From: a virus
Direction: 5' to 3' (one strand)
Virus record (IMG/VR): IMGVR_UViG_3300045971_000149
Location: 32,001-96,000 of that record
Length of the DNA: 64,000 bases
The number at the start of each line of letters is the position of its first letter. The first letter of the stretch is position 1. Shown here one piece after another: positions 1 through 64,000 of this stretch. The translations under genes and the position numbers were made by a program. The notes below the pieces were generated by a model. It saw nothing but the letters and a program-made list of their open reading frames with translations. It was not told the origin of the DNA and did no database searches.

Positions 1-949
1 TAATATAGGTTGCATCTGTGTTAATTTTCTTATACCATCGGACTTGACCCATTTTCATAATAGGCTCTTTGCCCACAAGGTCGAACAACGATATCGAATT
101 GATAAGAGTTTCGTCAAAGATTAAGAATTCGCATTCGTGTTCTCGACGGAACCGTTCTTCACCGATACGTGCTTTTTCTTCATCAGCCCACTTTTGATTA
201 CGATCTGGATGTTCTTGCCAAAATGCTTGGAATGGAAAGAATCCGTTCTTTCCGAGGATTGTTTCATTTCCGAATTCGTCTTCTTTTTTATTAGCTTCAT
301 TCCAAATTTGTGCAAACTGATCTTCGTCACTATTAGGAGTGCTAGTAATAATAGCTTTACCACCTGTTGCAAGTGTAGGTGAAATAGAAGTCCAGAATTC
401 TGTAGCGATATTTGGCGGAACGAACGCAAACTCGTCGCAGTATAGAAGCGAAAGTGACATACCCCGTCCAGTAGTTTCTGTTGTAGTCTGTGCTACAATA
501 CGACTACCGTTTTCAAATTCCATACTTTGTTTGTTATAACTAGTAACTCCTGCACGAATGTGATCGGGACAAAGTTCGTATGCATAACGAATACGATTCA
601 TAATTTCCATAGCACCTGTATATTTGTGTGCTGCAATTAGGATAGTTGAATCCGGAACAAACATTGCATACCATAAAATATATCCGGCTGCGGTTGTAGT
701 TTTACCAGTCTGGCGCGGAAGTAAGTTTACATTAAATCTATGGTTGTGATAACTATCGATTAATCTACGCTGGTAATCGAATGCAGTGTAATGCAACTTT
801 CCTTTAGTAGGATGCTGAATATGAAAGAAGTGATCAAGAAAATAATGGGGATCATCAGTACATAACGAAATATCCTGAACATCTTGTTCCGTAAACCGCT
901 GCTTCTTATGCGCAGTTTTAATTAAATTGCCTTCGAGTATTTTAGCCAT
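1..949 (-). CDS. terL: Terminase large subunit (T4 gp17-like), runs off window edge
   Basis: Manual translation from ATG at 949: MAKILEGNLIK...LLPRQTGKTT (Walker A)...GRGMSLSLLYCDEFAF (Walker B)...IITSTPN; absent from ORF track because it is truncated. Confidence 0.95.
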   Translation of the reverse strand, partial: MAKILEGNLIKTAHKKQRFTEQDVQDISLCTDDPHYFLDHFFHIQHPTKGKLHYTAFDYQRRLIDSYHNHRFNVNLLPRQTGKTTTAAGYILWYAMFVPDSTILIAAHKYTGAMEIMNRIRYAYELCPDHIRAGVTSYNKQSMEFENGSRIVAQTTTETTGRGMSLSLLYCDEFAFVPPNIATEFWTSISPTLATGGKAIITSTPNSDEDQFAQIWNEANKKEDEFGNETILGKNGFFPFQAFWQEHPDRNQKWADEEKARIGEERFRREHECEFLIFDETLINSISLFDLVGKEPIMKMGQVRWYKKINTDATYI

Positions 950-962
950 ACTGTATTTACTC

Positions 963-990
963 AAAAAAATAGCCCCCGAAGGAGCTATTT
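963..990 (-). terminator. Intrinsic terminator
   Basis: Minus strand AAATAGCTCC-TTCG-GGGGCTATTT followed by T run. Confidence 0.85.
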
Positions 991-1004
991 GATGTAAGCA
1001 AGAA

Positions 1005-1913
1005 TTACTTCTTACTAACTTTACCTGAGCGTAAACGATCTAACAACTCATCGTCGTTCGGACCAGTGATTGCCTTGCCGACTTTCTTTGCAATCTTACT
1101 AACAATTCCCTGCTTCTTTTCAGGTTCTGGTTTATAATGTTGTCTAGCTTTGCTCGATTCTTCTGCTTCTGCCATGTATGTCTTATAGTCTTTCAATAAT
1201 TGAGTCTTAACTGTTTCAACTGCTTCAGCAAATGGGTTGCCGCCACCGTCTTTCTTTGCTGGTTCTTTTGGCTTAGATGTTACTTGATCGTCGCCGTAAT
1301 CGTGATCTTTAACTTTTGGCTCTGGAGAATTATCATAATGTGCTCCGTCGCTTGTTAACTCGTCAGTCATATCACGAACATCATCCGCCATATCGTTAAA
1401 ATGTGCTGCTTGTGCTGGCTCTTCTGCACCGCCGATGCTTTCATCTTCGTCGCCTAGGCCCGGTGCATCCATTGGCTCATCACTACCTTGTGGACCGTTC
1501 ATTTTATCAACGATGCCGATCATGTTTGCCATGTCATCAACTGGCTCCATGTGCCCTGCTTCTGGTTCAATTTCAACTTCTGCGTGTGGCTCCATTCCTG
1601 GTTCCATTCCCATTGTATCGCCAACTGGCTTCATGCCTGCTAACGATAAGATTTGACCAAGCATGTTTGCAACTTCGTCGCCAGTTTCAGCAGTTCCGTT
1701 GATGCTAAAGCTTGCTGGCATACGTGGAGGTTGCATACCACCCATCATCCCTAATGGTCCGCATTCAGCAACTGACGATTCTTGTACAGTTGACTTACCT
1801 GCAATATTAGAGATTGTCCCCATGCTCTTTTCTTGAGACATTGTTGGCTTCGCAACATTAGGGTTTGTAGCATCAATTTCAGCTAGACGTTTCATTACAT
1901 CGATCATTTGCAT
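1005..1913 (-). CDS. Acidic hypothetical protein, probably virion/head associated
   Basis: 302 aa ORF, AGGA RBS, in structural operon. Confidence 0.6.
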   Translation of the reverse strand: MQMIDVMKRLAEIDATNPNVAKPTMSQEKSMGTISNIAGKSTVQESSVAECGPLGMMGGMQPPRMPASFSINGTAETGDEVANMLGQILSLAGMKPVGDTMGMEPGMEPHAEVEIEPEAGHMEPVDDMANMIGIVDKMNGPQGSDEPMDAPGLGDEDESIGGAEEPAQAAHFNDMADDVRDMTDELTSDGAHYDNSPEPKVKDHDYGDDQVTSKPKEPAKKDGGGNPFAEAVETVKTQLLKDYKTYMAEAEESSKARQHYKPEPEKKQGIVSKIAKKVGKAITGPNDDELLDRLRSGKVSKK

Positions 1914-1924
1914 AATAATTTCCT

Positions 1925-2494
1925 TTACTTTGCCACAGGGCTTTTAGTGTTTTGTGGCAAGTCATTGGTTGTTTGTCCTTTGCCTTCTGTAGGGATAACT
2001 TCCCCACGTTCCTTTCTCTTTGCTTTTAAGTCGTCGTTCAACGCCTTTACAAGGCTGAGATTATATTTGTCACCGTAGTATTCTTCACTATTAACTTTTG
2101 GATGTTCAGAATAATTGCTATCGTTTAATAGCGCACCTGCGCGTTTTTCTGGAGCATTCTGATATTCTTCTTGAGGTTCGCCGGGGTTTCTAACTACGAT
2201 ATTCTGTTCATTAATTTGTAGACCGTTGCCTAAGTAACTCATTAATTCGTGGCCTGTAACCGGATAGTCAACAGTCACTTCGTAAATGTTAACTTCTACA
2301 TTACGATGTCTTGGAAAATCTAAAGGTAGTGATTGAACTGGAGTTCTTCCTGACTTTTTAAATTCTACAACTTTATACTTGTCTAACAGCGATTTAAGAG
2401 TGGCTTCCTGTTCGGTAGTGATTACTCCTGCAATCTTAACCTTAAAAGGATAGGTCTTTTTGCTTTCTGTTAGGTGTTCTTTAAATGACTTCAT
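1925..2494 (-). CDS. Hypothetical late protein with capsid-targeting-like N-terminus
   Basis: 189 aa; starts MKSFKEHLTE; TAAATA and AGGA upstream. Confidence 0.6.
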   Translation of the reverse strand: MKSFKEHLTESKKTYPFKVKIAGVITTEQEATLKSLLDKYKVVEFKKSGRTPVQSLPLDFPRHRNVEVNIYEVTVDYPVTGHELMSYLGNGLQINEQNIVVRNPGEPQEEYQNAPEKRAGALLNDSNYSEHPKVNSEEYYGDKYNLSLVKALNDDLKAKRKERGEVIPTEGKGQTTNDLPQNTKSPVAK

Positions 2495-2512
2495 TGGTAT
2501 GTTCCTAGTATG

Positions 2513-2992
2513 TTATTTATCAACATTTTTAAGTTTTGCTAGGAGACTATTGCGGTCAGTAATAATAAATCCTTTGCCCTCTACAGCATCTTCGGAGTTT
2601 TCTCCGACTGTCTTTTTGTCAATAGCAAGCTTCTTTAATTGTAGCTCGACCATTTTTAATTTTTTATCAATCTTAGCACTCTTTGCATCGACCGCAGTTT
2701 TTAGCATTGCACCTGCTACTTCAAACATTCTGCTCCCGTATCTTGCTTCAACGTTCATGCCTAAGTCCATTAAATCGTCAAATGCATCTTCTGCTTTCTT
2801 AGCAAGACCGTCTAGCTCAGTATCGCTCATCGAGCCCAATCCCTCTACTTTAGGTAGTGCTGCACTAATTTTATCAAATTCTTCTAATCGATCCTGCAGA
2901 TTTATAACAGCGGCAGGCGCTTCTTTACGAGGTTTAACTAGCGGCACTTCCGTGGAAGGAAGATTTAATAAAGTTTCAAGTTTCTTTGTCAT
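2513..2992 (-). CDS. Putative terminase small subunit (gp16-like)
   Basis: 159 aa helical protein with RMFEVAGAMLK resembling the gp16 core motif; near terL. Confidence 0.5.
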   Translation of the reverse strand: MTKKLETLLNLPSTEVPLVKPRKEAPAAVINLQDRLEEFDKISAALPKVEGLGSMSDTELDGLAKKAEDAFDDLMDLGMNVEARYGSRMFEVAGAMLKTAVDAKSAKIDKKLKMVELQLKKLAIDKKTVGENSEDAVEGKGFIITDRNSLLAKLKNVDK

Positions 2993-3000
2993 ATGATTAT

Positions 3001-3444
3001 TTAACGCTTCTTACCGCCCATATGGAAAATATCTTCTTCTGTGATAACTCTAAACATTAATCCTTGCTTTGCACACCACTGCCTAGCAACTTGCCACTTA
3101 GCCATGTTCTTGATATAGTGTGCTTGATTAAATTTATTCTTTCCTACTGACTCTGCAAATGCTTGATTACGCGGTTTAATTTCCCATATTTCAGCATGTT
3201 TCTTTTGATCTTTGTCAGTATACACAACAAGAAAGTCTGGAACATAAACAGTTGCTTTACCAGTTAACGGATCTCTATAAGGTATTTTAATACTCTCACT
3301 AGCCCATTGTTGTATGCCCGGATTTTCATCGAGCATTTTCATAACTGCTAATTCCCAGCTTGAACGATATCTCGGAACTCCGTTACCTATATATTTCTCA
3401 GAATTTTTAGGTTGAAAGGAACCTTGTGCATATTTTAAGCTCAT
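3001..3444 (-). CDS. Head completion nuclease (T4 gp4-like, TnsA/PD-(D/E)xK fold)
   Basis: YRSSWE, WASE, YVPDF, EIKP motifs. Confidence 0.85.
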   Translation of the reverse strand: MSLKYAQGSFQPKNSEKYIGNGVPRYRSSWELAVMKMLDENPGIQQWASESIKIPYRDPLTGKATVYVPDFLVVYTDKDQKKHAEIWEIKPRNQAFAESVGKNKFNQAHYIKNMAKWQVARQWCAKQGLMFRVITEEDIFHMGGKKR

Positions 3445-3818
3445 GCAACAATATTCCTAGCAACTTCTTCAGACACTGTAAATGCATTGCCGACCCCTAA
3501 GCTACTAGTTTTATATCTATTGTAGTTTAGCACCTGTGTAACTATTGCGCTAAGTTGTAAGTTTGAAACATTTTTAAGAGTTTCAATTAGTTCAAATGGA
3601 TTCACTTGATCGATTGTGCTTTGTTTAAGCATAATATATGCAATACTAGTTGCAGCATCTTTTTCGAACCCTCTGCTTTCGAAGAATCCTATCATCGCTG
3701 CATAGGTAGTTCCTTCTATACTAATAGGAGTGTTAGTATATGCATCAAATACTTTTAGAGTAAAATCTGCACTATCAGAAAGTTTAGATGTTTGGGGAGT
3801 ATTATTAATATATGTCAT
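3441..3818 (-). CDS. Hypothetical structural-region protein
   Basis: 125 aa ORF overlapping gp4-like start. Confidence 0.6.
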   Translation of the reverse strand: MTYINNTPQTSKLSDSADFTLKVFDAYTNTPISIEGTTYAAMIGFFESRGFEKDAATSIAYIMLKQSTIDQVNPFELIETLKNVSNLQLSAIVTQVLNYNRYKTSSLGVGNAFTVSEEVARNIVA

Positions 3819-3825
3819 GGTAATA

Positions 3826-5028
3826 TTACTTAGTCACACTAACAGGAGTTCCTTGAAAAGTGCCAGCTTGCCGGCCGCCTAGATTAATTCCTAATCCGCT
3901 AAGTGTGTTTCCTAACCCTGGGGCATTTTGTTGAATAATATTTCCTAGCACGCCAGTAGGACTCACTCCGCCACCGAGTATCGAGCTCTGTGCACCTGAT
4001 AATACACCCGCACCCATTACCGCAGCATTTAACAGATTAATTGGACTCTTACCGGTATTGCCTAGCCCAGTAACGTCCCCTATTAAGTCTAACGCGCCAT
4101 TAACAGTTCCGTTCATATGATCGCCGATGCCTAACGGGCTTGCAGTATGATCGTACTGTAATTTAGCAAATCCAGTAGGATTATCTTCTACCACTTGTCC
4201 TTTTCCGTAGAATACAGTTTCGTACATAATTGACATTCTACTTTCTGCAATTTTATTACCAGAAGTTTGATCTAATTTATCATGTTCCCAGTTGGAAATG
4301 ATTGGATTGACTAACTGGAAACTAGTAAACAATTGTCTGTTTAACTGATATATTGTAATGTTTTTAAAGAACGGGGATTTTACTACCGGTGAATTTAACC
4401 CGTAATCTGTTGCCCCGTATAGATTGTTTAGATTTGAATATTGAGAACTAGGTTCGAAGCCACCTTTACCGCCTCCGGCAATGCCACCGATTGCACTGCT
4501 AACTGCACTACCTGCCATTCCACCTAATACGCCGCCGAGTAACCCGCCGCCGAGTACTCCACCTACTGCATTCTTAGCTAGCGCCCCTGCACCGCCGGAT
4601 AACTGTGTACCTAGCCCATTATTTGCATCGGCAAAATAATATCTATAATAGTTTAGCCATAAATTATGTGTAGCATTACTTTGATCGTCGTGCATTGTAA
4701 TGTTAACAGGATTATATGTTATTCCTTTCTGAATAACAGTTTTTCTATTATACTGATGCATTACTTCAGTCTGTGGAGTAAATTTAGGAAGGTCGGCGGT
4801 CTTTACTAACATACCTACTATCGACTGATCTCTTGCTAACCAACTAGCATCTGTTATTGCGTCCTGATTTATCTCGTATGTCACATAATACATCCAGCTC
4901 ACTTTCGGAGCCAATGCATAAGGGAGCCCGTCCCTAGAATCTAAGTAGAGTCTTGCTGCGTGAGAATAGTCCTTTACTAAAACATCAGTATGGATATTAG
5001 GAGTAATATAGGCATTAATATTTGACAT
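3826..5028 (-). CDS. Tail-tube-fold baseplate protein (gp54/gp48-like) with Gly-rich insertions
   Basis: VKTADLPKF..QYNRK..YNPVNITMHDD tube-like pattern; adjacent to tail tube gene. Confidence 0.6.
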   Translation of the reverse strand: MSNINAYITPNIHTDVLVKDYSHAARLYLDSRDGLPYALAPKVSWMYYVTYEINQDAITDASWLARDQSIVGMLVKTADLPKFTPQTEVMHQYNRKTVIQKGITYNPVNITMHDDQSNATHNLWLNYYRYYFADANNGLGTQLSGGAGALAKNAVGGVLGGGLLGGVLGGMAGSAVSSAIGGIAGGGKGGFEPSSQYSNLNNLYGATDYGLNSPVVKSPFFKNITIYQLNRQLFTSFQLVNPIISNWEHDKLDQTSGNKIAESRMSIMYETVFYGKGQVVEDNPTGFAKLQYDHTASPLGIGDHMNGTVNGALDLIGDVTGLGNTGKSPINLLNAAVMGAGVLSGAQSSILGGGVSPTGVLGNIIQQNAPGLGNTLSGLGINLGGRQAGTFQGTPVSVTK

Positions 5029-5044
5029 AATAATATTTAGTCAT

Positions 5045-5070
5045 AAAAAAAGGCCCATTGCTGAGCCTTT
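5045..5070 (-). terminator. Intrinsic terminator after tail tube gene
   Basis: Minus strand AAAGGCTCA-GCAA-TGGGCCTTTTTT. Confidence 0.8.
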
Positions 5071-5085
5071 CTATTTGAAACAGTA

Positions 5086-5715
5086 TTACTTACCTTGACC
5101 AGTTGCCTGAGCAGAAGCAGAATCAAACGGAGCACGTTTAACAGTATCACCTGTAATAGTAGCAGCAGTTTGAACAGCATTATCAAATGTTAACATCATA
5201 GTAATATCCATTGGATCACTAGACTTATAATCGCCACCTTGGTATGTTACTTTGTTTAAGTAGCATCCATAAAGTGTCCATGTTTCTAGCGTAGTAGGAG
5301 TATATGCGCCGTTGCCGCCGTCGAGTAACTCGATGACTGCTGAGAACTTATAATCAATACCAGATGCTGCACTTGCTTGTTCGAAGAAGTCGAACTGCTT
5401 CTGAAGTTGTTCAGAAACTAAACGGCTAACTGCATTAGAAACGTCGTCGCGCACAACAAGAGTAGCATCAGCCCAGCTAGGCTTACCAGCGTACTTAATC
5501 TTACTGTTATATACGTCGAGAGTGATTGTCTCAAACGATACTTCAGGACGTGAGCAAGTTACAACCTGCTTTGTCAGTTCTGTTCTAGGAGTTGTTACAC
5601 CAAAGTTTTCCAAAGTAACGCGGAAGCGATACTTTAACTTTGGCATCAACATACCTTCGTTTTGTGCACCGCCTACTACCGGTACTGATAATTTGTTTAA
5701 ACTTGCTACGGCCAT
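5086..5715 (-). CDS. Tail tube protein (gp19-like)
   Basis: PKLKYRFRV, YAGKPSW, ETWTLYGC, TFDNA; directly downstream of sheath; strong AAGGAG RBS. Confidence 0.85.
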   Translation of the reverse strand: MAVASLNKLSVPVVGGAQNEGMLMPKLKYRFRVTLENFGVTTPRTELTKQVVTCSRPEVSFETITLDVYNSKIKYAGKPSWADATLVVRDDVSNAVSRLVSEQLQKQFDFFEQASAASGIDYKFSAVIELLDGGNGAYTPTTLETWTLYGCYLNKVTYQGGDYKSSDPMDITMMLTFDNAVQTAATITGDTVKRAPFDSASAQATGQGK

Positions 5716-5745
5716 AATATGCTCCTTGTCCTTTTATTTATTGTG

Positions 5746-8700
5746 TTAAGCTAGGGTGTATGTTCCAGACTTAATAGCACCAGTGTTTACAATACGTAAT
5801 GGAACGTAAATGAACTCAACTGCCTTAACTGGCTCAATAGCAAGGTCTAACCATAGTTCTGAACGGTCAATTCTTGCAGGTGTATTGTTAGATTCATCGC
5901 AAACTACGATAAAGTCATACAATGCACGTTGACCGACAAGTTCCAACAACAGACTTGTTACAGCATTTTTAATTTCGTTGCGTGTAATCTTGTCATTTGG
6001 TTCAAACAAATATGGGCGGCTTAAAACATCTAGCTGACGACGTAAGTATGCAACTAATCTCGATACATTAATACGATCCAACGCACTTGAGCCATTAGCA
6101 CGAGTGTATTGTCCCATTGCAACAATGCCAGCACCAGTTAATGTAGCGATTGGATTAATCTTAACACTTGCCATCACATCACGCACGCCTGTTGGCAATG
6201 CTGTTGACTTGAATTCACCATTTTCTAAGTAACCGACTGAAGTAGCATTATCAATACCACCACGACGGATACCAGCTGGAGCAAACCATGGATAGCTCTT
6301 TGCGTCACTATTAACAATCATACGCAATGCCATGTGGCTTGGCGGAACAACAATATAGTTGCCTGCTAAGTCGTTTGTATATCCGCTTGGATAGTACATT
6401 GCCATATATTCGTTATAGCTAACTCCGCCCTTATCGCTGTTGTCAAATGCTCCGTTAGAGTTAAGACCCCATGCCTTCAAGTCAGTACCCGTTGCCTTTA
6501 AGCGCATCGGAGTGTCACCAATAACAAATCCAGAGAATGCACGATCAGCATTTAAGCTAATCATATTCTGAATCAATTCTGGGTAACCTGGGCAAACAAT
6601 TAGATTGTATGTTAATGTATCGGTATCTCTAATCGAAACATTTGCATCCATTGCGCTCTTAAGTCCCTTAATAACAAAGCCACGTTGTGCATGACGTCCA
6701 AAACTTCCTGCACCTGTATCTTGATTCGGACTTACGCTAATCCAACGATTTGCATTGTATCGAACTGTTCCACCTGAACCGTCCATTGGAAGATTCATAC
6801 GTAAGTTAATACCGTTGTTAGCAAGTACATTGATGTAATCTGCAACATATTGCTTAACATTAAATCCTGAACGACGAAGATTCCACAATCTCATACCACG
6901 TGGATATTCGGCTGGATCCGGTGCATCTGGATCAACAAAACTACTAAAACGTAAATCTGCAATAGAACTTGGATTTACTGCGTCGCCGCTTGTTGCCCAA
7001 CGTGCATCAGCAAACAACCATCCTGTTGGGCTTGTTTGATCTGTAGGATCTTGAAGAATCCAAGATAAAGTATATAGACCGTCGTACACATAAATTACTT
7101 GGCCGTATTGTTCGATATCAGCGGTGCTAATCCAGATATCACCGTCTGCAAGCGGAGTACCTTTGCTCTGTGTAAGAGGTTTAGTAGCACTTACAATTGG
7201 CCCATTAACGTCTGCGTTAGGGAATACTGTGGCATAACCTGCCCACTTTTGACCGTCGTGAACCATAACATCCACTTGATCAACTATTGAACTATACCAA
7301 AGTTGACCATTTGCAGGAGCAGAACTTGGGGAAGTTGCACTAGCAGAAAATACTAATGTTCTCCAGTTACTTGCTTTAGCAGTAGCACCTGTTGGTTCAT
7401 AAGCACCTGCTGAATAAAAATTAGCAGTATGATCCCACTGACCTGTAACACTATTGTAAACAGAAGGAATAAATCCAACAGTACCTAAGATGTTAGTAGT
7501 ATCTTTAAATAGAATTTCTCCGCCAGTGTTGTGAACAATGCTAACTGATCCATCTACATTAATTGTTGAATTGATATTAGGAATTCCAGATGCATTAACT
7601 GCTGCAACGAAATCACTAATAGTAGTTCCTTGTATTGTAACAGTAGTTGTGTTAACATAACCAGTAACTCCTGCAACGGATGCACTAATCTGTAAGCTAG
7701 AACCGGTAGTTAATGCAACAGTTGTTGTTGAAACATTGCTAGTAATTGTAGTAGGGCTAATACCAACTCTGCGTTGAACTGTGAAGTTTGCAAACGATGG
7801 AAGTCCTGGAGTAGAGTCGTTACCGTGATTATAATTGCTTTCAATAAACAATGTGCCAACTGGAATATTCACTCCCCCGCCTGCCTTATCTAAGCTGTAA
7901 GTTGCCTCTGCACCTGTAGCATAGATTGGAGATTTTACTAAGTTAAATGCATTACTTGTAGCATTATATTGTTTAACTGACCAGTATGCACCACCATTTG
8001 GAATAGTAGTCTTAACATAAACGCTTCCTGCTGGACGAGCAGATGAGCCTGTCCAAGATGGAAACTGTGTGTGAGGTCCGACAAATACTGTTGGGCCAAA
8101 ATATGTCTTTGCGCTCAATCCAAGTTGTGCAAGTAAAGTTGCATCGCCGCTGATAGCAATATTACCATCTGCGGTAACTCCGTTGCTCTTAGCAGTTGAA
8201 GAAGCAAATAATGCCAATGCGCCGCCGACTACCTTTGCACCAACACCCTTAGTTTGAAGTAATGGGTTAATTGCAAGGGCAATATCAGCCATTGCATATC
8301 CGGATGCAACTGTAACTGTAGTAGCATTAATAATTAGTGTACCTGCAACGGATGTAGCTGCAAGAATCTTACCTGTAGCAGTTGGCCAACTTGTTGCCCA
8401 TGATGTGCTAACGAATGTATTATTTGATGCGCCGGTAAAATTAGCTTCGATGTTTGATCCAACTTCAACCCAATTACCGTTTAAGTTCTTGTAGAATGTA
8501 TGAACTTGTTCAAGTGGTTGATTAACTGCAACTGCATAAGAACCTACAACGCCGAAGCTAGCTTTTGGCTTTTGATTAATTGAATCAAATTGTGTTGCGG
8601 CATTGCTATCGTCGATAATAAGCGGAGTAACATCTTTAAATGCACCAGTAGATCCCCATTCGAAAATACCAAACTGTGAGTTCGAAGTGTCAACCCAATA

Positions 8701-9102
8701 TGCGCCATCTTTAGGGGCACCAGACGGAGTACTTGATTGCGGAGTAAGACCTGAAAGATCAACTCCGGCTCTAACAACATACGCCTGCGAGCTAACGCCT
8801 AACAAACTGTAAGCTGCTTGAAGACCGTACTCGTTAAGTTCTCCACCGTGAACAGGATTACCTGATGCATCAGTGTAGAATACTGGAACACCAAAGGTGT
8901 CTGCCAAATCACGTTGGCCAGTTACTGTCCAAATCTTTCCGGCGTTTGACGGAAGTGTTCCAGGTGCAGTAACACCCGATGGATTCTTCTTGTTACTTGC
9001 TGAAGCAACAAAGATTAAAGGAATTGTCCCTGGTGCAGCTTGTGTATAGAAACTCTCGTTAACTACGCTAACTGCTACGCCTGGTGAATTTAGTGTGGCC
9101 AT
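5746..9102 (-). CDS. Tail sheath protein (gp18-like) with large insertion domains
   Basis: N-term SPGVAV, C-term PWFAPAGIRRG, DRINVSRL, LFEPND, IEPVKAVEFI. Confidence 0.95.
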   Translation of the reverse strand: MATLNSPGVAVSVVNESFYTQAAPGTIPLIFVASASNKKNPSGVTAPGTLPSNAGKIWTVTGQRDLADTFGVPVFYTDASGNPVHGGELNEYGLQAAYSLLGVSSQAYVVRAGVDLSGLTPQSSTPSGAPKDGAYWVDTSNSQFGIFEWGSTGAFKDVTPLIIDDSNAATQFDSINQKPKASFGVVGSYAVAVNQPLEQVHTFYKNLNGNWVEVGSNIEANFTGASNNTFVSTSWATSWPTATGKILAATSVAGTLIINATTVTVASGYAMADIALAINPLLQTKGVGAKVVGGALALFASSTAKSNGVTADGNIAISGDATLLAQLGLSAKTYFGPTVFVGPHTQFPSWTGSSARPAGSVYVKTTIPNGGAYWSVKQYNATSNAFNLVKSPIYATGAEATYSLDKAGGGVNIPVGTLFIESNYNHGNDSTPGLPSFANFTVQRRVGISPTTITSNVSTTTVALTTGSSLQISASVAGVTGYVNTTTVTIQGTTISDFVAAVNASGIPNINSTINVDGSVSIVHNTGGEILFKDTTNILGTVGFIPSVYNSVTGQWDHTANFYSAGAYEPTGATAKASNWRTLVFSASATSPSSAPANGQLWYSSIVDQVDVMVHDGQKWAGYATVFPNADVNGPIVSATKPLTQSKGTPLADGDIWISTADIEQYGQVIYVYDGLYTLSWILQDPTDQTSPTGWLFADARWATSGDAVNPSSIADLRFSSFVDPDAPDPAEYPRGMRLWNLRRSGFNVKQYVADYINVLANNGINLRMNLPMDGSGGTVRYNANRWISVSPNQDTGAGSFGRHAQRGFVIKGLKSAMDANVSIRDTDTLTYNLIVCPGYPELIQNMISLNADRAFSGFVIGDTPMRLKATGTDLKAWGLNSNGAFDNSDKGGVSYNEYMAMYYPSGYTNDLAGNYIVVPPSHMALRMIVNSDAKSYPWFAPAGIRRGGIDNATSVGYLENGEFKSTALPTGVRDVMASVKINPIATLTGAGIVAMGQYTRANGSSALDRINVSRLVAYLRRQLDVLSRPYLFEPNDKITRNEIKNAVTSLLLELVGQRALYDFIVVCDESNNTPARIDRSELWLDLAIEPVKAVEFIYVPLRIVNTGAIKSGTYTLA

Positions 9103-9202
9103 TTATTGCTCTCCAAATATGGTTTTATCTAGTATATTTAGTTCAGCAATCAAATTTCGCCGGGTAAATATATAGTGAAAAGGCACCAAAAAGGGCGGGG
9201 TT

Positions 9203-9538
9203 ATGAGAGGATTATGTAAAACCTGTGGAAGTAGACCAGTTGCAATCAACTATAAAAAAGAAGAAAGGGTTTTCTATCGGAGTCAGTGCGACCATTGTGC
9301 AAAGGGACGCAATATCGGAAAGCCGATGTGGTATATCTCGGGCTATCGACTAAAGTGTAAATGTGATAGGTGTGGGTTTGAAAGCAAATACAAAGAGCAA
9401 TTCGATGTATTCTATATTGACGGCAACCCCACAAATTGCCGTCATACAAATTTAAAAAGTGTCTGTGCTAATTGCCAACGTATTCTCCATGCGCTTCGAT
9501 TACCGTGGAAACGGGGAGACCTGACGCCAGACTTTTAA
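9203..9538 (+). CDS. Zn-finger/HNH-like protein, catalytic His apparently lost
   Basis: Four CxxC pairs; DVFYIDGNPTN..NLKSVCANC in place of HHxDGNxxNN. Confidence 0.6.
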   Translation: MRGLCKTCGSRPVAINYKKEERVFYRSQCDHCAKGRNIGKPMWYISGYRLKCKCDRCGFESKYKEQFDVFYIDGNPTNCRHTNLKSVCANCQRILHALRLPWKRGDLTPDF

Positions 9539-10130
9539 CTTGTTGGTATAACTCGTCAATATTTCCGTTATTATCAATTACTGCATCGAACGGTGTTCCT
9601 ACCCATGCCCATTCACTTGCATGAACTTCGGGAAATGCTGTACGCATATGGTTAAAGGTACTGCGATTTGATTCAACTGCAAGATTATACCATTCCGGTA
9701 ATGCGCCACGCTGTACCCAAACTACTTGGCCGCCTTGTGCTTTAATAGCGGTTATCTCATTTGGAAATCGGCAGTCGCTAATTACAATATCATCTGTACT
9801 AGATCGAAGTTTATTCTCTAAGCTTGCAATCCACATATCATTATGAAAACCGTTTCGACAAACTTCGGTTCCCCAGTGTTGCAAAATCCATCGCGGAGTA
9901 AGTTGTGGCATTCCTAATCGAGCAGCCCACCAAGTATCTATTTGCTCACGCCACTCTCGAGCAGCTTTTGTACGGCCTTCAAGCAGTTCTCTATCCCAAC
10001 CGAATACTGCGGCAACTGCATCTTTCAAAGTTGCAGCAAACGAATCACGCCGAAATTCGTGGAAGTTTACAAGATAGTCCGCAACAGTATCTTTACCTGC
10101 ACCAATAAACCCACATACACCTATAATCAT
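9468..10130 (-). CDS. Deoxynucleoside monophosphate kinase (T4 gp1-like)
   Basis: IIGVCGFIGAGKDT, FAATLKD, PRWILQHWGTE, ISDCRFPNE, HASE. Confidence 0.92.
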   Translation of the reverse strand: MIIGVCGFIGAGKDTVADYLVNFHEFRRDSFAATLKDAVAAVFGWDRELLEGRTKAAREWREQIDTWWAARLGMPQLTPRWILQHWGTEVCRNGFHNDMWIASLENKLRSSTDDIVISDCRFPNEITAIKAQGGQVVWVQRGALPEWYNLAVESNRSTFNHMRTAFPEVHASEWAWVGTPFDAVIDNNGNIDELYQQVKSLASGLPVSTVIEAHGEYVGN

Positions 10131-10184
10131 AGCATCTCCTGATACTATAATTTACTATAATTTAATATAATTGTCAATAATTTA

Positions 10185-10943
10185 TTAGCCAACTACAAAC
10201 CACATTGGCTTCTCACCGGCGCTGTATGACATTATTTCCACTTCTAGTTCTTTAAGTGAAGTGAGCCCTTCTTGTTTTAGGGCATCGCCATTTAAATTAG
10301 TACCGCCTTGTGGTCCGGCAATTGTTGCAAACTTGCTACGAGCTTCACCTAAAATAACCTTGGCTTGTGCTAGTGCATAATCTTTAAGCCAAATTCCGGC
10401 GTACGGATCTTCTAATAAAACAAAGTCCGGTTTATGATTGTACATCCACAATAGGATTGTTTCTTCACCACGAGGCCGCTGCATAATAGTAAGCTTCTTA
10501 GTTGCAGGATTCCATGTAAAATTAATCTCACTACCGAACATTTTACCAACCATCTTTTGGTAGGATGCAAATGCATAGTATGTAGCAAGCCCGCCCATAT
10601 TACTAGAATTCATTAGATATGTATTTGAGTATGCAAGGTTAAACGGTTCAAATAAGCTACCTGTATCGCCGCCACCAGTTCTAGACCCGACACTTCTACG
10701 GTATAACTGTCTAACTTCGATCACTTCGCTGCTTAATGTGTATTCATTAACATCTTGTTCCAATGTCATAAATGAAAAGCTTTCTTCTACGCTATTACTA
10801 GACTTCTGTCGGAACTTTGCAAATGCTCGGTCAATAGCGGTGTTGTAATGCTTTGGATCGAGTTCAATATCAATCATACCATCACCAAGCATGGTTTTAA
10901 TGTATTCAACTACTTGTTGGCGGGGGTTTTCTAATGTGCTCAT
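10185..10943 (-). CDS. Neck protein (gp13-like)
   Basis: WLKDYALA..GEARSKF..GPQGGTNLNG; start placed at MSTLEN, 5 nt after TAAATA. Confidence 0.85.
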   Translation of the reverse strand: MSTLENPRQQVVEYIKTMLGDGMIDIELDPKHYNTAIDRAFAKFRQKSSNSVEESFSFMTLEQDVNEYTLSSEVIEVRQLYRRSVGSRTGGGDTGSLFEPFNLAYSNTYLMNSSNMGGLATYYAFASYQKMVGKMFGSEINFTWNPATKKLTIMQRPRGEETILLWMYNHKPDFVLLEDPYAGIWLKDYALAQAKVILGEARSKFATIAGPQGGTNLNGDALKQEGLTSLKELEVEIMSYSAGEKPMWFVVG

Positions 10944-10948
10944 GTCAA

Positions 10949-10964
10949 TATTTATCAATAAATA
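10949..10964. promoter_or_regulatory. Back-to-back late-type promoters (TAAATA) between gp13- and gp14-like genes
   Basis: tattta 10949-54 (minus) and TAAATA 10959-64 (plus); same motif precedes most structural and tailoring operons; resembles T4 late TATAAATA. Confidence 0.75.
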
Positions 10965-10971
10965 TACTACT

Positions 10972-12183
10972 ATGCCAAGACTATCACTTTATAAACCCGA
11001 AAAGGGCAACGACTTTCGATTCCTAGACCGGGTTATCGGTGAACAATTTCAAGTGGGCGGAACTGACTTATTTGTCCATAGGTACTTAGGGCCAGTAAAT
11101 CCTGCTGCGGGGGAAGCAAGTCCCGGCGTTCCGACACAAACTAATCCGATTAGTGAGTTAGGCATCCAAGATGTTATCTTAATGGAAAACAGAGATAGAC
11201 ATTATGATCCTAATGTATATGTAATGCGTGCCATTTATACATTACAAGATTTAGATTTTAACCTAAGCCAGTTCGGTATTTTTCTAAACAACGATAATAT
11301 TTTTATTCACTTGCATCTAAGCAATTGTGTTAACACTTTAACTAGAAAAATAATGGCAGGCGATGTTATAGAGTTGCCTCACTTAAAGGACGAGTATGCA
11401 TTAGATGATGCAATGGTTGCATTAAAGAGATTCTACGTTGTACAAGATGTCACTCGTGCAGCGAGTGGGTTTAGTCAAACGTGGTATCCACACTTACTTA
11501 GAGTTAAGTGTGTACCGTTAGTTGACAGTCAAGAATATAAAGAGATTCTTGATGCAAGTGCAGGTGACGGGTCTAATCAAACATTACGTGACATTCTTAG
11601 TACTTACAATAAGAGTATCGAAGTTAACAATGCAATTATTGCCCAAGCAGAAGAAGATGCACCTCTTAGTGGTGCAAGTACAAACAACTTATATGTTATA
11701 CCAGAGAATGGAGACTTACTATCTCAAGATATTGATGCATCTAGCGATACCCTTAATGCAGATGATAACATTACTGATGCAAGCATAGTATTACAGTCGC
11801 CTGATCATAATTATTATGTTGGATACGGGACGGGCGACGGCAAACCACCAAACGGTGCTCCGTATACTTTTGGAACAACATTTCCGTCGGCATCAGTTGC
11901 AGGACAATTCCATCTACGCACCGATTATTTCCCGAATAGATTATTTCGCTGGAATGGAACATTTTGGGTTAAATTTGAGGATAATGTAAGAATGACATTG
12001 ACAAATAGTTACGATCCAAATGTGCCAAATCAAAGCTCTACAACGACTACATACAGTACAGCTATTAGAGAAACACAGCGTTCGGGCTTTATTAACAATA
12101 ACAATACTGCAACTATTGCAGGAAATATTGTTCAAGAGCGTCAAGCACTTTCTAAAGCACTTAAACCGAAGGCAGATAATTAA
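10972..12183 (+). CDS. Neck protein (gp14-like) with C-terminal extension
   Basis: MPRLSLY start; LSQFGIFL, GDVIELPH; divergent from gp13-like. Confidence 0.75.
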   Translation: MPRLSLYKPEKGNDFRFLDRVIGEQFQVGGTDLFVHRYLGPVNPAAGEASPGVPTQTNPISELGIQDVILMENRDRHYDPNVYVMRAIYTLQDLDFNLSQFGIFLNNDNIFIHLHLSNCVNTLTRKIMAGDVIELPHLKDEYALDDAMVALKRFYVVQDVTRAASGFSQTWYPHLLRVKCVPLVDSQEYKEILDASAGDGSNQTLRDILSTYNKSIEVNNAIIAQAEEDAPLSGASTNNLYVIPENGDLLSQDIDASSDTLNADDNITDASIVLQSPDHNYYVGYGTGDGKPPNGAPYTFGTTFPSASVAGQFHLRTDYFPNRLFRWNGTFWVKFEDNVRMTLTNSYDPNVPNQSSTTTTYSTAIRETQRSGFINNNNTATIAGNIVQERQALSKALKPKADN

Positions 12184-13631
12184 TGGAACATTTTTACGAC
12201 GCGCAAATAAAACGTTACCTAACACAGTTTATGCGACTTATGAGCAACTTTGCATATAAAGATGCAAAGGGAAAACTCACACAGATTCCTGTACGGTACG
12301 GAGATATGAATAGACAAGTTGCGCAGATCATGAGAAAGAACAGCGAGAATGTTGTTCAAAGTGCTCCGTTTATTGCTTGCTATATAAAAAGTCTAGATTT
12401 TGCTAGAGATAGACTGCAAGACCCTACGTATGTTAGTAAAGTGAATATCCGTGAACGTGCATATGATGCACAAGGTCGCGAATACCTAAATACACAAGGT
12501 GAGAATTATACAGTAGAACGATTAATGCCAACTCCTTTTACTTTGCAGTTCACCGCAGATATTTGGACCACTAATACTGATCAAAAGTTTCAATTACTAG
12601 AACAAATACTAGTGTTGTTTAATCCGTCTATGGAAGTACAGTCTAGTAGTAATTATTTAGATTGGACAAGATTAAGTGTAATCGAACTTACGAATATGAC
12701 ATTCTCTAGTAGGCAAGTACCTCAAGGGCTTGAACAAGATATTGATATTGCAACGCTAAACTTCACTGCACCTATTTGGATTACAACTCCTGCGAAAGTT
12801 AAGAAACTAGGAATTATTACACAAATTATTACAAGCATGTTTGTAGATCCAGTCGGAACTATTGAATCTGGAGTATATGCAGATTCGGCTGATACTAATT
12901 TCTTCGATACTAGAAATCCAGTAAGTGTTGATTATATTACATTAGGTAACTTAGAATTACTAGTGCTCAATAACACTGCAAAGTTAACTCCTTCAAATGA
13001 AGTAATTAAGGCTCCGAACAATATTGATATTCCTCAAATATTTGGATCCGGCATAAATTGGGTTAGGATATTAGATTTGTATCCCGGGAAGTTTACAGCA
13101 GGCCTGAGTCAACTACGATTAACTAAGCCCGACGGTAATGAAATTGTAGGACACATTAGTTTAGATCCGCTAGATGATCAAACAATGCACATTAGCTTCG
13201 ATACTGATACTGTTCCAATGAATACTATCCTAACTGATGCTCTGAATACACATTCGAGAGGAACTGTTGATGCAATCGTAGATCCACAAACATTTAACCC
13301 TCGACCACTAATAAACGGAGTGCTAGGTAATGCAACTATTGATGCTCGTTACTTAATACTTGAAGATATTAATCCAAATATAGGCACTCCAAATTACTCC
13401 GGACCGACTGCTTGGAAGAATCTAAATAACTCGGACTTTGTTGCCCATGCTAACGACATAATCCAGTGGGACGGATCTCAATGGAATGTACTGTTCAATA
13501 GTCGAGTAGTTAGTGCATTAACATATATAACTAATGCACGAACTGGTGTGCAGTATGCTTGGGACGGTGCGAGTTGGATGAAGAGTTACGAAGGCATCTA
13601 TACCGCGGGAAAATGGCGGTTAGTTCTATGA
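12183..13631 (+). CDS. Tail terminator/sheath stabiliser (gp15-like) with C-terminal extension
   Basis: HFYDAQIKRY, IPVRYG, QLLEQILVLFNP. Confidence 0.8.
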   Translation: MEHFYDAQIKRYLTQFMRLMSNFAYKDAKGKLTQIPVRYGDMNRQVAQIMRKNSENVVQSAPFIACYIKSLDFARDRLQDPTYVSKVNIRERAYDAQGREYLNTQGENYTVERLMPTPFTLQFTADIWTTNTDQKFQLLEQILVLFNPSMEVQSSSNYLDWTRLSVIELTNMTFSSRQVPQGLEQDIDIATLNFTAPIWITTPAKVKKLGIITQIITSMFVDPVGTIESGVYADSADTNFFDTRNPVSVDYITLGNLELLVLNNTAKLTPSNEVIKAPNNIDIPQIFGSGINWVRILDLYPGKFTAGLSQLRLTKPDGNEIVGHISLDPLDDQTMHISFDTDTVPMNTILTDALNTHSRGTVDAIVDPQTFNPRPLINGVLGNATIDARYLILEDINPNIGTPNYSGPTAWKNLNNSDFVAHANDIIQWDGSQWNVLFNSRVVSALTYITNARTGVQYAWDGASWMKSYEGIYTAGKWRLVL

Positions 13632-14056
13632 CAAATATAACCTGCTCGGGCGGATTGTTCCTGGCAAAAGATACACAACGATTTCTATTTCTGCTTCGTG
13701 CACAAGGTAAAACCGCGGGTACTTGGGGACTTGTAGGCGGGAAGAAAGAGCCGTCTGACATCACTGCATACGATGCATTGCTTAGAGAAATCCAGGAAGA
13801 AATTGGTTCAGTACCAAATAACGTTAAGCCAGTACCGTTAGAATGGTATTCTAGTAGAGATGATATGTTCTCGTATCATACCTATGTAATGATTGTGGAG
13901 CATGAGTTTATTCCTCTTCTAAACGAAGAGCATACAGGATACTGTTGGGTTGGAATAAATGATTGGCCACGCCCGTTACACTCCGGAGTAAGAAATACCC
14001 TTATTAGTAGAACTACTAAAGGTAAAATTCAAACTATTCTAGATGTTATACGGTAA
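13628..14056 (+). CDS. Nudix hydrolase
   Basis: Nudix box WGLVGGKKEPSDITAYDALLREIQEEIG. Confidence 0.9.
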   Translation: MTNITCSGGLFLAKDTQRFLFLLRAQGKTAGTWGLVGGKKEPSDITAYDALLREIQEEIGSVPNNVKPVPLEWYSSRDDMFSYHTYVMIVEHEFIPLLNEEHTGYCWVGINDWPRPLHSGVRNTLISRTTKGKIQTILDVIR

Positions 14057-15839
14057 CTGTTATCACATCCCAAAATAAGTCTTGCGAATTATAAATTGTT
14101 GAAAAGTACATAACCTTCCCCGCCACGGTAGATGTTGATAACGGTGCAGTGCTAAACGCACGGAATCCGCCGGTTGAAGTTGTCCACGATAACACATGAG
14201 AAATTCCATCATCCTTAATACGGATCATTAATCGTTGACCATCATTCTTTAACCCAACCGGTGCCGCAATCGTCGTATCAGTCGATAGTGCTAGCACTGA
14301 ATATTGTCCAACACTGCTGTTAGGGGTTATAGTAATGTTTGATGTTGTACTAGCAGTTCCCTGTATTACAGTGCCTGTTGAAACTACCGATGCTACAGTT
14401 AATGTATTTGTAAACGATGTAGCTCCAGTAACTCGACCGCCTGATGTTAAGTTTAGCGAGCTAACTGAATTAACTGCTAACGAAACTAACGTACCTGTGG
14501 TAAATGACTGTGCAAATTTTGCAATACTCGAAGTTGATGCAAAGTATGCATTTGTCGCAGTGAATGCAATATTGGCGTATGTAGATGTTCCTGCAACATC
14601 GGCATAACTTGAAGTCGATGCAAAGTACGCATTAGTTGCAGTATTAGCAACAGCAGCAAGACCAACAAACGTAGTAGAAGTATTAACAAGTGTGAATGCA
14701 ACAGACGCAGTAGTTGCATACCCTACTTGTGTAGTTGATGTATTAACGAGGGTGGATGCAAATGCTGATAACGTAGCAGTATTAGCAATACTTGCATATG
14801 TTGAGGTGGTTGCCTGATACGCAAAGGACGAAGTTGTTGCTTGATACGCAAATGTTGCAGTAGTTGCAAAACTTGCATTAGTCGATGTAGTTGCTTGAAA
14901 CGCAAATGTTGCAGTAGTTGCAATGCTCGCGTTTGTTGCAGTAGTTGCAGTATTGGCATAACCAACTTGTGTAGTTGATGTGCTGGCCAATGAATAAGCA
15001 ACAGCGGCAGAGGTAGCAGTAAATGCGTATGATGCAGTATTGGCATAACCAACTTGTGTAGTCGATGTACTAGCCAACGAATAAGCAACTGCTGCACTAG
15101 TTGCAGTGTTTGCATAACCTACTTGTGTGGTTGAAGTACTTGCAAGCGAGTAGGCAACCGAGGCACTTGTTGATGTAGTTGCCTGAAACGCAAATGTTGC
15201 AGTAGTGGCGAAACTTGCATCAGTTGAGGTAGTAGCTTGAAAGGCAAATGACGAAGTTGTTGCCTGATATGCAAATGTTGCAGTAGTAGCAATGCTCGCG
15301 TTTGTTGCAGTAGTTGCCTGAAACGCAAATGTTGCAGTAGTGGCAAAACTTGCATTAGTCGATGTAGTGGCGAAACTTGCATTAGTTGATGTAGTTGCAA
15401 AACTTGCATTAGTCGATGTAGTAGCTTGATACGCAAATGTTGCAGTAGTAGCAATGCTCGCGTTTGTTGATGTAGTTGCTTGATCTGCGAGTACCGAATG
15501 TGCAACTAATGTACCAGTATTAAACGATAACGTATATCCGCTGGTAGTGGCAAAATCAGCGACTCCAACTAAATTACCAACTATTTTAGGAGCAAATACA
15601 GTATTCCCAACATACAAACTACCCGAGATTCCCGCCCCACCTGCAATAGTAATCGACCCTGTAACTGTGCTAACTGCTGTGGATGTATTACGGATAATGA
15701 AACGGTGATCAGTTACATAGTCTGTATTTGTAAACCCCCTTACTGCGGTCCAGGACTGCGCAGCAAAACTCCATATATAAATTACCGTACCTATAGTAAC
15801 GGTCTGTTGATCATAAGGATTTAGGGGAAATGTTATCAT
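14046..15839 (-). CDS. Fibre-like virion protein with long Ala/Thr/Ser repeats
   Basis: N-term FPLNP..YIWS..SW motif typical of phage fibres; central ATTATFAYQ/ATTSTNASF repeats; TATAAATA upstream. Confidence 0.65.
   Translation of the reverse strand: MITFPLNPYDQQTVTIGTVIYIWSFAAQSWTAVRGFTNTDYVTDHRFIIRNTSTAVSTVTGSITIAGGAGISGSLYVGNTVFAPKIVGNLVGVADFATTSGYTLSFNTGTLVAHSVLADQATTSTNASIATTATFAYQATTSTNASFATTSTNASFATTSTNASFATTATFAFQATTATNASIATTATFAYQATTSSFAFQATTSTDASFATTATFAFQATTSTSASVAYSLASTSTTQVGYANTATSAAVAYSLASTSTTQVGYANTASYAFTATSAAVAYSLASTSTTQVGYANTATTATNASIATTATFAFQATTSTNASFATTATFAYQATTSSFAYQATTSTYASIANTATLSAFASTLVNTSTTQVGYATTASVAFTLVNTSTTFVGLAAVANTATNAYFASTSSYADVAGTSTYANIAFTATNAYFASTSSIAKFAQSFTTGTLVSLAVNSVSSLNLTSGGRVTGATSFTNTLTVASVVSTGTVIQGTASTTSNITITPNSSVGQYSVLALSTDTTIAAPVGLKNDGQRLMIRIKDDGISHVLSWTTSTGGFRAFSTAPLSTSTVAGKVMYFSTIYNSQDLFWDVITVTV
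14720..15480 (-). repeat. Coding tandem repeats (27-nt/9-aa and ~69-nt/23-aa units)
   Basis: Repeated gcaaatgttgcagtagt and aaacttgcattagt on + strand; STSTTQVGYANT x3. Confidence 0.85.
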
Positions 15840-15886
15840 AGGAGTGGGCTCAGTTTAGTATATTTATACCGAACCCACTAGCGAAA

Positions 15887-16552
15887 TCAGACCGTAGTAT
15901 TATTTTGAACCAACGGAATATATTTCTGCGCTAACTTAGTTCGCATTTCTCTACTTTGCCCGGGCCAATGCATGATCCAATCGCCGGAATGCCACTGTCC
16001 GTCGGTTCCTATTCTGTCTAACGTACTCTCAATAGGTTGATGTGCCCCGTCACTATAGCATGCCGCATTTAATTCACGTTGTGGCACAATCTTAATAATA
16101 TCCTTAAACCTGTAAAAGCTATCGATGATTACTTGTTGTTCTTTCCAATCTCTATGAGCATATTGTGGATACTGGTCCAGAATAAATTGTAAGTAATCCC
16201 GCCCCTGTGGACTATTCCGCACCATCATAACCCCGGCATTAATATCGTTAAAATACGTGGCAATAATAAAGTGAAACCTATCATCTACTCTATCTTCTAT
16301 GCGAACATCAAAGTTAGTAATTAACGCATCTGTATCGATCCATAAAAACCAATCAATATCGGGATTCAATTTCCCCAGTTCCAGTAAGTCACGTATCTTT
16401 GCAAACCCCGGACTCAAGTCTCCTTGTTGATAATCAATAACATGATATTGATAATCGTGTTTCTCACAATACAACCGTTGATTTTGTTCCCAAGTCATGT
16501 CGCTTAACCAACGATACCCTTCGTCTTGCATTGTAATTAGTGCACAGTTCAT
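15887..16552 (-). CDS. Glycosyltransferase, GT34 (GMA12/MNN10)-like
   Basis: YCEKHDY, WIDTDALITN, INAGVMMVRN, EQ, GDWIMHWPG. Confidence 0.85.
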   Translation of the reverse strand: MNCALITMQDEGYRWLSDMTWEQNQRLYCEKHDYQYHVIDYQQGDLSPGFAKIRDLLELGKLNPDIDWFLWIDTDALITNFDVRIEDRVDDRFHFIIATYFNDINAGVMMVRNSPQGRDYLQFILDQYPQYAHRDWKEQQVIIDSFYRFKDIIKIVPQRELNAACYSDGAHQPIESTLDRIGTDGQWHSGDWIMHWPGQSREMRTKLAQKYIPLVQNNTTV

Positions 16553-16724
16553 ACAGATCCTTTATGTTCACATATTTAAATATTCGCCAGCCCCTACTTA
16601 ATAATACTGACTATTTGGTAAAACCAGGCGTCACATCAGCCAAAATAGAGAGCGCAGCGACTGCGAAGCAGCGAGCGGAAAATTTTTTACTTGCGTTAAG
16701 TACATATATAACCTATACTAAACT

Positions 16725-16985
16725 ATGTCCCTTAAAATCCGGTTCCAATTTCCCCGCGGTGAATTCACGGGCCCGAACATTATCTTCCACAATGAATTCA
16801 CCCACGAAATCCGTAAATGGACACACGCTAGAAACATTGAAAATCATTTACTCAAGTTAGAATACAATAGTGATACAAATACAACAGTAGTAACATTTCC
16901 CAGCGATAAGGCCGTTCTACTGTTCGTAATGACTTGGACTTCTAAACACAAGTGGTGCACACAATACAAGGTATTACAGGAATGA
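16725..16985 (+). CDS. Hypothetical protein, apparently leaderless
   Basis: TTGCGT(16691)-17-TATACT(16714) ends 5 nt before ATG. Confidence 0.55.
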   Translation: MSLKIRFQFPRGEFTGPNIIFHNEFTHEIRKWTHARNIENHLLKLEYNSDTNTTVVTFPSDKAVLLFVMTWTSKHKWCTQYKVLQE

Positions 16986-17229
16986 CGGTGGGATCGACGC
17001 TGATTTCACTGCGACAATTGAAGCACTTACATGTTTTACACGGTAGAACAATATGTGACCAATGATGAATGAATAGTTCATAGTGACTCTGTTGCTTAAA
17101 TCGCAAAGTAATAACAGTATCCCGTAGAGTGAAGACATATTCGATTCCTGCTGTGCAATAGTTCTGAGTGAGGAACCACTTACATTGATCAAAGTAGGAA
17201 TACGGTATTTGTACGGGAGTTGAAGTCAT
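16942..17229 (-). CDS. Hypothetical protein, Cys-rich C-terminus
   Basis: 95 aa; TAAATA-N5-ATG. Confidence 0.5.
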   Translation of the reverse strand: MTSTPVQIPYSYFDQCKWFLTQNYCTAGIEYVFTLRDTVITLRFKQQSHYELFIHHWSHIVLPCKTCKCFNCRSEISVDPTVIPVIPCIVCTTCV

Positions 17230-17589
17230 ACAAGTATTTAAAGTGAATTCCCGTACTAAAGTGTTAGCACATTTCCAAAGAGTACGAGCCCAGACCGGGT
17301 CCTTGCCCTCAAAATTTTCCTGCGTAAAATTTTTAGATCTTCGATTTAAAACCGAGGGGAAGTTTTAAAACCGGTAAAACACGTTGTAAAAAAATGTGCT
17401 TGCAAAAATAAAGAGAGTTGGAGATCTGTACCCATGGTGATTTGCTAACCCCATGGCTCAAAAATTTGCATGCATGCTGCTGCTACTGCATGCTGCTTGT
17501 GGGATAGAACCCCCCACCACCTCGGCAATGCGCATCATCCTGCGCATTGCTCCCCAATCAACTTATAAAGCGCAGCATCCTGCGCATTA

Positions 17590-18402
17590 TTAGCAGCGGT
17601 CCCAGTTGTTCTTCACATAGGTGCGTGCCAGTGCAGCCTTCATGCCTAGTGCCACGATGCCGTACTGCACAGCCTTCTCAAACGCTTCGCTGCCGCTGTC
17701 TGCTTTAGCTATAGTAATGTATGCACGGATGCGCTCTGCATTGCTGCTGCCACTGTGCTGTGCTACTACAGGCATACGCATACGCGCCATGATGTCTACA
17801 GCCTTAGCAGGAGCAATGGGTGCTGCCACCTTAGTCACTGTGGGTGCAGTCAGCATGGATGCGTTAGTCATTGTGTACGGCTGTGCCTTGCTTACGCGAC
17901 CCTTGCCGCGGAACATGTAGGATGCGCCGCGTGTCTGTATCTTGCGATGTATGACAGGGCTAACGGCAACAATGTGGCCAGTGGATGTAGTGTATGCATA
18001 CGGCTTAGCCTTAGCCACTGCTTCGGGTGCGTCTTCTTGTTTGTAGCAGCGTGAGCCATTGCCGCCTAGTGCTACACATACACGCTTCCAGCCTGCATCA
18101 TGATTGCGTCCAAACTGTGGAAACGCTTGGCATACACTGTGCGCGACTTCATGCGGCACTGTGTCGTTTAGGATGTGTTCCCAGCTCTGGCCACCAAGGC
18201 GCATATGCACAGTGTTGAAGCGCAGGTACATGTCATGTGCAGTACGCTCAAAGCGATCAAGCTTGCAGCCTGCCATACCAGCAGCACGGCCAGTAAGGTC
18301 GAAGCGGATTTGGATTGCGGGCATCTTAATGCCAAACTTGCTTTCTGCAAGGGCGATACACTGTGCAACTTTGGCTTTGACTGCTTCGACTTTTGCTTGC
18401 AT
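17590..18402 (-). CDS. SprT-like zinc metalloprotease
   Basis: TVPHEVAH (HExxH), GRNHDAGWKRV, GRAAGMA. Confidence 0.85.
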   Translation of the reverse strand: MQAKVEAVKAKVAQCIALAESKFGIKMPAIQIRFDLTGRAAGMAGCKLDRFERTAHDMYLRFNTVHMRLGGQSWEHILNDTVPHEVAHSVCQAFPQFGRNHDAGWKRVCVALGGNGSRCYKQEDAPEAVAKAKPYAYTTSTGHIVAVSPVIHRKIQTRGASYMFRGKGRVSKAQPYTMTNASMLTAPTVTKVAAPIAPAKAVDIMARMRMPVVAQHSGSSNAERIRAYITIAKADSGSEAFEKAVQYGIVALGMKAALARTYVKNNWDRC

Positions 18403-18485
18403 GTTATGTCCTACTGTTTGTTTGCTATGTGTGTATTATAACAAAGAACGACGAGACTGTCAAGTCCCGCCGCCCTGTAGGGTTA

Positions 18486-19373
18486 TCAGTTAGTCAGTAC
18501 GTACTGCGCAATGGCTTTCCAATTGCCGCCTGCTGCCCGAAGCTTTGTCACTGCTTGCAGTGTGCGCAGGCTAAGCTCTTTCACTTCGCCTTGCACGGAG
18601 CGGATAAGTGCCATCGCGTCGTCTTTATGCTTTTGGCTGTACTGCGGCATGAAAGTTGCACTGCTTGTCATATGCTGCATGCGTTCCACTTTCTGATCGC
18701 TTGTCATCTTCAAGTCAATGCAGTAAGCACGAGTCAACAGTGCGTTGGCTACTTGCTCGCGGCGCATGTTAGAGATGAAGATGATGCGTCCTTGGAATAC
18801 AAAGCTACGCGGCAGGTCGTCGTCTTTCATGTCTGCGTTCCAGCTAATCACTCGCTTGTCGTAGCTGTCCAAAGCGCCCTTCAGCAGGTTCAATGCAGTA
18901 GCATCTTTGAGCACATCGTCGCAGTCATCAAACACTAGCACACTGTCGCGATTCATGTACAGCTCGCGATACAAGCCCTTAGCAGTGCTATAGCCTTTGA
19001 TCATCTTGTATGCTTTAGACGGGGCGTCGCTTTCGAAGCTAGACACATCCTCAAGTCCGTTTGCAGCGAGTGCTTCCTTCACAGTGTGCGTCTTGCCCAA
19101 TCCGCCGGGACCAGTGATCAGTACGCTAGTCGCGTTGCCTTGTGCAATCATGTTAACGAGCTGCGTCACAAACTCGAAGCGCTGATTGATTGGCCATTTA
19201 GTGTCTTCGCCGTCTTGCGGAGCAGTGACATCTTCGCTTGCAGGCACAGTGACCTTGTGTCCCGCCTTAGCCATCATCTTCACAACGCGAGTCTGGTCGT
19301 AGGACTTAACGACTTTCTTTCCCATGTACATGCCAATCCAGTTGCCGTCTGCATAAACAATTTTAGCTTGCAT
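18486..19373 (-). CDS. AAA+ ATPase (paralog 1)
   Basis: GPGGLGKT, VLVFDDCD, LLKGALDS; start moved to MQAK after AAGGA RBS. Confidence 0.85.
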   Translation of the reverse strand: MQAKIVYADGNWIGMYMGKKVVKSYDQTRVVKMMAKAGHKVTVPASEDVTAPQDGEDTKWPINQRFEFVTQLVNMIAQGNATSVLITGPGGLGKTHTVKEALAANGLEDVSSFESDAPSKAYKMIKGYSTAKGLYRELYMNRDSVLVFDDCDDVLKDATALNLLKGALDSYDKRVISWNADMKDDDLPRSFVFQGRIIFISNMRREQVANALLTRAYCIDLKMTSDQKVERMQHMTSSATFMPQYSQKHKDDAMALIRSVQGEVKELSLRTLQAVTKLRAAGGNWKAIAQYVLTN

Positions 19374-19460
19374 TTCGTTTCCTTTTACTGCTTCGTTTAA
19401 CATGTATGTATTATAGTCTCATTGTGCAGAACAGTCAAGTCCCGCCAACTTGTAGGGTTA

Positions 19461-19664
19461 TTAGTAAGAAAGTGCTTTGGCTAGCGTCGCAGCATTCAAT
19501 GCGTTTTGCGCATCATACAGTGTGGCCGTTGCGCGGGCTACTGTGGCGTTAGATGCTTTCTCGCTGTTGTTTGCTACGTGGTACGCTACTAGCGCATCGG
19601 CGTATGCGAACACAAGTGCTTTGACTGTTCGATTGTGCTGCGCTGCGACTTTGACTGTTGCCAT
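19461..19664 (-). CDS. Small early hypothetical protein
   Basis: Own promoter and AAGGAG RBS. Confidence 0.7.
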   Translation of the reverse strand: MATVKVAAQHNRTVKALVFAYADALVAYHVANNSEKASNATVARATATLYDAQNALNAATLAKALSY

Positions 19665-19740
19665 GCTGTACTCCTTGTTGCGATGTATGTATTATAGTCT
19701 CATTCAACGGAACTGTCAACAACCCTATGATCCATAGGGT

Positions 19741-20085
19741 TATTGTGAATAGGTGCTGTTCGTTTGGACTCTTACCACAGTGTTTCCCGATATGGCTAAC
19801 CGGCGCGGTTGATCACCGCAAAGGACATAGACAGCTTAGTCCTACTGTTTACTTCTCGCCTGATCAGGACGACTAGTTAGTTAAGGCGTTTCGAGCGATG
19901 GAAGATTTTACACTGTCTTGCGACTGAAGTGACTCCGTCTTTCGATGCGCTGTATGGCACCGGCCCCACTACCTTATTGTAACATGCTCGGGGAATACTG
20001 GCCCATTGCCAATCACTAGATCGGGTGAACGTTCAAACCTAAACACATTACAATAAGGGCACTGTAGTTTCCTACAGTGCTGTAC
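19741..20085 (-). ncRNA. Candidate structured ncRNA
   Basis: No ORF; GNRA-capped stems and long G-U-containing helix on minus strand. Confidence 0.5.
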
Positions 20086-20089
20086 CTAC

Positions 20090-20359
20090 TTACAGTACAA
20101 AGCCCAAACGCTGGCCTTCTTCAGCGACAGCTTGCGCAACATCCAAATCGTCGCAAACCCAATCGCTGTTAAGCAAAGCGTCTACGCAATCTTCTTGTCG
20201 CTCTGCTTGCGCCAACTCAATAAAGCGCACGTCAGTGTGACCGTTACGCTCCAGCACACCCTTACGGCCTTTGCTGTTAGCATAGCGCACAGCAAACACG
20301 CCGTTTTGCTTGGAAACGCCGACGAAAGTAAAAGTGTTTGTGTTAATGTCTTTTGCCAT
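20090..20359 (-). CDS. Early hypothetical protein, paralog of 31112..31549
   Basis: GVSKQNG..VRYAN..VLERNGHTD. Confidence 0.75.
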   Translation of the reverse strand: MAKDINTNTFTFVGVSKQNGVFAVRYANSKGRKGVLERNGHTDVRFIELAQAERQEDCVDALLNSDWVCDDLDVAQAVAEEGQRLGFVL

Positions 20360-20443
20360 TTTTAACTCCTAGTGTGTTTGTGTATGTATGTATTATAACG
20401 CCGTTTTGCTTTACTGTCAACTACCCTATGCACTGTAGGGTTA

Positions 20444-20671
20444 TTAGTATTTCTGTACGCGGATGATCTGATGCAAGTAAGCCCAGCTGCCGTTCTTGTC
20501 ATCGCCGCTTGCCAACGTGTAGCCAATGCCGGGAATGCCGTTCTTTATGTCTGCATCCACTTCGTCGACAATAGCGCGGACGCCCATGCCGCTGCCGAAG
20601 TTTGTGGCAACCCAAACGATGCTTCCCACCTTTACGTCGCGTAGTGTAATCATATAGTCCTTTGTTTGCAT
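20444..20671 (-). CDS. Small early hypothetical protein
   Basis: Own promoter; true start may be second Met at 20653. Confidence 0.7.
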   Translation of the reverse strand: MQTKDYMITLRDVKVGSIVWVATNFGSGMGVRAIVDEVDADIKNGIPGIGYTLASGDDKNGSWAYLHQIIRVQKY

Positions 20672-20723
20672 GTATGTATTATACTCTCAAACTGCAGAAC
20701 TGTCAACAACCCTATGCACCGTA

Positions 20724-20775
20724 GGGGCTTTATTGTGTTAGGCACAATCGCCGTCCATCCCCGCCTTGTTCGAAG
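20724..20775 (-). ncRNA. Candidate promoter-driven small RNA
   Basis: Promoter TTGACA(20804)/TACAAT(20781), no ORF before next promoter; shares GGGATGGACGGCGA with the 36.2-kb transcript. Confidence 0.5.
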
Positions 20776-20812
20776 TATGTATTGTAACACCTTCGATCAA
20801 GTTTGTCAATCC

Positions 20813-21058
20813 CTATCGTAGATCACCAAACAGGCTGAATCCAGTCTTGGGATCAGGAAGATCTGCGTTGTCGATTGGATGTATGACAGGCTCATCCTCT
20901 TGTTCAGCTTCGTCGGACAGCTTGATCAGGTTGAGCTCCTCCCATGCTCTCCACAGGTCGTAGTCAGGATCGCCAGTGTTGCTTTCCATAGCGGCTATTC
21001 CTTGTTGCAGGAACTGCAGGGCGATCTTAGCCCGGATGAGTTTCTCTTTGTGTTTCAT
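20813..21058 (-). CDS. Small acidic early protein
   Basis: AAGGAAG RBS; 81 aa. Confidence 0.7.
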   Translation of the reverse strand: MKHKEKLIRAKIALQFLQQGIAAMESNTGDPDYDLWRAWEELNLIKLSDEAEQEDEPVIHPIDNADLPDPKTGFSLFGDLR

Positions 21059-21070
21059 GTTATTGCTTCC

Positions 21071-21211
21071 TTAGAATATGATTACTTCGTCGCCGTCGTC
21101 TTTAACTTCGTCGATCGGGTTAGTGCAGTCCCACTCGCCACACCACACAGTTACCTGCTTGTCCTGATCCATACGAGACAACATCTCCATCAATTCGCGT
21201 ACAGTCATCAT
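21071..21211 (-). pseudogene. Small early gene with apparent frameshift
   Basis: MMTVRELMEMLSRMDQDKQVTV continues in another frame as GGEWDCTNPIDEVKDDGDEVIIF; shift at a TG run. Confidence 0.45.
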
Positions 21212-21267
21212 CTACTCCTTTGTTGCTATGTATGTATTATACTCTCTTTTGGACAGAGTGTCAACCG

Positions 21268-21495
21268 CTATCGCACTTCGAATCGACCTTTAGCGTCACG
21301 AGCTGGATTGCGATAGATGTCACGATAGCTGCCAGATGCTAGTTGATAGACTGCGATGTCGCGTTGCTCTGTCTTCCAGAGATTGTATACAAAGTTGCAG
21401 CATTCGCCTAGACTGTTGCTTTCAAACAACACCACAGCGTCATCATCGTGTGCCAGCTTGAACTCGGGATTAAGGTAGAAGCATTGGTATTCCAT
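21268..21495 (-). CDS. Small early hypothetical protein
   Basis: MEYQCFYL start after AAGGA. Confidence 0.65.
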   Translation of the reverse strand: MEYQCFYLNPEFKLAHDDDAVVLFESNSLGECCNFVYNLWKTEQRDIAVYQLASGSYRDIYRNPARDAKGRFEVR

Positions 21496-21496
21496 C

Positions 21497-21658
21497 TTAG
21501 ATCTTTGCGTCCTTAACCATAGCTTGACAGAAAAAACGGTAGCCATTGTCGCCACCAACAGACATACCACCTTGCAGTTTCCAACCATCTTCCAACATCT
21601 CGTTTACTGTGTCAGTGAGTGCGTCTGCGCTGGATTCTTGAACTGCAAAATATTCCAT
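21497..21658 (-). CDS. DUF1737-like small protein
   Basis: Manual translation: VNEMLEDGWKLQGG...FCQAMVK. Confidence 0.65.
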   Translation of the reverse strand: MEYFAVQESSADALTDTVNEMLEDGWKLQGGMSVGGDNGYRFFCQAMVKDAKI

Positions 21659-21709
21659 TGTGTGTCCTTTGTTGCTATGTATGTATTATACTCTCTTTTG
21701 GACAGAGTG

Positions 21710-22252
21710 TCAACCAAAGTCCCGTGCCATCTTGTACTCGCAACGAGCAATCTCTTCCAACTGCTCCTTGATGCTATGCAAGCGATCATACAGGCGTTCC
21801 ATAGCCATATCCTGCTCAGGACCTTCGCCCAATGCACCTTCCTGGTATGCATCCAACTGCTCCTGGATAGCGATCTGCTCTTCGCACAGGTTGCCCACAT
21901 CGCCTACCATCACCTTAGGAACCATAACCTTAGCCACTGCGGCAGCGGCCTTCTCCTGTGCAATCTCTACCAACTGGCCTGCATACTTGTTGATGCGCGG
22001 CACACCTTTCACGTTGGGCTTGCGCCAGTATGCGATCTGCTTGTCGGACAAGCGGTTGAACTTGCTGTAGAAGTTAGCCATTGACGTGCCCATACGTGCA
22101 TCGGCGGGTGTGAAGCCAATGCCGTTCTGGTAGCGGGTCTGTTCGCTTACTTGCTCGTCACGCACTTGGCGTTCGTTGAGCACTACCAAAGCACGGGCAA
22201 TGGCCTTGTTAGAAGTGTTCAGCAGGTCCAGGATTTGTTGCTTGCTTGTCAT
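21710..22252 (-). CDS. Conserved phage early hypothetical protein
   Basis: 180 aa, NGIGFTPADA motif; own promoter. Confidence 0.75.
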   Translation of the reverse strand: MTSKQQILDLLNTSNKAIARALVVLNERQVRDEQVSEQTRYQNGIGFTPADARMGTSMANFYSKFNRLSDKQIAYWRKPNVKGVPRINKYAGQLVEIAQEKAAAAVAKVMVPKVMVGDVGNLCEEQIAIQEQLDAYQEGALGEGPEQDMAMERLYDRLHSIKEQLEEIARCEYKMARDFG

Positions 22253-22287
22253 ACAGTACTCCTTGTTGCGATGTATGTATTATACAA

Positions 22288-22467
22288 TCAAACAGAAGCC
22301 TTGTCAACCTCTTTCTTCAGTTCGCTGTAGTTCTTCATCACAAAGACGTACTCGTCCTGTGTGAGTTTTGTTGCAGAAGCAGCTCTAGGATCGAGCATGT
22401 TCCACTTGCCGCTGCGTTGCACCTTGACGTAGGCTTTGAAGTCTTTCAGTTGCTTTGCTGTAAACAT
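22288..22467 (-). CDS. Small early hypothetical protein
   Basis: MFTAKQ; VQRSGKWNMLD..NYSEL. Confidence 0.7.
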   Translation of the reverse strand: MFTAKQLKDFKAYVKVQRSGKWNMLDPRAASATKLTQDEYVFVMKNYSELKKEVDKASV

Positions 22468-22527
22468 TGTGTCTCCTTGTTGCGATGTATGTATTATACA
22501 ATCAAACTGCAGACCTGTCAACCGGAA

Positions 22528-22701
22528 TCAGTACGTCTCTTTGTGGATTGTGAACTGATCTGCAGGATACTTTGCTTTGAACTCATCCGTAGCCATGTAC
22601 TCGCGCAAGGCTTTGGCGTCAAAGAACACCTTACTCAGGACCGATTGTAGCTTGCCGATTGGGCACACTGTAAGATAGACTGACTTCGCTTTACCTGCCA
22701 T
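22528..22701 (-). CDS. Small early hypothetical protein
   Basis: Manual translation MAGKAKSVYLTV...; AGGAG RBS. Confidence 0.65.
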   Translation of the reverse strand: MAGKAKSVYLTVCPIGKLQSVLSKVFFDAKALREYMATDEFKAKYPADQFTIHKETY

Positions 22702-22811
22702 TAGAGTTCTCCTGTGATCAAATAGAATGCCAAGTCGGCATCAAAGGGTTCCCAAGGGACGATACATTCCAATCCTACCCAATGAATGTACTCGTTGCTG
22801 AATGTAGACAT
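22701..22811 (-). CDS. Very small early protein (36 aa)
   Basis: MSTFSNEYIHW after promoter and AAGGA. Confidence 0.5.
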   Translation of the reverse strand: MSTFSNEYIHWVGLECIVPWEPFDADLAFYLITGEL

Positions 22812-22844
22812 ATCGTTCCTTTGTTTGTGTGCTATTATAACACG

Positions 22845-23216
22845 TTATTGCAGATTGAGCAACTCTTTTTCTTCCTGGCTCAACTTCGCAAGGGCGTTCT
22901 GACGAACCAAATACTTGCGCTCTGCTTCGGCACGTTCTTCTTCTTTCCACTTCACTGCCCAGCTTAGGTCGTCCAAATCAGACTCTGCATCGGTGCTGTA
23001 GAAGAAGTCGACTTCGAAGTAAGTGCGATCGCGTTTGTCCAGATCAAACAGGCTAAACGTCATGTCGTTGCGAGCAGCCATTTCAAAGTTCGCGTGTTGG
23101 GCACGTTGCAGGACTGCCATCAAACGATTTGGGTAGGATGCCTCTTGTTCTTCAAGCATTGCCTGACGCACTACTTCTTCCCGGGCCATACGCTCTGCTT
23201 TAGTTTCTTTTGCCAT
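22845..23216 (-). CDS. Early hypothetical protein
   Basis: MAKETK; C-term ALAKLSQEEKELLNL. Confidence 0.7.
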   Translation of the reverse strand: MAKETKAERMAREEVVRQAMLEEQEASYPNRLMAVLQRAQHANFEMAARNDMTFSLFDLDKRDRTYFEVDFFYSTDAESDLDDLSWAVKWKEEERAEAERKYLVRQNALAKLSQEEKELLNLQ

Positions 23217-23376
23217 TTCGTTCATCCTTTTTGTCTATGCGTTAATTATAGCAAGGTTTTACCAAAGCGTCAACACCTATTTCAAAGACCCTACAGGGTG
23301 ATGGGATAAATAAAAGTGCCGCTCGCGACACGCCAATGTCCAGCAGCTCTAACAGTTTATAAGGAACTAATCAGCA

Positions 23377-23727
23377 ATGTATTTACACTTCTATGTCTAC
23401 GCCTATCTGCGTATTGACGGCACACCCTACTACAAAGGCAATGGTGATCGAGCTTACGCAAAACACCGCATTCCTGTGCCAAAAGATCGATCGAGGATCG
23501 TGTTCCTTGAGACAAACCTAACTGATATCGGCGCATTGGCAATTGAGCGCAGACTGATTGCTTGGTACGGACGCAAGGACTTAGGCACAGGTATCTTGCG
23601 TAACCTTACAGACGGCGGCGAAGGTTCAAGTGGAGCAACTAGATCACAAGAAACTCGCGATAAAATATCAGCCGCAAAGAAAGGCATACCTGCTCATAAC
23701 AAAGGAAAAACGAGTAGGAAGAGTTAG
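23377..23727 (+). CDS. Degenerate GIY-YIG (Seg-like) homing endonuclease with NUMOD3-like tail
   Basis: [14 protein letters not shown](--)[32 protein letters not shown]; opposite strand to neighbours. Confidence 0.75.
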
Positions 23728-23771
23728 TTCCTACTGTTTGTTGCTATGTATGTATTTTACAACCGAAATGT

Positions 23772-23927
23772 CTACTTGTCAAGTGCTGTTAGGTCTTTTT
23801 TCAACCATGCAAGGTTAGTGGAACTCATCAACCGCAGACCATGGCGGAAGGCTATGTAGACTGACTTGGCGCCGCCTACGTGCTTCTCAATTATGAAAGT
23901 CTTGTACTGAAACCTATCTTTGATCAT
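23772..23927 (-). CDS. Small early hypothetical protein
   Basis: MIKDRFQYK. Confidence 0.55.
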   Translation of the reverse strand: MIKDRFQYKTFIIEKHVGGAKSVYIAFRHGLRLMSSTNLAWLKKDLTALDK

Positions 23928-23928
23928 G

Positions 23929-24120
23929 TTAGGCAACCTTTGTGATCTCACCGCGCCAGTAGCACTCGTAGGATCCACCGTCCCAACGTGCCTTGTAGGC
24001 CTGCGCTTCTTCCAGTGTTGTAAAGAACTTGGTGTCACTTGGATCGCAGCGTTGACCCCAACCTGCTTCGTACTCGGTGATCACTACCTTATACAGTGTT
24101 CCCATCTTGACTTCGGACAT
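23929..24120 (-). CDS. Small early hypothetical protein
   Basis: MSEVK; EYEAGWGQR; AAGGAG RBS. Confidence 0.7.
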   Translation of the reverse strand: MSEVKMGTLYKVVITEYEAGWGQRCDPSDTKFFTTLEEAQAYKARWDGGSYECYWRGEITKVA

Positions 24121-24170
24121 TTGCTTCTCCTTACTTGATGTATGTAGTATAACGCCGATCAGAGAAGATG

Positions 24171-24365
24171 TCAACCAACGAACTCCCTAACCCAATGAAA
24201 CCGTGTTGTAGCAGGCATCCACCGATACTGTTGACGCCTGCGTTCCTCTGTCTCAAAGTCGTAGCAGACGCAAACCCAACCGCGGTCTTCGGAGAACGCC
24301 ACCTTGTCAGCGACCTTCACAACCTGTACATACCTGCCGTCCATCATCTTTGCTACTATCATCAT
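24171..24365 (-). CDS. Small early hypothetical protein
   Basis: AGGAGG RBS; stop inside next -35 box. Confidence 0.7.
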   Translation of the reverse strand: MMIVAKMMDGRYVQVVKVADKVAFSEDRGWVCVCYDFETEERRRQQYRWMPATTRFHWVREFVG

Positions 24366-24429
24366 ATCGCCTCCTAGTCCATGCATGTATTATAGCAAAG
24401 AATAAAGACCCTGTCAACTGATGGGAATT

Positions 24430-24713
24430 AAACGGTTTACAGCAATGTTTCAGGTGGTCTGCGCATTAGCGACAACAGCAGCGATTCTACCGCTGTACGT
24501 CTATCTGAGGCCTATATAAATCAATGACTTACGTCGCCTTAACCGTAGCATCTGAGACAACTTTAAGTAGATCAAATAAACGAGCCGTTCCGCAGGAGTA
24601 GGCAACAGTGTGAAGCTCGCCCTTATGCCCACACGTTCCACTCCGAACACAAGGGCAATCACATCGGAAAGGGCACACCTGCCCAATTGGGATCCTGCCC
24701 TGCACAAGGGTGC
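24430..24713 (-). ncRNA. Candidate structured ncRNA
   Basis: 14-bp G-U-rich helix with possible pseudoknot; no credible ORF. Confidence 0.45.
24519..24531 (+). promoter_or_regulatory. IHF consensus site
   Basis: AATCAA-TGAC-TTA matches WATCAANNNNTTR with AT-rich 5' flank. Confidence 0.55.
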
Positions 24714-24839
24714 TCACTTTGCCACCTGTGTCACTGCCGCCTTAGTCGCTTCGATTCCTTTATCAGCAACCTTAGCAACCCCAGCGAAGCCCACGGTTGC
24801 TACCGCGATGCCCAAGATGAATCCGATTAGAAATTGCAT
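24714..24839 (-). CDS. Small membrane protein (41 aa)
   Basis: MQFLIGFILGIAVATVGFAGVAKVADKG; AAGGA RBS. Confidence 0.7.
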   Translation of the reverse strand: MQFLIGFILGIAVATVGFAGVAKVADKGIEATKAAVTQVAK

Positions 24840-24851
24840 AGTGTTTCCTTG

Positions 24852-25211
24852 TTAAGCAATTGACTTGAAGTAACCATAAGGGATGCCTTGTTCCCAGCAA
24901 AAGTAGTCCCAGTCGCCGTTGCAACCGCTAGCTTCCATCAACCAACGCAGTGCATCTTCACGTGAACCAGCACCAGTTGCAATCGTAGCGCGAACCAGCA
25001 ACTCCAGCTTCTCGATAGCCGCAACCTGATCCAACTCACGTTGTTCCCACACAACCTTAGCCTGCTCACCCAAACGGGTTAGCATCTCCACCAAGTCTTC
25101 TTCTGTGCAGGAAGCAAAGTCTACCCAACGAGGACGCACGTTGTACACTTCCTTGTAGAAGTCCCAGTACTCTGCTACCAGTTCGTCTTTGCGGGTCATT
25201 ACGTATTCCAT
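24852..25211 (-). CDS. Conserved phage early hypothetical protein
   Basis: WDFYKEVYNVRPRW motif; own promoter. Confidence 0.75.
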   Translation of the reverse strand: MEYVMTRKDELVAEYWDFYKEVYNVRPRWVDFASCTEEDLVEMLTRLGEQAKVVWEQRELDQVAAIEKLELLVRATIATGAGSREDALRWLMEASGCNGDWDYFCWEQGIPYGYFKSIA

Positions 25212-25267
25212 TGTGTGTCCTTTGTTGCTATGTATGTATTATACTCTCAATTCGCAGGGCTGTCAAC

Positions 25268-25384
25268 CTATCCCTTAGCGATCTTGATAGCAAGTGCAAT
25301 CAACTGTGCGGTAGTCAACGGAACGAACTTTTGGTCCTGAGCCCGCTTAACGTGATCTGCTTGAACAATAGTAAACTGTGGCAT
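25268..25384 (-). CDS. Very small early protein (38 aa)
   Basis: Own promoter and AAGGA RBS. Confidence 0.55.
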   Translation of the reverse strand: MPQFTIVQADHVKRAQDQKFVPLTTAQLIALAIKIAKG

Positions 25385-25439
25385 GTTGTTTCCTTAGTGT
25401 GTTGCGATGTATGTATTATAAGGCCAATTCGGAAAACTG

Positions 25440-25757
25440 TCAAGTAGTCTCTTCCAGTTCTTCCCATCCCATAGAAGCACACAAGTAGTTCACACCGTCC
25501 ACTTCTACAATGTCGCCTACACTAACAGAGCGACCACGTCCGTACAGTTGCTCGCGTTCGCCTTGACGCGACGGGTTGTTTGTCAGGTCAAATGCTTCTT
25601 CAGCAGCGTCAATGCCTTCTGCATCAACTGCAAAGCAAGGGCGGATCTCATAGGATTTGTAGTTGTCCATTGCCACGTTGGCTTGACCACGCTTGCTAGT
25701 GTAGAAAGACATTATCAGTTCTGCAGGGGCTAGCTTGATAGTTACTACTGAAATCAT
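25440..25757 (-). CDS. YodL-like domain protein
   Basis: AFDLTNNP..GRSVSVGDIVEV..Y..ASMGW. Confidence 0.6.
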   Translation of the reverse strand: MISVVTIKLAPAELIMSFYTSKRGQANVAMDNYKSYEIRPCFAVDAEGIDAAEEAFDLTNNPSRQGEREQLYGRGRSVSVGDIVEVDGVNYLCASMGWEELEETT

Positions 25758-25821
25758 TGTGTGCTCCTTGTTGCGATGTATGTATTATAACAAAGAAAGC
25801 AGGGGCTGTCAACCCCGTTGC

Positions 25822-26043
25822 TTACTTGAGACCAAACAGTCTTGCAGCTTCTAACGCAGCAGCAGGCAGCGGCTCGCCCGTGCTTTTTGCAATAGTAAAC
25901 GCGGCTTGCATTGCAGCAAGTTGCGCAGGGCTAACACGCACACCCAAATAGGAGCCAACCTCAACTTTAGCTTGCAAACTGCGCAAACTGTTAAGTTGAC
26001 GCTTGGACAAGTTGGAAACTACTGCGGATTGTACTGGAGTCAT
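25822..26043 (-). CDS. Small early hypothetical protein
   Basis: Own promoter/RBS. Confidence 0.65.
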   Translation of the reverse strand: MTPVQSAVVSNLSKRQLNSLRSLQAKVEVGSYLGVRVSPAQLAAMQAAFTIAKSTGEPLPAAALEAARLFGLK

Positions 26044-26107
26044 TTTGTGTTCCTTTGTTGCGATGTATGTATTATAGCGCCTTTCAATAACCCTGTCAAC
26101 CGATGGG

Positions 26108-26317
26108 TTATTCCTTCTCTTGCACCCAGAGGCTATCTAGGTCTGCATCTAGGTCTGCCAGCAACCCTGCAATCGCAAAGGCGTACTCATCACCAACATC
26201 TGTACCACCTAACTCTTGGGCAATAATTGCAGCGGCCGACTCCAGGCGCATCTTGGCCTGTGACAGGTTGTAGATTGCCTTACGTTGCTCTGCGGTGAGC
26301 GTTGCGGTGTTAGTCAT
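26108..26317 (-). CDS. Small acidic early protein
   Basis: 69 aa, second gene of its unit. Confidence 0.65.
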   Translation of the reverse strand: MTNTATLTAEQRKAIYNLSQAKMRLESAAAIIAQELGGTDVGDEYAFAIAGLLADLDADLDSLWVQEKE

Positions 26318-26320
26318 GCC

Positions 26321-26494
26321 CTATGCGCCTTCAATGCTTTCCAGCTCATGCAGTTGCACCATCAAGTCCAAACGCACGGCGTACAGGGCGTTGATCTCAT
26401 CCTCCATCCCATCCAACAGTTCCAGCAAGTCAATAGATCCTTGCAAGCGCAGGATTGCCATTTCCAAGTGGTGTGTTGCAGTAGTTCCGTCCAT
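26321..26494 (-). CDS. Small acidic early protein (57 aa)
   Basis: Manual translation MDGTTATHHLEMAIL...; AAGGAG RBS. Confidence 0.65.
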   Translation of the reverse strand: MDGTTATHHLEMAILRLQGSIDLLELLDGMEDEINALYAVRLDLMVQLHELESIEGA

Positions 26495-26576
26495 TGTGTA
26501 CTCCTTGTTGCGATGTATGTATTATAACGCTAAAGTGTGCAGCAGTCAACCAAAGACCCTGCACACTATAGGGCTA

Positions 26577-26810
26577 TTAATTTACTGTGTTGCAGCCCAT
26601 CAACTTACCCTTCAAGCTGTACGCACAAGCGTAAATGCGACCGGGCTCCATGCTGTCCTCTGTGCACGTTACAAACGCAAGCACTTCATCCTTGCCCTGA
26701 TACTTTACAACTTTAGCACTTTGTTGCAGGAAGTTGTTGCCGAAGGGCAGTTGCTTTTTAGCAACGGTGAATGCAATGCCGTTTGCGCTAACAGTAATGT
26801 CGTTTTTCAT
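26577..26810 (-). CDS. Small early hypothetical protein
   Basis: MKNDITV; own promoter. Confidence 0.65.
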   Translation of the reverse strand: MKNDITVSANGIAFTVAKKQLPFGNNFLQQSAKVVKYQGKDEVLAFVTCTEDSMEPGRIYACAYSLKGKLMGCNTVN

Positions 26811-26889
26811 AAAGCCCTTTGTGTTGTTTAAGTATGTATTATAACGCAAAGAAGGGCTACTGTCAACAATAGCCCTTCACGTTAGTCAA

Positions 26890-27150
26890 CTATGCAAGCA
26901 CACACTTGACAGTAATTCCTGCACCAAAACTACGGTGCCATGCCTCGGGTTCCTGCGTAAGCGTAACATTTTCCGCACCGCAAGCGGCACGCAATGCAGC
27001 AAGTGCCTTGTCGTTTCCGCGGTAATAGCACTTAACGCGGCGTTGGTTGCCCGTGTGTCCTGTTGTTTTGTTTGTGTACATCATATTTCCGTTAACGCCG
27101 TTGGCGCGCATGATGTTACGGACTTGCAGGGTGGTAAGCAGTTTAGCCAT
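26890..27150 (-). CDS. Small early hypothetical protein
   Basis: Own promoter/RBS. Confidence 0.7.
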   Translation of the reverse strand: MAKLLTTLQVRNIMRANGVNGNMMYTNKTTGHTGNQRRVKCYYRGNDKALAALRAACGAENVTLTQEPEAWHRSFGAGITVKCVLA

Positions 27151-27230
27151 TTCGTTTCCTTTTGCGTTTAAAAATGTATTATAACAGCAAAGCGCAAAGT
27201 TGTCAACAACCCTACGCTTTACTCAACTAC

Positions 27231-27551
27231 TTAAAATTCGTACACGTCGTCCGTTTCCTCAACCCACAGTGTGCCATCCTTGCGTTTGTACACTACAACG
27301 TCCTTGCCGTAAAAGCGTTCGTCTTCGTATGCACTGCCCATAAAGTCGTACACTTCCACACCTTCAACCCGCTTCATGTCGCGCAGTGCAAAGCGTTCCA
27401 CAATCGTGTCGCCGTCATCGCCGTCGCTTGCAAGTGTCCAACCTTCTGTTCCAATGTTGTACTTCACATTGTCTTGCCAACGTGCGTCATCTTGCCACAG
27501 TGTTTGCAACAATTGCAGTTTCACAAACTTCAGCGTTTTAACTTCTTTCAT
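27231..27551 (-). CDS. Acidic early hypothetical protein
   Basis: Own promoter/RBS. Confidence 0.7.
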   Translation of the reverse strand: MKEVKTLKFVKLQLLQTLWQDDARWQDNVKYNIGTEGWTLASDGDDGDTIVERFALRDMKRVEGVEVYDFMGSAYEDERFYGKDVVVYKRKDGTLWVEETDDVYEF

Positions 27552-27625
27552 ACAGTTCCTTTGTTGCTATGTGTGTATTATAGCAGCAAAGCGCAAAGCT
27601 GTCAACAACCCTATGCACTGTAGGG

Positions 27626-27904
27626 TTATACCTCTTCCTCTTCTGTCTCCTTGACTTCCCACAACGGCTCAGCGAAGTCGTAGCCTTCTGATATCAGTTC
27701 CTCTGCTGCACGGATGAACTCGGCTTGTAGATCCCATACTGCGGCTGCGATGCGTTCGTCTTTCTTGCGGCGTGCTCGAGCAGTGCCTTCCTGATAGATC
27801 ATTCCGTAGTGTTCTTTGCAGTAGCTCGATTCATTGTGAAGAGCAGTGCAACCACAAGGAACGTTGCCGTTCCCCAGGTATTGGCATTCAGTTACTTTGT
27901 CCAT
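27626..27904 (-). CDS. Small Zn-finger-like early protein
   Basis: CQY..CGC..SSYCKEH. Confidence 0.65.
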   Translation of the reverse strand: MDKVTECQYLGNGNVPCGCTALHNESSYCKEHYGMIYQEGTARARRKKDERIAAAVWDLQAEFIRAAEELISEGYDFAEPLWEVKETEEEEV

Positions 27905-27925
27905 TTTCGTTATCCTTTGTTATTT

Positions 27926-28801
27926 TTAAATTCGACGCATGCAGGTAGTCTTGCACATTGCTTGCCAGCTAGCAGGAAAGCTCTTGCGCAAGTCAGCAAC
28001 CTTCAACACCATACGTAGTGACAGTTCGCGCAGCTTATCCTTGTTGTCATTAATAAACTTAACAACCTCGGCTTCCACTTCGGGCTCGAACTCGTAGTTA
28101 GCAAGCATCTTTGCGCCGGTAACCACTTGGTGTATACGCAGCATCTTTTCACGTTGCGTATCCATTTGCAGATCGATATAGTGACAACGGCTTTCCAATG
28201 CTGCCAAGTGCTCCTTCAAACGTTTAGACTTAACGTGCTCAAACTTAATGTTAGTAATAAAGATCGCAGAACCTTTAAACTCGAAACGATCCGGGATGCC
28301 TTCGCCACGCAGCAAGCGGCTATCAGTGTTCCAGCTAATCCAACGCTTCTCGGAACTGTCCAATGCACCTTTCAAGATGTTCAGGCTAATCTCGTCCAAC
28401 AGCACAGAGTCGCAGTCGTCGAATACAACCACACTACCTTTAGCAGAGTACTCATACAGCTTGCGGTACAGGCCTAGTGCGCTAATAGCACCACCTTTGA
28501 CGATTTCGTACTTTGGCTTCTTATTGGCAAGCTTAGTGAACAGGTCATCCTTTTCCAGGACTTTCTCAATACCAAAGGACTTACCAACACCAGGAGGGCC
28601 ACTAACAATCATTGCACGTACATCGCCGCTCTTCACAGCCTTTGCCATCTCCGTTAGGATCATAAAGCGTTCTTCAAGACGCGCAAGGATCTCTTCGTCG
28701 GTTTCGCGGGCCACCTCTTGCTCACGTGCTTTGATCTTATCGTGATCAAACTCAAGTACTGTTGCGCCTGCGGATGCTTTTTTGGATGCTGCTGTTGCCA
28801 T
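27926..28801 (-). CDS. AAA+ ATPase (paralog 2)
   Basis: GPPGVGKS, VVVFDDCD, ILKGALDS, ALESR. Confidence 0.85.
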   Translation of the reverse strand: MATAASKKASAGATVLEFDHDKIKAREQEVARETDEEILARLEERFMILTEMAKAVKSGDVRAMIVSGPPGVGKSFGIEKVLEKDDLFTKLANKKPKYEIVKGGAISALGLYRKLYEYSAKGSVVVFDDCDSVLLDEISLNILKGALDSSEKRWISWNTDSRLLRGEGIPDRFEFKGSAIFITNIKFEHVKSKRLKEHLAALESRCHYIDLQMDTQREKMLRIHQVVTGAKMLANYEFEPEVEAEVVKFINDNKDKLRELSLRMVLKVADLRKSFPASWQAMCKTTCMRRI

Positions 28802-28874
28802 TGTATATTCCTTAGTGTGGTTGTGTATGTGTGTATTATAACAAAGAAACGTTACCTTGTCAACCTCTTTATGC

Positions 28875-29099
28875 TTACAGAGTAAACTGTTTCAGCAATG
28901 TCGTTGCCATCTTGGTATCGTTAACCTTATCCATAAAGGCCAGGATCATCAACTCTACCACAGTCTCGGCGTCCTTGCGATCAGCCTTACCCAGAGTGGC
29001 AATAAAGCGTCGAACCTGATCCTGCCCCTCCATTGCCCATATGATGTCAGCGAATGCCATCTGCTTTGCGGAAAGTCCCGGGATTACAATATCGTTCAT
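28875..29099 (-). CDS. Small early hypothetical protein
   Basis: AAGGA RBS. Confidence 0.7.
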   Translation of the reverse strand: MNDIVIPGLSAKQMAFADIIWAMEGQDQVRRFIATLGKADRKDAETVVELMILAFMDKVNDTKMATTLLKQFTL

Positions 29100-29108
29100 G
29101 ATAGTTCC

Positions 29109-29243
29109 TTACTTCTTAGGCTTGACTTGCTTTGCTTCTTGTGCAGCGATCTTGCCGCTGTAGGCCTTGCCTGCTTTGTGGATAAGGCCGGTCTTTGTGT
29201 AAACAATTGTACCGCCAGTGGATGATGCTTTGGATGCTTGCAT
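29109..29243 (-). CDS. Small basic early protein (44 aa)
   Basis: MQASKASSTGGTIVYTKTGLIH; own promoter. Confidence 0.65.
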   Translation of the reverse strand: MQASKASSTGGTIVYTKTGLIHKAGKAYSGKIAAQEAKQVKPKK

Positions 29244-29302
29244 TGTGTATTCCTTTGTTGCTATGTATGTATTATAACGTCTATCTTCTAACCTGTCAAC
29301 CT

Positions 29303-29557
29303 TCAGGGTTCAAACCACTCGGTGCTTTCAACACGAACGAGCTTAGTGCGGGTGAGATGATGGAACTCAGGATCTTCGTCCTGCTCTGCCATCTCCTGGA
29401 AGAAGAAGTGATAATCCTCACCGCTGTCTTCGTCCAATGCACAGAAGGCACCTTCGTCAAAGTCTGTCCATTGCATACGCAGCCACATGCCACCGGGCGT
29501 AACATAGAAGCAAGCACCTTCAGCCGCTTCAAAGATCTGTTTAGCAGTGTATTTCAT
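29303..29557 (-). CDS. Small acidic early protein
   Basis: 84 aa. Confidence 0.7.
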   Translation of the reverse strand: MKYTAKQIFEAAEGACFYVTPGGMWLRMQWTDFDEGAFCALDEDSGEDYHFFFQEMAEQDEDPEFHHLTRTKLVRVESTEWFEP

Positions 29558-29706
29558 TCTGTTTCCTTTTCAACGAATTCGACGTTGTCAATGTCTTCGC
29601 CACGCCCGGGCTCCAAATTAGTCCAGATGGCATCAGCAACCCAATTGCGGGGATGTGATGCTTCATCGTCCAGGATCAAGTCAAAGGATACGCGGTATGT
29701 TTTCAT
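29554..29706 (-). CDS. Small acidic early protein
   Basis: MKTYRVSF after GGAG. Confidence 0.65.
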   Translation of the reverse strand: MKTYRVSFDLILDDEASHPRNWVADAIWTNLEPGRGEDIDNVEFVEKETE

Positions 29707-29707
29707 T

Positions 29708-29872
29708 TCAGTAATCTCCGTAGACTGCGTCAAGTTGCTCTTCAAAGTCAGCGATGATCTCTTCCACAATCTCCTGCGGCACAGAAGTAATAGCAGCAAT
29801 CTCGTCAGCAGCAAGACCTTGCTCGTCGTACAGCTCAGTAATCTCGCAGTACAGTTCTTTCATTTTGGACAT
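29708..29872 (-). CDS. Small very acidic protein, HTH-like
   Basis: MSKMKEL..GLAADEIAAITSVPQEIVEEII. Confidence 0.65.
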   Translation of the reverse strand: MSKMKELYCEITELYDEQGLAADEIAAITSVPQEIVEEIIADFEEQLDAVYGDY

Positions 29873-29942
29873 TGTGTGTTCCTTTGTTGCTATGTATGTA
29901 TGTATTATAACAGCCTTTTTACGGGCTGTCATCAAAGACCCT

Positions 29943-30191
29943 TTACACTAGTCGGAAATTCTTGCTGAGGAACTTTGACACTTTGCTGTAACCGTGCTCC
30001 TTAATCAGCTCGCTCACCAGTGCGTCTGCTTCGGGCGCATTGCCGCAAGTGGTCATACGATCTGCATCCAGCACCATTTCGATTGCATCCCCATTGGACT
30101 CGCAGAACTCCATAGCATCGGAACCAATGTAGTTCCAAGTTGCGTAAACGGCTTGATTGAGTTGGGAAATAACTGTTGCGTCTAGCTTCAT
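29943..30191 (-). CDS. Small early hypothetical protein
   Basis: Own promoter/RBS. Confidence 0.7.
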   Translation of the reverse strand: MKLDATVISQLNQAVYATWNYIGSDAMEFCESNGDAIEMVLDADRMTTCGNAPEADALVSELIKEHGYSKVSKFLSKNFRLV

Positions 30192-30290
30192 ACTGTACTC
30201 CTTGTTGCGATGTATGTATTATAGCGCCTATTGAAAAAACAGTCAAGAGAAACCCGCCACAAAGGACGGGTTTAAGTGAGCTAGGAAAGC

Positions 30291-30563
30291 TTACAGAGTG
30301 ATGCCAAGTGCACGCGCCTTGAAGCCCAATGCAACGATCTCACGGCTTGGACGTCCGAGTTCGTATTCTGTGACTACAACGCCATTGCCAGCAGTGCGAG
30401 TATTTGCGTAGACTGCGTATCCGAATTGACGGATACGTGATGCTTCTGCGCGTAGATTGCCAACTGAGAAGCGATTACGTGCTTCTGCTTGTGTCAACTT
30501 CTCGCCTGCTGCCAATGCTGCGAATACCTTACCGGTCTTAGTGTCTTGATTAATCTTCTTCAT
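30291..30563 (-). CDS. Winged-helix DNA-binding protein
   Basis: LTQAEARNRFSVGNLRAEASRIRQFGYAV pattern typical of small phage wHTH. Confidence 0.6.
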   Translation of the reverse strand: MKKINQDTKTGKVFAALAAGEKLTQAEARNRFSVGNLRAEASRIRQFGYAVYANTRTAGNGVVVTEYELGRPSREIVALGFKARALGITL

Positions 30564-30625
30564 TTGTTATTCCTTGTAATACTGCTTAACAGTTAATACA
30601 AGTATAACAACAACGATTTGGTAAA

Positions 30626-30847
30626 TCAAGCACTTATCTTGCCAAATTCCTTTTTCGTGTGATAGTTAGCCAGCATCTCGTGTACCATACTAACTACATT
30701 GTCGTGATCTTCAGTTAGAAGGAACTGAACAGGGCTTTTACTCCAAGAGCGGTTCTTCAAGAACTCTGAATAGATATCACGATGCTTCTTGTCCGCCGGA
30801 TTGAACATTACAGTCGGACGGCCATAGTTTTGCAAAACGCTTGCCAT
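30626..30847 (-). CDS. Small hypothetical protein
   Basis: FNPADKKHR..SWSKSPVQF. Confidence 0.7.
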   Translation of the reverse strand: MASVLQNYGRPTVMFNPADKKHRDIYSEFLKNRSWSKSPVQFLLTEDHDNVVSMVHEMLANYHTKKEFGKISA

Positions 30848-30848
30848 A

Positions 30849-31070
30849 TTAGCTAGACTTTATAGAAGATTTAAACAACAAGCCGCACAGGACATTGATT
30901 CCTAATGCAGTCCATACAGAGTTGATTGGATGAATTCCGTCAACAACTCCTACCAAGCAATCATTCCATAGCCACATTGTAGGGTATGCAAACAGCAATG
31001 CCATTACCACAACGATTGCAACAATGCCAACGATTCCGACAATAACAACAAACAACTTATCCATATTCAA
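30849..31070 (-). CDS. Small membrane protein
   Basis: Two hydrophobic segments, MWLWN. Confidence 0.7.
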   Translation of the reverse strand: MNMDKLFVVIVGIVGIVAIVVVMALLFAYPTMWLWNDCLVGVVDGIHPINSVWTALGINVLCGLLFKSSIKSS

Positions 31071-31111
31071 CTCCAGTTAAAGTACTATACAGCGGGGTCT
31101 TGGGTATTGAA

Positions 31112-31549
31112 TTAAACCAATGCTTCGCCAACGGCCTTAAGTGCTTCGTCGTCGGTAAGCTTCTTCTTAATAACTGCCTTTGCTTCGGCGATAGTCACGA
31201 GCGGGCCAGTAGGGCCTTCAACTGCGGGCAGCTTAGCCTTAACAGCTTTAGTCTTTGCAGGAGCTTCCTTCTTGGGCTTGTCTTTGGATGCAGCTTTAGG
31301 AGCGGGTTCGGAACGCTTGTCAACTTCAGCTTCCAATGCAGCACGGATCTCTGCTTTGCCGTTGTCAAAGTCAATGCCGATCAAATATGCAACTGCATCT
31401 TCCTTGGACATTGGGTGTTTCAATTCCACGATATCAATATCAACGTGGCCGTTCTTTGCAAGCACCTTAACGCGCATTGCGTCATTGGCATAGCGAACTT
31501 TGTATTCGCCGTTCAGTTTAGATACGCCAGCATGTGAAAAAGTAGTCAT
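31112..31549 (-). CDS. Early protein, paralog of 20090..20359, with Lys/Ala/Pro tail
   Basis: GVSKLNG..VRYAND..VLAKNGHVD. Confidence 0.75.
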   Translation of the reverse strand: MTTFSHAGVSKLNGEYKVRYANDAMRVKVLAKNGHVDIDIVELKHPMSKEDAVAYLIGIDFDNGKAEIRAALEAEVDKRSEPAPKAASKDKPKKEAPAKTKAVKAKLPAVEGPTGPLVTIAEAKAVIKKKLTDDEALKAVGEALV

Positions 31550-31635
31550 TTGTAGTTCCTTCTGTGTGTGTTTTAAACAGCACCTTGCTGTCTATGTGTT
31601 AATTATAACGCCTAATGGAAAATTCGTCAACCAAT

Positions 31636-31749
31636 TTATTGTTGTTTTTCTGCAACAATATTGAAGCCTGCTTCGGCTTGCTCATCTGCTTCGTATTGTG
31701 TATACACTGTGAACAGGTACAGTTCACCGTCCCAAATTTGATAGCTCAT
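31636..31749 (-). CDS. Very small acidic protein (37 aa)
   Basis: MSYQIWDGELYLFTV; overlaps upstream stop. Confidence 0.55.
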   Translation of the reverse strand: MSYQIWDGELYLFTVYTQYEADEQAEAGFNIVAEKQQ

Positions 31750-32165
31750 TCCGCATCCTTTGCCATAGCTGTAGTCAGGTCTTCAAAACCGTTGTCGTCA
31801 ATGTTCACATACCACTTGCCGTCAGTACGCAGGATGTAGTCAAATCCTTGCATGTCTCCGCTGTTTTGGTAGTGCAGGAAGTCAGTAAAGCGTTCCTTGC
31901 CTTGCTCAGTATCACCGCGATCGCGTCCGTAGAACACGCATACGCCCTTCTGTGCGTTTTCGAACCAATGTGCCCCGGTTGGCTCAACAGCCGCAGCAAG
32001 GACGGATACATTGCCCAAATCGATTAGCTTTTGCAGCTTGAACGGATCGCTGTAGCTATCGCGCAAGATGCGTCCATTGTGCGACAAGTAACCATCCCAG
32101 TGGCAATACACTTGCTCTACTGTGCCGTCTGCATACTCGAGTGCGATCGTGCTGTTTGTGCTCAT
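31746..32165 (-). CDS. Conserved phage early protein
   Basis: VYCHWDGY, FYGRDRG motifs. Confidence 0.75.
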   Translation of the reverse strand: MSTNSTIALEYADGTVEQVYCHWDGYLSHNGRILRDSYSDPFKLQKLIDLGNVSVLAAAVEPTGAHWFENAQKGVCVFYGRDRGDTEQGKERFTDFLHYQNSGDMQGFDYILRTDGKWYVNIDDNGFEDLTTAMAKDAE

Positions 32166-32215
32166 TACGTTCCTTTGTTGCTATGTATGTATTATAGCGC
32201 CTTTCGGCGCTGCTG

Positions 32216-32455
32216 TCAAACGATGCTAGCAATAACCACTTTACTAGCAGGGTCAAACTTCAAGTACACTTTTGCCTTTACAAGCTTATCTACCTCCAGC
32301 ATTGTTACAGCATAGCAGAACTCACTGCCGTTAGTTAAGCCCAAAAACTTTGCACTTTGGAACAGCATATTCTTGTTCCCTTGTGCTTCCAACGTAAGCG
32401 CAAGACCTGCGTCGTCGTATGTAGTAAGCATCTTGAGCTGTGCGGCTGTGATCAT
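32216..32455 (-). CDS. Small early hypothetical protein
   Basis: MITAAQL; own promoter. Confidence 0.7.
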   Translation of the reverse strand: MITAAQLKMLTTYDDAGLALTLEAQGNKNMLFQSAKFLGLTNGSEFCYAVTMLEVDKLVKAKVYLKFDPASKVVIASIV

Positions 32456-32505
32456 GTATACTCCTTGTTGCGATGTATGTATTATAGCGCCTTTCGGCGC
32501 TGCTG

Positions 32506-32880
32506 TCAAGCCTTCCAGTTGTAACGCGGATCGTACTCTTTGTTGATCTTTTGTATAGCTTGAAACGCAAACTCCTGCGACTTGCGCACTGCAACCTTCA
32601 CCTTACCTGCACGTTGCTTCTTAGCTTCGTACAGCGACTCGTACCATGTAGCGCCGTGGTCGGGGCTGTAGCGCATGGGCTTGTAATACTTTGTGCCCTT
32701 CAGCTGGCGCGTAAGGTAGCCGTAAGTAGTGTCAGTCCACTTAAAGCCACGATCGTAGCTGCCGCTTTGGCTGTTGCGCTCATACAACACAACAGTCACT
32801 ACATACTTGCCCAACAGGCATTCCTTGCCTTCGTTTGCTACATACTCTGCTACTACAGGTGTTGGGGAAAGTGTCTTCAT
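32506..32880 (-). CDS. Early hypothetical protein
   Basis: Own promoter/RBS. Confidence 0.7.
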   Translation of the reverse strand: MKTLSPTPVVAEYVANEGKECLLGKYVVTVVLYERNSQSGSYDRGFKWTDTTYGYLTRQLKGTKYYKPMRYSPDHGATWYESLYEAKKQRAGKVKVAVRKSQEFAFQAIQKINKEYDPRYNWKA

Positions 32881-32943
32881 AGTGTGTTCCTTGTTGCGAT
32901 GTATGTATTATAGCGTCTTTCAATAACCCTGTCAACCGATGGG

Positions 32944-33306
32944 TTATTCCCAGTTCACACTTATGTTGACTTCAACATCCTTTAGGCCGCCAGCGAGATC
33001 GTACTTGATGCCAGTGACGATAGCGCCGTACAGTACGTCTTTCAGTTGTGCTTTGACCTCTGTAACAAGGTCAGCGAGCAGATCGTCGAGCATGTCTTCG
33101 ACGCTATGTCTAACACCGCTTAGAGTTGCTTGCAGTTCGTCGCGTGTAGTGCCCATCTCACCGTCACCGTCGCACATCATGTCAACATAAGCTTCAGTTT
33201 GGTCGGCGAGCGCTTTACGCACGATTGCCTGCGCCACTTGCTTTTGTTTCCACATGATGTCGTGAGCGCCGAAGTTCTCTACAGGTGTTTTAACGATAAC
33301 GGTCAT
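32944..33306 (-). CDS. Early hypothetical protein
   Basis: GAGGAG RBS. Confidence 0.7.
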   Translation of the reverse strand: MTVIVKTPVENFGAHDIMWKQKQVAQAIVRKALADQTEAYVDMMCDGDGEMGTTRDELQATLSGVRHSVEDMLDDLLADLVTEVKAQLKDVLYGAIVTGIKYDLAGGLKDVEVNISVNWE

Positions 33307-33309
33307 ACA

Positions 33310-33546
33310 TTACTCCTCTTCTGTTGTAAACTCAGCTTGCAGTGCTTCTTTCCACTCGGAATTGCGTTCCACCCAATCGTGCACAAAGCCCAGCATTGCT
33401 TCCAATGCGCCGCTGTTATCTGCAAGGAAGTCTGTCACATCCCTGTAGCCGAGCACTTTAACCACTTGCTCAAACTTGCGCACGCCGCTATGGCCTTCGA
33501 AGCTATACAAGTTTTCCTGATCTAAATACAAGTCTAGTGCGTTCAT
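33310..33546 (-). CDS. Small acidic early protein
   Basis: FLADNSGA motif; own promoter. Confidence 0.7.
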   Translation of the reverse strand: MNALDLYLDQENLYSFEGHSGVRKFEQVVKVLGYRDVTDFLADNSGALEAMLGFVHDWVERNSEWKEALQAEFTTEEE

Positions 33547-33628
33547 TGTGTACTCCTTGTTGCGATGTATGTATTATAACAAAGAAACGGACTACTGTCA
33601 ACCAATAGCCCGCCGCCCTGTAGGGCCT

Positions 33629-33901
33629 TTAGAAGTACATCACCCGGGTGCGATCTGTGTTTTCAAAGCGTTCCGGGAAGTCCAGGATACCTTGCTCGTT
33701 ATAGCGAACGCCCGGGTTGCCTTCGCACTCACCGTTGATCAGTGATCGGAAGCCGCGATAGTTGCCTGTCTGATGCAGTACTGCTTCGAGCACGTTCATT
33801 GCACCTTGTCGCACATCAACACGATCGGGAGCACTGTTCTTGCAGATGCCGTTAACCATATCAGTGAGTTCCGAAACACTAAACGTTTTGCGCTTTGTCA
33901 T
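33629..33901 (-). CDS. Small early hypothetical protein
   Basis: LHQTGNYRGF; own promoter. Confidence 0.7.
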   Translation of the reverse strand: MTKRKTFSVSELTDMVNGICKNSAPDRVDVRQGAMNVLEAVLHQTGNYRGFRSLINGECEGNPGVRYNEQGILDFPERFENTDRTRVMYF

Positions 33902-33978
33902 CTTTAACTCCTTGTTGTTTAAGTATGTATTATAACGTCATTCTGCAATACAGTCAACCAAAGACCCTACAGTCTGCT

Positions 33979-34167
33979 CTAGTACTTTCCAGCATCCACA
34001 AACGTACGATCCTTAGCAAAGAAGGTCATTGGCTTGCTTAAGACTACGGGCTCGTTGGATCCTGCCTTTATGTATGCAAAGAGCCGTGTCTTGTCCGTAG
34101 AGAGCAAGTAGATGTGGTTGGGAGCTGTGACGCTCCACTTGGTTGTCTCCTGGAAGTATCGCATCAA
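33979..34167 (-). CDS. Small early hypothetical protein
   Basis: QETTKW..PNHIYLL. Confidence 0.65.
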   Translation of the reverse strand: MMRYFQETTKWSVTAPNHIYLLSTDKTRLFAYIKAGSNEPVVLSKPMTFFAKDRTFVDAGKY

Positions 34168-34496
34168 TCCATCCTGTCGTCTGCGTAGAACTTAACGCCC
34201 AGCCGTGCAGTAAGCAGATCAGCAGCAGCCTGCGCACCTGCGCTCAGTGCATCCACGCTCTGCGAATTGCTCTTGCTGGGATTCCACAGTTGATAGCCGC
34301 CGCCATATGTCTTAGAGAAGCCGTACTTCTTCAGTTCGCGCACAAGCTTAGAAGTGCCTTTCTCATAGGTCTTAACCCAGGCAAAACCGCAAGCACCGCG
34401 ATCACCGTGTTTGGAAAGGAATGCAGCGGTTGCTTTGGAAGCTTCCTGCATAGCATCTGCAACAGCGACCTTAACGTGAGTGTTAACTTCTTGCAT
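34164..34496 (-). CDS. Conserved phage early protein
   Basis: GACGFAWV, QSVDA motifs. Confidence 0.75.
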   Translation of the reverse strand: MQEVNTHVKVAVADAMQEASKATAAFLSKHGDRGACGFAWVKTYEKGTSKLVRELKKYGFSKTYGGGYQLWNPSKSNSQSVDALSAGAQAAADLLTARLGVKFYADDRMD

Positions 34497-34557
34497 ATCA
34501 ACTCCTAGTGTGTTTGTGTAAGTATGTATTATAACGCCGTTTTACAGAACTGTCAAC

Positions 34558-34869
34558 CTACATCGACCAATAAGATTCGTATGCGGGCGACATGAAGCAA
34601 GGAGTGTCCTCTGCTTCCATGTAGGGCAGGCCGGACATGAGGTTGATCCGCTCGACCATCTTCACGGGGCGCTTGCTGTACTCAGCGACTGCCATCACCT
34701 TCCATTGCACAACATCCTTGCCGTCTACAACGACCAACTCGTATCCAGTGTACTCTCTGTTCAAACGAGTACATTGTGCCTTAGCAGCACGTTCGGTCTT
34801 GTACTTGGACGGGAGCCAGTAGTGCTTACCGTAGGGCTTTTCCGTTCCAACATTGATTACATACCACAT
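34558..34869 (-). CDS. Early hypothetical protein
   Basis: C-term NLMSG..DTPCFMSPAYESYWSM. Confidence 0.75.
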   Translation of the reverse strand: MWYVINVGTEKPYGKHYWLPSKYKTERAAKAQCTRLNREYTGYELVVVDGKDVVQWKVMAVAEYSKRPVKMVERINLMSGLPYMEAEDTPCFMSPAYESYWSM

Positions 34870-34878
34870 ATCAAACTC

Positions 34879-35025
34879 CTATCGGTTGTTGCGACGCACG
34901 TTGATGTGCATATCGTAGCTGTCGTGATTGACTAAGCTATCCCATACAGTCCACTTGTCAGTAAGCTTACTGAAGAACACAGTGTCAATCAGCTTGCCAT
35001 TCAAGTACACGTTCCAAGCTTGCAT
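34879..35025 (-). CDS. Small early protein (48 aa)
   Basis: MQAWNVYLNGKLIDTVF..SLVNHD; own promoter. Confidence 0.7.
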   Translation of the reverse strand: MQAWNVYLNGKLIDTVFFSKLTDKWTVWDSLVNHDSYDMHINVRRNNR

Positions 35026-35067
35026 GTCTACTCCTTGTTGCGATGTATGTATTATAACACCGTTTGG

Positions 35068-35259
35068 CTACGCTGTCAACCTATAGAACGAGTGTATGTC
35101 GTTCTCTGCATCATACCGGATCTCAACATTGCCCACGGTGCAGTTATCATCTTCGTCTACTGCACAGGCAAACTCATTGACATCACTCCACGGCAGGTAC
35201 GGGTTAGTACATTCACCATCTGCGTCAAACGAGTCAACGCAGTTGCCAAGGTATGTCAT
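35068..35259 (-). CDS. Small acidic early protein
   Basis: MTYLGNCVDSFD. Confidence 0.65.
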   Translation of the reverse strand: MTYLGNCVDSFDADGECTNPYLPWSDVNEFACAVDEDDNCTVGNVEIRYDAENDIHSFYRLTA

Positions 35260-35260
35260 T

Positions 35261-35482
35261 TTAGCAATCCGGATCGTAGTCTGCCCACTCTTGGGCTTCA
35301 TCGGGCTGGCCGTCGTTCTCTTCTTCGTAGTCTTCATCAAAGCGCTCGCTCAACTCGTTAGCATCCAGCATGCCTGCAACGTCATCCTCGGACATGTACG
35401 ACATGCACATATCCACAACAGCTTCGTGGCTGATAGCGCCCTGGTCAAGCAGATCATACAAACGGTTAGTAGCTTTGCGCAT
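35261..35482 (-). CDS. Small very acidic early protein
   Basis: YMSEDDVAGML..DGQPDEAQEWADYDPDC. Confidence 0.75.
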   Translation of the reverse strand: MRKATNRLYDLLDQGAISHEAVVDMCMSYMSEDDVAGMLDANELSERFDEDYEEENDGQPDEAQEWADYDPDC

Positions 35483-35517
35483 AGTGTGCTCCTTGTTGCG
35501 ATATATGTATTATAGCG

Positions 35518-35871
35518 TCAAACAACGAAAGCGTCAAGCTTTCTTTTCAAAGACCCTACATTGCGAAGGGCTTCTTCAACCGCTTCGTTGATCATGTCAT
35601 CAGCAGTTCCGTCCGTAAGTACTTCTTTGGCATCCTCGTAGCAGCAACCTCCAACACAGGCATCGCCCATAGTATAGCCGTCGAGCAACACACGAACCCG
35701 CAGGAAGAACCAATCGTAGATGCCGTTATCGATCTTCTCACAGATCTCTTTTACATCCGGCGTATCAAAGCAATCGCGGGGATGTATGCTATCTTCGTAG
35801 GACTTATCCACAATGACTTCAAATCCGTCTTCACGTGTATAACGTTTGAGTTCGTCGTAATAGCGTTGCAT
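35518..35871 (-). CDS. Acidic early hypothetical protein
   Basis: MQRYYDEL; VGGCCY. Confidence 0.7.
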   Translation of the reverse strand: MQRYYDELKRYTREDGFEVIVDKSYEDSIHPRDCFDTPDVKEICEKIDNGIYDWFFLRVRVLLDGYTMGDACVGGCCYEDAKEVLTDGTADDMINEAVEEALRNVGSLKRKLDAFVV

Positions 35872-35881
35872 AGTGTGCTCC

Positions 35882-36085
35882 TTAGTATTCAATCAATGTC
35901 TTAACACCAAACATGTATCCCAGCTTGATCAACGAGCTGCGAGTAGGTTCGCAGGAGTTGTCGTCTAGCTTGAAGATCTCGTCACGCAGAGCATCGGGTG
36001 CAGCTTCAAACAATTCGTAGATGCCACGACCTTCTGCATCATTTAAATCCTTACAAGCTTCAGCGAAGTCTTTAAGAGTCTGCAT
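35882..36085 (-). CDS. Small early hypothetical protein (first of array)
   Basis: Own promoter/RBS. Confidence 0.7.
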   Translation of the reverse strand: MQTLKDFAEACKDLNDAEGRGIYELFEAAPDALRDEIFKLDDNSCEPTRSSLIKLGYMFGVKTLIEY

Positions 36086-36178
36086 AGTAGTTCCTTTGTG
36101 TTTAAGTATGTATTATAGCGTAAATCGGCAAAGCTGTCATCAAAGACCTTATAGTGTAGTAGGACTCTGGGATACCGG

Positions 36179-36207
36179 TTGACGCTTTACCAAAACGGTG
36201 TTATAAT
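36179..36207 (+). promoter_or_regulatory. Divergent early-type promoter
   Basis: TTGACG-17-TATAAT with extended TG, followed by ACATGCAT like the array leaders. Confidence 0.8.
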
Positions 36208-36212
36208 ACATG

Positions 36213-36347
36213 CATAAGAAGAAAAGCTCATAGAGCAACAAGAATGTTTCGAAGCACAATAAAGCGGGATGGACGGCGAGGGTGCGCGTCCGGATTGGCA
36301 CTATACATAAAAGAAAACCCGTGTTACTCGAAATAACACAGGTTATT
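36213..36347 (+). ncRNA. Candidate small RNA
   Basis: Between strong promoter and hairpin 36316-36345; no RBS-led ORF. Confidence 0.5.
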
Positions 36348-36349
36348 AA

Positions 36350-36424
36350 TGGTGCACCAACTAAGAATTGAACTTAGACTCAACCGATTATGAGTCGGAC
36401 GCTTTACCATTAAGCTATTGGTGC
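36350..36424 (-). tRNA. tRNA with CAT anticodon, most likely tRNA-Ile2
   Basis: Cloverleaf GCACCAA..CTCATAA..TTCAATT..TTGGTGC-A-CCA; C4/C5 acceptor pairs and CGACTCATAATCG arm resemble Ile2. Confidence 0.9.
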
Positions 36425-36492
36425 ACTTAACCTCTAATACATAGTATAGCACAATATAGCGATATTAGCACTATGATTATCACATTACATCC

Positions 36493-37497
36493 TTAAAACT
36501 TTGCCGAAGGATTACTTAATGCAGGACCAGTAGCAGCAGCCGGTTTTGGTGCTAACGCACTCATGAATGATGTTGGAATAGTTCCTTTAGCTTGAAACGG
36601 CACATGAGATACTACATTACTATCGATATTCTTCGGCTTGTTATTATATACAGGCGCTGCAGGAATAGTAGGAGCAGTAGGCTTCGCAGCAGCCGTTTGC
36701 ATTTGTGCAATACGTTCCATTAATGCTTTAGCTTCTGCCCCGGGATCAACACGCTTAGGTTCTGCAATAGGCACCTGCGACGGGATCATAGTCCACTCAT
36801 TACCTAATACTGGAGTTAAATCCCACGGTGAACGACGCACCCAATATAGTTCAGGTCCTTGTATACACATAAGATCAATTAGGTTAGCATATACACTATC
36901 AATACATGCTACAATCTCTGCCCCTTCAATAACAGATAACCAGTCGAATACATTGTCTGATAATGCTGTGATCTCAATAACCTTTACAGCGGGGTCAATC
37001 CAAGATGTGTCAATTTCAATACGAGCACTGCTCCCAACTGAATGTGTTAACGCATAACGTGCAGGAAGGTTTAATGATTCTTTAAAAGCTTTCTCACGAT
37101 CTAAATCCCTAGTTATACAAGATCTTAGTGTCCACTTCTTTAGAAAGGGAACTCCCGCAACTTGATACTTGTATTGATCAAACTTTAAAATATTAAACAA
37201 CTCTGGATCAGTCATTTGCGGCTGACTATTTAGATAGTGATACAAATACAATGCAGTATTAGGATCAACTCCTCTTTCTTTAAACACTTGCAGCGGGGTC
37301 TCTACAAAAAACTTACCTTGTGTATCCGTTTCCATAGAAACCCAAGTAATCCAGGGAGCAGCAGCAACTAGACTTGCATAGAACTCTGCACATACCGGCC
37401 AGATTATCTCGTCACCGTCGTCGCTGTAATGTTTAGCAATGGGAAGTGCAATAAGTATATCGCCTATTCCTCTGCTCTGTATAATACCTCTTTTCAT
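36493..37497 (-). CDS. GT9/heptosyltransferase-like glycosyltransferase with Pro/Ala-rich tail
   Basis: SRGIGDILIALP, ACIDSVYANL. Confidence 0.7.
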   Translation of the reverse strand: MKRGIIQSRGIGDILIALPIAKHYSDDGDEIIWPVCAEFYASLVAAAPWITWVSMETDTQGKFFVETPLQVFKERGVDPNTALYLYHYLNSQPQMTDPELFNILKFDQYKYQVAGVPFLKKWTLRSCITRDLDREKAFKESLNLPARYALTHSVGSSARIEIDTSWIDPAVKVIEITALSDNVFDWLSVIEGAEIVACIDSVYANLIDLMCIQGPELYWVRRSPWDLTPVLGNEWTMIPSQVPIAEPKRVDPGAEAKALMERIAQMQTAAAKPTAPTIPAAPVYNNKPKNIDSNVVSHVPFQAKGTIPTSFMSALAPKPAAATGPALSNPSAKF

Positions 37498-38054
37498 TTA
37501 TATCCTTTATGTTGTTCTTTGTTCTTTGTTCTACTGTATAGTGTAGTGTATAGTGTAGTGTATATAGTAATGTGATACTGTGTTACATATATACACGTTT
37601 ACTGTAATTACCTTTCCTATGCAGCGGGGTCTTTTAATGTGAGTTAAAGTGAATCAATATAACTCAACATGAATCAATAAAAGTATAGTGGATTTACCGT
37701 GGGAAGTCAATAAGAATATTGTAGAAAGAACGGTGGAAGGTACTTCAAATTGTGGTTCAAAATGACTCAAAATAGGTCCAAAATGGATCAGAATAGACAT
37801 CGTTTGGATAGTTTTCCGGCGTGTTTGGCACGTTTTTATACCGTAAATTATTTTGGAGGCCATTGGCAGTGAGAGGTATTACTTAGATACTTTCAAACAT
37901 ATAATCCACTATCTCCCAAATTCTTCAATCACCCCAGGGACCCCCATCATAATCCAATCCACCACAGTTTCTTTTCTTTATACAGTTCCTTTACTGCTAT
38001 CCACTGATCTTATATAGCAGCGGGGTCAAAGGAGAGTTTCTTAAATACGCTTAT

Positions 38055-38285
38055 ATGTTCACCCACACTAACTATAACTCCGCTCGTATTACTCGTATTG
38101 CTGCTTACGCTAAACTCATTGAGAACTACACTATATACAGAGCAGGGGATACTATTGTTGATAGGAAAGGTAATACCTATACAGTTGCTCATACACATAT
38201 ATCCGGACATGCGTTATCCATTGTTGCTTTAGATAGAAACGATAATGAGCATACACTTGAGCACAAGAATATACGCAAAGTTTGA
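38055..38285 (+). CDS. Small hypothetical protein
   Basis: 76 aa ORF. Confidence 0.45.
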   Translation: MFTHTNYNSARITRIAAYAKLIENYTIYRAGDTIVDRKGNTYTVAHTHISGHALSIVALDRNDNEHTLEHKNIRKV

Positions 38286-38547
38286 AGAGTTTACTACAGC
38301 GGGGTCTTTGTAGTAGTAGCAGCTAATATTACCAAAGTGTTTGCTCTGTATTACAAGATCGCTATATACTATGATTACTACTCGCTAGTTCGTTGTATCC
38401 GGGATATGTGATATAATAGTGCAGTTTGTGATATGTGGTTATTGTTACTGAGCAGTCTGATTAAAACGACGCTTATACAGTAAATAATCATGTGCTGCTT
38501 ACTGCCGCGCATATATGCGTATTATATTACTACGGAGGTATATATTA

Positions 38548-38967
38548 ATGCCAACTGAACTACTTGTATTGTTATCGTCGGTTTTTGGACTGCTAGTCTA
38601 TCTATGGATATTCTGGGGGTTCTATGTGTTAGTGATGGGTATATACCGTGCCTATTTGGATAAGAGATTGAATAAGCTAACATTGTGCTTATCGCTGCCG
38701 TTTGTCGCGGTGGGAGTTGCGTTGGATGTATTGGCTAATTTCTTTGTGGCCACGTTTGTCTTTTTGGAACTACCGAATGAATGGTTAGTTACATCTAGAT
38801 TGGTACGTTTGCAAAAAGGGAATGCGATCGGAAATTGGCGCAGGACATATGCCGATTGGATATGCTATAATTTGTTGGATGTGTTCGACCCAACGGGCTT
38901 CCATTGTTTGAAAGAAGATCCCGCGGAGGCTGAGAAGTTAGGGCTAAAGCCTGTAGCTAATATCTAA
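38548..38967 (+). CDS. Membrane protein
   Basis: GGAGG RBS before MPTELL; hydrophobic helices; LLDVFDPTGFHC. Confidence 0.7.
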   Translation: MPTELLVLLSSVFGLLVYLWIFWGFYVLVMGIYRAYLDKRLNKLTLCLSLPFVAVGVALDVLANFFVATFVFLELPNEWLVTSRLVRLQKGNAIGNWRRTYADWICYNLLDVFDPTGFHCLKEDPAEAEKLGLKPVANI

Positions 38968-38976
38968 ATTAGGTTA

Positions 38977-39237
38977 TTAACCAATTAGCGGGCCGTTACT
39001 ATCTTTGGTAATAGCATCTCTCGCAGGGGCCTCTGGTACATGAGTTTCGAACTTTGAAATCTTATGTAGATAGGCCTCTTTATTATGGACTACACGCCTT
39101 AGAGCCCGCTCGATATCGGCAATACGTTTGGCATCGGGAAAGGGCATACCCTGAGCTTCAGTTAGGTACATCCCAAGTTTCTTCTCTTCGAACTCGAGCA
39201 TTTTAATGTGGGCTTTGATTTTATTAATGTTGAACAT
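38977..39237 (-). CDS. Small coiled-coil hypothetical protein
   Basis: TAAATA-N5-ATG. Confidence 0.6.
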   Translation of the reverse strand: MFNINKIKAHIKMLEFEEKKLGMYLTEAQGMPFPDAKRIADIERALRRVVHNKEAYLHKISKFETHVPEAPARDAITKDSNGPLIG

Positions 39238-39316
39238 ATGACTATTTATGTTGGGCTATAATAGGTTGCAAAGATGTTGATAGTGTGTTACAATAAGTGC
39301 ATAAGGAAACTAAACT

Positions 39317-39517
39317 ATGGAATTGAAACCCGGAAAAACATTCGTGCTCTCTAAGTCAACAAAGCGTCGCATGGCGTCTATTGTTAACCCCGTGGCACGT
39401 AATGAGTACAAGAATCAGATGATCCAAGCGGAGTTGGCCGCAGCGGTTATAGTTAAACGTGAGAAGCGTCCCGAAGGGCAAGCACGTGGTGCAGTGGCCC
39501 CTGACTCTGCTGACTGA
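39317..39517 (+). CDS. Small basic hypothetical protein
   Basis: TTGCAA(39266)-17-TACAAT(39289) promoter and AAGGA RBS. Confidence 0.7.
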   Translation: MELKPGKTFVLSKSTKRRMASIVNPVARNEYKNQMIQAELAAAVIVKREKRPEGQARGAVAPDSAD

Positions 39518-39681
39518 TAAATAGTAGAGTAGCGCAGGAAATAATGGGCCATAATAGGCCCATTTTCGTCTAGGTTAGCATCTCCGGGTGCTAACTAAAA
39601 CTACAATACACATAATACACATACAGGAATTACAAAAACACACCTAAAACACACACAGTAAATTTTATAAGGAGGACAGAT

Positions 39682-40404
39682 ATGTCTATGAAACGCATTG
39701 CATTACATGCGATAATAGTAGTATCGGCCCTGGCTTTCACAAGTGTTAGTCAAGCCGAGACCCCGGAAGTAGTAGCAGAGGGTCAATCAAGTTGGGTATC
39801 GAATGCAAGTTCGAGCCTATCAGGGTTAGTGGGAGTTTTCACTTCCGCAACACCCCTAAAAAAAGTAGACGCTAAAGAATTGCAGTGTCTATCGAAAAAT
39901 ATATATTTCGAAGCAGGTATCGAACCCATAGAGGGTAAGGTAGCAGTGGGTCTAGTCACCTTGAACCGTGTAAACGATGGGCGTTTCGGAGGGTCAGTGT
40001 GTGACGTAGTGGACCAAAAGACTGTAAAAGAGGTAACTAGCAGTAGGGTCGTGGAGACCCCCAGCCCTGTAGTAACGGGGGTATGGATTTTTACCCGGAC
40101 AGTCACCATTGTAAATAGAGAGGTAGTTAACGTAGTTAGCAGGGTATCGGTATGTCAGTTCAGCTGGCGATGCAATCCTGTTAAGACCCCCAAGAAAACT
40201 GATGCCCGCTGGGTAGAGAGTCAACGGGTGGCCCACGAGTTACTTGCCAAGGAAGATGCTTACCCTGAAGTTAGGGAAAAGTATAACGATGCATTATATT
40301 TTCATTCGGGCGCTCGTCCGATATGGGCGAAGATGAAAAGCATTGTTGGACGCATCGGCGGACACTATTTCTATAGTGAACGAGAGGAATACGCAAGAAA
40401 CTAA
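39682..40404 (+). CDS. Cell wall hydrolase (SleB/Hydrolase_2 family) with signal peptide
   Basis: CLSKNIYFEA..GKVAVG.VTLNRV..VCQFSW..ALYFH..IGGHYFY. Confidence 0.9.
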   Translation: MSMKRIALHAIIVVSALAFTSVSQAETPEVVAEGQSSWVSNASSSLSGLVGVFTSATPLKKVDAKELQCLSKNIYFEAGIEPIEGKVAVGLVTLNRVNDGRFGGSVCDVVDQKTVKEVTSSRVVETPSPVVTGVWIFTRTVTIVNREVVNVVSRVSVCQFSWRCNPVKTPKKTDARWVESQRVAHELLAKEDAYPEVREKYNDALYFHSGARPIWAKMKSIVGRIGGHYFYSEREEYARN

Positions 40405-40424
40405 CTGCCATACTAAATACTGAT

Positions 40425-40649
40425 ATGAGAGCCTACGAATTTATCCTATCAGAACAAAAAACAGATCCAGCCCTATGCCGTTCCGGACGTCGTTTGGGTA
40501 ACAGTGATCACGCTAGCTGTGTGAGCCAAGGGCTCCGAGCTCACACATCTAAAGGCAAAGGCCATACAGACGGCAAAGGCCATTACCTAAAGGGTAAGCG
40601 CGCCAAGTCCACAAAGTATGGCGGCGATGTTCCAGATTACGGCGAGTAA
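40425..40649 (+). CDS. Small basic late protein, possible internal head protein
   Basis: MRAYEFILSE N-terminus; TAAATA-N5-ATG. Confidence 0.6.
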   Translation: MRAYEFILSEQKTDPALCRSGRRLGNSDHASCVSQGLRAHTSKGKGHTDGKGHYLKGKRAKSTKYGGDVPDYGE

Positions 40650-40675
40650 TTAATTACGTTGTTTAAATATGCTGT

Positions 40676-42037
40676 ATGAGCATACGGCATCAACACATTA
40701 TCCCGATTATCAACCAAATTAGCCCGACGTTCTGTTTAGCTAAATGGCACCATACCACAATATATCTACAGACTGGGGAAACACATAGCTGTTATCACCC
40801 ACGTCCACATAGCATCCCCATTGCAGAGTTAACTAACAATCCCGGCGCATTACATAATACGTTACAAAAGAAAGCTGAAAGAGCTGAAATGGTCGCGGGT
40901 AATAAACCACAAGGGTGTAACTATTGCTGGAATATAGAAGCAATGGGCGACGAGTATATAAGTGATCGTAAAGAGCGAAATGCAAGCATTTATACTCCTG
41001 AGCGATTTGAAGCAATACAGCAATCACCGATGGCCGACGTCAACCCGCAATATATTGAAATAAGTTTCGGTAATGAGTGTAACTTCAAGTGTGGGTATTG
41101 CCATCCAAAACATTCTAGTTCGTATCAAAAAGAGATAAAAGACTTTGGTCCTTATACTATGGTAAAGAATCATCGTAATGATATCAATTGGTTTACTACA
41201 TACGAAGAAGAGACTAACCCATATGTAGCTGCATGGTGGGCATGGTGGCCCGAAGTATCAAAGACATTAACTATACTTCGCATTACAGGGGGTGAGCCTT
41301 TACTGCAAGCATCTACTTGGCGTTTATTCGAAGAGTTGTCTGCAAACCCAATGCCCGACTTAGAACTTAATCTTAATAGCAACTTAGGAGTAAAGCCTGT
41401 ATTGGTGCAGCGCCTTATTGAAAAGGTAAACGCACTGGTAGCTGGTGGCAGGATAAAGAGCTTCAAGCTGTTTACTAGTCTCGATACCTGGGGTAAGAGG
41501 GCAGAGTATATCCGTACTGGCCTTGACCTAGATGTATGGGAACAAAACTTTAATGCATATATGACTCAAACTAATCTACCCATTACGTTTATGGTAACGT
41601 TTAACGCACTCACTGTGACTAGCTTTACTTCGCTATTAGAGAAGTTCTTAGAGTGGAGAACTCGTTACAACGGAACTGATCAAACAAAATGGCAACGTAT
41701 TAGATTTGATACTCCTTACCTTAAAGAGCCGTTGCAGTATGATATGAACATCTTGCCAAAGGAAGAGTTTATGCCCTACATGTATGCTACATTAAAATAC
41801 ATTGCTGATAACGTAGATGCTACAGATAGAACTAAGTTTAGTCAAGAAGAACATGATAAGTTTCTGCGAGTAGTCAAGTATATGGAAACAACTCATTACT
41901 CTGCAGAAAAACTAACAGAAGGACGATCTGACTTTTATAATTGGTTTACTGAATATGATCGTAGGCGTGATACTAACTTTGCAGAAACTTTCCCTGAGAT
42001 GATAGATTTTTATACAGTGTCGGCAAGGGAAATGTAA
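40676..42037 (+). CDS. Radical SAM protein with N-terminal twitch/SPASM-like Cys domain
   Basis: CNFKCGYC, ITGGEP, FCLAKW, CNYCW. Confidence 0.9.
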   Translation: MSIRHQHIIPIINQISPTFCLAKWHHTTIYLQTGETHSCYHPRPHSIPIAELTNNPGALHNTLQKKAERAEMVAGNKPQGCNYCWNIEAMGDEYISDRKERNASIYTPERFEAIQQSPMADVNPQYIEISFGNECNFKCGYCHPKHSSSYQKEIKDFGPYTMVKNHRNDINWFTTYEEETNPYVAAWWAWWPEVSKTLTILRITGGEPLLQASTWRLFEELSANPMPDLELNLNSNLGVKPVLVQRLIEKVNALVAGGRIKSFKLFTSLDTWGKRAEYIRTGLDLDVWEQNFNAYMTQTNLPITFMVTFNALTVTSFTSLLEKFLEWRTRYNGTDQTKWQRIRFDTPYLKEPLQYDMNILPKEEFMPYMYATLKYIADNVDATDRTKFSQEEHDKFLRVVKYMETTHYSAEKLTEGRSDFYNWFTEYDRRRDTNFAETFPEMIDFYTVSAREM

Positions 42038-43332
42038 TGCATTTTGTATTTGAAAAATTATCACCCGAAGCATCTGAAAATTTTATTAACTGTCCAGATG
42101 TAAACAACTCGGGCATTCGCCGATTTACTCCTAGCCCGGTAATAAATGCAGTGATTCACAATAGTACCCGTAACATATCATATTCGTCCCAAGTGCCCGA
42201 CGAAAAATATATAATTGCATCGGGAGTTGCACATAGCCCCGGAGGATGGTGTGGCCCCGATAGCGAAAATAACGGATTTGATAAAAGGGATCCTAATAAG
42301 CAATCAGTGTTTGCCCATCTAAGTGAACAATATCTTAAAGATTTGCAAACAGGTAAAGCATGGTTACTTCTTGATCAATCACACGAAGGACATCATGTGT
42401 TGTGGCTGTGGGATTGGTTTCATAATAACTGTAATACATATAACATTAATCCTAGCCAAATTATATATGTCACTGGAAACCTAAACAGCAGTTCTGATTA
42501 TGCTGATTGGTTAACTTCGAAAAATTTATCAACCGGGATGTTAGTTATACCAGCAACACATTTTGAATCATTTATGTGCTGGATGGCATCTATTGATAAA
42601 ATTGTTAATGATCTATCAGCTAAATCTCACATAGAGTACAAAACTAACAACTTAGAAAAGATTAAGGTTTATAATGCATTACAAAAAAGACCCCGGGTAC
42701 ATCGAATTTGGTTATTTAAATCTCTAGTTGAAAACAATTTATTAGATAGTGGTATCAATAGTATGAATTCGTTTTCTTACCTGCATAGTTATTTTGAAGG
42801 TCGACATATGAATGTCAATGAATATAATACTATAGCAAACTTACTACCTATGTTATCCCCTACTGATAATAACTTAGCAAAATTTTCTAATACCGTAAGT
42901 GGACACTATATTACAGATTTTAATGAACAACATATGTTAAATTCATGGGTAAGTGTAATTAGTGAAGCATCATTTGGTGATTCAGAAAGAACTTGCTTTA
43001 TTAGCGAAAAAACATTTAAGACTATCGCATGCTATCACCCTTTTATTATATTCGGAAACAAAGGATCGTTAGCGCATCTTCGTAAGTTAGGTTATAAAAC
43101 GTTTAGTCCGTTTATCGATGAAACTTATGATTCTTTACCTACATGGGAACGAATTTCGGCAATCATTGTAGAGATTAACAAAATAAAAAATATGACATCT
43201 TATGAAAAATTAGAGTGGTATAAAGGAATGACAGAAATAGTAACACACAATTATAATGTGTTAAAGAATAATTCAGCATCTTATGCTAACTTGCACTATA
43301 CACAACTAGCATCTCACTGTAATATTAGTTAA
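42037..43332 (+). CDS. Putative glycosyltransferase-like protein (GT10-like C-terminal motif)
   Basis: FISEKTFKTI..HPFII.G..LGYKTF..IDETYD. Confidence 0.45.
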   Translation: MHFVFEKLSPEASENFINCPDVNNSGIRRFTPSPVINAVIHNSTRNISYSSQVPDEKYIIASGVAHSPGGWCGPDSENNGFDKRDPNKQSVFAHLSEQYLKDLQTGKAWLLLDQSHEGHHVLWLWDWFHNNCNTYNINPSQIIYVTGNLNSSSDYADWLTSKNLSTGMLVIPATHFESFMCWMASIDKIVNDLSAKSHIEYKTNNLEKIKVYNALQKRPRVHRIWLFKSLVENNLLDSGINSMNSFSYLHSYFEGRHMNVNEYNTIANLLPMLSPTDNNLAKFSNTVSGHYITDFNEQHMLNSWVSVISEASFGDSERTCFISEKTFKTIACYHPFIIFGNKGSLAHLRKLGYKTFSPFIDETYDSLPTWERISAIIVEINKIKNMTSYEKLEWYKGMTEIVTHNYNVLKNNSASYANLHYTQLASHCNIS

Positions 43333-43856
43333 TGAAAATACTATGTACCGGGAATCCTGTTGCAGGTATTGCTAAGGAGTTACAAAGTCTATATCCAGAT
43401 ACTTGCTTTATATCCAGGACAAACGGGTATGATTTATCAACGATTGAAGGCATAGATAAGTTTAAAGAGTTGTTACCTAATTACGATGTGTTTATTAATC
43501 ATTCTCAATTACTACCTGGTACTCAACAACTATTACTACAACATGCCTATGCAATATGGAATTCAGGGCATGTTATTAATATCGGTAGTGTCTTAGAGTT
43601 TAAACAGTGGGAATGGATAGAACCCGATGCTGCTGAAGACAAACGGCAATTGCGAGAGCGAAGTTTAGCCTTGGGAAATGAGTTATTCAAAACTACTCAT
43701 CTTATAATTGGTGGAATACGAGATAATGATATTTGTCGAATGCATCCAGTACATGTTGCTAAAGCAATAATGTGGATACTAGAAAATGAAGTTCATATCC
43801 CGATGCTTTACATTGATAAACTATCTAACGAAGTATTATCTAAAAGGAAATATTAG
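43332..43856 (+). CDS. Short SDR-like Rossmann-fold protein
   Basis: ILCTG..GIAK, SRTNGYDL, DVFINHS, VINIGS. Confidence 0.65.
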   Translation: MKILCTGNPVAGIAKELQSLYPDTCFISRTNGYDLSTIEGIDKFKELLPNYDVFINHSQLLPGTQQLLLQHAYAIWNSGHVINIGSVLEFKQWEWIEPDAAEDKRQLRERSLALGNELFKTTHLIIGGIRDNDICRMHPVHVAKAIMWILENEVHIPMLYIDKLSNEVLSKRKY

Positions 43857-44436
43857 TTGCAAGTATCTCAGGTACTTTACTTACTGGTACTTTAAATATT
43901 AAATGTGCTCGATCAGTACTTCCGAGATTATTTGTACTATGCATTAACGATGTGTTTACTAAGTATATTTTTCCAGGAGTTAATACAAACCGTTCGTTAT
44001 CGAATATAAAATAACTTTGATCGTTTCCGGTAATAGGGATATGTATTTTAAAGTACTCTTCATCACAGTATATTTCTTTATCGATGTGAGCATCTATAAT
44101 AGATCCAGGATTATGCACTGTAATACTTGCCTGCCTAGCACATGGAAATGCGTTAATGCATTTTTCTGCAAATCCGAATAATAATTTAGTAGGAGTATCA
44201 AACTGGTTATTATCTGTAGGACTCGGCGGCACCCATTCTGGGGGTAAATGCAGTGGAGCACACGGAATTGTAATATCTGCTAATTTAGTGTGGATCGCCC
44301 AAGCATGCCCGGTAAATTGTGATTCGAAGTTTGGCACCCATTTTAAATCTTGATGCTGCTCTTTGATTATTGCATAGTAATCGAGTAACTCTTGAAAAGA
44401 AAATGTAACATTATCGAGTTCTTTTATTGTGAACAT
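43840..44436 (-). CDS. Asp/Asn beta-hydroxylase-like Fe/2OG oxygenase
   Basis: IDAHID..IHIPI..NTSLMHSTNN..RAHLI. Confidence 0.8.
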   Translation of the reverse strand: MFTIKELDNVTFSFQELLDYYAIIKEQHQDLKWVPNFESQFTGHAWAIHTKLADITIPCAPLHLPPEWVPPSPTDNNQFDTPTKLLFGFAEKCINAFPCARQASITVHNPGSIIDAHIDKEIYCDEEYFKIHIPITGNDQSYFIFDNERFVLTPGKIYLVNTSLMHSTNNLGSTDRAHLIFKVPVSKVPEILATNISF

Positions 44437-44447
44437 ATTATCTGCGA

Positions 44448-45353
44448 CTATCTAACTGAAATAAAATCTGGTGATAAATGGGTATCGGATGTTTTTATCA
44501 TACTATGCTCGGCTACCCAATTATACGGTTTATGTTTATCTAATGCAGTGCCTATACAAATAAATGATTGTGGTATTAGGGTGTCAACTGTATATTCCCC
44601 ATACTTTAAATGTAATATATCTTCAATGGGTTTTATTTTTTCACTGAAATAATTAAAGCTGTTACAAAATGCTAATTGATATCCTCGATCCAATGCAGTG
44701 AGTCCTATTCTAGAATATACTCTCCCCATTTGAAAATAGTATAATACATCGAATTGTTTAGGAGGAATACTAATTATCAACGGAGCATTCATTTGCGGAA
44801 TATGTATGTTACCGGGCTTACCCTCTCCTTCCCAATAAATCGCTAACGAATACATTATTTCACGCACTTTAGGATCTGTAATTACAACCTTATGTCCGGA
44901 ATTATCTATTAGAAAAGTATCAATTAACTCATTAATAATTTTCAAAGTTGTAACGTCTACAGGGGTATCGGTGTTAAATGAACGTTGACTATGCTTTAGT
45001 GTTTCGTATTTGTCTAAGCTACCAGAAAACGTAAAATTATTGTTGCTAACTCTTACAAATATTTCCTTGTCAGATGTTGTAACTGAATACGGTATATTAT
45101 GTTCATTTAGAAAATATTCAATACTACCCACTGAAAGTCCTGCATGTTCCCATTCTTCGAATCTATTAACATGTTCTGGCATAGATGATTCATTTTCACG
45201 CCTTGGATCTATTTTAGTGTATTGATTAGTTGGTGTAAAGATTAATACAATATTGGTGTCATCAACTTCTTGTAGACTACATTGAAAAAATGTACGGCCA
45301 CATCGAACTGGAGAAATAAACACCAGATGTTTGAGAATATTTAAAAGTTCCAT
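44448..45353 (-). CDS. Nitroreductase-fold-like protein
   Basis: HSQRSF, MNAPLII, GLTALDRGY, FICIG. Confidence 0.5.
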   Translation of the reverse strand: MELLNILKHLVFISPVRCGRTFFQCSLQEVDDTNIVLIFTPTNQYTKIDPRRENESSMPEHVNRFEEWEHAGLSVGSIEYFLNEHNIPYSVTTSDKEIFVRVSNNNFTFSGSLDKYETLKHSQRSFNTDTPVDVTTLKIINELIDTFLIDNSGHKVVITDPKVREIMYSLAIYWEGEGKPGNIHIPQMNAPLIISIPPKQFDVLYYFQMGRVYSRIGLTALDRGYQLAFCNSFNYFSEKIKPIEDILHLKYGEYTVDTLIPQSFICIGTALDKHKPYNWVAEHSMIKTSDTHLSPDFISVR

Positions 45354-45367
45354 ATTAACTCCAAATT

Positions 45368-46225
45368 TTATTTAAATGCAATATCAGGCAATACAAATGT
45401 TGCCTCTTCTAACTGATGTCCTGGCTCTCTATATTCAGTTAATATTAAATGAGCTCTTGGCTTATCCCAAGGATTTATAACAGTATGCAACATTTTTGGT
45501 ATCAACATCCATGCTTCACCGACAGGCATGTGCATCTTGTAGTACTTGTCTGTATCACCTTCATCTCTACATAAAAATTGCACATCTGGACGAGTAGTAA
45601 TAGGAACATGGTACCTGAGATATAAGTTTGCATCATTGTGTAAGTTATATCGTCTGCAGGGATTAACCCATAATATTCTAATTCCGCCGACCCATTTCCG
45701 TTGAAAGTTAGTTTCGTGCCATTCAATTAACGAATCAATTATTGTTTTTATATACAATCCATCTAATTCTTCTAAAAATTCTGTAGCATCTCCGGGGAAG
45801 TAACCTTGTTCAGTTTGCCAAGAGATGTGCCCTCTATTTTTTAAATATCTATCTTTTCCAGTAAGCCCAGGCTTATAGCTTAAATTTAAATCAAAGAAGA
45901 TAGGAGTAGTTGGATTGCCTAACGATTTCCATTTTTCAGAAAACCACTGGTTAGCTTCTACTTCCATGTCTTGATAACTGGCATATCCTAATCTGTGTGC
46001 TAGCTCAGTAAAGCTATTTAATAATTGCTCTTCGTCAATATCTACCATTATGGGATGATTGTCGGGAATTGAGTTAACTTCTTCTGCGGCATTTAAAATG
46101 TTATCAACATTGTACCCGTCGGGTATGTGATGCGGCCTAGTTAAGCTAGGCGCAGCATCTTTAATTGTATTATAATTTTTTGAATTGTTGTTGTAGTCTA
46201 ACGGTAAAAACTTAAAATGTTTCAT
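45368..46225 (-). CDS. Asp/Asn beta-hydroxylase-like Fe/2OG oxygenase
   Basis: YNLHND..RYHVPI..LHTVIN..RAHLI. Confidence 0.75.
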   Translation of the reverse strand: MKHFKFLPLDYNNNSKNYNTIKDAAPSLTRPHHIPDGYNVDNILNAAEEVNSIPDNHPIMVDIDEEQLLNSFTELAHRLGYASYQDMEVEANQWFSEKWKSLGNPTTPIFFDLNLSYKPGLTGKDRYLKNRGHISWQTEQGYFPGDATEFLEELDGLYIKTIIDSLIEWHETNFQRKWVGGIRILWVNPCRRYNLHNDANLYLRYHVPITTRPDVQFLCRDEGDTDKYYKMHMPVGEAWMLIPKMLHTVINPWDKPRAHLILTEYREPGHQLEEATFVLPDIAFK

Positions 46226-46277
46226 TATATATTCTCTTAAATTTATTTAGTGCGTACAATTACTGATAAGTAGCATT

Positions 46278-46934
46278 ATGAACACTACAAAAGATTACTA
46301 TGTTTCTGATGCTAAGTTTTTAGAATTGGATATAGATGTGCCGTATGTTGAAATGTTGAAAGAAGCACAACAGCTAACACATAGATTTACTTCACACAGA
46401 TACGGCGAAGACCAACATAACGGTTGGAAAAGTCTGGCACTATACGGCATTGAAGAAGATAAACATGAGAATTGGAATATATACGGGTATACATCGGCAT
46501 TAGATGCTGCTAAAGATTTTAAGTGGACTGCGGCAGCATATGAATGCCCTACTATTATGAATTTCTTAATAAACAAGTTTCCATCTAAGAGATATGGCAG
46601 AGTTAGACTTATGCTATTAGAAGCCGGCGGGCATATTGCACCCCATAGTGATACCAGTCACCGCTTGTTGGAAAATATTAATATACCTCTTAGTAATCCT
46701 AAAGAATGTGTGTGGCACTGGGGTGATGGTACACACTTAGATATGAAACCCGGTACTCCTTATGCGATGAATATTAGTTATGTGCACAGTATAGAAAATA
46801 ACAGCACAGAAGACCGATTACATTTAATTGTGGCAAGGCACGACTCTACCCTAGCGTGGAAACAATTAATTGAACGTGCCGCTGCCAAAGCCGGTGTAAC
46901 CGGTCATTACATCACACACGAAATTGCAGTTTAA
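46278..46934 (+). CDS. Asp/Asn beta-hydroxylase-like Fe/2OG oxygenase
   Basis: GWKSLAL, RVRLMLLEAGGHIAPHSD, HSIEN..DRLHLI. Confidence 0.85.
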   Translation: MNTTKDYYVSDAKFLELDIDVPYVEMLKEAQQLTHRFTSHRYGEDQHNGWKSLALYGIEEDKHENWNIYGYTSALDAAKDFKWTAAAYECPTIMNFLINKFPSKRYGRVRLMLLEAGGHIAPHSDTSHRLLENINIPLSNPKECVWHWGDGTHLDMKPGTPYAMNISYVHSIENNSTEDRLHLIVARHDSTLAWKQLIERAAAKAGVTGHYITHEIAV

Positions 46935-48355
46935 CCTAGTGGCCTAATACTAACCCAATCTTTAGAATGCCATGGCGCTTTTTTTAATTCGTTTATATCA
47001 GTAAGCTCGAAGTCTTTTGCAAATCCAGTAAGCGTTTGCCTTCGAGTTAGATATCCATCAGACGCTCGCGAAGTCATAATTATTGTAATATTAGGATCGA
47101 CGTTTTGTATCTTAGTAATTAGTTTATTCTCACAAGATATTCTATACTTCAAGCTCTGCGTAGCTACATACGGGCTGTGAGTAAACACATCGCTTAAATT
47201 TATCAGAGTTTTCTTACCAGGAACTATCCAGTCTAGATTATAACTTGCCATATAATCTATTAAAATATACTCAAATTTAAGCTGTTTAATCTTCGCCCAG
47301 GTTTCTTTCCAATTGGGATGCATAACAATAAATTTATCCCACTCGTCCCTTGTCCAATTAACATAAGCATTAATATCTTTGCTAAAATTATTTGGAGTAA
47401 TAGGACGATGCTTATCGTAAAAGTCTGAATAGTTTTCTCCGTCCCACTCTTCGACCATTGCCTTCATGAATTGCAATGTACTATGATTTATATCAGTGAA
47501 TATAACTTTAGTATCGGGGGTGGTAGTTATTCTATCTAAGTAGGTAATCCAAAATACACCAATTCCAACAGTAATATATTGTTCAACTGGCCCTTCAAAT
47601 GGAATACTTTCCTTAAACTGGTCGGAGTTCCACGAAGGAATAAAGTTATTACAAAAGAATTGATTATAGTATATATCGGATACTTGTCTTAAGAATACAT
47701 GATCGTATTCGTAGTATAGATATTTCTTACTTTCTCTAATGTCCGGGCCTAAGTCAACTACTACTTTGTTATTCTTTAACGCGGTGGAAATTAAATTCCA
47801 TCCATGCATTTTCATATTATAAGTCTTTTCAATTGTGCCTGGTTTAATCCAAGCTGCAACTTCGTGATCTCCGTATAAACATTCTTCGCTTCGGATAGGT
47901 TCAATTTGAGTATGTACAATCTCTTCCGGTTGACCTAAAGAAGGGCATCCTAGTTCCACATAATCTGCAAGACGAACTATGTAAAACTGATGATGTAATT
48001 CGTAATATGCATTTTGATAATACGACTTTTCATTTCTTTGCAGTACATGCCCCGCAACAAAGAATTCTTGTTGGCAAAGCTTTTCTATAGCAGGAAATAG
48101 TTTATCGTTTAAACCTAAAGACATCCCCATAGCAATAATTACTGCATGAGAATATCCTTCAGTGCTAACTTCCTTTAACAGTGCATCTTCATCTTTGCCG
48201 ATGAATATATCATATCCTTGCATGTTGAATCGGTGTATTAGAAAATCTGATATATTGATCGATACTTCTGTTGCCCAACTACTTTGATATAAGTCTCTGT
48301 TATCTACAATGCAGCAAACAATAGGATTCTTGTTTTGTTTAATAAAATTTACCAT
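46931..48355 (-). CDS. Hypothetical protein (possible GT-A-like plus Rossmann-like domains)
   Basis: 474 aa ORF inside tailoring cluster. Confidence 0.5.
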   Translation of the reverse strand: MVNFIKQNKNPIVCCIVDNRDLYQSSWATEVSINISDFLIHRFNMQGYDIFIGKDEDALLKEVSTEGYSHAVIIAMGMSLGLNDKLFPAIEKLCQQEFFVAGHVLQRNEKSYYQNAYYELHHQFYIVRLADYVELGCPSLGQPEEIVHTQIEPIRSEECLYGDHEVAAWIKPGTIEKTYNMKMHGWNLISTALKNNKVVVDLGPDIRESKKYLYYEYDHVFLRQVSDIYYNQFFCNNFIPSWNSDQFKESIPFEGPVEQYITVGIGVFWITYLDRITTTPDTKVIFTDINHSTLQFMKAMVEEWDGENYSDFYDKHRPITPNNFSKDINAYVNWTRDEWDKFIVMHPNWKETWAKIKQLKFEYILIDYMASYNLDWIVPGKKTLINLSDVFTHSPYVATQSLKYRISCENKLITKIQNVDPNITIIMTSRASDGYLTRRQTLTGFAKDFELTDINELKKAPWHSKDWVSIRPLG

Positions 48356-48915
48356 TTAGGGTATTGCTCCAAGTCTTTTAAAAATATTTCAGGAAAAAAT
48401 TGCCATACAGTTTGCATCGTACCTCTATACTGTACTTCTGCTGCAATTTTCATTATGCCTTTCTTTGCAAGTGCAGGACCAAACGTTCTATGCACTTTGC
48501 GTTGTGTTCCTACGGCATTTTCATTTGATGTAATATATAACGATGCGCCTTTAGGTGCCCATTCTATACATGCAGGTATTAAGAATTGCGCAGTAGGATT
48601 CTGATGGTGTGTTATAACACTAATAGTTCGTAATGCACTTCCGTACACTCCTTCTAACTTATCAGTGAATATGCATGTTCTTGCTGCAATACGATAACTG
48701 TTAGTCCCCATAACATCGTCAAAAGAATGTGCTGCCACACTACCTACAACAGTATCGTTAAAGTATAGCAACCACGTTTGCTTTTCTCGTTCGTTATTAA
48801 AACAGTCAACAAGCATATGTTTGCTAGAGTTATTATCAAAACCCCGTGCAGCAGCAGATGAATAAAACTCTGTAAGATCTAATTCGTTACTAAACGGTAC
48901 TACTTTAAATGACAT
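48349..48915 (-). CDS. GNAT-fold-like protein
   Basis: WLLY..VVGSVAAH..YRIAARTC. Confidence 0.45.
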   Translation of the reverse strand: MSFKVVPFSNELDLTEFYSSAAARGFDNNSSKHMLVDCFNNEREKQTWLLYFNDTVVGSVAAHSFDDVMGTNSYRIAARTCIFTDKLEGVYGSALRTISVITHHQNPTAQFLIPACIEWAPKGASLYITSNENAVGTQRKVHRTFGPALAKKGIMKIAAEVQYRGTMQTVWQFFPEIFLKDLEQYPKW

Positions 48916-49603
48916 TCATTACCTTTTTAATAAAGTCTGCAGGATAATTTTTAGAGAAACTTTGCCAACATAGTTGTTCTAATGTTTCAAACTTCTGTGG
49001 TTCATCCCATACTATTCCTAACGATTCAATATGCTTACGCATAATATCTTGTCGTGTGCTATATATGTGACTCTCAACATCTTTAATACTAATCAATGTA
49101 TCTTTGTTATTGTACGTAAAGAAATAGTTTATGCTCTTTAGCTTACCGTTAACAATAAAGTAACTACTCGGATGCATACTGTATTTGAACAGACCGATGC
49201 TTTTATGTGCCTTTATAATGGTAAGCATTTGCTCTTGCCAATCCGGCAATACTTTATCGAAGTTTTCCGACAGGCACCCTGCCTGTTCCCAAAAGTCAGG
49301 ACCGTCTATACTTAGGTATAATTTTCGTTCATTATAGTCTACATCTAATATCGTCGGAACTAGGTTTGGAAACTGTGCAGCCATTTGGTATAGATACTTA
49401 ATTTCTCTATTCCATTTCTCGTGCATTAGTATAGGATCAACCACTTGGTTTTGTCCTTTGTGGTACTCTCCGTCGTTAAAGTACCATTGACAAAACACCT
49501 TTTGATCTGTTGATATAAGTGATGTGTATATCAAATTATTACGACAAGGCCCTGTCCCCGGGATATTGTTGTAATAGTAGTCGAATGAAGAAATATGTTG
49601 CAT
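48905..49603 (-). CDS. Protein-kinase-like fold protein (atypical)
   Basis: REIKYL..VPTILDVD..KYSMHPSSYF..LKSINYF; paralog of 54104..54784. Confidence 0.5.
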   Translation of the reverse strand: MQHISSFDYYYNNIPGTGPCRNNLIYTSLISTDQKVFCQWYFNDGEYHKGQNQVVDPILMHEKWNREIKYLYQMAAQFPNLVPTILDVDYNERKLYLSIDGPDFWEQAGCLSENFDKVLPDWQEQMLTIIKAHKSIGLFKYSMHPSSYFIVNGKLKSINYFFTYNNKDTLISIKDVESHIYSTRQDIMRKHIESLGIVWDEPQKFETLEQLCWQSFSKNYPADFIKKVMNVI

Positions 49604-49641
49604 ACTCTAATTTAGCAATAAATACCTACATAATAAACATT

Positions 49642-50694
49642 ATGAACAACATAAAAGAAACAGTATCGTTATGTGAGCATTGTTATCGACACATTCCTGC
49701 AATGCGTATTGAAAAAGATAATCAAATTTGGCTAGGTAAAACCTGTCCAGTTCATGGATATGTAGAACATCTAGTAGAACCAGATGCGGCATTTTATAAC
49801 AATTATACATACCCTAACAGTCCATTGCAAGCTTATTTTATAGAAGTAACAAATAAGTGTAATTTGAATTGTCCGCACTGCTATCAGATGCCAGATAACT
49901 TATCAACTGATAACCCTATAGAGATTCTATTAGATCAAATTAAGTCGTATCCGGATGACGGTTACGCTATTTCGTTAGTCGGTGCCGAACCTACAATGCG
50001 AAAAGACTTACTAGAATTAATTATTGCGATTCAAGCATTGCCTGGATTACCTCGGAGGATTTTGATTTTAACTAACGCAGTTAATATGGCAAAGGACGAG
50101 TATGCGTCACAGTTTCAAGGCCTCAATAACGTGTTCTGGACAATTGGATTAAACCATCCCGACTATCAAGGTAAGACTGTACGTGCAAAGCAATTAAAAG
50201 GTATCCTCAACTGTGTTAAGTTCGGGTACAAAATTAAAAACATTAGCTACACACTTGAAAACTTAGATCAATTAGAATATTGTTTACAAGAAATACAACA
50301 GTTTGATCCCGAGACATGCAAACAATTTAGAATTCGATGTGGTGCAGATATTGGAAGGAATCCTAAAGACCCTACAATATACTTGTCACAGTTAGTGAAT
50401 GAAGTTAAGAAGGTTGCAGATCGTAATAGCTGGAGTTGTGTACCACATACATCTGATGGAATTCGTTCACACTATCCGTTAGTTATAAATGGAATATTTG
50501 TTAAGATTATCCAGTGGCCCGATGTAAAGACACTCGACTTAGAAGAAAAACAAACAGAATCGTGGGCCGATATAGTTCCAGGAAAACCTGTATCGCCATT
50601 AGTACATCAAGTTATACTTCGAGATGCACTAGTTAATAACGGTATGATGTTGTTTGATACTGTGCCGAAAAAATATAGGAGAATACATGATTAA
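49642..50694 (+). CDS. Radical SAM protein with MJ0619-type N-terminal Cys3His module
   Basis: SLCEHC..KTCPVHG, CNLNCPHC, GAEPT. Confidence 0.85.
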   Translation: MNNIKETVSLCEHCYRHIPAMRIEKDNQIWLGKTCPVHGYVEHLVEPDAAFYNNYTYPNSPLQAYFIEVTNKCNLNCPHCYQMPDNLSTDNPIEILLDQIKSYPDDGYAISLVGAEPTMRKDLLELIIAIQALPGLPRRILILTNAVNMAKDEYASQFQGLNNVFWTIGLNHPDYQGKTVRAKQLKGILNCVKFGYKIKNISYTLENLDQLEYCLQEIQQFDPETCKQFRIRCGADIGRNPKDPTIYLSQLVNEVKKVADRNSWSCVPHTSDGIRSHYPLVINGIFVKIIQWPDVKTLDLEEKQTESWADIVPGKPVSPLVHQVILRDALVNNGMMLFDTVPKKYRRIHD

Positions 50695-51499
50695 AGGTAT
50701 TAACAATGTTCCGTATTACGATATGGAACCATACTTAGATATGGTAGAATTTGAAAAGCTAATACCCGAGGTCATTCGCGGATTCGCAGACGGTCGACAC
50801 TGTGCTAAAGAAGGAACTTGGATGGCACCCGGGTTTGCTACTGATAAGATGAGTTACGGTATAGGTTGGAAGCCATTATATAAAGCAATTGCAGAATTCT
50901 TAGCGTTACCCGATGACGACCCTATTAAAATGGGCGGCATTGACCTATACAGAGACTTTAACGACTTTAGTGTGCGTAATAGATTTACTCGATATGTAAA
51001 AATGGCAATGGGGGCATATGATCCATACATTTACTATTTTTTATCTGATCAAGGAGATTGGAATGATCGAACCTCAGCTAGGCCCCCAACTCCTGAAGCC
51101 GCATACTTTCCTAATCTAGTTAAGTGGGTCGAAGATACTAAAAAGAAGGGCATCTTCGAATATATCGGTCGTGTTATTTTATTCCACGTAGAAGCAGATG
51201 GAGTGCCGTTTGAGCATCGCGACTTAGATGCTAAAAATGGTGTCCTAGAAAATGATTTTTATACTCCGCACCGTAGTGAATTTATTCACATTAGACCTAA
51301 CACACGTAAATCATTTTATATGTGGGATCCTGATTCCCAAAATAAAATTCACCTTAATACTAGAGCAGCGTGGTTTAATGATCAAGATTGGCACGGCGGC
51401 GACAAAATTATGCAACAAAGTTGGAGTCTGCGGATTGACGGTAAGTTTACTGAAGAGTTCCGTAAGACATTAAAGATTGATCACTTGGAGACATATTAA
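50687..51499 (+). CDS. Fe/2OG oxygenase-like (DSBH) protein
   Basis: PFEHRD..DWHGG..SLRIDG. Confidence 0.6.
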   Translation: MIKGINNVPYYDMEPYLDMVEFEKLIPEVIRGFADGRHCAKEGTWMAPGFATDKMSYGIGWKPLYKAIAEFLALPDDDPIKMGGIDLYRDFNDFSVRNRFTRYVKMAMGAYDPYIYYFLSDQGDWNDRTSARPPTPEAAYFPNLVKWVEDTKKKGIFEYIGRVILFHVEADGVPFEHRDLDAKNGVLENDFYTPHRSEFIHIRPNTRKSFYMWDPDSQNKIHLNTRAAWFNDQDWHGGDKIMQQSWSLRIDGKFTEEFRKTLKIDHLETY

Positions 51500-51990
51500 T
51501 GATTTACTTAGGTAACTATGCACATTGGATTAAACAAGAGTGGGTGGATTATGTATTTTCTAACACAGGATTTCCACGCCCCGGCGACAAAGTTCCAGAG
51601 AATAGTTTTGAAGAAACACAAAATGCGTCGATTACTAATAAAGGTTACACTAACTCCGTATATTGGTATAAATTCACACCTGATAACTTTCCATTCGATT
51701 TAAAACCTCCATTTGGAGAGGCAAAGCTTTGGTGGTTTGTTAAACTATTGCCCGGCAACGTAATTCCATTACATACAGATCAAGACGAAGTAACTGGTAA
51801 CTCAACAACTTTATACTGGATGTCTATGACTGATTATGAGCCCGGACATTTGTTTGTCTGTAAAGATGAATTATTAACAGGATATAAAAAGGGTGATTTA
51901 TTTAAACTTGATCATGCTAACGATTTACATGGCTCGTGCAATATAGGATTTACTCCTAGAATCATTTTTAATTTTACAACGGAGAGCTAA
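51499..51990 (+). CDS. Small Fe/2OG oxygenase-like protein (tandem paralog 1)
   Basis: IPLHTD..YEPGH..YKKGD..HGSCNIG..PR. Confidence 0.75.
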   Translation: MIYLGNYAHWIKQEWVDYVFSNTGFPRPGDKVPENSFEETQNASITNKGYTNSVYWYKFTPDNFPFDLKPPFGEAKLWWFVKLLPGNVIPLHTDQDEVTGNSTTLYWMSMTDYEPGHLFVCKDELLTGYKKGDLFKLDHANDLHGSCNIGFTPRIIFNFTTES

Positions 51991-51991
51991 T

Positions 51992-52486
51992 ATGGAATTA
52001 ATTGGAAACTATAAAGACATAATTCAAGAAGAATGGATTGAATTTTTAAAAACGCACGATGGGCAATTACTTCCGGATTCTAGGGAATGCCTGTTGCCAT
52101 ACTTTGATAAACAAAATGAAGACATTGCTAAAAACTGGCGCCCCGAATATGCAGCATCTTGGTGTAAATTTGAAATACAAGATGTTCCTTTTGTGATACC
52201 GTGGCCCGTAAATCTTACAAATAATATAGATTGGTGGATTATCAAACAATATCCTGGGCAACGAATACCCATGCATATCGATAAAAATCCACCAGATACA
52301 ACTGATCGATATGTTCTAATGTTTACTGATTATGAACCTGGCCATGTTTTAATATGGGACAACAAGCTTATAGATAATTATAAGAAAGGCGATCTGTTTA
52401 AGATTAAAGATGTTAATTCATCGCACGGGGCAGCTAACATTAGCAACACCCTTAGATTACTAGCGTATCTTACTGTATGGAATTAA
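51992..52486 (+). CDS. Small Fe/2OG oxygenase-like protein (tandem paralog 2)
   Basis: IPMHID..YEPGH..YKKGD..HGAANIS..LR. Confidence 0.75.
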   Translation: MELIGNYKDIIQEEWIEFLKTHDGQLLPDSRECLLPYFDKQNEDIAKNWRPEYAASWCKFEIQDVPFVIPWPVNLTNNIDWWIIKQYPGQRIPMHIDKNPPDTTDRYVLMFTDYEPGHVLIWDNKLIDNYKKGDLFKIKDVNSSHGAANISNTLRLLAYLTVWN

Positions 52487-53001
52487 TTAAAAATCACGCC
52501 GGATGGATTACCCCGGAACTAATGAATTGGCTATCTACATGTACGGGCGATACTGTACCAGTTTGGCAACCTAATAGATGGAAAGGGCATCCAATGTTAG
52601 AATCTGCACTCGAACGTGCTAGATTTGGATATAGTGATAACAAACACTTTTTCCAACAGTTTAATTTTCATAGTAAAGACTCGCAGAATATTAAATTTGA
52701 AAGTCCGCTTATCGAAGAAAAAGGAGATAGAAAAGAATCTTGGTGGTTTGTTAAATTACTCCCTGGGCAACTACAGCCTATGCACTTTGATCCTATTCTT
52801 ATTGAACTTAAAAATCCTGTCAGATACACAATGTTTTTACAAGATTGGCAACCGGGTCATATTTACACTTGGAATGATCAAATGATCGCCAACTATAAAG
52901 CAGGCGATATGTATCGTTGGAAAGATCCTATGTGCTATCACGGATGTGTAAACATCGGATACGAAACTCGATATACTTTACAAATAACATTGCACGATTA
53001 A
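52477..53001 (+). CDS. Small Fe/2OG oxygenase-like protein (tandem paralog 3)
   Basis: QPMHFD..WQPGH..YKAGD..HGCVNIG..TR. Confidence 0.75.
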   Translation: MELIKNHAGWITPELMNWLSTCTGDTVPVWQPNRWKGHPMLESALERARFGYSDNKHFFQQFNFHSKDSQNIKFESPLIEEKGDRKESWWFVKLLPGQLQPMHFDPILIELKNPVRYTMFLQDWQPGHIYTWNDQMIANYKAGDMYRWKDPMCYHGCVNIGYETRYTLQITLHD

Positions 53002-53002
53002 C

Positions 53003-53596
53003 ATGTCAGTTTATATCACAGGTGAAAAGAACATTACGTTCTTACATATTCCTAAAACAGCGGGTACTAGCTTACTCGACTGGTTAATTAATAACAAAGC
53101 TAACAGCAATCATATTAAGTGGGATATTCATCCTAAGCTATCAACTATAATAGATACTCGGATATCTAATTTTACATTTACTGTAATTAGAAATCCTTGG
53201 GATAGGATGATTAGTATGTATTATTATTTTAAAAATATTGCTATTAGTGAAGGTAGCAGATTTCTTGCTTTAAACAATATCACCGCTGATAATTTCCCAA
53301 CATTTGATAGATGGTTAATGGAAATGGACTCTTATATATTTCCAGAAGAATTTTGGTTTAAGATTACAACCCCACAAGTAGAATGGATTGACAAAGATAT
53401 TGACTTAGTTGTACGATACGAAAATTTAGAAACAGACTTTTCTAAATTGCAAGAGGCATTTACTTGTTATTTGCCATTACCTAAACTCTACGTGTCGGGA
53501 CACTTACCTTATCGTGATTATTATAATGGTACTACAAAAAAGATTGTAGAAAAGATTAGCGAACTTGATATTGATCGTTGGCAATATCAGTTTTAA
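53003..53596 (+). CDS. Sulfotransferase (family 2-like)
   Basis: FLHIPKTAGTS (5'-PSB), IRNPWDRMISMY (3'-PB), RYENL. Confidence 0.85.
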   Translation: MSVYITGEKNITFLHIPKTAGTSLLDWLINNKANSNHIKWDIHPKLSTIIDTRISNFTFTVIRNPWDRMISMYYYFKNIAISEGSRFLALNNITADNFPTFDRWLMEMDSYIFPEEFWFKITTPQVEWIDKDIDLVVRYENLETDFSKLQEAFTCYLPLPKLYVSGHLPYRDYYNGTTKKIVEKISELDIDRWQYQF

Positions 53597-54141
53597 TATC
53601 CTAGTAAGTGGAACATATATTTCGGAGTCATACCTGCGTTAATACCACTATGCCATTCTCTGTAGTTGTCCCACTTATATAATGTGCCTTGTGGCTGATT
53701 ATAAAAACAAATATCGCCTATTGAAAAAATATGGCCAAACGTAGGTTTTTCAATAAAACAACTATATCGTACAATGGGACCTTTCTTTAGATATTCTGTT
53801 TCGTTATCATCTACATCCCAATGTAACGGAGCAAAGTATCCAGGATCTATTCTGCTTATCCAAGATCTGTGGATATTCAAATCTAAATAGGCTGCTATTG
53901 TTTCAGTTATCTCATTATCAAAATGTGTGCCCGGGTAGTAGTTAATCCATTTAATAGCAGCAGGATTAAACTTTGCTTGTTTCCACATTAGATGAATTTC
54001 GTTGTATCCGGGAACATCTGCTCTACACTTTTCTAAATCAGTATTAACTACAACTCCGGATTGAGTAGAGATATGGTTAATAACAGAATCCCAATCAATA
54101 AGGTTATTCATACTTTTTACTATAGTATTCTTCAAATGCAT
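53593..54141 (-). CDS. Small Fe/2OG oxygenase-like protein (paralog 4)
   Basis: PGYFAPLHWD..GHIF..WHSGINAG. Confidence 0.75.
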   Translation of the reverse strand: MHLKNTIVKSMNNLIDWDSVINHISTQSGVVVNTDLEKCRADVPGYNEIHLMWKQAKFNPAAIKWINYYPGTHFDNEITETIAAYLDLNIHRSWISRIDPGYFAPLHWDVDDNETEYLKKGPIVRYSCFIEKPTFGHIFSIGDICFYNQPQGTLYKWDNYREWHSGINAGMTPKYMFHLLGY

Positions 54142-54784
54142 TCTCGGGCCATTTCACATGTGTTTGTAAAATACGTTTAAAAAATATTTCAAAATTAATA
54201 CTATCGCCCTCTTCTGCTTCTTTAAATCGAGGAGTTGATATTGTGCCTACCATCCCGTTAAGCCGTTCTTTTTTAAGAAACGGATATGCAGTATCAACAC
54301 ATCCATAAAAATCAAAAGTTTTTAATATTCCGTCTTTAATAAAAAAACAGTGCGGATATAAGCTTGCTTTATATACTCCACCGGAGAGTAGGTCATCTAA
54401 TATGTTAAACATTTGTAATTTCCAATCTGGGGTATATCGAGTTAAATCCCATCCCCCGTATATAATATCATTACAAGTAGTACCCGGTGATTCAAAGAAT
54501 ATCTTCTTGCCGGGTATATCGATATCAATATATTTAGGTGCCCATGCATGATGTTTAAACATGTCTATATACTTTAATTCTCTTTGAAAGAAGTAATCTA
54601 CTAATTCAGCAGTATAGAACGGACGAGTTTGGTCGGGGTCGTATTGGTAAGGGTCAGTGACATCCCATGACATACACCATACTGTCATTTCTGGATTAAT
54701 CTTAGGAGTGTATAATAAGTTAGATCTAACTCGATTAGTCGGACCTTCTAGTTTACGATAGTTTGCCCAATTATCAATATTCAT
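54104..54784 (-). CDS. Protein-kinase-like fold protein (atypical)
   Basis: RELKYI..WAPKYIDID..YKASLYPHCF..LKTFDFY. Confidence 0.55.
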   Translation of the reverse strand: MNIDNWANYRKLEGPTNRVRSNLLYTPKINPEMTVWCMSWDVTDPYQYDPDQTRPFYTAELVDYFFQRELKYIDMFKHHAWAPKYIDIDIPGKKIFFESPGTTCNDIIYGGWDLTRYTPDWKLQMFNILDDLLSGGVYKASLYPHCFFIKDGILKTFDFYGCVDTAYPFLKKERLNGMVGTISTPRFKEAEEGDSINFEIFFKRILQTHVKWPENAFEEYYSKKYE

Positions 54785-55452
54785 ATAATTTCCAATCTAA
54801 ATTCTGTTGGTAGTATTTTGGTGAATGCATCTAATTCGGATTTGTTTATTTTAAATGACGCCCAGGTTGATGAAAACTTAAAATCAGCTAACTTGTTTTC
54901 TTTATTAATTTTGTTGAGCCACGGACTTATTATATCATCGAATAAAAATCGTAGAGTATCTTTGTCTAAAGTAGGTGCTGAAATTTTAACATTTATAGGG
55001 TCTATTAGATTAGCATTTACTAACAGTTTACGAATTACTAATTGCACTCTATCAGTAACACCGAAGTTAACTGCACTATGCCTCGGTCCGGTGTCTAATA
55101 CATACCAACATCCGTCAGGGTGTAATCTATGCATTACTCCTTCATCTAGATTTGCAAGGTAGGCATAGTGACTTGCTATGTTTAAATGATATCGATCATC
55201 AATATCAGCATGTGATTGATAGCAGGTAGCTGGCTTCAACGAAATAATCCGTGCCTCACCTATCTCTAACGGTAACGTTTGTAAAATACGGTCCCATGCT
55301 GTTCCTTGATATTCTGGTTTTATCTTCCAGGGATCGTAGAAAAATCTGCCAGTTGGTTGATTAATTGTCTCTCTAAATTGATCAATTGGTAAAAGGTCTT
55401 TTGCGGCTTGTAATAGCTCGTCAGGTACTGTATAATTTAATTTAACTAGCAT
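54781..55452 (-). CDS. Asp/Asn beta-hydroxylase-like Fe/2OG oxygenase
   Basis: YQSHADIDDRYHL..HSAVNFG..RVQLVIR. Confidence 0.75.
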   Translation of the reverse strand: MLVKLNYTVPDELLQAAKDLLPIDQFRETINQPTGRFFYDPWKIKPEYQGTAWDRILQTLPLEIGEARIISLKPATCYQSHADIDDRYHLNIASHYAYLANLDEGVMHRLHPDGCWYVLDTGPRHSAVNFGVTDRVQLVIRKLLVNANLIDPINVKISAPTLDKDTLRFLFDDIISPWLNKINKENKLADFKFSSTWASFKINKSELDAFTKILPTEFRLEII

Positions 55453-55495
55453 TATGATTATATTTATATGCTATGTTAACTCCTATAAATAAAAA

Positions 55496-56206
55496 ATGCA
55501 AACAACTGAAGTTCCGTTCGATCCGACCTGGAAAAACATAGCAATTAGCCTAAGTGGTGGTGCAGACAGTGCGTTACTAACTTACCTACTATGCTCAAAG
55601 ATTACACACCATACTAATATTCATATCATTAGTCATACTCGTATGTGGAAGACTCGCCCCTGGCAAGGTACTGATAGCTTACGTGTTTATAATTGGTTTG
55701 TTAACCAGTTTCCAAACATTCAATTTCATAGACATACAAATTTCATTTCTCCTGATTTAGAATATGGAAACGGTGCATTTGTTACTGACGAATATAAAAA
55801 AAGAGTAAGTGGCGACAATATTGAGATTCGAGCGTTTGCTGAATATGTATGCCACACTGAAGATTGTGCAGCATATTACAATGCAGTAACTCGCAACCCA
55901 AAAGGTATTGAGTTAGGTGGAATGAAAGAGCGAGATATTGATCCAACTGAGTCTAATAAGCATTTACAAGAGATGCAACATATGGGTAGATGGGCATTTC
56001 ATCCTTTTCGATTCGTAGATAAATCCTGGGTCCTTTCGCAATATGCGCAATTAGGTATTATGGAATTGTTTAATTTAACTCGTAGCTGCGAGGGTGAATT
56101 TGCAGATATAAACTATACTAATTACAAAGCAGGGCAATACGTTCCTTTATGTAACACCTGCTTCTGGTGTAAAGAACGGGCATGGGCAATTGAACAATCA
56201 ATCTAA
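55496..56206 (+). CDS. QueC-like PP-loop ATP pyrophosphatase
   Basis: SLSGGADS, PFRFVDK, TRSCE..CNTCFWC. Confidence 0.7.
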   Translation: MQTTEVPFDPTWKNIAISLSGGADSALLTYLLCSKITHHTNIHIISHTRMWKTRPWQGTDSLRVYNWFVNQFPNIQFHRHTNFISPDLEYGNGAFVTDEYKKRVSGDNIEIRAFAEYVCHTEDCAAYYNAVTRNPKGIELGGMKERDIDPTESNKHLQEMQHMGRWAFHPFRFVDKSWVLSQYAQLGIMELFNLTRSCEGEFADINYTNYKAGQYVPLCNTCFWCKERAWAIEQSI

Positions 56207-57452
56207 CACATTTTGTATGCATCCCTTTACAGGGTTAGCAACACGAGAAGACGGAGCAGTTAAAGCATGTTGCCGCAGTCATCCTGTTGGCAATATTAAA
56301 TGCCATTCATTAGAAGAGATATGGAACAATCAAACAATGAAGCGTATTCGCAGGCAGGTGCTTAATAGCGAGCGCCCGCCAGAATGTGCACCATGTTTTA
56401 ATTTAGAAGATCAAGGAGTAGAGAGCTTACGGCAACGCCATATTAATGGTATCATTCCCGAAGCTCGTATTCACTTATACCCAACTGCATTATCTACTAT
56501 GCGAACTGATTATACAATGCCATTTGAAATTCCTACAATGGAAATTAAAATGAATAACCTGTGTAATCTAAAATGTCGTATGTGTAATCCAATGGATAGC
56601 ACTAGTTGGAATGACTGGAATGCAGTAGTTGATCATTATAAGAAAGAAGATAATTATCTTGTGCAACGAGTTATCGAGTTGAACTTAGTTAACAAGCCCT
56701 TTCTTGATAGTTTCGTTGATACAGACAACTGGTGGAATAGTTTTGAAAAGTTATTGCCGTTCTTTCGACGTGTTGAGTTTGCAGGAGGTGAACCATTAAT
56801 GGACCCTACTCATTATAAGATATTAGATAAGCTTGCGACATACGGGCATCAAATAGAAATCAAGTATGCAACTAATTTAACTATGCTAGGAAAAGGTAAA
56901 CGAACTATTTGGGAATACTGGCCTAAGTTTAAAAGTGTTGCAGTTAATGTAAGCATTGACGGAATAGGTCCTAGCTATGAATACATAAGAGGTAATGCTG
57001 ATTGGGACGAAGTAATTGCAAATATAAAAGACATACAATCTATTCCAAATATTAGCCGCATTGTAGGAGCAGTTGCAGTGCAGGTTAGTAATGTGTTAAT
57101 ATTAGATAAGATGATTGAATACTTCTTAGACGAGTTAGGAATTGTATTTTATACTAATATGGTCAACTACCCGCAAGCATTATCTATACAGGTATTACCG
57201 TTAGAATTAAAAGAGCTTGCTATTAAGCGATTGCAAGAAGCAAAGATAAAAGTGCCTACTTATAAGCATGTAATAAAAAATCCTATACTATTAGGTATCA
57301 CTAATACCCACATAGACGGTGTTATCAATTACTTAAATGCAAATGATAATTCTGTGATGTGGGCCGATTGTATAGATTTTAACAACAAACTAGATTCGAC
57401 ACGAAATCAAAGCTTTATCGATACTACTCCCGAGTTCAAACTGTATGTATAA
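56190..57452 (+). CDS. Radical SAM protein with twitch domain
   Basis: FCMHPF, CNLKCRMC, FAGGEP. Confidence 0.9.
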   Translation: MNNQSNTFCMHPFTGLATREDGAVKACCRSHPVGNIKCHSLEEIWNNQTMKRIRRQVLNSERPPECAPCFNLEDQGVESLRQRHINGIIPEARIHLYPTALSTMRTDYTMPFEIPTMEIKMNNLCNLKCRMCNPMDSTSWNDWNAVVDHYKKEDNYLVQRVIELNLVNKPFLDSFVDTDNWWNSFEKLLPFFRRVEFAGGEPLMDPTHYKILDKLATYGHQIEIKYATNLTMLGKGKRTIWEYWPKFKSVAVNVSIDGIGPSYEYIRGNADWDEVIANIKDIQSIPNISRIVGAVAVQVSNVLILDKMIEYFLDELGIVFYTNMVNYPQALSIQVLPLELKELAIKRLQEAKIKVPTYKHVIKNPILLGITNTHIDGVINYLNANDNSVMWADCIDFNNKLDSTRNQSFIDTTPEFKLYV

Positions 57453-58341
57453 AGTAGTAGGTAAATGGAAGCATCAAGACGCTATAAAAGTAGAATGGAA
57501 TCTTGGTAAACGATGTAATTATGATTGCAGTTATTGTCCGTCTAGTATTCACGATAATACAAGCCCGCATACTGATATAGGCATACTTAAATCTACTATC
57601 GATAAGCTTGCAGCAATAGGCAAACCTGTGCGATTAAGTTTTACAGGAGGCGAGCCTTGCGTTCACCCTAAGTTTGATAAGCTATTGCACTATGCAAGAG
57701 ATCACGGCATCGAGTGGGTTAGTGTAACAACTAATGGCACTCGCCCATATGAGTTCTATTCTACATTGCCGGTTGACCAGTATGTGTTCAGTATGCATCT
57801 AGAATACAACTGGCAGCGAGTGTTCGAAACAGGCAATAGAATAATAAGCATGACTGGGATTAATGTTATTATGCAAATAATGGCACATCACGATTACGTT
57901 ACACAGGCTCGCATGCTAAAGGAACGATGTGATGCTGAAGGGATTCCTAACACAGTGAGACGCATACGTTGGACAGAAGGCGATCATGATTTGTTTGACG
58001 ATATGCGCTATCATCCAGCTGATTTAAAATGGGTAAAAGAATCCGGTGCTAGTGTAAAACCAAATGTTATCATAGACGATAAACAAGAGATACACGCCAA
58101 TGATGTTATTAAACTTCACCTCAACGGATATAAAGGGTGGAGTTGCAATGCAGGTATCGAAAGCCTAATGATTAACTGGGACGGTGAGGTGCATAGAGCA
58201 ACATGTAGAGTAGGCGGCAGTCTTGGAAACATTTATAACGATACATTTACAATTCCTACCGCACCTGTTATATGTGATAGGAACTGGTGTACTTGTGCAG
58301 CCGATATACCATTAACAAAACATACAATTATCAAGCATTAA
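57445..58341 (+). CDS. Radical SAM protein with C-terminal SPASM/twitch
   Basis: CNYDCSYC, FTGGEP, CNAG..CDRNWCTC. Confidence 0.9.
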   Translation: MYKVVGKWKHQDAIKVEWNLGKRCNYDCSYCPSSIHDNTSPHTDIGILKSTIDKLAAIGKPVRLSFTGGEPCVHPKFDKLLHYARDHGIEWVSVTTNGTRPYEFYSTLPVDQYVFSMHLEYNWQRVFETGNRIISMTGINVIMQIMAHHDYVTQARMLKERCDAEGIPNTVRRIRWTEGDHDLFDDMRYHPADLKWVKESGASVKPNVIIDDKQEIHANDVIKLHLNGYKGWSCNAGIESLMINWDGEVHRATCRVGGSLGNIYNDTFTIPTAPVICDRNWCTCAADIPLTKHTIIKH

Positions 58342-59320
58342 AAATTTTAATAGACTTTGAAATGCGAGTTTCAGGAGCACATATACATGTCTTATGCTCG
58401 CATACTGCGGACTTTAACTCTGGATTAAATTTACTTATAAAATCAGCATCGTAAATGTTATATTTGGCATCTAATCCGTAAAGCCGATTGCTGCACGATC
58501 CCTCCATTATTCCTTTGGGATTTATATAAAGGCTTTCTTTTCCAATATTACAATTCCACCCAAAAAAGTGATTCCAATCGTTTAATGCTACTTGGTTATG
58601 ACGAACCGTTTGAGTTGTTCCGTCATTAAACTTTATCTTACTTCTGTTAATATGAAAATGATTTCGCATCTTAAATGCATACCATAGATTTGGATATCGT
58701 TTAATTGAATTAGATAAAAATAATATCTGCTCTGGAGAATATAGATTTGCTCCGTCTGCTTCTTCGATTTTCTGCGTTCCTATGTACCACTTATACTTAC
58801 TATTCTTAAAATACTCAATCATGTCGATACATTTATTCCATTCATACGGATCCATGCATACAGAAACATCAACATATACTCCGTTCCTATAAAGAAGATC
58901 TGCAACCTCGGTAAAATGTTGTAAGTTGATTTCTTTATAATGTGCAGATAAGTTTACTTTATCGAAAATGTAATTTTTTTCCTGCCACCACCGTAATGTA
59001 CGTGATCCATTAGATTGGATAGACGATCTAAACTCGTGTTGCTCTTTTAATCTGCTTAGAAACTGATCAACTTCGGGCCATAGTGTAGGTTCTCCACCTA
59101 ATAATTGTAATTCAATTTGTGTTTTGCCGTTGCGTTTATAATAATCAAATAAGTGACTAAAATTATCAACTACTTGACTAACATTAGCTGGCCATTTATA
59201 CTTTCCGGAATTTGATCCCGGAAAACAATATCTACATTTAAAATTGCATATGTCTGTTACACTATAACTAATCTTAATAAAATTACTAGGTTGATTTGAT
59301 GTAATAGCAATAGGTATCAT
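58331..59320 (-). CDS. Radical SAM protein with C-terminal SPASM/twitch
   Basis: CNFKCRYC, GGEPT, CNIG..CEHKTCIC. Confidence 0.9.
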   Translation of the reverse strand: MIPIAITSNQPSNFIKISYSVTDICNFKCRYCFPGSNSGKYKWPANVSQVVDNFSHLFDYYKRNGKTQIELQLLGGEPTLWPEVDQFLSRLKEQHEFRSSIQSNGSRTLRWWQEKNYIFDKVNLSAHYKEINLQHFTEVADLLYRNGVYVDVSVCMDPYEWNKCIDMIEYFKNSKYKWYIGTQKIEEADGANLYSPEQILFLSNSIKRYPNLWYAFKMRNHFHINRSKIKFNDGTTQTVRHNQVALNDWNHFFGWNCNIGKESLYINPKGIMEGSCSNRLYGLDAKYNIYDADFISKFNPELKSAVCEHKTCICAPETRISKSIKIFNA

Positions 59321-60615
59321 AAAATAGCTAATTCCGGAAAAACTTCTCTAAAGTTCGAATTGCGTTGTTGATCAGTAACTGTTAAGTACTCGAGCATAAT
59401 AGGTAACTTACTACTCCAATCTTCTTGATTCATATATTGGATTAACCCTTGCCATCGTGATTTTCCATACGGATTATTTTGAAACTCGATGTCATGTGAA
59501 TAGGTGTCACATAATTTAGTTACCTGCTGCTTAACTGCTTCTTTTAATTCTTTAGGTAATACTCTAACATTTAGATAGTCCGGCAAGTACACTAAATGTG
59601 TTCCTATAAGGCCCGCACCATACGGCGGCAGATTGATCTTTTTAAAATTTTGCTGTTGCTTCCATTTAACTAAATCTGCCACATATAGTACATTTAACAC
59701 CTGCACTGCACACGCAATATTTACAATAATGTTATTTGGGGTATCGTCTAGTCTATGTAAATTGGCAGTAACATCTTTCCACTTGCTAGGATATCTAATA
59801 TAATCATTTTTCTCCCCGACAGCATCAATGCTAAAGTTAAATTTAACTTGCTTAAAGTGTTTCCACAGTTCAAATAACTTCTCCGGGAGTTCTAATCCGT
59901 TCGAGTTATACCGTATTACACAATTCTTAGCAGCACCGATCTCTACCATAAACTCGAGTATTGTATAATGTTCAGGGATTAACAACGGCTCTCCTCCAGC
60001 AAAGTACAACTCTTGAATAAAGTGTGCCTGCTTACGCATACTTTCCAAGAAACTACCTTTCTTATACCAGTTGTAATTAACTTTACTATCCCAGCGTTGA
60101 TCATGCGATAGTTCAAATGTTTTGTATTTTGGATATTGTACCTTCCATTCTTTAATCCACGCGCTGCTATCATGTGGACTACACATAATACATTTAAGCT
60201 GGCATATATTTCCTAACCTTAAGTCAAAATATGGAATGCTAACAGGAAGCTCGCCGTTGGCTTGAGTTTGTGCCACAATACTATTGATATCTACACGATC
60301 CTTCCATACTACAGATTCCCATTGTCGTTTACTAACAATCCCATTTGATTCTTCATTAAAGCATTTTGCACAACTAGCCGGAATCTCGTTATTGAGCATT
60401 TGTAATCTAGTGTTTTTCATAAAAGAGGAATTCCACACCTCCTCTAATGATTGATGCTGTAGATTCATAACAAAATTGTCACTTTTAACTAAACCAATTT
60501 GCTTTTCGTTATCAAGCCCTGCACCGCTTGCGTTCGACGTGCAACACAGTCGTACATCACCGTTAGGGCGAGTTGCTAAATGTATCCAAGGTAACGGGCA
60601 AAAAGTACTAGACAT
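59317..60615 (-). CDS. Radical SAM protein with twitch domain
   Basis: FCPLPW, CQLKCIMC, FAGGEP. Confidence 0.9.
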   Translation of the reverse strand: MSSTFCPLPWIHLATRPNGDVRLCCTSNASGAGLDNEKQIGLVKSDNFVMNLQHQSLEEVWNSSFMKNTRLQMLNNEIPASCAKCFNEESNGIVSKRQWESVVWKDRVDINSIVAQTQANGELPVSIPYFDLRLGNICQLKCIMCSPHDSSAWIKEWKVQYPKYKTFELSHDQRWDSKVNYNWYKKGSFLESMRKQAHFIQELYFAGGEPLLIPEHYTILEFMVEIGAAKNCVIRYNSNGLELPEKLFELWKHFKQVKFNFSIDAVGEKNDYIRYPSKWKDVTANLHRLDDTPNNIIVNIACAVQVLNVLYVADLVKWKQQQNFKKINLPPYGAGLIGTHLVYLPDYLNVRVLPKELKEAVKQQVTKLCDTYSHDIEFQNNPYGKSRWQGLIQYMNQEDWSSKLPIMLEYLTVTDQQRNSNFREVFPELAIL

Positions 60616-61663
60616 TAGCTACTTGATCTCCCGGCTTTGCGAAATTCCCGTCGCCGCAACTTCTTGCACAGACAATCAACTTGTTAGTTGTCCAATACTC
60701 AGTCCATATTGTTTGGTAAGCATCTGAATCTATAACATCTTTAATAGATCGATTTATTACATTTGTATCACCTAACTTTGCCATCAACTCAGCATGTTGT
60801 TCTAGCATATCGATTCGAACTTTAAATGCTCCGTCTAAATCAACATGAGTATACGGAACACTAGCTATCCAGCAACATGGATACAAATTTTTGTAAGCAT
60901 CGATATACACTTCTTTATACTGTTGCACCTTGCATGATATAACAGAGTTTTTTACTATTTCTTTATAAGAATCTATTACTTTTTTATCTATGAATTTCAA
61001 CGGGGTATCTGTTGCAGGTTCGATGTAGTGCATCACTTTATTATTTCGATCTACAATTTTTACTGTTGGGTCTAAGATAAATCTAGAACTATTTTTAACT
61101 GTAAACTTTTTGAATCCTGACTTAATTGAAATACTTCGTGCCTCTTCAACCTGGTGTTCGTTATGTTTGAATCTAAGGAACACCCACTCAGCAGTCCCGC
61201 CCGAATTAATAAATGTACGCGCATTTTCTAATACTGTTTCAAATTTAGTTCCTACCCTATATAGGTGGTGGGTATCGGCTAACCCGTCAAGTGCAAACAC
61301 TACATTATGGTTATCCGGTAACGATTTAGCAAGTTGGCGCCACCAAACAGAATTTCGCGCACCGCCATTGGTATGAATAGTAATAGCTACATTAGGAGAA
61401 ATGCTACGTGAGTATTCGCACATCTCGATAAGACTATTGTTCATCATTGGATCACCAAAATTGCTACAAAAATAGTAATTTGTGATTTGCGACAGCACTT
61501 CGGAAGTCATTACAGATTTAAAATCGTCAAGTGACCAATTAGTTATTTTAATAAGCGGATTATCTAGGCCGCCGTCGATGTTCCTGTTACACATAGGACA
61601 GTTGGCTTGGCAGTTGTTTGTTATCTCTAGATGTATTTGTCTTAGTTCTGAAAAATGAAACAT
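60608..61663 (-). CDS. Radical SAM protein with SPASM-like C-terminus
   Basis: CQANCPMC, NFGDP, YPCCW..CARSC. Confidence 0.9.
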   Translation of the reverse strand: MFHFSELRQIHLEITNNCQANCPMCNRNIDGGLDNPLIKITNWSLDDFKSVMTSEVLSQITNYYFCSNFGDPMMNNSLIEMCEYSRSISPNVAITIHTNGGARNSVWWRQLAKSLPDNHNVVFALDGLADTHHLYRVGTKFETVLENARTFINSGGTAEWVFLRFKHNEHQVEEARSISIKSGFKKFTVKNSSRFILDPTVKIVDRNNKVMHYIEPATDTPLKFIDKKVIDSYKEIVKNSVISCKVQQYKEVYIDAYKNLYPCCWIASVPYTHVDLDGAFKVRIDMLEQHAELMAKLGDTNVINRSIKDVIDSDAYQTIWTEYWTTNKLIVCARSCGDGNFAKPGDQVANV

Positions 61664-61664
61664 A

Positions 61665-61760
61665 CTATTTGTAAATGAACGGGTCTCGTTTGCGTAGTTC
61701 TTTTAGTCTTTTCTTAAACAAGAAATAATTTTTAATTCTTAGTATTAATCTTTTTATCAT
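61665..61760 (-). CDS. Very small basic protein (31 aa)
   Basis: MIKRLILRIKNYFLFKKRLKELRKRDPFIYK fills the gap, overlapping upstream stop. Confidence 0.55.
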   Translation of the reverse strand: MIKRLILRIKNYFLFKKRLKELRKRDPFIYK

Positions 61761-62353
61761 TTTCTTCTTCCTATGATCATGTAACGGGTATACATTGGTA
61801 GATCGAGTTCGCCTGCCCATAAAACTGTGTCAATGTTACACTGTTCTTTAAAGTTATCTAAACTGGTTGCTGTGCGAATATGCTCTGGTATGTTATAGTT
61901 ATTGCTTTGTAGCACTACTACACTAGTATACGGCAATGCCGAACACCACCGATTATAGTCTGCCTGTGTAATATGTTCGCAACTTGTGTTAATTATAATG
62001 TCAGCGTTACTTTTAATGTCACACATATTTGCTGTTACTGCGGTGAATCTACCTTGCATTTCTTCGCCCTTATTCATCATGGTAGCAATAGGTGCACAAG
62101 ACGGATCTATATCGATGCTGCGAATATTTCCTACCGGAGTATGACTTTGAAATAACATGCTAGCAAGTATGCCAACCCACCCTCCGTGGATATCAACAGA
62201 GGCCTGTTGTAATACAAAAGGCCGTAGGTTACTAATTAACCATTCCTTACTGGAAATTTGTCCTTTCCAAAATGCATCTAGTGTACGAATAGGATTATCG
62301 CTTTGCCTAATAGCCTGCATCCAGTAATGGATATGGTCCGAATCAAGTTGCAT
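61757..62353 (-). CDS. Class I SAM-dependent methyltransferase-like protein
   Basis: IHGGWVG, RSIDID, IINTSCEH. Confidence 0.7.
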   Translation of the reverse strand: MQLDSDHIHYWMQAIRQSDNPIRTLDAFWKGQISSKEWLISNLRPFVLQQASVDIHGGWVGILASMLFQSHTPVGNIRSIDIDPSCAPIATMMNKGEEMQGRFTAVTANMCDIKSNADIIINTSCEHITQADYNRWCSALPYTSVVVLQSNNYNIPEHIRTATSLDNFKEQCNIDTVLWAGELDLPMYTRYMIIGRRK

Positions 62354-63332
62354 TTATTGGTATCACTTTTCTTTTTGGTATTTTACTATCAGCTGAACTA
62401 ACGCATGTGGGAGTGATACATTTTGCAGGAGCATTAAAAATAGTAAACCCGTTATCTAACGTTCCTAACATAGTATCGTGACAACTGTAACCACGTTTCA
62501 CTTCGTTAGACTTAATTATAACACTTTGATGACCACTATTGCAAGTCCAATCTGTAAACTTATTAAACCCGAATGAATTGAATCGTTCAGCTTGGTCAAG
62601 CAAGTATTCTGTATTATGGTTATCATATAACGCTATCTGATATATAGCTGCTCCGTTACTCCGCTGTGGGAATCCGGTTTGCATGAGTTTAATCATATCA
62701 TCAGTGTATCCGCTTACTATGTTAGAAGCAGTTAAGTCGCTTTGCGGTTTAAGTGTAACATTAATACCTTGCCTATTAAAATTAACTAATCGATCATACA
62801 GCTCGTAAAACTTTCCGGGTACCATAACTTGATTTACAGTAACATGTACATTATCGTCTATTAACTGTAACAGTTTGTCACTGAACTGATCTTCTTTTGA
62901 AAACTCGTCGTGATAGCTGGCAGTTATGCTTCTACGTTGTAACATACTTGTAGAATCTGCCCAATTTCTCCACCAATTCTTACTAGGTGATAAGTTAGTA
63001 GTCATATGAATACTTTGATACGGTGTTTGAATACCATCATCAAGGTGCTTCGTTAACTCTAGAAGATGTTTATAAGCAGTAGGTTCACCACCACTAAAAC
63101 TCCAATGAAATTGGTTAAAACCATTAGATCTAGCTTGCGACTTAATTTCGTCTATTGTGTGTTTATATAGTTCTAACGGCTGGTAATCTAGAGTATCTGA
63201 TCTAGCATACGGCCAACAATAACTGCATTTATAATTACAAAATCGACCTAAAATCCAACTCACAGAAAACAATTGAGAATCGAGCATAGTCCGTTGACCA
63301 AAAACTTTTATAGTTTTCCATGGGATGTTCAT
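62343..63332 (-). CDS. Radical SAM protein with C-terminal SPASM/twitch
   Basis: CNYKCSYC, FSGGEPT, CNSG..CITPTCVS. Confidence 0.9.
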   Translation of the reverse strand: MNIPWKTIKVFGQRTMLDSQLFSVSWILGRFCNYKCSYCWPYARSDTLDYQPLELYKHTIDEIKSQARSNGFNQFHWSFSGGEPTAYKHLLELTKHLDDGIQTPYQSIHMTTNLSPSKNWWRNWADSTSMLQRRSITASYHDEFSKEDQFSDKLLQLIDDNVHVTVNQVMVPGKFYELYDRLVNFNRQGINVTLKPQSDLTASNIVSGYTDDMIKLMQTGFPQRSNGAAIYQIALYDNHNTEYLLDQAERFNSFGFNKFTDWTCNSGHQSVIIKSNEVKRGYSCHDTMLGTLDNGFTIFNAPAKCITPTCVSSADSKIPKRKVIPINAT

Positions 63333-63396
63333 AATGTTATTTAATTGTGTACTTTATGCTAATGCAGAATACTGACTACTGACTAAATACTGTACT

Positions 63397-64000
63397 ATGA
63401 TGCCATTTCTACATACCAAATTCCTTACGTACACAGAAGCAAACGTAATTCAGTTTAGCAATACTGTAGCGGTAAAACGCTTACCTACTACTGCTAGATT
63501 AGATGTTACTGCTACTGATGTAACTATGTGGACAAATGAAGTTGATCCTGTAGGGTTTTCTCAAGTTAGTTGCTATAATGCATATCTATTTGAAAATACA
63601 GGAACATATCATTTAATAAGTGTTGATAATACATTTAACATTTACTCGGATTTATATAAAGAAAGCATTAACAGTAATGCATATAAAATGGCAACTCCTG
63701 TATCTTCTGATCAAACAGTAATCGGAGATACAGGAAACAACCCGCTATTTCCAAATACTACTCCGTTATATTACAGTAAGTATTCTATGCCTGATGGGTA
63801 CGGCCCTCCGTTTATGCTAGATTATATGACCGGGGCACTTACAGATGTTGCAGCATTACTGAAACAATTTATTAATGAATGGACAGTGATGTTTCAAGTT
63901 CTAAAACAATACGGCCACCCATTTCCTGTAACAATCGAAGTAGTTGATAGATTGCGAACAGGTAGTAATGAATATACTCATTATAAATTTACTCACCCTT
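63397..64000 (+). CDS. Hypothetical protein, runs off window edge
   Basis: Open frame from MMPFLHTK after TAAATA. Confidence 0.65.
   Translation, partial: MMPFLHTKFLTYTEANVIQFSNTVAVKRLPTTARLDVTATDVTMWTNEVDPVGFSQVSCYNAYLFENTGTYHLISVDNTFNIYSDLYKESINSNAYKMATPVSSDQTVIGDTGNNPLFPNTTPLYYSKYSMPDGYGPPFMLDYMTGALTDVAALLKQFINEWTVMFQVLKQYGHPFPVTIEVVDRLRTGSNEYTHYKFTHP

Follow-up and report, generated by a model that had tools for sequence, protein, structure and literature searches.

A minus-strand array of 36 promoter-leader units in an uncultured jumbo phage, probably doubling as recombination joints

Positions 17590..36140 of the window analysed here (the whole stretch of 64,000 nucleotides) hold a single block, transcribed throughout from the minus strand, of 36 promoter-leader units with about 55 small ORFs. 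This block is probably a hyperplastic early-gene region built from units of the PeSL type, which double as recombination joints, a design already known from T4-type phages. The contig to which the window belongs (158 kb, G000 below) is a fragment of the roughly 350-kb genome of an uncultured jumbo myophage. Its tail sheath is 37-42% identical to those of Rak2-, PA5oct- and Atu_ph07-type phages; identity to these and to the T4-like phages is below 45%, and the phage is at best a distant member of the wider T4-type group.

The units were defined as sigma70-consensus promoters (TTGACA-N17-TATAAT), each hexamer being allowed at most one mismatch and the spacer being fixed at 17 nt. Between 18435 and 36140 of the window 36 were found on the minus strand, 24 of them perfect over both hexamers (12/12) and 12 scoring 11/12. 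Their -35 hexamers start at 36140, 35537, 35079, 34556, 33957, 33601, 32935, 32509, 32219, 31630, 30246 and 29932 (units 1-12), at 29299, 28863, 27605, 27206, 26866, 26549, 26099, 25812, 25443, 25266, 24417 and 24174 (units 13-24) and at 23782, 23273, 22521, 22307, 21713, 21264, 20809, 20706, 20420, 19719, 19438 and 18463 (units 25-36). A 26-nt motif comprising the -10 and leader, allowing up to three mismatches, gave 18 matches between 19671 and 35514, on the minus strand only, against 0.00 in shuffled sequences, and TTGACA-N16-18-TANAATACATACAT has 18 exact matches where none is expected. Over the full 157,925-bp contig there are 20 copies of the leader motif, on one strand and every time within the array stretch. 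The recurring minus-strand unit ahead of small ORFs that the earlier note described is thus real, with none expected by chance, although its count of about 38 cassettes was slightly high, as there are 36 units on the minus strand and one more on the plus strand. The array also differs in composition from its surroundings, with a GC content of 0.47-0.50 against 0.35-0.43 in the flanks.

The motif is present in 98 stretches of IMG/VR contigs, and same-strand arrays of about 30 units each were found in one complete 353-kb relative and in one 210-kb fragment. Related IMG/VR jumbo phages have this kind of array at the matching genomic position, flanked by the same anchor genes. The upstream anchor is a 334-aa ORF (36493..37497, minus strand), which is conserved in the complete relative G001 as well as at 12 further loci; it has no family match and is not an integrase by Pfam or PHROGs. 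Downstream the conserved anchor is a glycosyltransferase gene (15887..16552, minus strand), whose homologue in G001 is next to the array end. A tRNA-Met gene (CAT; 36350..36424, minus strand) is just upstream of the array. A divergent consensus promoter (36179..36207, plus strand) lies directly beside the first array promoter, facing away from it, and points, antisense, into both the tRNA-Met gene and the 334-aa ORF.

In most units the -10 hexamer is followed by ACATACAT(C/A)GCAACAA(A)GGAG, and 34/36 end at the 3' side with the Shine-Dalgarno (SD) sequence and start codon of the downstream gene, the distance from -10 to start codon clustering at 25-27 nt. The 20 nt after the -10 hold 22.3 bits of information, compared with 21.5 for both hexamers together and 6.9 for the spacer. 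The spacer, which had been described as variable, is not free, as only a few sequence families are seen in its right half (TTCTTTGT, AAAGGCGC, AACGGCGT and TGAGAG). Each unit of this genome combines upstream, spacer and leader segments drawn from a small set of variants, in mosaic fashion. The base at leader position 9 goes with the form of the SD (C 11 to 1, A 0 to 6) and identical units of 50-75 nt stand before unrelated genes, which together point to copying and not to convergence.

Two units with identical -35, spacer (GCAGCGCCGAAAGGCGC) and -10 sequences flank one 79-aa gene (32191..32509, minus strand), an arrangement expected to permit excision of a single cassette. A second pair, identical over about 50 nt, flanks one or more ORFan cassettes (21236..21713, minus strand). 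An orphan unit (23713..23782, minus strand) consists of a promoter and canonical leader that lead directly to a bidirectional terminator hairpin at 23713-23735; neither an SD nor an ORF lies behind it. A second orphan or degraded unit (20781..20809, minus strand), with TACAAT as its -10 and no convincing ORF, lies 100 nt upstream of the next unit.

The leader also varies between lineages. ACATACAT was found in 23/36 units here and in 0/49 in a distant group, and AGGAGCG in 0/36 here and 28/49 there, the general design of an A/C-rich leader and strong SD being common to the whole clade. Lineage-specific variants fall at positions without obvious function, such as CGAA between SD and ATG and ACATACAT versus TAACACAT in the discriminator. 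Each lineage appears to have its own homogenised version of the leader, and this would explain the "excess" conservation beyond the needs of expression to which the earlier note had drawn attention.

The same variation bears on the possibility that the leader is the target of a post-transcriptional switch, a RegB-like nuclease at GGAG or a RegA-like repressor, giving joint early shut-off. T4 RegB and RegA are precedents for such a switch, and the uniform 5' UTR, with GGAG in most units, would suit it. As leaders differ between lineages the factor would have to co-evolve with them, and the RegB and RegA Pfam families were unmatched in G000, G001, G002 and G005 in searches run without a positive control. 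This explanation is considered very unlikely.

Strong hairpins (-14 to -24 kcal/mol) were found over or just upstream of the -35 in 7/36 units. Six are at -19 kcal/mol or below (z -3.7 to -7.2) and the unit at 25812 is at -14.2 kcal/mol (z -2.7). Most have the -35 hexamer at the stem tip and a T-rich tail, so the "few terminators" first reported was an understatement. A full example is the minus-strand unit at 33546..33622, in which a terminator hairpin with TTGACA in its loop (-23.3 kcal/mol, z -5.5) is followed by a T-rich spacer, TATAAT, ACATACATCGCAACAAGGAG and the ATG at 33546. On the same strand hairpins over the -35 are also seen at 26837..26887, followed by CTTTGCGTTAT (-24.3 kcal/mol, z -7.2), at 27177..27227, followed by a T-rich spacer (-23.4 kcal/mol, z -6.8), and at 18434..18484 in the last unit, where terminator and promoter overlap upstream of a SprT-like gene (-20.3 kcal/mol, z -3.8). 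On average the difference between unit regions and control sequence is modest (mean folding energy -12.7 vs -10.1 kcal/mol), and units other than these seven fold little better than the control.

Gene calling gave 54-57 ORFs of 30-295 aa in the array, with between one and four behind each promoter. The ORFs are mostly unrelated, and the paralogues found among them were limited to two pairs, w20359/w31549 (45% identity) and two AAA-type ATPases (33%). One of the ATPases (phrog_1250; 27926..28801, minus strand) is the most widely conserved cassette gene, being found in 30 related loci and also in PA5oct and many T4-like phages; its paralogue is at 18486..19373 (minus strand). The last array gene (17590..18402, minus strand) belongs to the SprT-like metalloprotease family (PF10263, E 7e-6). 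A 90-aa winged-helix protein (HTH_39; 30291..30563, minus strand) ends a four-gene operon and is conserved in 35 related loci. On the opposite strand within the array, a 116-aa gene with GIY-YIG-like and NUMOD3 regions (23377..23727, plus strand) resembles a free-standing homing endonuclease. A homologue in related loci is absent for 20/57 array proteins. When 54 cassette proteins were screened, five had a Pfam match and none matched a defence system in PADLOC, so that the screen gave no backing to the earlier suggestion of host-takeover or anti-defence cargo, which is a guess by analogy.

Such a density of perfect promoters on a single strand might suggest that the array is mainly physical or titrating, a sink for host RNA polymerase or a means of pulling the genome into the cell by transcription as in T7, with the ORFs secondary. 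In G001 the array is 7-29 kb from one contig end, as this reading would favour, although record ends are not established genome ends. The strong SD and ATG are precisely placed in each unit and many of the ORFs are conserved as proteins across relatives; the products therefore matter, and a mainly physical or titrating role is extremely improbable.

The case for recombination joints comes from related genomes. The closest relative found has about 73% nucleotide identity, over single genes, so the evidence was drawn from other clade members. The order of the cassettes is scrambled from one genome to the next. Between relatives that are 85-99% identical, 127/276 homology breakpoints (46%) fall inside units, where 29.8 (11%) would be expected. 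When gene junctions alone are counted the enrichment remains, with 144/193 breakpoints at promoter-bearing junctions vs 56% expected (p ~7e-8, a value that overstates significance because breakpoints and contig pairs are not independent). Of nine clean indels, eight have at the empty site a unit in which the two flanking units are joined in register as a hybrid; six of the nine events come from one sub-group of related contigs. The order is thus not fixed and breakpoints are concentrated in the units, which appear as favoured sites of cassette gain, loss and replacement in related phages, as the earlier note had proposed from the PeSL precedent. The -10 and leader stretch that it had stressed contains just one of the observed crossovers, most being at the -35 and the start of the spacer. 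Homology at the crossovers is short, with tracts of 8-16 identical bases inside a region of about 60 nt that is about 90% identical.

These results have to be weighed against the simpler proposal that the units are expression signals alone, one optimal promoter, leader and RBS having been selected for each gene, and that indel joints coincide with them as intergenic gaps mostly hold units. Part of the enrichment is indeed expected in any case, since indels have to fall between genes to be viable and units are present at 56% of the gene junctions in related loci. The clade-wide leader design also fits this proposal, as do the weak adjacency test, in which gene pairs without a promoter between them stay adjacent in relatives somewhat more often than those with one (65% vs 42%), and the lack of a significant link between the canonical leader and ORFan genes (rho -0.24, p 0.18). 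The in-register hybrids would not be expected under arbitrary intergenic deletion, and selection for expression alone accounts poorly for the within-leader linkage, for the identical units before unrelated genes and for lineage-specific variants without obvious function. An expression-only role is therefore judged unlikely, and the recombination role proposed for the units is taken to be shown by natural variation among relatives in the clade.

The array was also described in the earlier note as integron-like. Like integrons (IntI, attI/attC, Pc) it has one-directional, small, mostly unrelated single-gene cassettes, a repeated flanking element and turnover between relatives. A true integron-like platform would need a dedicated site-specific recombinase or a dyad-binding protein to capture and excise cassettes. 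A CCC-N11-GGG dyad does occur 13 times in the array vs 0-2 for other spacings, and the conserved winged-helix protein and the homing-endonuclease-like gene inside the array could be seen in this light. The dyad is present at only one third of units, at several different offsets, and neither G001 nor G005 shows enrichment of it in the array. There was no match to the tyrosine integrase family (PF00589) in G000 or in the two complete relatives G001 and G002, nor to the resolvase family (PF00239) in G000, and unlike integrons the array lacks an IntI-type recombinase and folded sites of the attC kind. A consensus promoter of its own precedes nearly every cassette, where integron cassettes share one Pc. 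The apparent crossovers lie in ordinary homology of the -35 or -10, that is in shared promoter sequence as in homologous recombination, and not at the dyad. A dedicated cassette-capture platform is thus highly improbable. With no integrase, and with a RecA/UvsX-like gene present in G000, G001 and G002, "integron-like" holds only as a loose analogy for cassette turnover.

In the preferred explanation, that of PeSL-type units doubling as joints, each unit would be a fixed-geometry expression module for host sigma70 RNA polymerase. It would comprise a consensus -35, 17-nt spacer, consensus -10, an AT-rich discriminator of 7-8 nt and an unstructured, A/C-rich 5' UTR of about 19 nt with AAGGAG at its end, placing the start codon at the distance given above. 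In about one fifth of units the strong hairpin spanning the -35, followed by the T-rich spacer, is predicted to terminate the upstream transcript, so that cassettes may be expressed independently straight after DNA entry. The roughly 60 nt common to all units would serve as portable homology, through which unit-to-unit recombination, probably by the phage's own RecA/UvsX-type system, could delete, insert or swap promoter-to-promoter cassettes. The same recombination would homogenise units within a lineage and so make the leader look more conserved than expression alone requires. The cargo would be a fast-turning pool of small early proteins, presumed by analogy to act in host takeover or counter-defence.

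Bacillus phage SPO1 offers one comparison. Its host-takeover module has 26 genes in 12.4 kb, and in the account cited its products are made immediately after infection (PMC6873191, citing Stewart et al. 1998). As far as that account goes, both systems pack small early genes into a compact block of short operons, each under a strong host-sigma promoter and with a strong RBS, and most of the products have no assigned function. SPO1 belongs to another phage family with another host, its module sits in the terminal redundancy, no recombination-joint role is described there for the module promoters, and no cassette protein here has been shown to be homologous to an SPO1 protein.

The closer comparison is with the PeSLs of the T4-type phages RB49/phi1, T4/PST and KVP40/nt-1 (Arbiol et al. 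2010, PMC2839356; Comeau et al. 2014, PMC4122927). The definition of a PeSL comprises an AT-rich region, a sigma70 promoter, SD and ATG, together with a stem-loop that can take any of five positions, that over the -35 among them; neighbouring PeSLs recombine to give mini-circles, in which the crossovers were located in the interval from the -10 to the SD or ATG (PMC2839356; PMC4122927). Promoter and terminator activity measured with reporter fusions is also part of the PeSL description (PMC2839356), whereas the present array is described from its sequence. It differs further in its carrier, an uncultured jumbo phage (about 350 kb) whose relation to T4 is distant, and in that its 36 units form one contiguous single-strand block. 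There is no AT-rich upstream element, a strong stem-loop is found in only about one fifth of units, the -10-to-SD leader is unusually uniform (22 bits), and GC3 of the array genes is 0.55 vs 0.30 for the rest of the window. In common with PeSLs, the repeated unit of about 60-100 nt has a near-perfect TTGACA-N17-TATAAT, SD and ATG and, here in some units, a stem-loop that can overlap the -35; stem-loop sequence varies by lineage. The units form dense clusters (about one per 0.5-0.6 kb) amid small ORFans in a hyperplastic region, here between conserved anchor blocks, with free-standing homing endonuclease genes nearby, and in both systems indels and replacements that distinguish relatives, which here are other members of the clade, have their joints at the units.

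The array (window 17590-36140, minus strand) is a real, well-defined feature. With at most one mismatch allowed per hexamer, the minus strand from 18435 to 36140 was found to contain 36 units of TTGACA-N17-TATAAT; 24 have perfect hexamers and 12 match at 11 of 12 positions. The -10 hexamer is followed directly by ACATACAT in 23 of the 36 units, and the full leader, ACATACAT(C/A)GCAACAA(A)GGAG, is present in about 18. Neither promoter nor leader gave any match in shuffled sequence, and the rest of the 157,925-bp contig has no further copy of the leader motif. The repeated promoter-leader unit described in the earlier note, which had counted about 38 cassettes, is thus confirmed.

In most units the start codon lies 25-27 nt past the -10 hexamer, therefore the 5' UTR is predicted to be about 19 nt long, unstructured and rich in A and C, with a strong SD at its end. 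The information content of the 20 nt past the -10 hexamer is 22.3 bits, compared with 21.5 bits for both hexamers together and 6.9 bits for the spacer. The 17-nt spacer, which had been said to vary, is not free: a small number of families account for its right half. A search of Rfam returned a tRNA as the sole match and no known leader RNA family. A divergent consensus promoter on the plus strand (36179-36207), with a ACATGCAT leader, stands back to back with the first promoter of the array. It reads antisense across a tRNA-Met gene (36350-36424) and a 334-aa ORF. No convincing ORF was found behind it, so an early antisense transcript may be made.

Seven units contain strong hairpins (-14 to -24 kcal/mol; z -3.7 to -7.2 for six of the seven), and in most of them the tip is formed by the -35 hexamer and a T-rich spacer comes next. 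These are read as probable intrinsic terminators for the upstream transcript, overlapping the next promoter.

The array was called as 54-57 ORFs of 30-295 aa, with one to four per promoter and only two paralogous pairs. Five of 54 proteins matched Pfam families (two AAA ATPases, a SprT-like protein, a winged-helix protein and DUF1737), and about 15 matched PHROG families of unknown function. PADLOC, whose library consists of defence rather than anti-defence proteins, gave no match among the 54. A four-gene operon (30291-31549, minus strand) is served by one diverged promoter (31630), and its last gene encodes a 90-aa winged-helix protein (HTH_39). The order of three of its genes is retained in at least 15 related loci, and the operon forms the conserved core of the early region.

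A 116-aa ORF on the opposite, plus strand (23377-23727) has an N-terminus of GIY-YIG-like type together with a NUMOD3 motif (PF07460, E 2.5e-4), and resembles a compact homing endonuclease of the free-standing kind. About 70 nt upstream of it is an ATAAATA late-type motif, and one related locus (L054) has two homologous copies of this ORF. Adjoining this gene is an orphan unit (23713-23782, minus strand) in which a promoter and canonical leader are followed about 45 nt further on by a two-way terminator. A second, degraded orphan unit (20781-20809, minus strand) has no ORF behind it. Both look like scars of insertion or deletion.

The composition of the array genes differs from that of 20 flanking genes, with GC3 of 0.55 vs 0.30, GC1 of 0.57 vs 0.47 and GC2 of 0.38 vs 0.40. 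The arrays of a complete 353-kb relative (G001) and a 210-kb fragment (G005) are likewise 8-12 GC points above their own flanks. The GC3 shift could mean that early genes are tuned to the host tRNA pool, or that they come from a separate gene pool.

The present contig is 44% complete according to CheckV, therefore the full genome should be about 350 kb. Its 1118-aa tail sheath (5746-9102) is 37-42% identical to the sheaths of Atu_ph07, PA5oct and Rak2/121Q-type jumbo myophages. A megablast search of 50,697 phage records gave no nucleotide-level relative of the array or its flank. Of two metagenome scans with ORFan cassette proteins, one had no matches and the other gave only relatives of 39-44% identity.

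The -10 and leader pattern matched 98 stretches of IMG/VR contigs. G001 (99% complete) has 30 same-strand copies in 22 kb, in the same slot, flanked by homologues of the 334-aa ORF and of a glycosyltransferase, while G005 has 31 copies. Dense arrays were also seen in more distant metagenome contigs (12 units in 6.2 kb and 17 in 9.6 kb). In PA5oct the operons of the homologous region are tightly packed and repeated units of promoter and leader are absent, so the nearest cultured relatives do not share the array as a trait. By a hand tally, about 26 of the 48 motif-bearing contigs of at least 30 kb (loci L009-L106) end within the array or a few kb from it. Assemblies seem to break at the arrays, as expected of repeats or of cassette differences within a population.

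Cassette order and content, the comparison proposed in the earlier note, both differ among relatives. About 25 of 57 cassette proteins have a homologue in G001, where their order is partly scrambled. Another 20, most of them in the half of the array at 19.4-27.5 kb, have no homologue in any related locus.

As no close relative of the present genome was found, breakpoints were mapped in pairs of other related loci, 85-99% identical to each other. Homology breakpoints fell inside units in 127 of 276 cases (69 non-redundant events), compared with 29.8 expected under uniform placement. Of 193 breakpoints at gene junctions, 144 were at promoter-carrying junctions, with 56% expected (p ~7e-8, a value that is too small because the events are not independent). 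The conservation of adjacency with and without an intervening promoter showed a weak trend only. Nine clean presence/absence events could be resolved, and in eight of these the single unit of the empty genome was an in-register hybrid of two units in the filled genome: its upstream flank matched the first of them, and its spacer, leader and gene matched the second. The sequence switched from one to the other at GGTTGAC (the -35 region) or the first bases of the spacer in seven cases, and within the -10/ACATACA stretch in one. Such hybrids in relatives within the clade bear the signature of repeated units recombining with one another, a process described for the promoter-early stem-loops (PeSLs) of T4-type phages (PMC2839356, PMC4122927). 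The proposal that the unit is a recombination substrate is therefore borne out in these relatives, both by the concentration of breakpoints and by the hybrids. A RecA/UvsX-like gene lies outside the window (G000:C1:26686-27480; 355-aa open frame, PF00154 E 2e-16) and is also present in G001 and in a further complete relative, G002.

Units in the present array are mosaics in which upstream segment, left spacer, right spacer and leader are each common to different partner units. The adjacent pairs 32191/32481 and 21236/21685 (minus strand) are identical over about 37-50 nt and each flanks a single cassette. Units 26071 and 32907 (minus strand) are near-identical across about 75 nt despite a separation of 6.8 kb.

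The overall design (consensus promoter, short A/C-rich leader, strong SD) is common to the clade, while its wording is lineage-specific. ACATACAT follows the -10 hexamer in 23 of 36 units here vs 0 of 49 in a distant group, and AGGAGCG is found in 28 of those 49 vs 0 of 36 here. Within the present genome the base at leader position 9 is associated with the form of the SD: C is paired with AAGGAG (11 to 1), A with AAAGGA (6 to 0). The units therefore appear to be copies evolving in concert. When G001, G005 and the present contig were compared, similarity was 0.589 within vs 0.568 between genomes (p ~0.008), a small effect; the clear signal came from the more distant lineage. The excess conservation of the leader probably stems from copying and recombination acting in addition to selection for expression, and no extra hidden signal is needed to account for its uniformity. 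A regulator may act on the leader; searches for the RegB and RegA families gave no match, and control genomes likewise had none. Canonical leaders did not significantly mark young ORFan cassettes.

The array contains 13 copies of a CCC-N11-GGG dyad, compared with 0-2 for other spacings, and these sit at several different offsets. The arrays of G001 and G005 show no enrichment of the dyad, and it was rejected as a clade-wide conserved operator. Given the variable offsets and these two relatives, the dyad is better read as a probable stem-loop variant of the present lineage.

The units might be more than passive homology: a dedicated activity might homogenise and mobilise them, which would make the array a platform for gene capture that renews itself within a clade of jumbo phages, with double-strand breaks by the resident GIY-YIG-type endonuclease or a protein recognising the lineage-specific dyad or leader as candidates. 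We consider this improbable. If it were true, the codon usage of the array would mark a separate gene pool common to these phages.

With these results the PeSL design, known from cultured T4-type phages, is extended to a widespread uncultured clade of jumbo phages (about 350-380 kb). This extension rests on natural variation, namely the in-register hybrid units at cassette indels and the homogenised, lineage-specific leaders. The units would be compact, strong, insulated expression modules, and some 55 small early proteins, most without a known family, are marked out as a presumed fast-evolving host-interaction toolkit. As the principle has already been published, current understanding is unchanged.

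The earlier reading was largely right, but its analogy with integrons fails. The array differs from these in recombinase, attC sites and promoterless cassettes: no tyrosine integrase was found in the present contig, G001 or G002 and no resolvase in the present contig, there are no attC sites, and the cassettes are not promoterless. Every sequence-level feature of PeSLs is found wholly or in part in the array. As a block of small early genes it may also functionally resemble SPO1's host-takeover module, in which 26 small early genes with strong promoters and ribosome sites occupy 12.4 kb (PMC6873191).

Follow-up and report, generated by a model that had tools for sequence, protein, structure and literature searches.

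A promoter-coupled leader element of freshwater jumbo phages and its possible role at a replication origin

Two related, promoter-driven units lie on opposite strands of the window (the whole 64,000-nucleotide stretch analysed, part of a 157,925-bp viral record), and their sequences are best explained as copies of one leader element that is coupled to early promoters across a family of uncultured freshwater giant phages (jumbo myophages). A window scan placed the 14-mer GGGATGGACGGCGA at 20748-20761 (minus strand) and 36266-36279 (plus strand), downstream of a consensus sigma-70 promoter in both cases. No further copy with up to two mismatches was found in the window or in the whole record, and two copies were reached in 0 of 100 shuffles of the window. 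The 11-mer CACAATAAAGC occurs at 20727-20737 (minus) and 36255-36265 (plus); we put the probability that an exact 11-mer would recur no more than about 40 nt from each 14-mer at roughly 1e-3, an estimate reached by inference rather than computation. The earlier note had read these shared blocks as permuted. Both blocks are indeed common to the two units, but the units are collinear as TTCGAA, N6 or N12, the 14-mer, NN and GTGC, and the permutation is limited to the 11-mer. The description of the units as ORF-less likewise holds for frames of at least 40 aa, but there are frames of 6, 13 and 30 codons, none of them conserved. The features of the two units are as follows.

20678-20706, minus: next cassette promoter, its start 3 nt past the cassette-end hairpin
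20710-20737, minus: recurrent cassette-end module, the 11-mer CACAATAAAGC (20727-20737) plus the hairpin CCCTACGGTGCATAGGG (20710-20726)
20738-20758, minus: 6-codon micro-frame, ATG GAC GGC GAT TGT GCC TAA, starting within the 14-mer (sequence reading)
20739-20774, minus: canonical-type leader element TTCGAACAAGGCGGGGATGGACGGCGATTGTGCCT, containing the 14-mer (20748-20761); closest relative form, L213
20781-20809, minus: minus-unit promoter, TTGACA-17-TACAAT with a TG extended -10
36179-36207, plus: plus-unit promoter, TTGACG-17-TATAAT with TG, divergent from the array promoter 36140-36112
36214-36246, plus: A-rich 5' extension like the standard cassette leader (AGCAACAAGAA), poorly conserved in the relatives G001 and L225
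36244-36336, plus: 30-codon frame from the ATG at 36244 (sequence reading)
36247-36288, plus: variant-type core, TTCGAA, inserted GCACAATAAAGC, then GGGATGGACGGCGAGGGTGCGCG; 39-41 of 42 positions identical to G001 and L225
36269-36310, plus: 13-codon frame, its ATG within the 14-mer (sequence reading)
36316-36344, no strand assigned: plus-unit end hairpin; on the minus strand, a strong 13-pair terminator plus T-run for tRNA-Met
36350-36424, minus: tRNA-Met (CAT), convergent with the plus unit

The promoter of the plus unit is, as had been claimed, the sole plus-strand early promoter among 35 early-type promoters in the window, and the hairpin at which the unit was said to end was found at 36316-36344. 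By eye, the right arm and tail of this hairpin align with a DnaA-box pair of G001 at 12 of 15 positions. Homology to the L188-type terminator region is seen at the 3' end of the unit, AAAAGAAAACCCG. Counterparts of the 13-codon frame have 11 codons in G001 and 27 in L225, with unrelated C-termini, and the 30-codon frame is not conserved, G001 having no ATG there and an in-frame TGA upstream. Across the three boundary copies of the variant form, identity is 93-98% over 42 nt versus 55-72% in the flanks and 29-65% in shared early proteins. The plus unit would represent one such boundary copy, a variant with a 12-nt insert, whose DnaA boxes were presumably lost and whose end is now the tRNA-Met terminator. 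Homology of the minus unit to the family ends after about 35 nt, beyond which it is fused to a standard cassette end; the same module of CACAATAAAGC and hairpin also precedes several array promoters. No canonical terminator was found between the minus unit and the promoter starting at 20706, just the weak recurrent hairpin at 20710-20726, and since that promoter starts 3 nt past the hairpin, the minus-unit transcript would be able to enter the 75-aa gene at 20444-20671. This unit may be a second, canonical-type copy put inside the array by recombination.

The family element reads TTCGAA-N7-GGG[G/A]TGGACG, with the 14-mer as its core, and was found in about 30 related jumbo-phage contigs but is absent from cultured relatives. 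Conservation of the 14-mer in relatives, for which the earlier note had proposed a search, was borne out: the core GGG[G/A]TGGACG is invariant in 27 units of related phages, an invariance equal to that of the promoter hexamers, while the 11-mer is absent from 37 of 37 canonical units and in the minus unit is part of the cassette-end module, and so it was dropped as a family element. Strong selection on the 14-mer is supported. A sigma-70 -10 box lies 8-10 nt upstream of the canonical element in all 29 IMG/VR loci that carry it, and the element starts about 3 nt or less from the predicted transcription start; in the variant copies it lies about 34 nt further away. Most canonical copies also carry a 12-bp palindrome, ATGTTCGAACAT, at the start site and an ATG about 7 nt past the -10 box, this ATG being missing from the L188-type units, L195, L198, L214, G001 and the minus unit. 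Located at the border of the early-gene array, the element faces outward, behind the one sigma-70 promoter that is directed away from the array. Each of the relatives G002-G006 has one copy (G002 is 383 kb and 100% complete, G003 356 kb and 96% complete), unlike the window's record, which has two. An extended consensus of TTCGAA, about 7 nt and GGG[G/A]TGGACG(GCGA) would occupy a G-rich RNA 5' end with no predicted structure. In Rfam searches of the window, at the gathering threshold, and of five relatives' loci, at an E-value threshold of up to 1, tRNAs alone reached any gathering score.

In most relatives the element is followed by 4-10 DnaA boxes, which are sites for the host DnaA protein; in 10 distinct loci the first box lies at +46/47 relative to TTCGAA, and among 59 loci fetched via an early protein such clusters are essentially confined to those carrying the element. 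In G002 the sole DnaA cluster, with 7 boxes, comes immediately after the element, and beyond it stretches about 1 kb of repeat-rich DNA with few ORFs; four loci carry 22-bp direct repeats instead of the boxes. This tie between the element and DnaA-box arrays, missed in the earlier note, points to a cis role at an origin or control region. DnaA boxes are missing at both copies in the window, and no cluster was found anywhere in the 158-kb record or in the near-complete G003. Because G003 nevertheless retains a perfect element, within a compact unit bounded by promoter and terminator, element function does not require the boxes. No terminator was found within 700 nt downstream in most DnaA-box loci. 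In some relatives the unit is instead a compact RNA gene, about 135 nt long and closed by a terminator. A promoter and a Rho-independent terminator were found in the plus unit, L188, L189, L191, L207, L198 and L192, and for the plus unit and four relatives an intrinsic terminator predicts an RNA of about 130-145 nt. L199 and L200 have ORFs past the DnaA boxes on the strand of the unit.

The best, if tentative, reading of these data is a leader transcript that acts in cis to activate or prime a replication origin. Strong transcription from the early promoter would open the region; alternatively, a persistent G-rich RNA-DNA hybrid would be left as a primer or helicase-loading site. The DnaA boxes, or in some lineages the 22-bp repeats, would be exchangeable accessory sites, and in most relatives the transcript would enter the sole DnaA-box cluster at a fixed distance and then about 1 kb of non-coding, repeat-rich sequence. 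The element's conservation, its position and its coupling to promoters and DnaA boxes were observed directly, and from them we infer that transcripts are made, that a hybrid may form and that the region is a candidate origin. In favor of an origin, the first 60 transcribed nucleotides have a GC skew of +0.36, versus +0.02 at 371 other early promoters. The element is predicted to be unpaired in centroid folds, and the predicted folds of the unit RNAs are no better than those of shuffles. Cumulative GC skew in G002 shows only a local turn at the element, which is accounted for by gene orientation. Against an origin, no clear AT-rich unwinding element is present. A search for a T4 gp59-type loader (N-terminal domain) gave no match, but it was equally blank in control genomes.

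Precedents include the persistent hybrid of ColE1 RNA II and the transcriptional activation of ori-lambda and oriC (PMC5043065). In a ColE1-type origin the RNA hybrid both opens and primes the DNA, and a plasmid or phage initiator is unnecessary (PMC5043065). The promoters at oriC (mioC/gidA) and ori-lambda (pR) differ from those described here in that they drive protein genes and have no conserved leader element. In ColE1 RNA II the hybrid is stabilised by a G-run in the RNA, and in pBR322 a DnaA box downstream aids helicase loading. Like ColE1/pBR322, the phage units pair a host-RNA-polymerase promoter with a non-coding RNA at a (here putative) origin. While the ColE1 G-rich segment lies about 550 nt downstream, the conserved one here would lie at +1 to +30; antisense RNA I is not evident, the DnaA boxes number 4-10, against a single one, and the hybrid is hypothetical. 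The T4 origins oriF (uvsY) and oriG (gene 34) are R-loop origins for which a promoter and a short downstream region are enough; the retained transcript primes the leading strand, and DnaA and iterons are unnecessary. A DnaA-free origin of this kind in phages of the T4-like superfamily would fit G003 and the window. While the T4 origins depend on middle-mode (MotA) promoters together with an AT-rich unwinding element, the element described here is G-rich and invariant, and it has no sequence similarity to them.

Several other explanations were weighed against an origin leader. The earlier note had proposed an early sRNA family with a conserved seed, that is, a trans-acting RNA whose invariant single-stranded 5' seed pairs with a host or unsampled phage RNA; we consider this possible but unlikely. 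The body of such an RNA would consist of hairpins, a U-rich stretch and a terminator, with the DnaA boxes as neighbors or as a conditional roadblock that sets its length. The part of the proposal that stood is the seed itself, as the core is invariant, promoter-proximal at the 5' end and predicted to be unpaired. The element is also kept in genomes without DnaA boxes, and compact units that span about 130-190 nt from promoter to terminator (the plus unit, L188, L189, L191, L207 in G003, and L198) have in common an AGTTAGT/ACTAACT hairpin whose loop varies, a U-rich hairpin and a terminator, to which the homology of the plus-unit 3' end adds. The proposal falls short at most DnaA-box loci, where the terminator is missing and the transcript would meet the boxes at the fixed +46. 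No complementary site in the 158-kb record rose above shuffled-query controls, a scan of bacterial genomes for the element gave coding-motif coincidence only, and covariation is nearly nil (1 of 37 pairs). A CsrA/RsmA sponge, also suggested, was rejected. Known CsrA sponges carry many GGA motifs in hairpin loops, and many conserved motifs would be required, but 21 of 27 cores have a single GGA and 6 a tandem. Like CsrB/RsmY/RsmZ these are non-coding RNAs with GGA; they differ in having just 1-3 per whole RNA (3 in the 137-nt plus RNA, 2 in the minus RNA and 1-2 in L188-type RNAs). A transcription-control signal within the initially transcribed region, recognized by RNA polymerase or by a phage factor, is improbable, whether as a sigma-70-dependent promoter-proximal pause (-10-like CATAGT plus a G-run, with C-G at about +25/+26) or as a nut-like or operator site governing polymerase read-through. 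Its closest analogues would be lambda PR' with 6S RNA and nutL/nutR. Like PR'/6S, the units combine a strong constitutive promoter and a conserved candidate signal in the first transcribed bases, a -10-like hexamer plus GGG, with a short, ORF-less terminated transcript, predicted here for the plus unit; CATAGT and GGGGG at about +10 to +20 match the design of the PR' sequence caacgatggg. The fixed spacing from the -10 box, the palindrome on the start site, the two opposite-strand copies behind early promoters, as for nutL/nutR, and the same-strand ORFs in L199/L200 would also suit such a signal. In the canonical units GGGGG follows CATAGT, CAAGGT or CAAAGT, but the minus copy has CAAGGC, without the key T, and the variants, with CACAAT or CACTAT and a 5-nt gap, shift the element away from the start site. 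Further, no lambda-type Q protein (PF06530) was found in five genomes, two of them near-complete, neither late genes nor anything co-directional lies downstream of the plus unit in the window, and the invariant stretch, at ten bases, is longer than a pause signal and exceeds what one needs.

Coding or decay could also account for parts of the pattern: the core could be a conserved micro-ORF (M-D-G-...) or a leaderless start-site ORF, or the window copies, especially the minus one, could be non-functional remnants of recombination, all of which we judge quite improbable. The sole variable core base, G/A, gives a GTG or ATG start codon in 27 of 27 units, AAGG precedes the ATG of the minus unit by 5 nt, most canonical copies have the start-site ATG, and the minus unit is truncated and joined to a cassette end. 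The codons after the start, however, are not conserved: frames range in length from 6 to over 40 codons, their C-termini are unrelated, and changes in codons 3 and 4 are mostly non-synonymous. The start-site ATG is lacking in the units listed above, nucleotide conservation is far above the need of a 3-residue peptide, and an intact core is unexpected in a decaying remnant. We consider highly improbable the last alternative, that the element derives from or mimics a type I-E CRISPR repeat but lacks the hairpin, its early RNA acting as an anti-CRISPR-like decoy against host CRISPR-Cas. Such a decoy would be Cas6e-independent, for example occupying handle-binding Cascade subunits, or might invade the 5' stem arm of host pre-crRNA repeats. 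In local alignments to a P. aeruginosa I-E repeat (PMC5727412), with 5000 shuffles per query, the likeness without a hairpin that the earlier note had described was recovered: the best variant, the ATG-type (L197-type) canonical form, was identical in 21 of 26 columns across repeat positions 2-27, nearly the whole repeat. Its score was reached by 3 of 5000 shuffles, versus 41 for the common canonical form and 107 for the minus unit, but the plus unit was at chance (1025), and the repeat family had been picked after the sequence was seen. Solitary repeat units often lie directly downstream of a promoter, as the element does of its predicted promoter, and a repeat stem-loop is a selection feature for candidate RNA anti-CRISPRs (PMC10651486). 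While the element shares with Racr and solitary repeat units a promoter-proximal, non-coding, apparently I-E repeat-like phage sequence, the stem-loop is absent and acr/aca genes were not noted nearby. CGAAC replaces the 5' stem arm CCCCAC, which makes the repeat hairpin impossible, and none of the element's forms has CCCC, CCCAC or CCCGC ahead of its G-run. Most relatives have G where the repeat handle carries A, and mimicry leaves the DnaA-box coupling unexplained. Were this highly improbable reading true, the element, expressed from early promoters of the strongest kind, would represent a novel type of CRISPR-Cas decoy made of RNA or transcribed DNA, family-wide in freshwater jumbo phages. 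Under the preferred reading, a leader acting in cis at an origin, the element may mark the site at which replication of these phages starts.

Between 18.4 and 36.2 kb of the window, the early array holds ∼35 promoters that follow the pattern TTGACA-N17-TATAATACAT, all on the minus strand except the one at 36179-36207, as the earlier note had claimed. Nearly all are followed by the leader ACAT(C/A)GCAACAA(A)GGAG, an ATG and a small gene. A consensus sigma-70 promoter also stands in front of each of the two units considered here, the plus unit (promoter 36179-36207) and the minus unit (promoter 20809-20781). The blocks common to both, located by sequence search, and the hairpin closing the plus unit are:

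20748-20761 (minus strand) and 36266-36279 (plus strand), the 14-mer GGGATGGACGGCGA
20727-20737 (minus strand) and 36255-36265 (plus strand), the 11-mer CACAATAAAGC
36316-36344, hairpin closing the plus unit; on the minus strand, the terminator of tRNA-Met 36350-36424

Both blocks are as first described, and the hairpin was found where the plus unit was said to end. At up to two mismatches, the 14-mer has just these two copies in the window (two copies in 0 of 100 shuffles) and likewise in the whole 157,925-bp record. The description of both units as ORF-less holds merely as "no long ORF", because frames of 6, 13 and 30 codons exist. The minus unit opens with the leader-like ACTTCGAACAAGG, and the ATG within its 14-mer begins the 6-codon frame; the 14-mer ATG of the plus unit begins the 13-codon frame and ATG 36244, which is not kept in the related contig G001, the 30-codon frame. 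The minus unit lacks a proper terminator, and its 11-mer together with the hairpin CCCTACGGTGCATAGGG forms a recurrent cassette-end module also present before promoters 27605, 20420 and 19719. The permuted block order noted earlier applies to the 11-mer alone, as the units can also be aligned collinearly through TTCGAA, N6/N12, the 14-mer, NN and GTGC.

Other features of the array were recorded alongside. The hairpin CCCTAC(A/G)GTGCATAGGG is repeated at cassette ends, abutting the next -35 box (20710-20726, 20423-20441, and before 27605 and 19719), and may stop antisense transcription, because its plus-strand reading, with a T-run, scores as a terminator. A third promoter-driven geneless unit lies at 23704-23782 (minus strand; promoter 23782-23750 and standard leader), with the hairpin GTAGGAACTAACTCTTCCTAC and a T-run straight after the leader, giving a predicted RNA of ∼45 nt; a 116-aa ORF (23377-23727) occupies the opposite strand. 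G001 contains an empty cassette (locus L126, record position ∼47203-47300), in which an early promoter and leader are followed by ATG TAA, a start-stop without a gene. The array (18000-36000) has 46-50% G+C as compared to 34-43% elsewhere in the window, and the array of the complete 383-kb relative G002 rises likewise. It also carries two divergent phrog_1250 paralogues on the minus strand (18486-19403 and 27926-28801; 305 and 291 aa). In G001, as in G002, both match a single locus (29-33% versus 63-64% identity), suggesting that part of the array was imported or duplicated.

The record, an IMG/VR contig estimated to be 44% complete, is from a jumbo myophage whose 1118-aa tail sheath and early 291-aa protein are nearest to those of Pseudomonas phage PA5oct and Agrobacterium phage Atu_ph07 (42-46% identity). 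Megablast of both loci against cultured phages gave no match, and blastn with a relative's unit returned nothing but DnaA-box-like matches in microviruses. Searching IMG/VR with the 14-mer alone was uninformative because of >120 chance matches, and a 22-mer spanning promoter and leader matched nothing there. A 24-mer around the plus-unit core matched a single IMG/VR contig, G001, which has the same divergent arrangement as the window, a 42-nt core identical at 40 of 42 positions and common early proteins with 29-65% identity. Alignment of one early protein then yielded 59 related loci, ten of which (eight new, G001 and the window's own record) have a divergent promoter in front of ATGTTCGAACA(T/A)(A/G)GTGGGGGTGGACGGCGA; clustered TGTGGATAA/TTATCCACA, which are DnaA boxes, come next in the nine relatives among them. 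In the other loci of this protein family, an analogous divergent unit was not found within range. A degenerate-pattern search returned 29 IMG/VR loci, one per contig, and a metagenome scan added L225, the third variant-type relative.

A sigma-70 promoter is present in all 29 IMG/VR loci, with 8-10 nt from the end of the -10 box to TTCGAA. Across an alignment of 27 units, TTCGAA occurs throughout, and three stretches do not vary: TTGAC of the -35 box, the greater part of the -10 box, and the core GGG-TGGACG. The conservation in relatives on which the earlier note had staked its 14-mer is found in this core. Three units (the plus unit, G001 and L225) are of a variant type, with GCAC(A/T)ATAAAGC in place of CATAGTG and the promoter ∼34 nt farther upstream. 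The 11-mer lies beside the core in these variant units alone (0 of 37 canonical units). The minus unit belongs with the canonical units and is nearest to locus L213. The leader has a GC skew of +0.36 versus +0.02 for other early leaders, and its purine content does not set it apart. RNA folding gave z-scores from -1.5 to +0.85 and no stable or covarying fold; a 4-bp hairpin 3' of the core is weakly supported, and a helix that would close the core by pairing GUUCG with YGGGC was rejected, being present in about half of the units only and easily formed by chance in G-rich sequence. The firm result is that the element is non-coding and, in relatives, single-copy, is tied to the start of the sole promoter leaving the early array, is conserved to the same degree as that promoter and lies in the genome's principal non-coding control region.

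The plus unit is orthologous to the G001/L225 boundary unit but stripped of its DnaA boxes. The minus unit, an additional copy of canonical type, has a 3' part from another lineage and is joined to an ordinary cassette end; we read it as having arisen by recombination among cassettes. The common 11-mer is most likely, with some uncertainty, a trace of this mosaic ancestry rather than a permutation with a function. Tandem duplication plus deletion would be an unparsimonious origin for it, the 3' parts being of different types (L200/G001 in the plus unit, L213 in the minus unit). No IMG/VR relatives were found for the genes flanking the minus unit.

Downstream of the element, most loci have 4-10 DnaA boxes inside 330 nt. 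Ten distinct loci have their first box at +46/47 from TTCGAA; in loci with an inserted hairpin, AGTTAGT...ACTAACT, it comes later. In G002 the element is single-copy, and the seven DnaA boxes after it are the sole cluster in the genome, followed by ∼1 kb of ORF-poor, repeat-rich DNA. In place of DnaA boxes, four loci (L194, L201, L208 and L214) have 22-bp direct repeats, CCTGGTTGACAAnATGGGTATT, that look like iterons of a different initiator. In four more, among them G003 (96% complete), the boxes are degenerate and an intrinsic terminator is present, which makes a compact unit of ∼135 nt with conserved hairpins; no DnaA cluster is present anywhere in G003. A hybrid, L198, has two DnaA boxes between element and terminator. 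No DnaA cluster was found in the window's 158-kb record, and the right flank of the plus unit has no synteny with G002. By-eye alignment likens the 3' end of the plus unit to the terminator region of the L188 type, and its hairpin arm to a DnaA-box pair of G001. Neighboring ORFs of L214 and of the window include no replication functions, the cumulative GC skew of G002 gives no origin signal, and neither element nor DnaA cluster was found in the terminal repeat of PA5oct, where ncRNAs are known from RNA-seq. To the right of the plus unit, CAGCGGGGTC (plus-strand reading) occurs in five perfect copies ∼300-400 nt apart (36987, 37291, 37622, 38018 and 38297), two of them within an unannotatable 334-aa ORF (36493-37497); it is also clustered in the G002 non-coding control region past the DnaA boxes and near the G001 unit. 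The G003 early-promoter array (L247-L264) leaves the contig end (352.8-356.3 kb) and continues at its start (0.4-4 kb), which makes this 356-kb contig a circular permutation. A number of short contigs stop 0.4-1.5 kb past the element, within repeat-rich DNA.

Several identities for the element were tried and set aside. It matched no Rfam family, tRNAs alone reaching a gathering score. The CsrA sponge suggested earlier from tandem GGA fails, since tandem GGA occurs in just 6 of 27 cores and the RNAs have 1-3 GGA each. A conserved peptide was rejected, with frames ranging from 6 to >40 codons, unrelated ends and mostly non-synonymous early codon changes; the sole variable base of the core gives ATG or GTG in every unit, and an ATG at the transcription start is absent from several lineages. 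As for a copy of a host RNA, a bacterial-genome scan gave eight matches, five of them in the CoA-transferase motif S-N-N-A-G-V-D (L216-L218, L220 and L222; subunit A genes of several phyla), which we judge to be a chance match to a conserved, G-rich run of codons and not a host homologue. The earlier note had also raised mimicry of a type I-E CRISPR repeat. The comparison covered one repeat, that of P. aeruginosa as printed in PMC5727412. The canonical element aligns to its positions 2-27, at scores matched by 3 of 5000 shuffles for the ATG-type variant, 41 for the common form and 107 for the minus unit; the score of the plus unit was matched by 1025 of 5000. The repeat hairpin cannot form because the 5' arm of its stem is replaced. 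Racr candidates were picked on likeness to a CRISPR repeat in both sequence and secondary structure (PMC10651486). Derivation of the element from such a repeat, or mimicry of one, has a low probability.

The pattern is best fit, tentatively, by a putative replication origin activated or primed by transcription, because the element is usually partnered, at a fixed distance, with the genome's only DnaA-box array, which is exchangeable for other repeats or dispensable. The promoter and G-rich leader would be the constant part of such an origin, and initiator sites, whether DnaA boxes or other repeats, its accessories. At T4 oriF and oriG, a promoter and a short downstream region suffice. The role proposed for the element also has precedents in the transcription-linked origins ColE1 RNA II, oriC and ori-lambda, the latter two transcriptionally activated (PMC5043065). 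A phage-encoded DnaA C-terminal domain was searched for and is absent, and a search for the gp59 N-domain was silent everywhere, control genomes included. Retention of the element in terminator-bounded units without DnaA boxes would suit a trans-acting sRNA, which we consider less likely than an origin; no antisense target in the 158-kb record beat shuffled controls apart from the loci themselves. Less probable still is a transcription-control signal, for which the fixed distance from the promoter, the palindrome at the start site and a design similar to lambda PR' speak, although a lambda-type Q gene was not found in the genomes searched.

We know of no mapped replication origin or origin-linked RNA for Rak2/PA5oct-like jumbo phages or their uncultured freshwater relatives. 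Since the element is kept with or without DnaA boxes, or beside 22-bp repeats, it behaves like the fixed component in a modular control region. Should it prove to act in trans as an sRNA, or to derive from a CRISPR repeat, it would represent a new phage regulatory RNA family, absent from Rfam. It offers a precise, conserved, single-copy landmark, in which a promoter is followed by a core of 10 invariant nt and, in most relatives, by the only DnaA-box cluster of the genome. At this one site the initiation of replication, reliance on host DnaA and early transcription of non-coding RNA all become testable.
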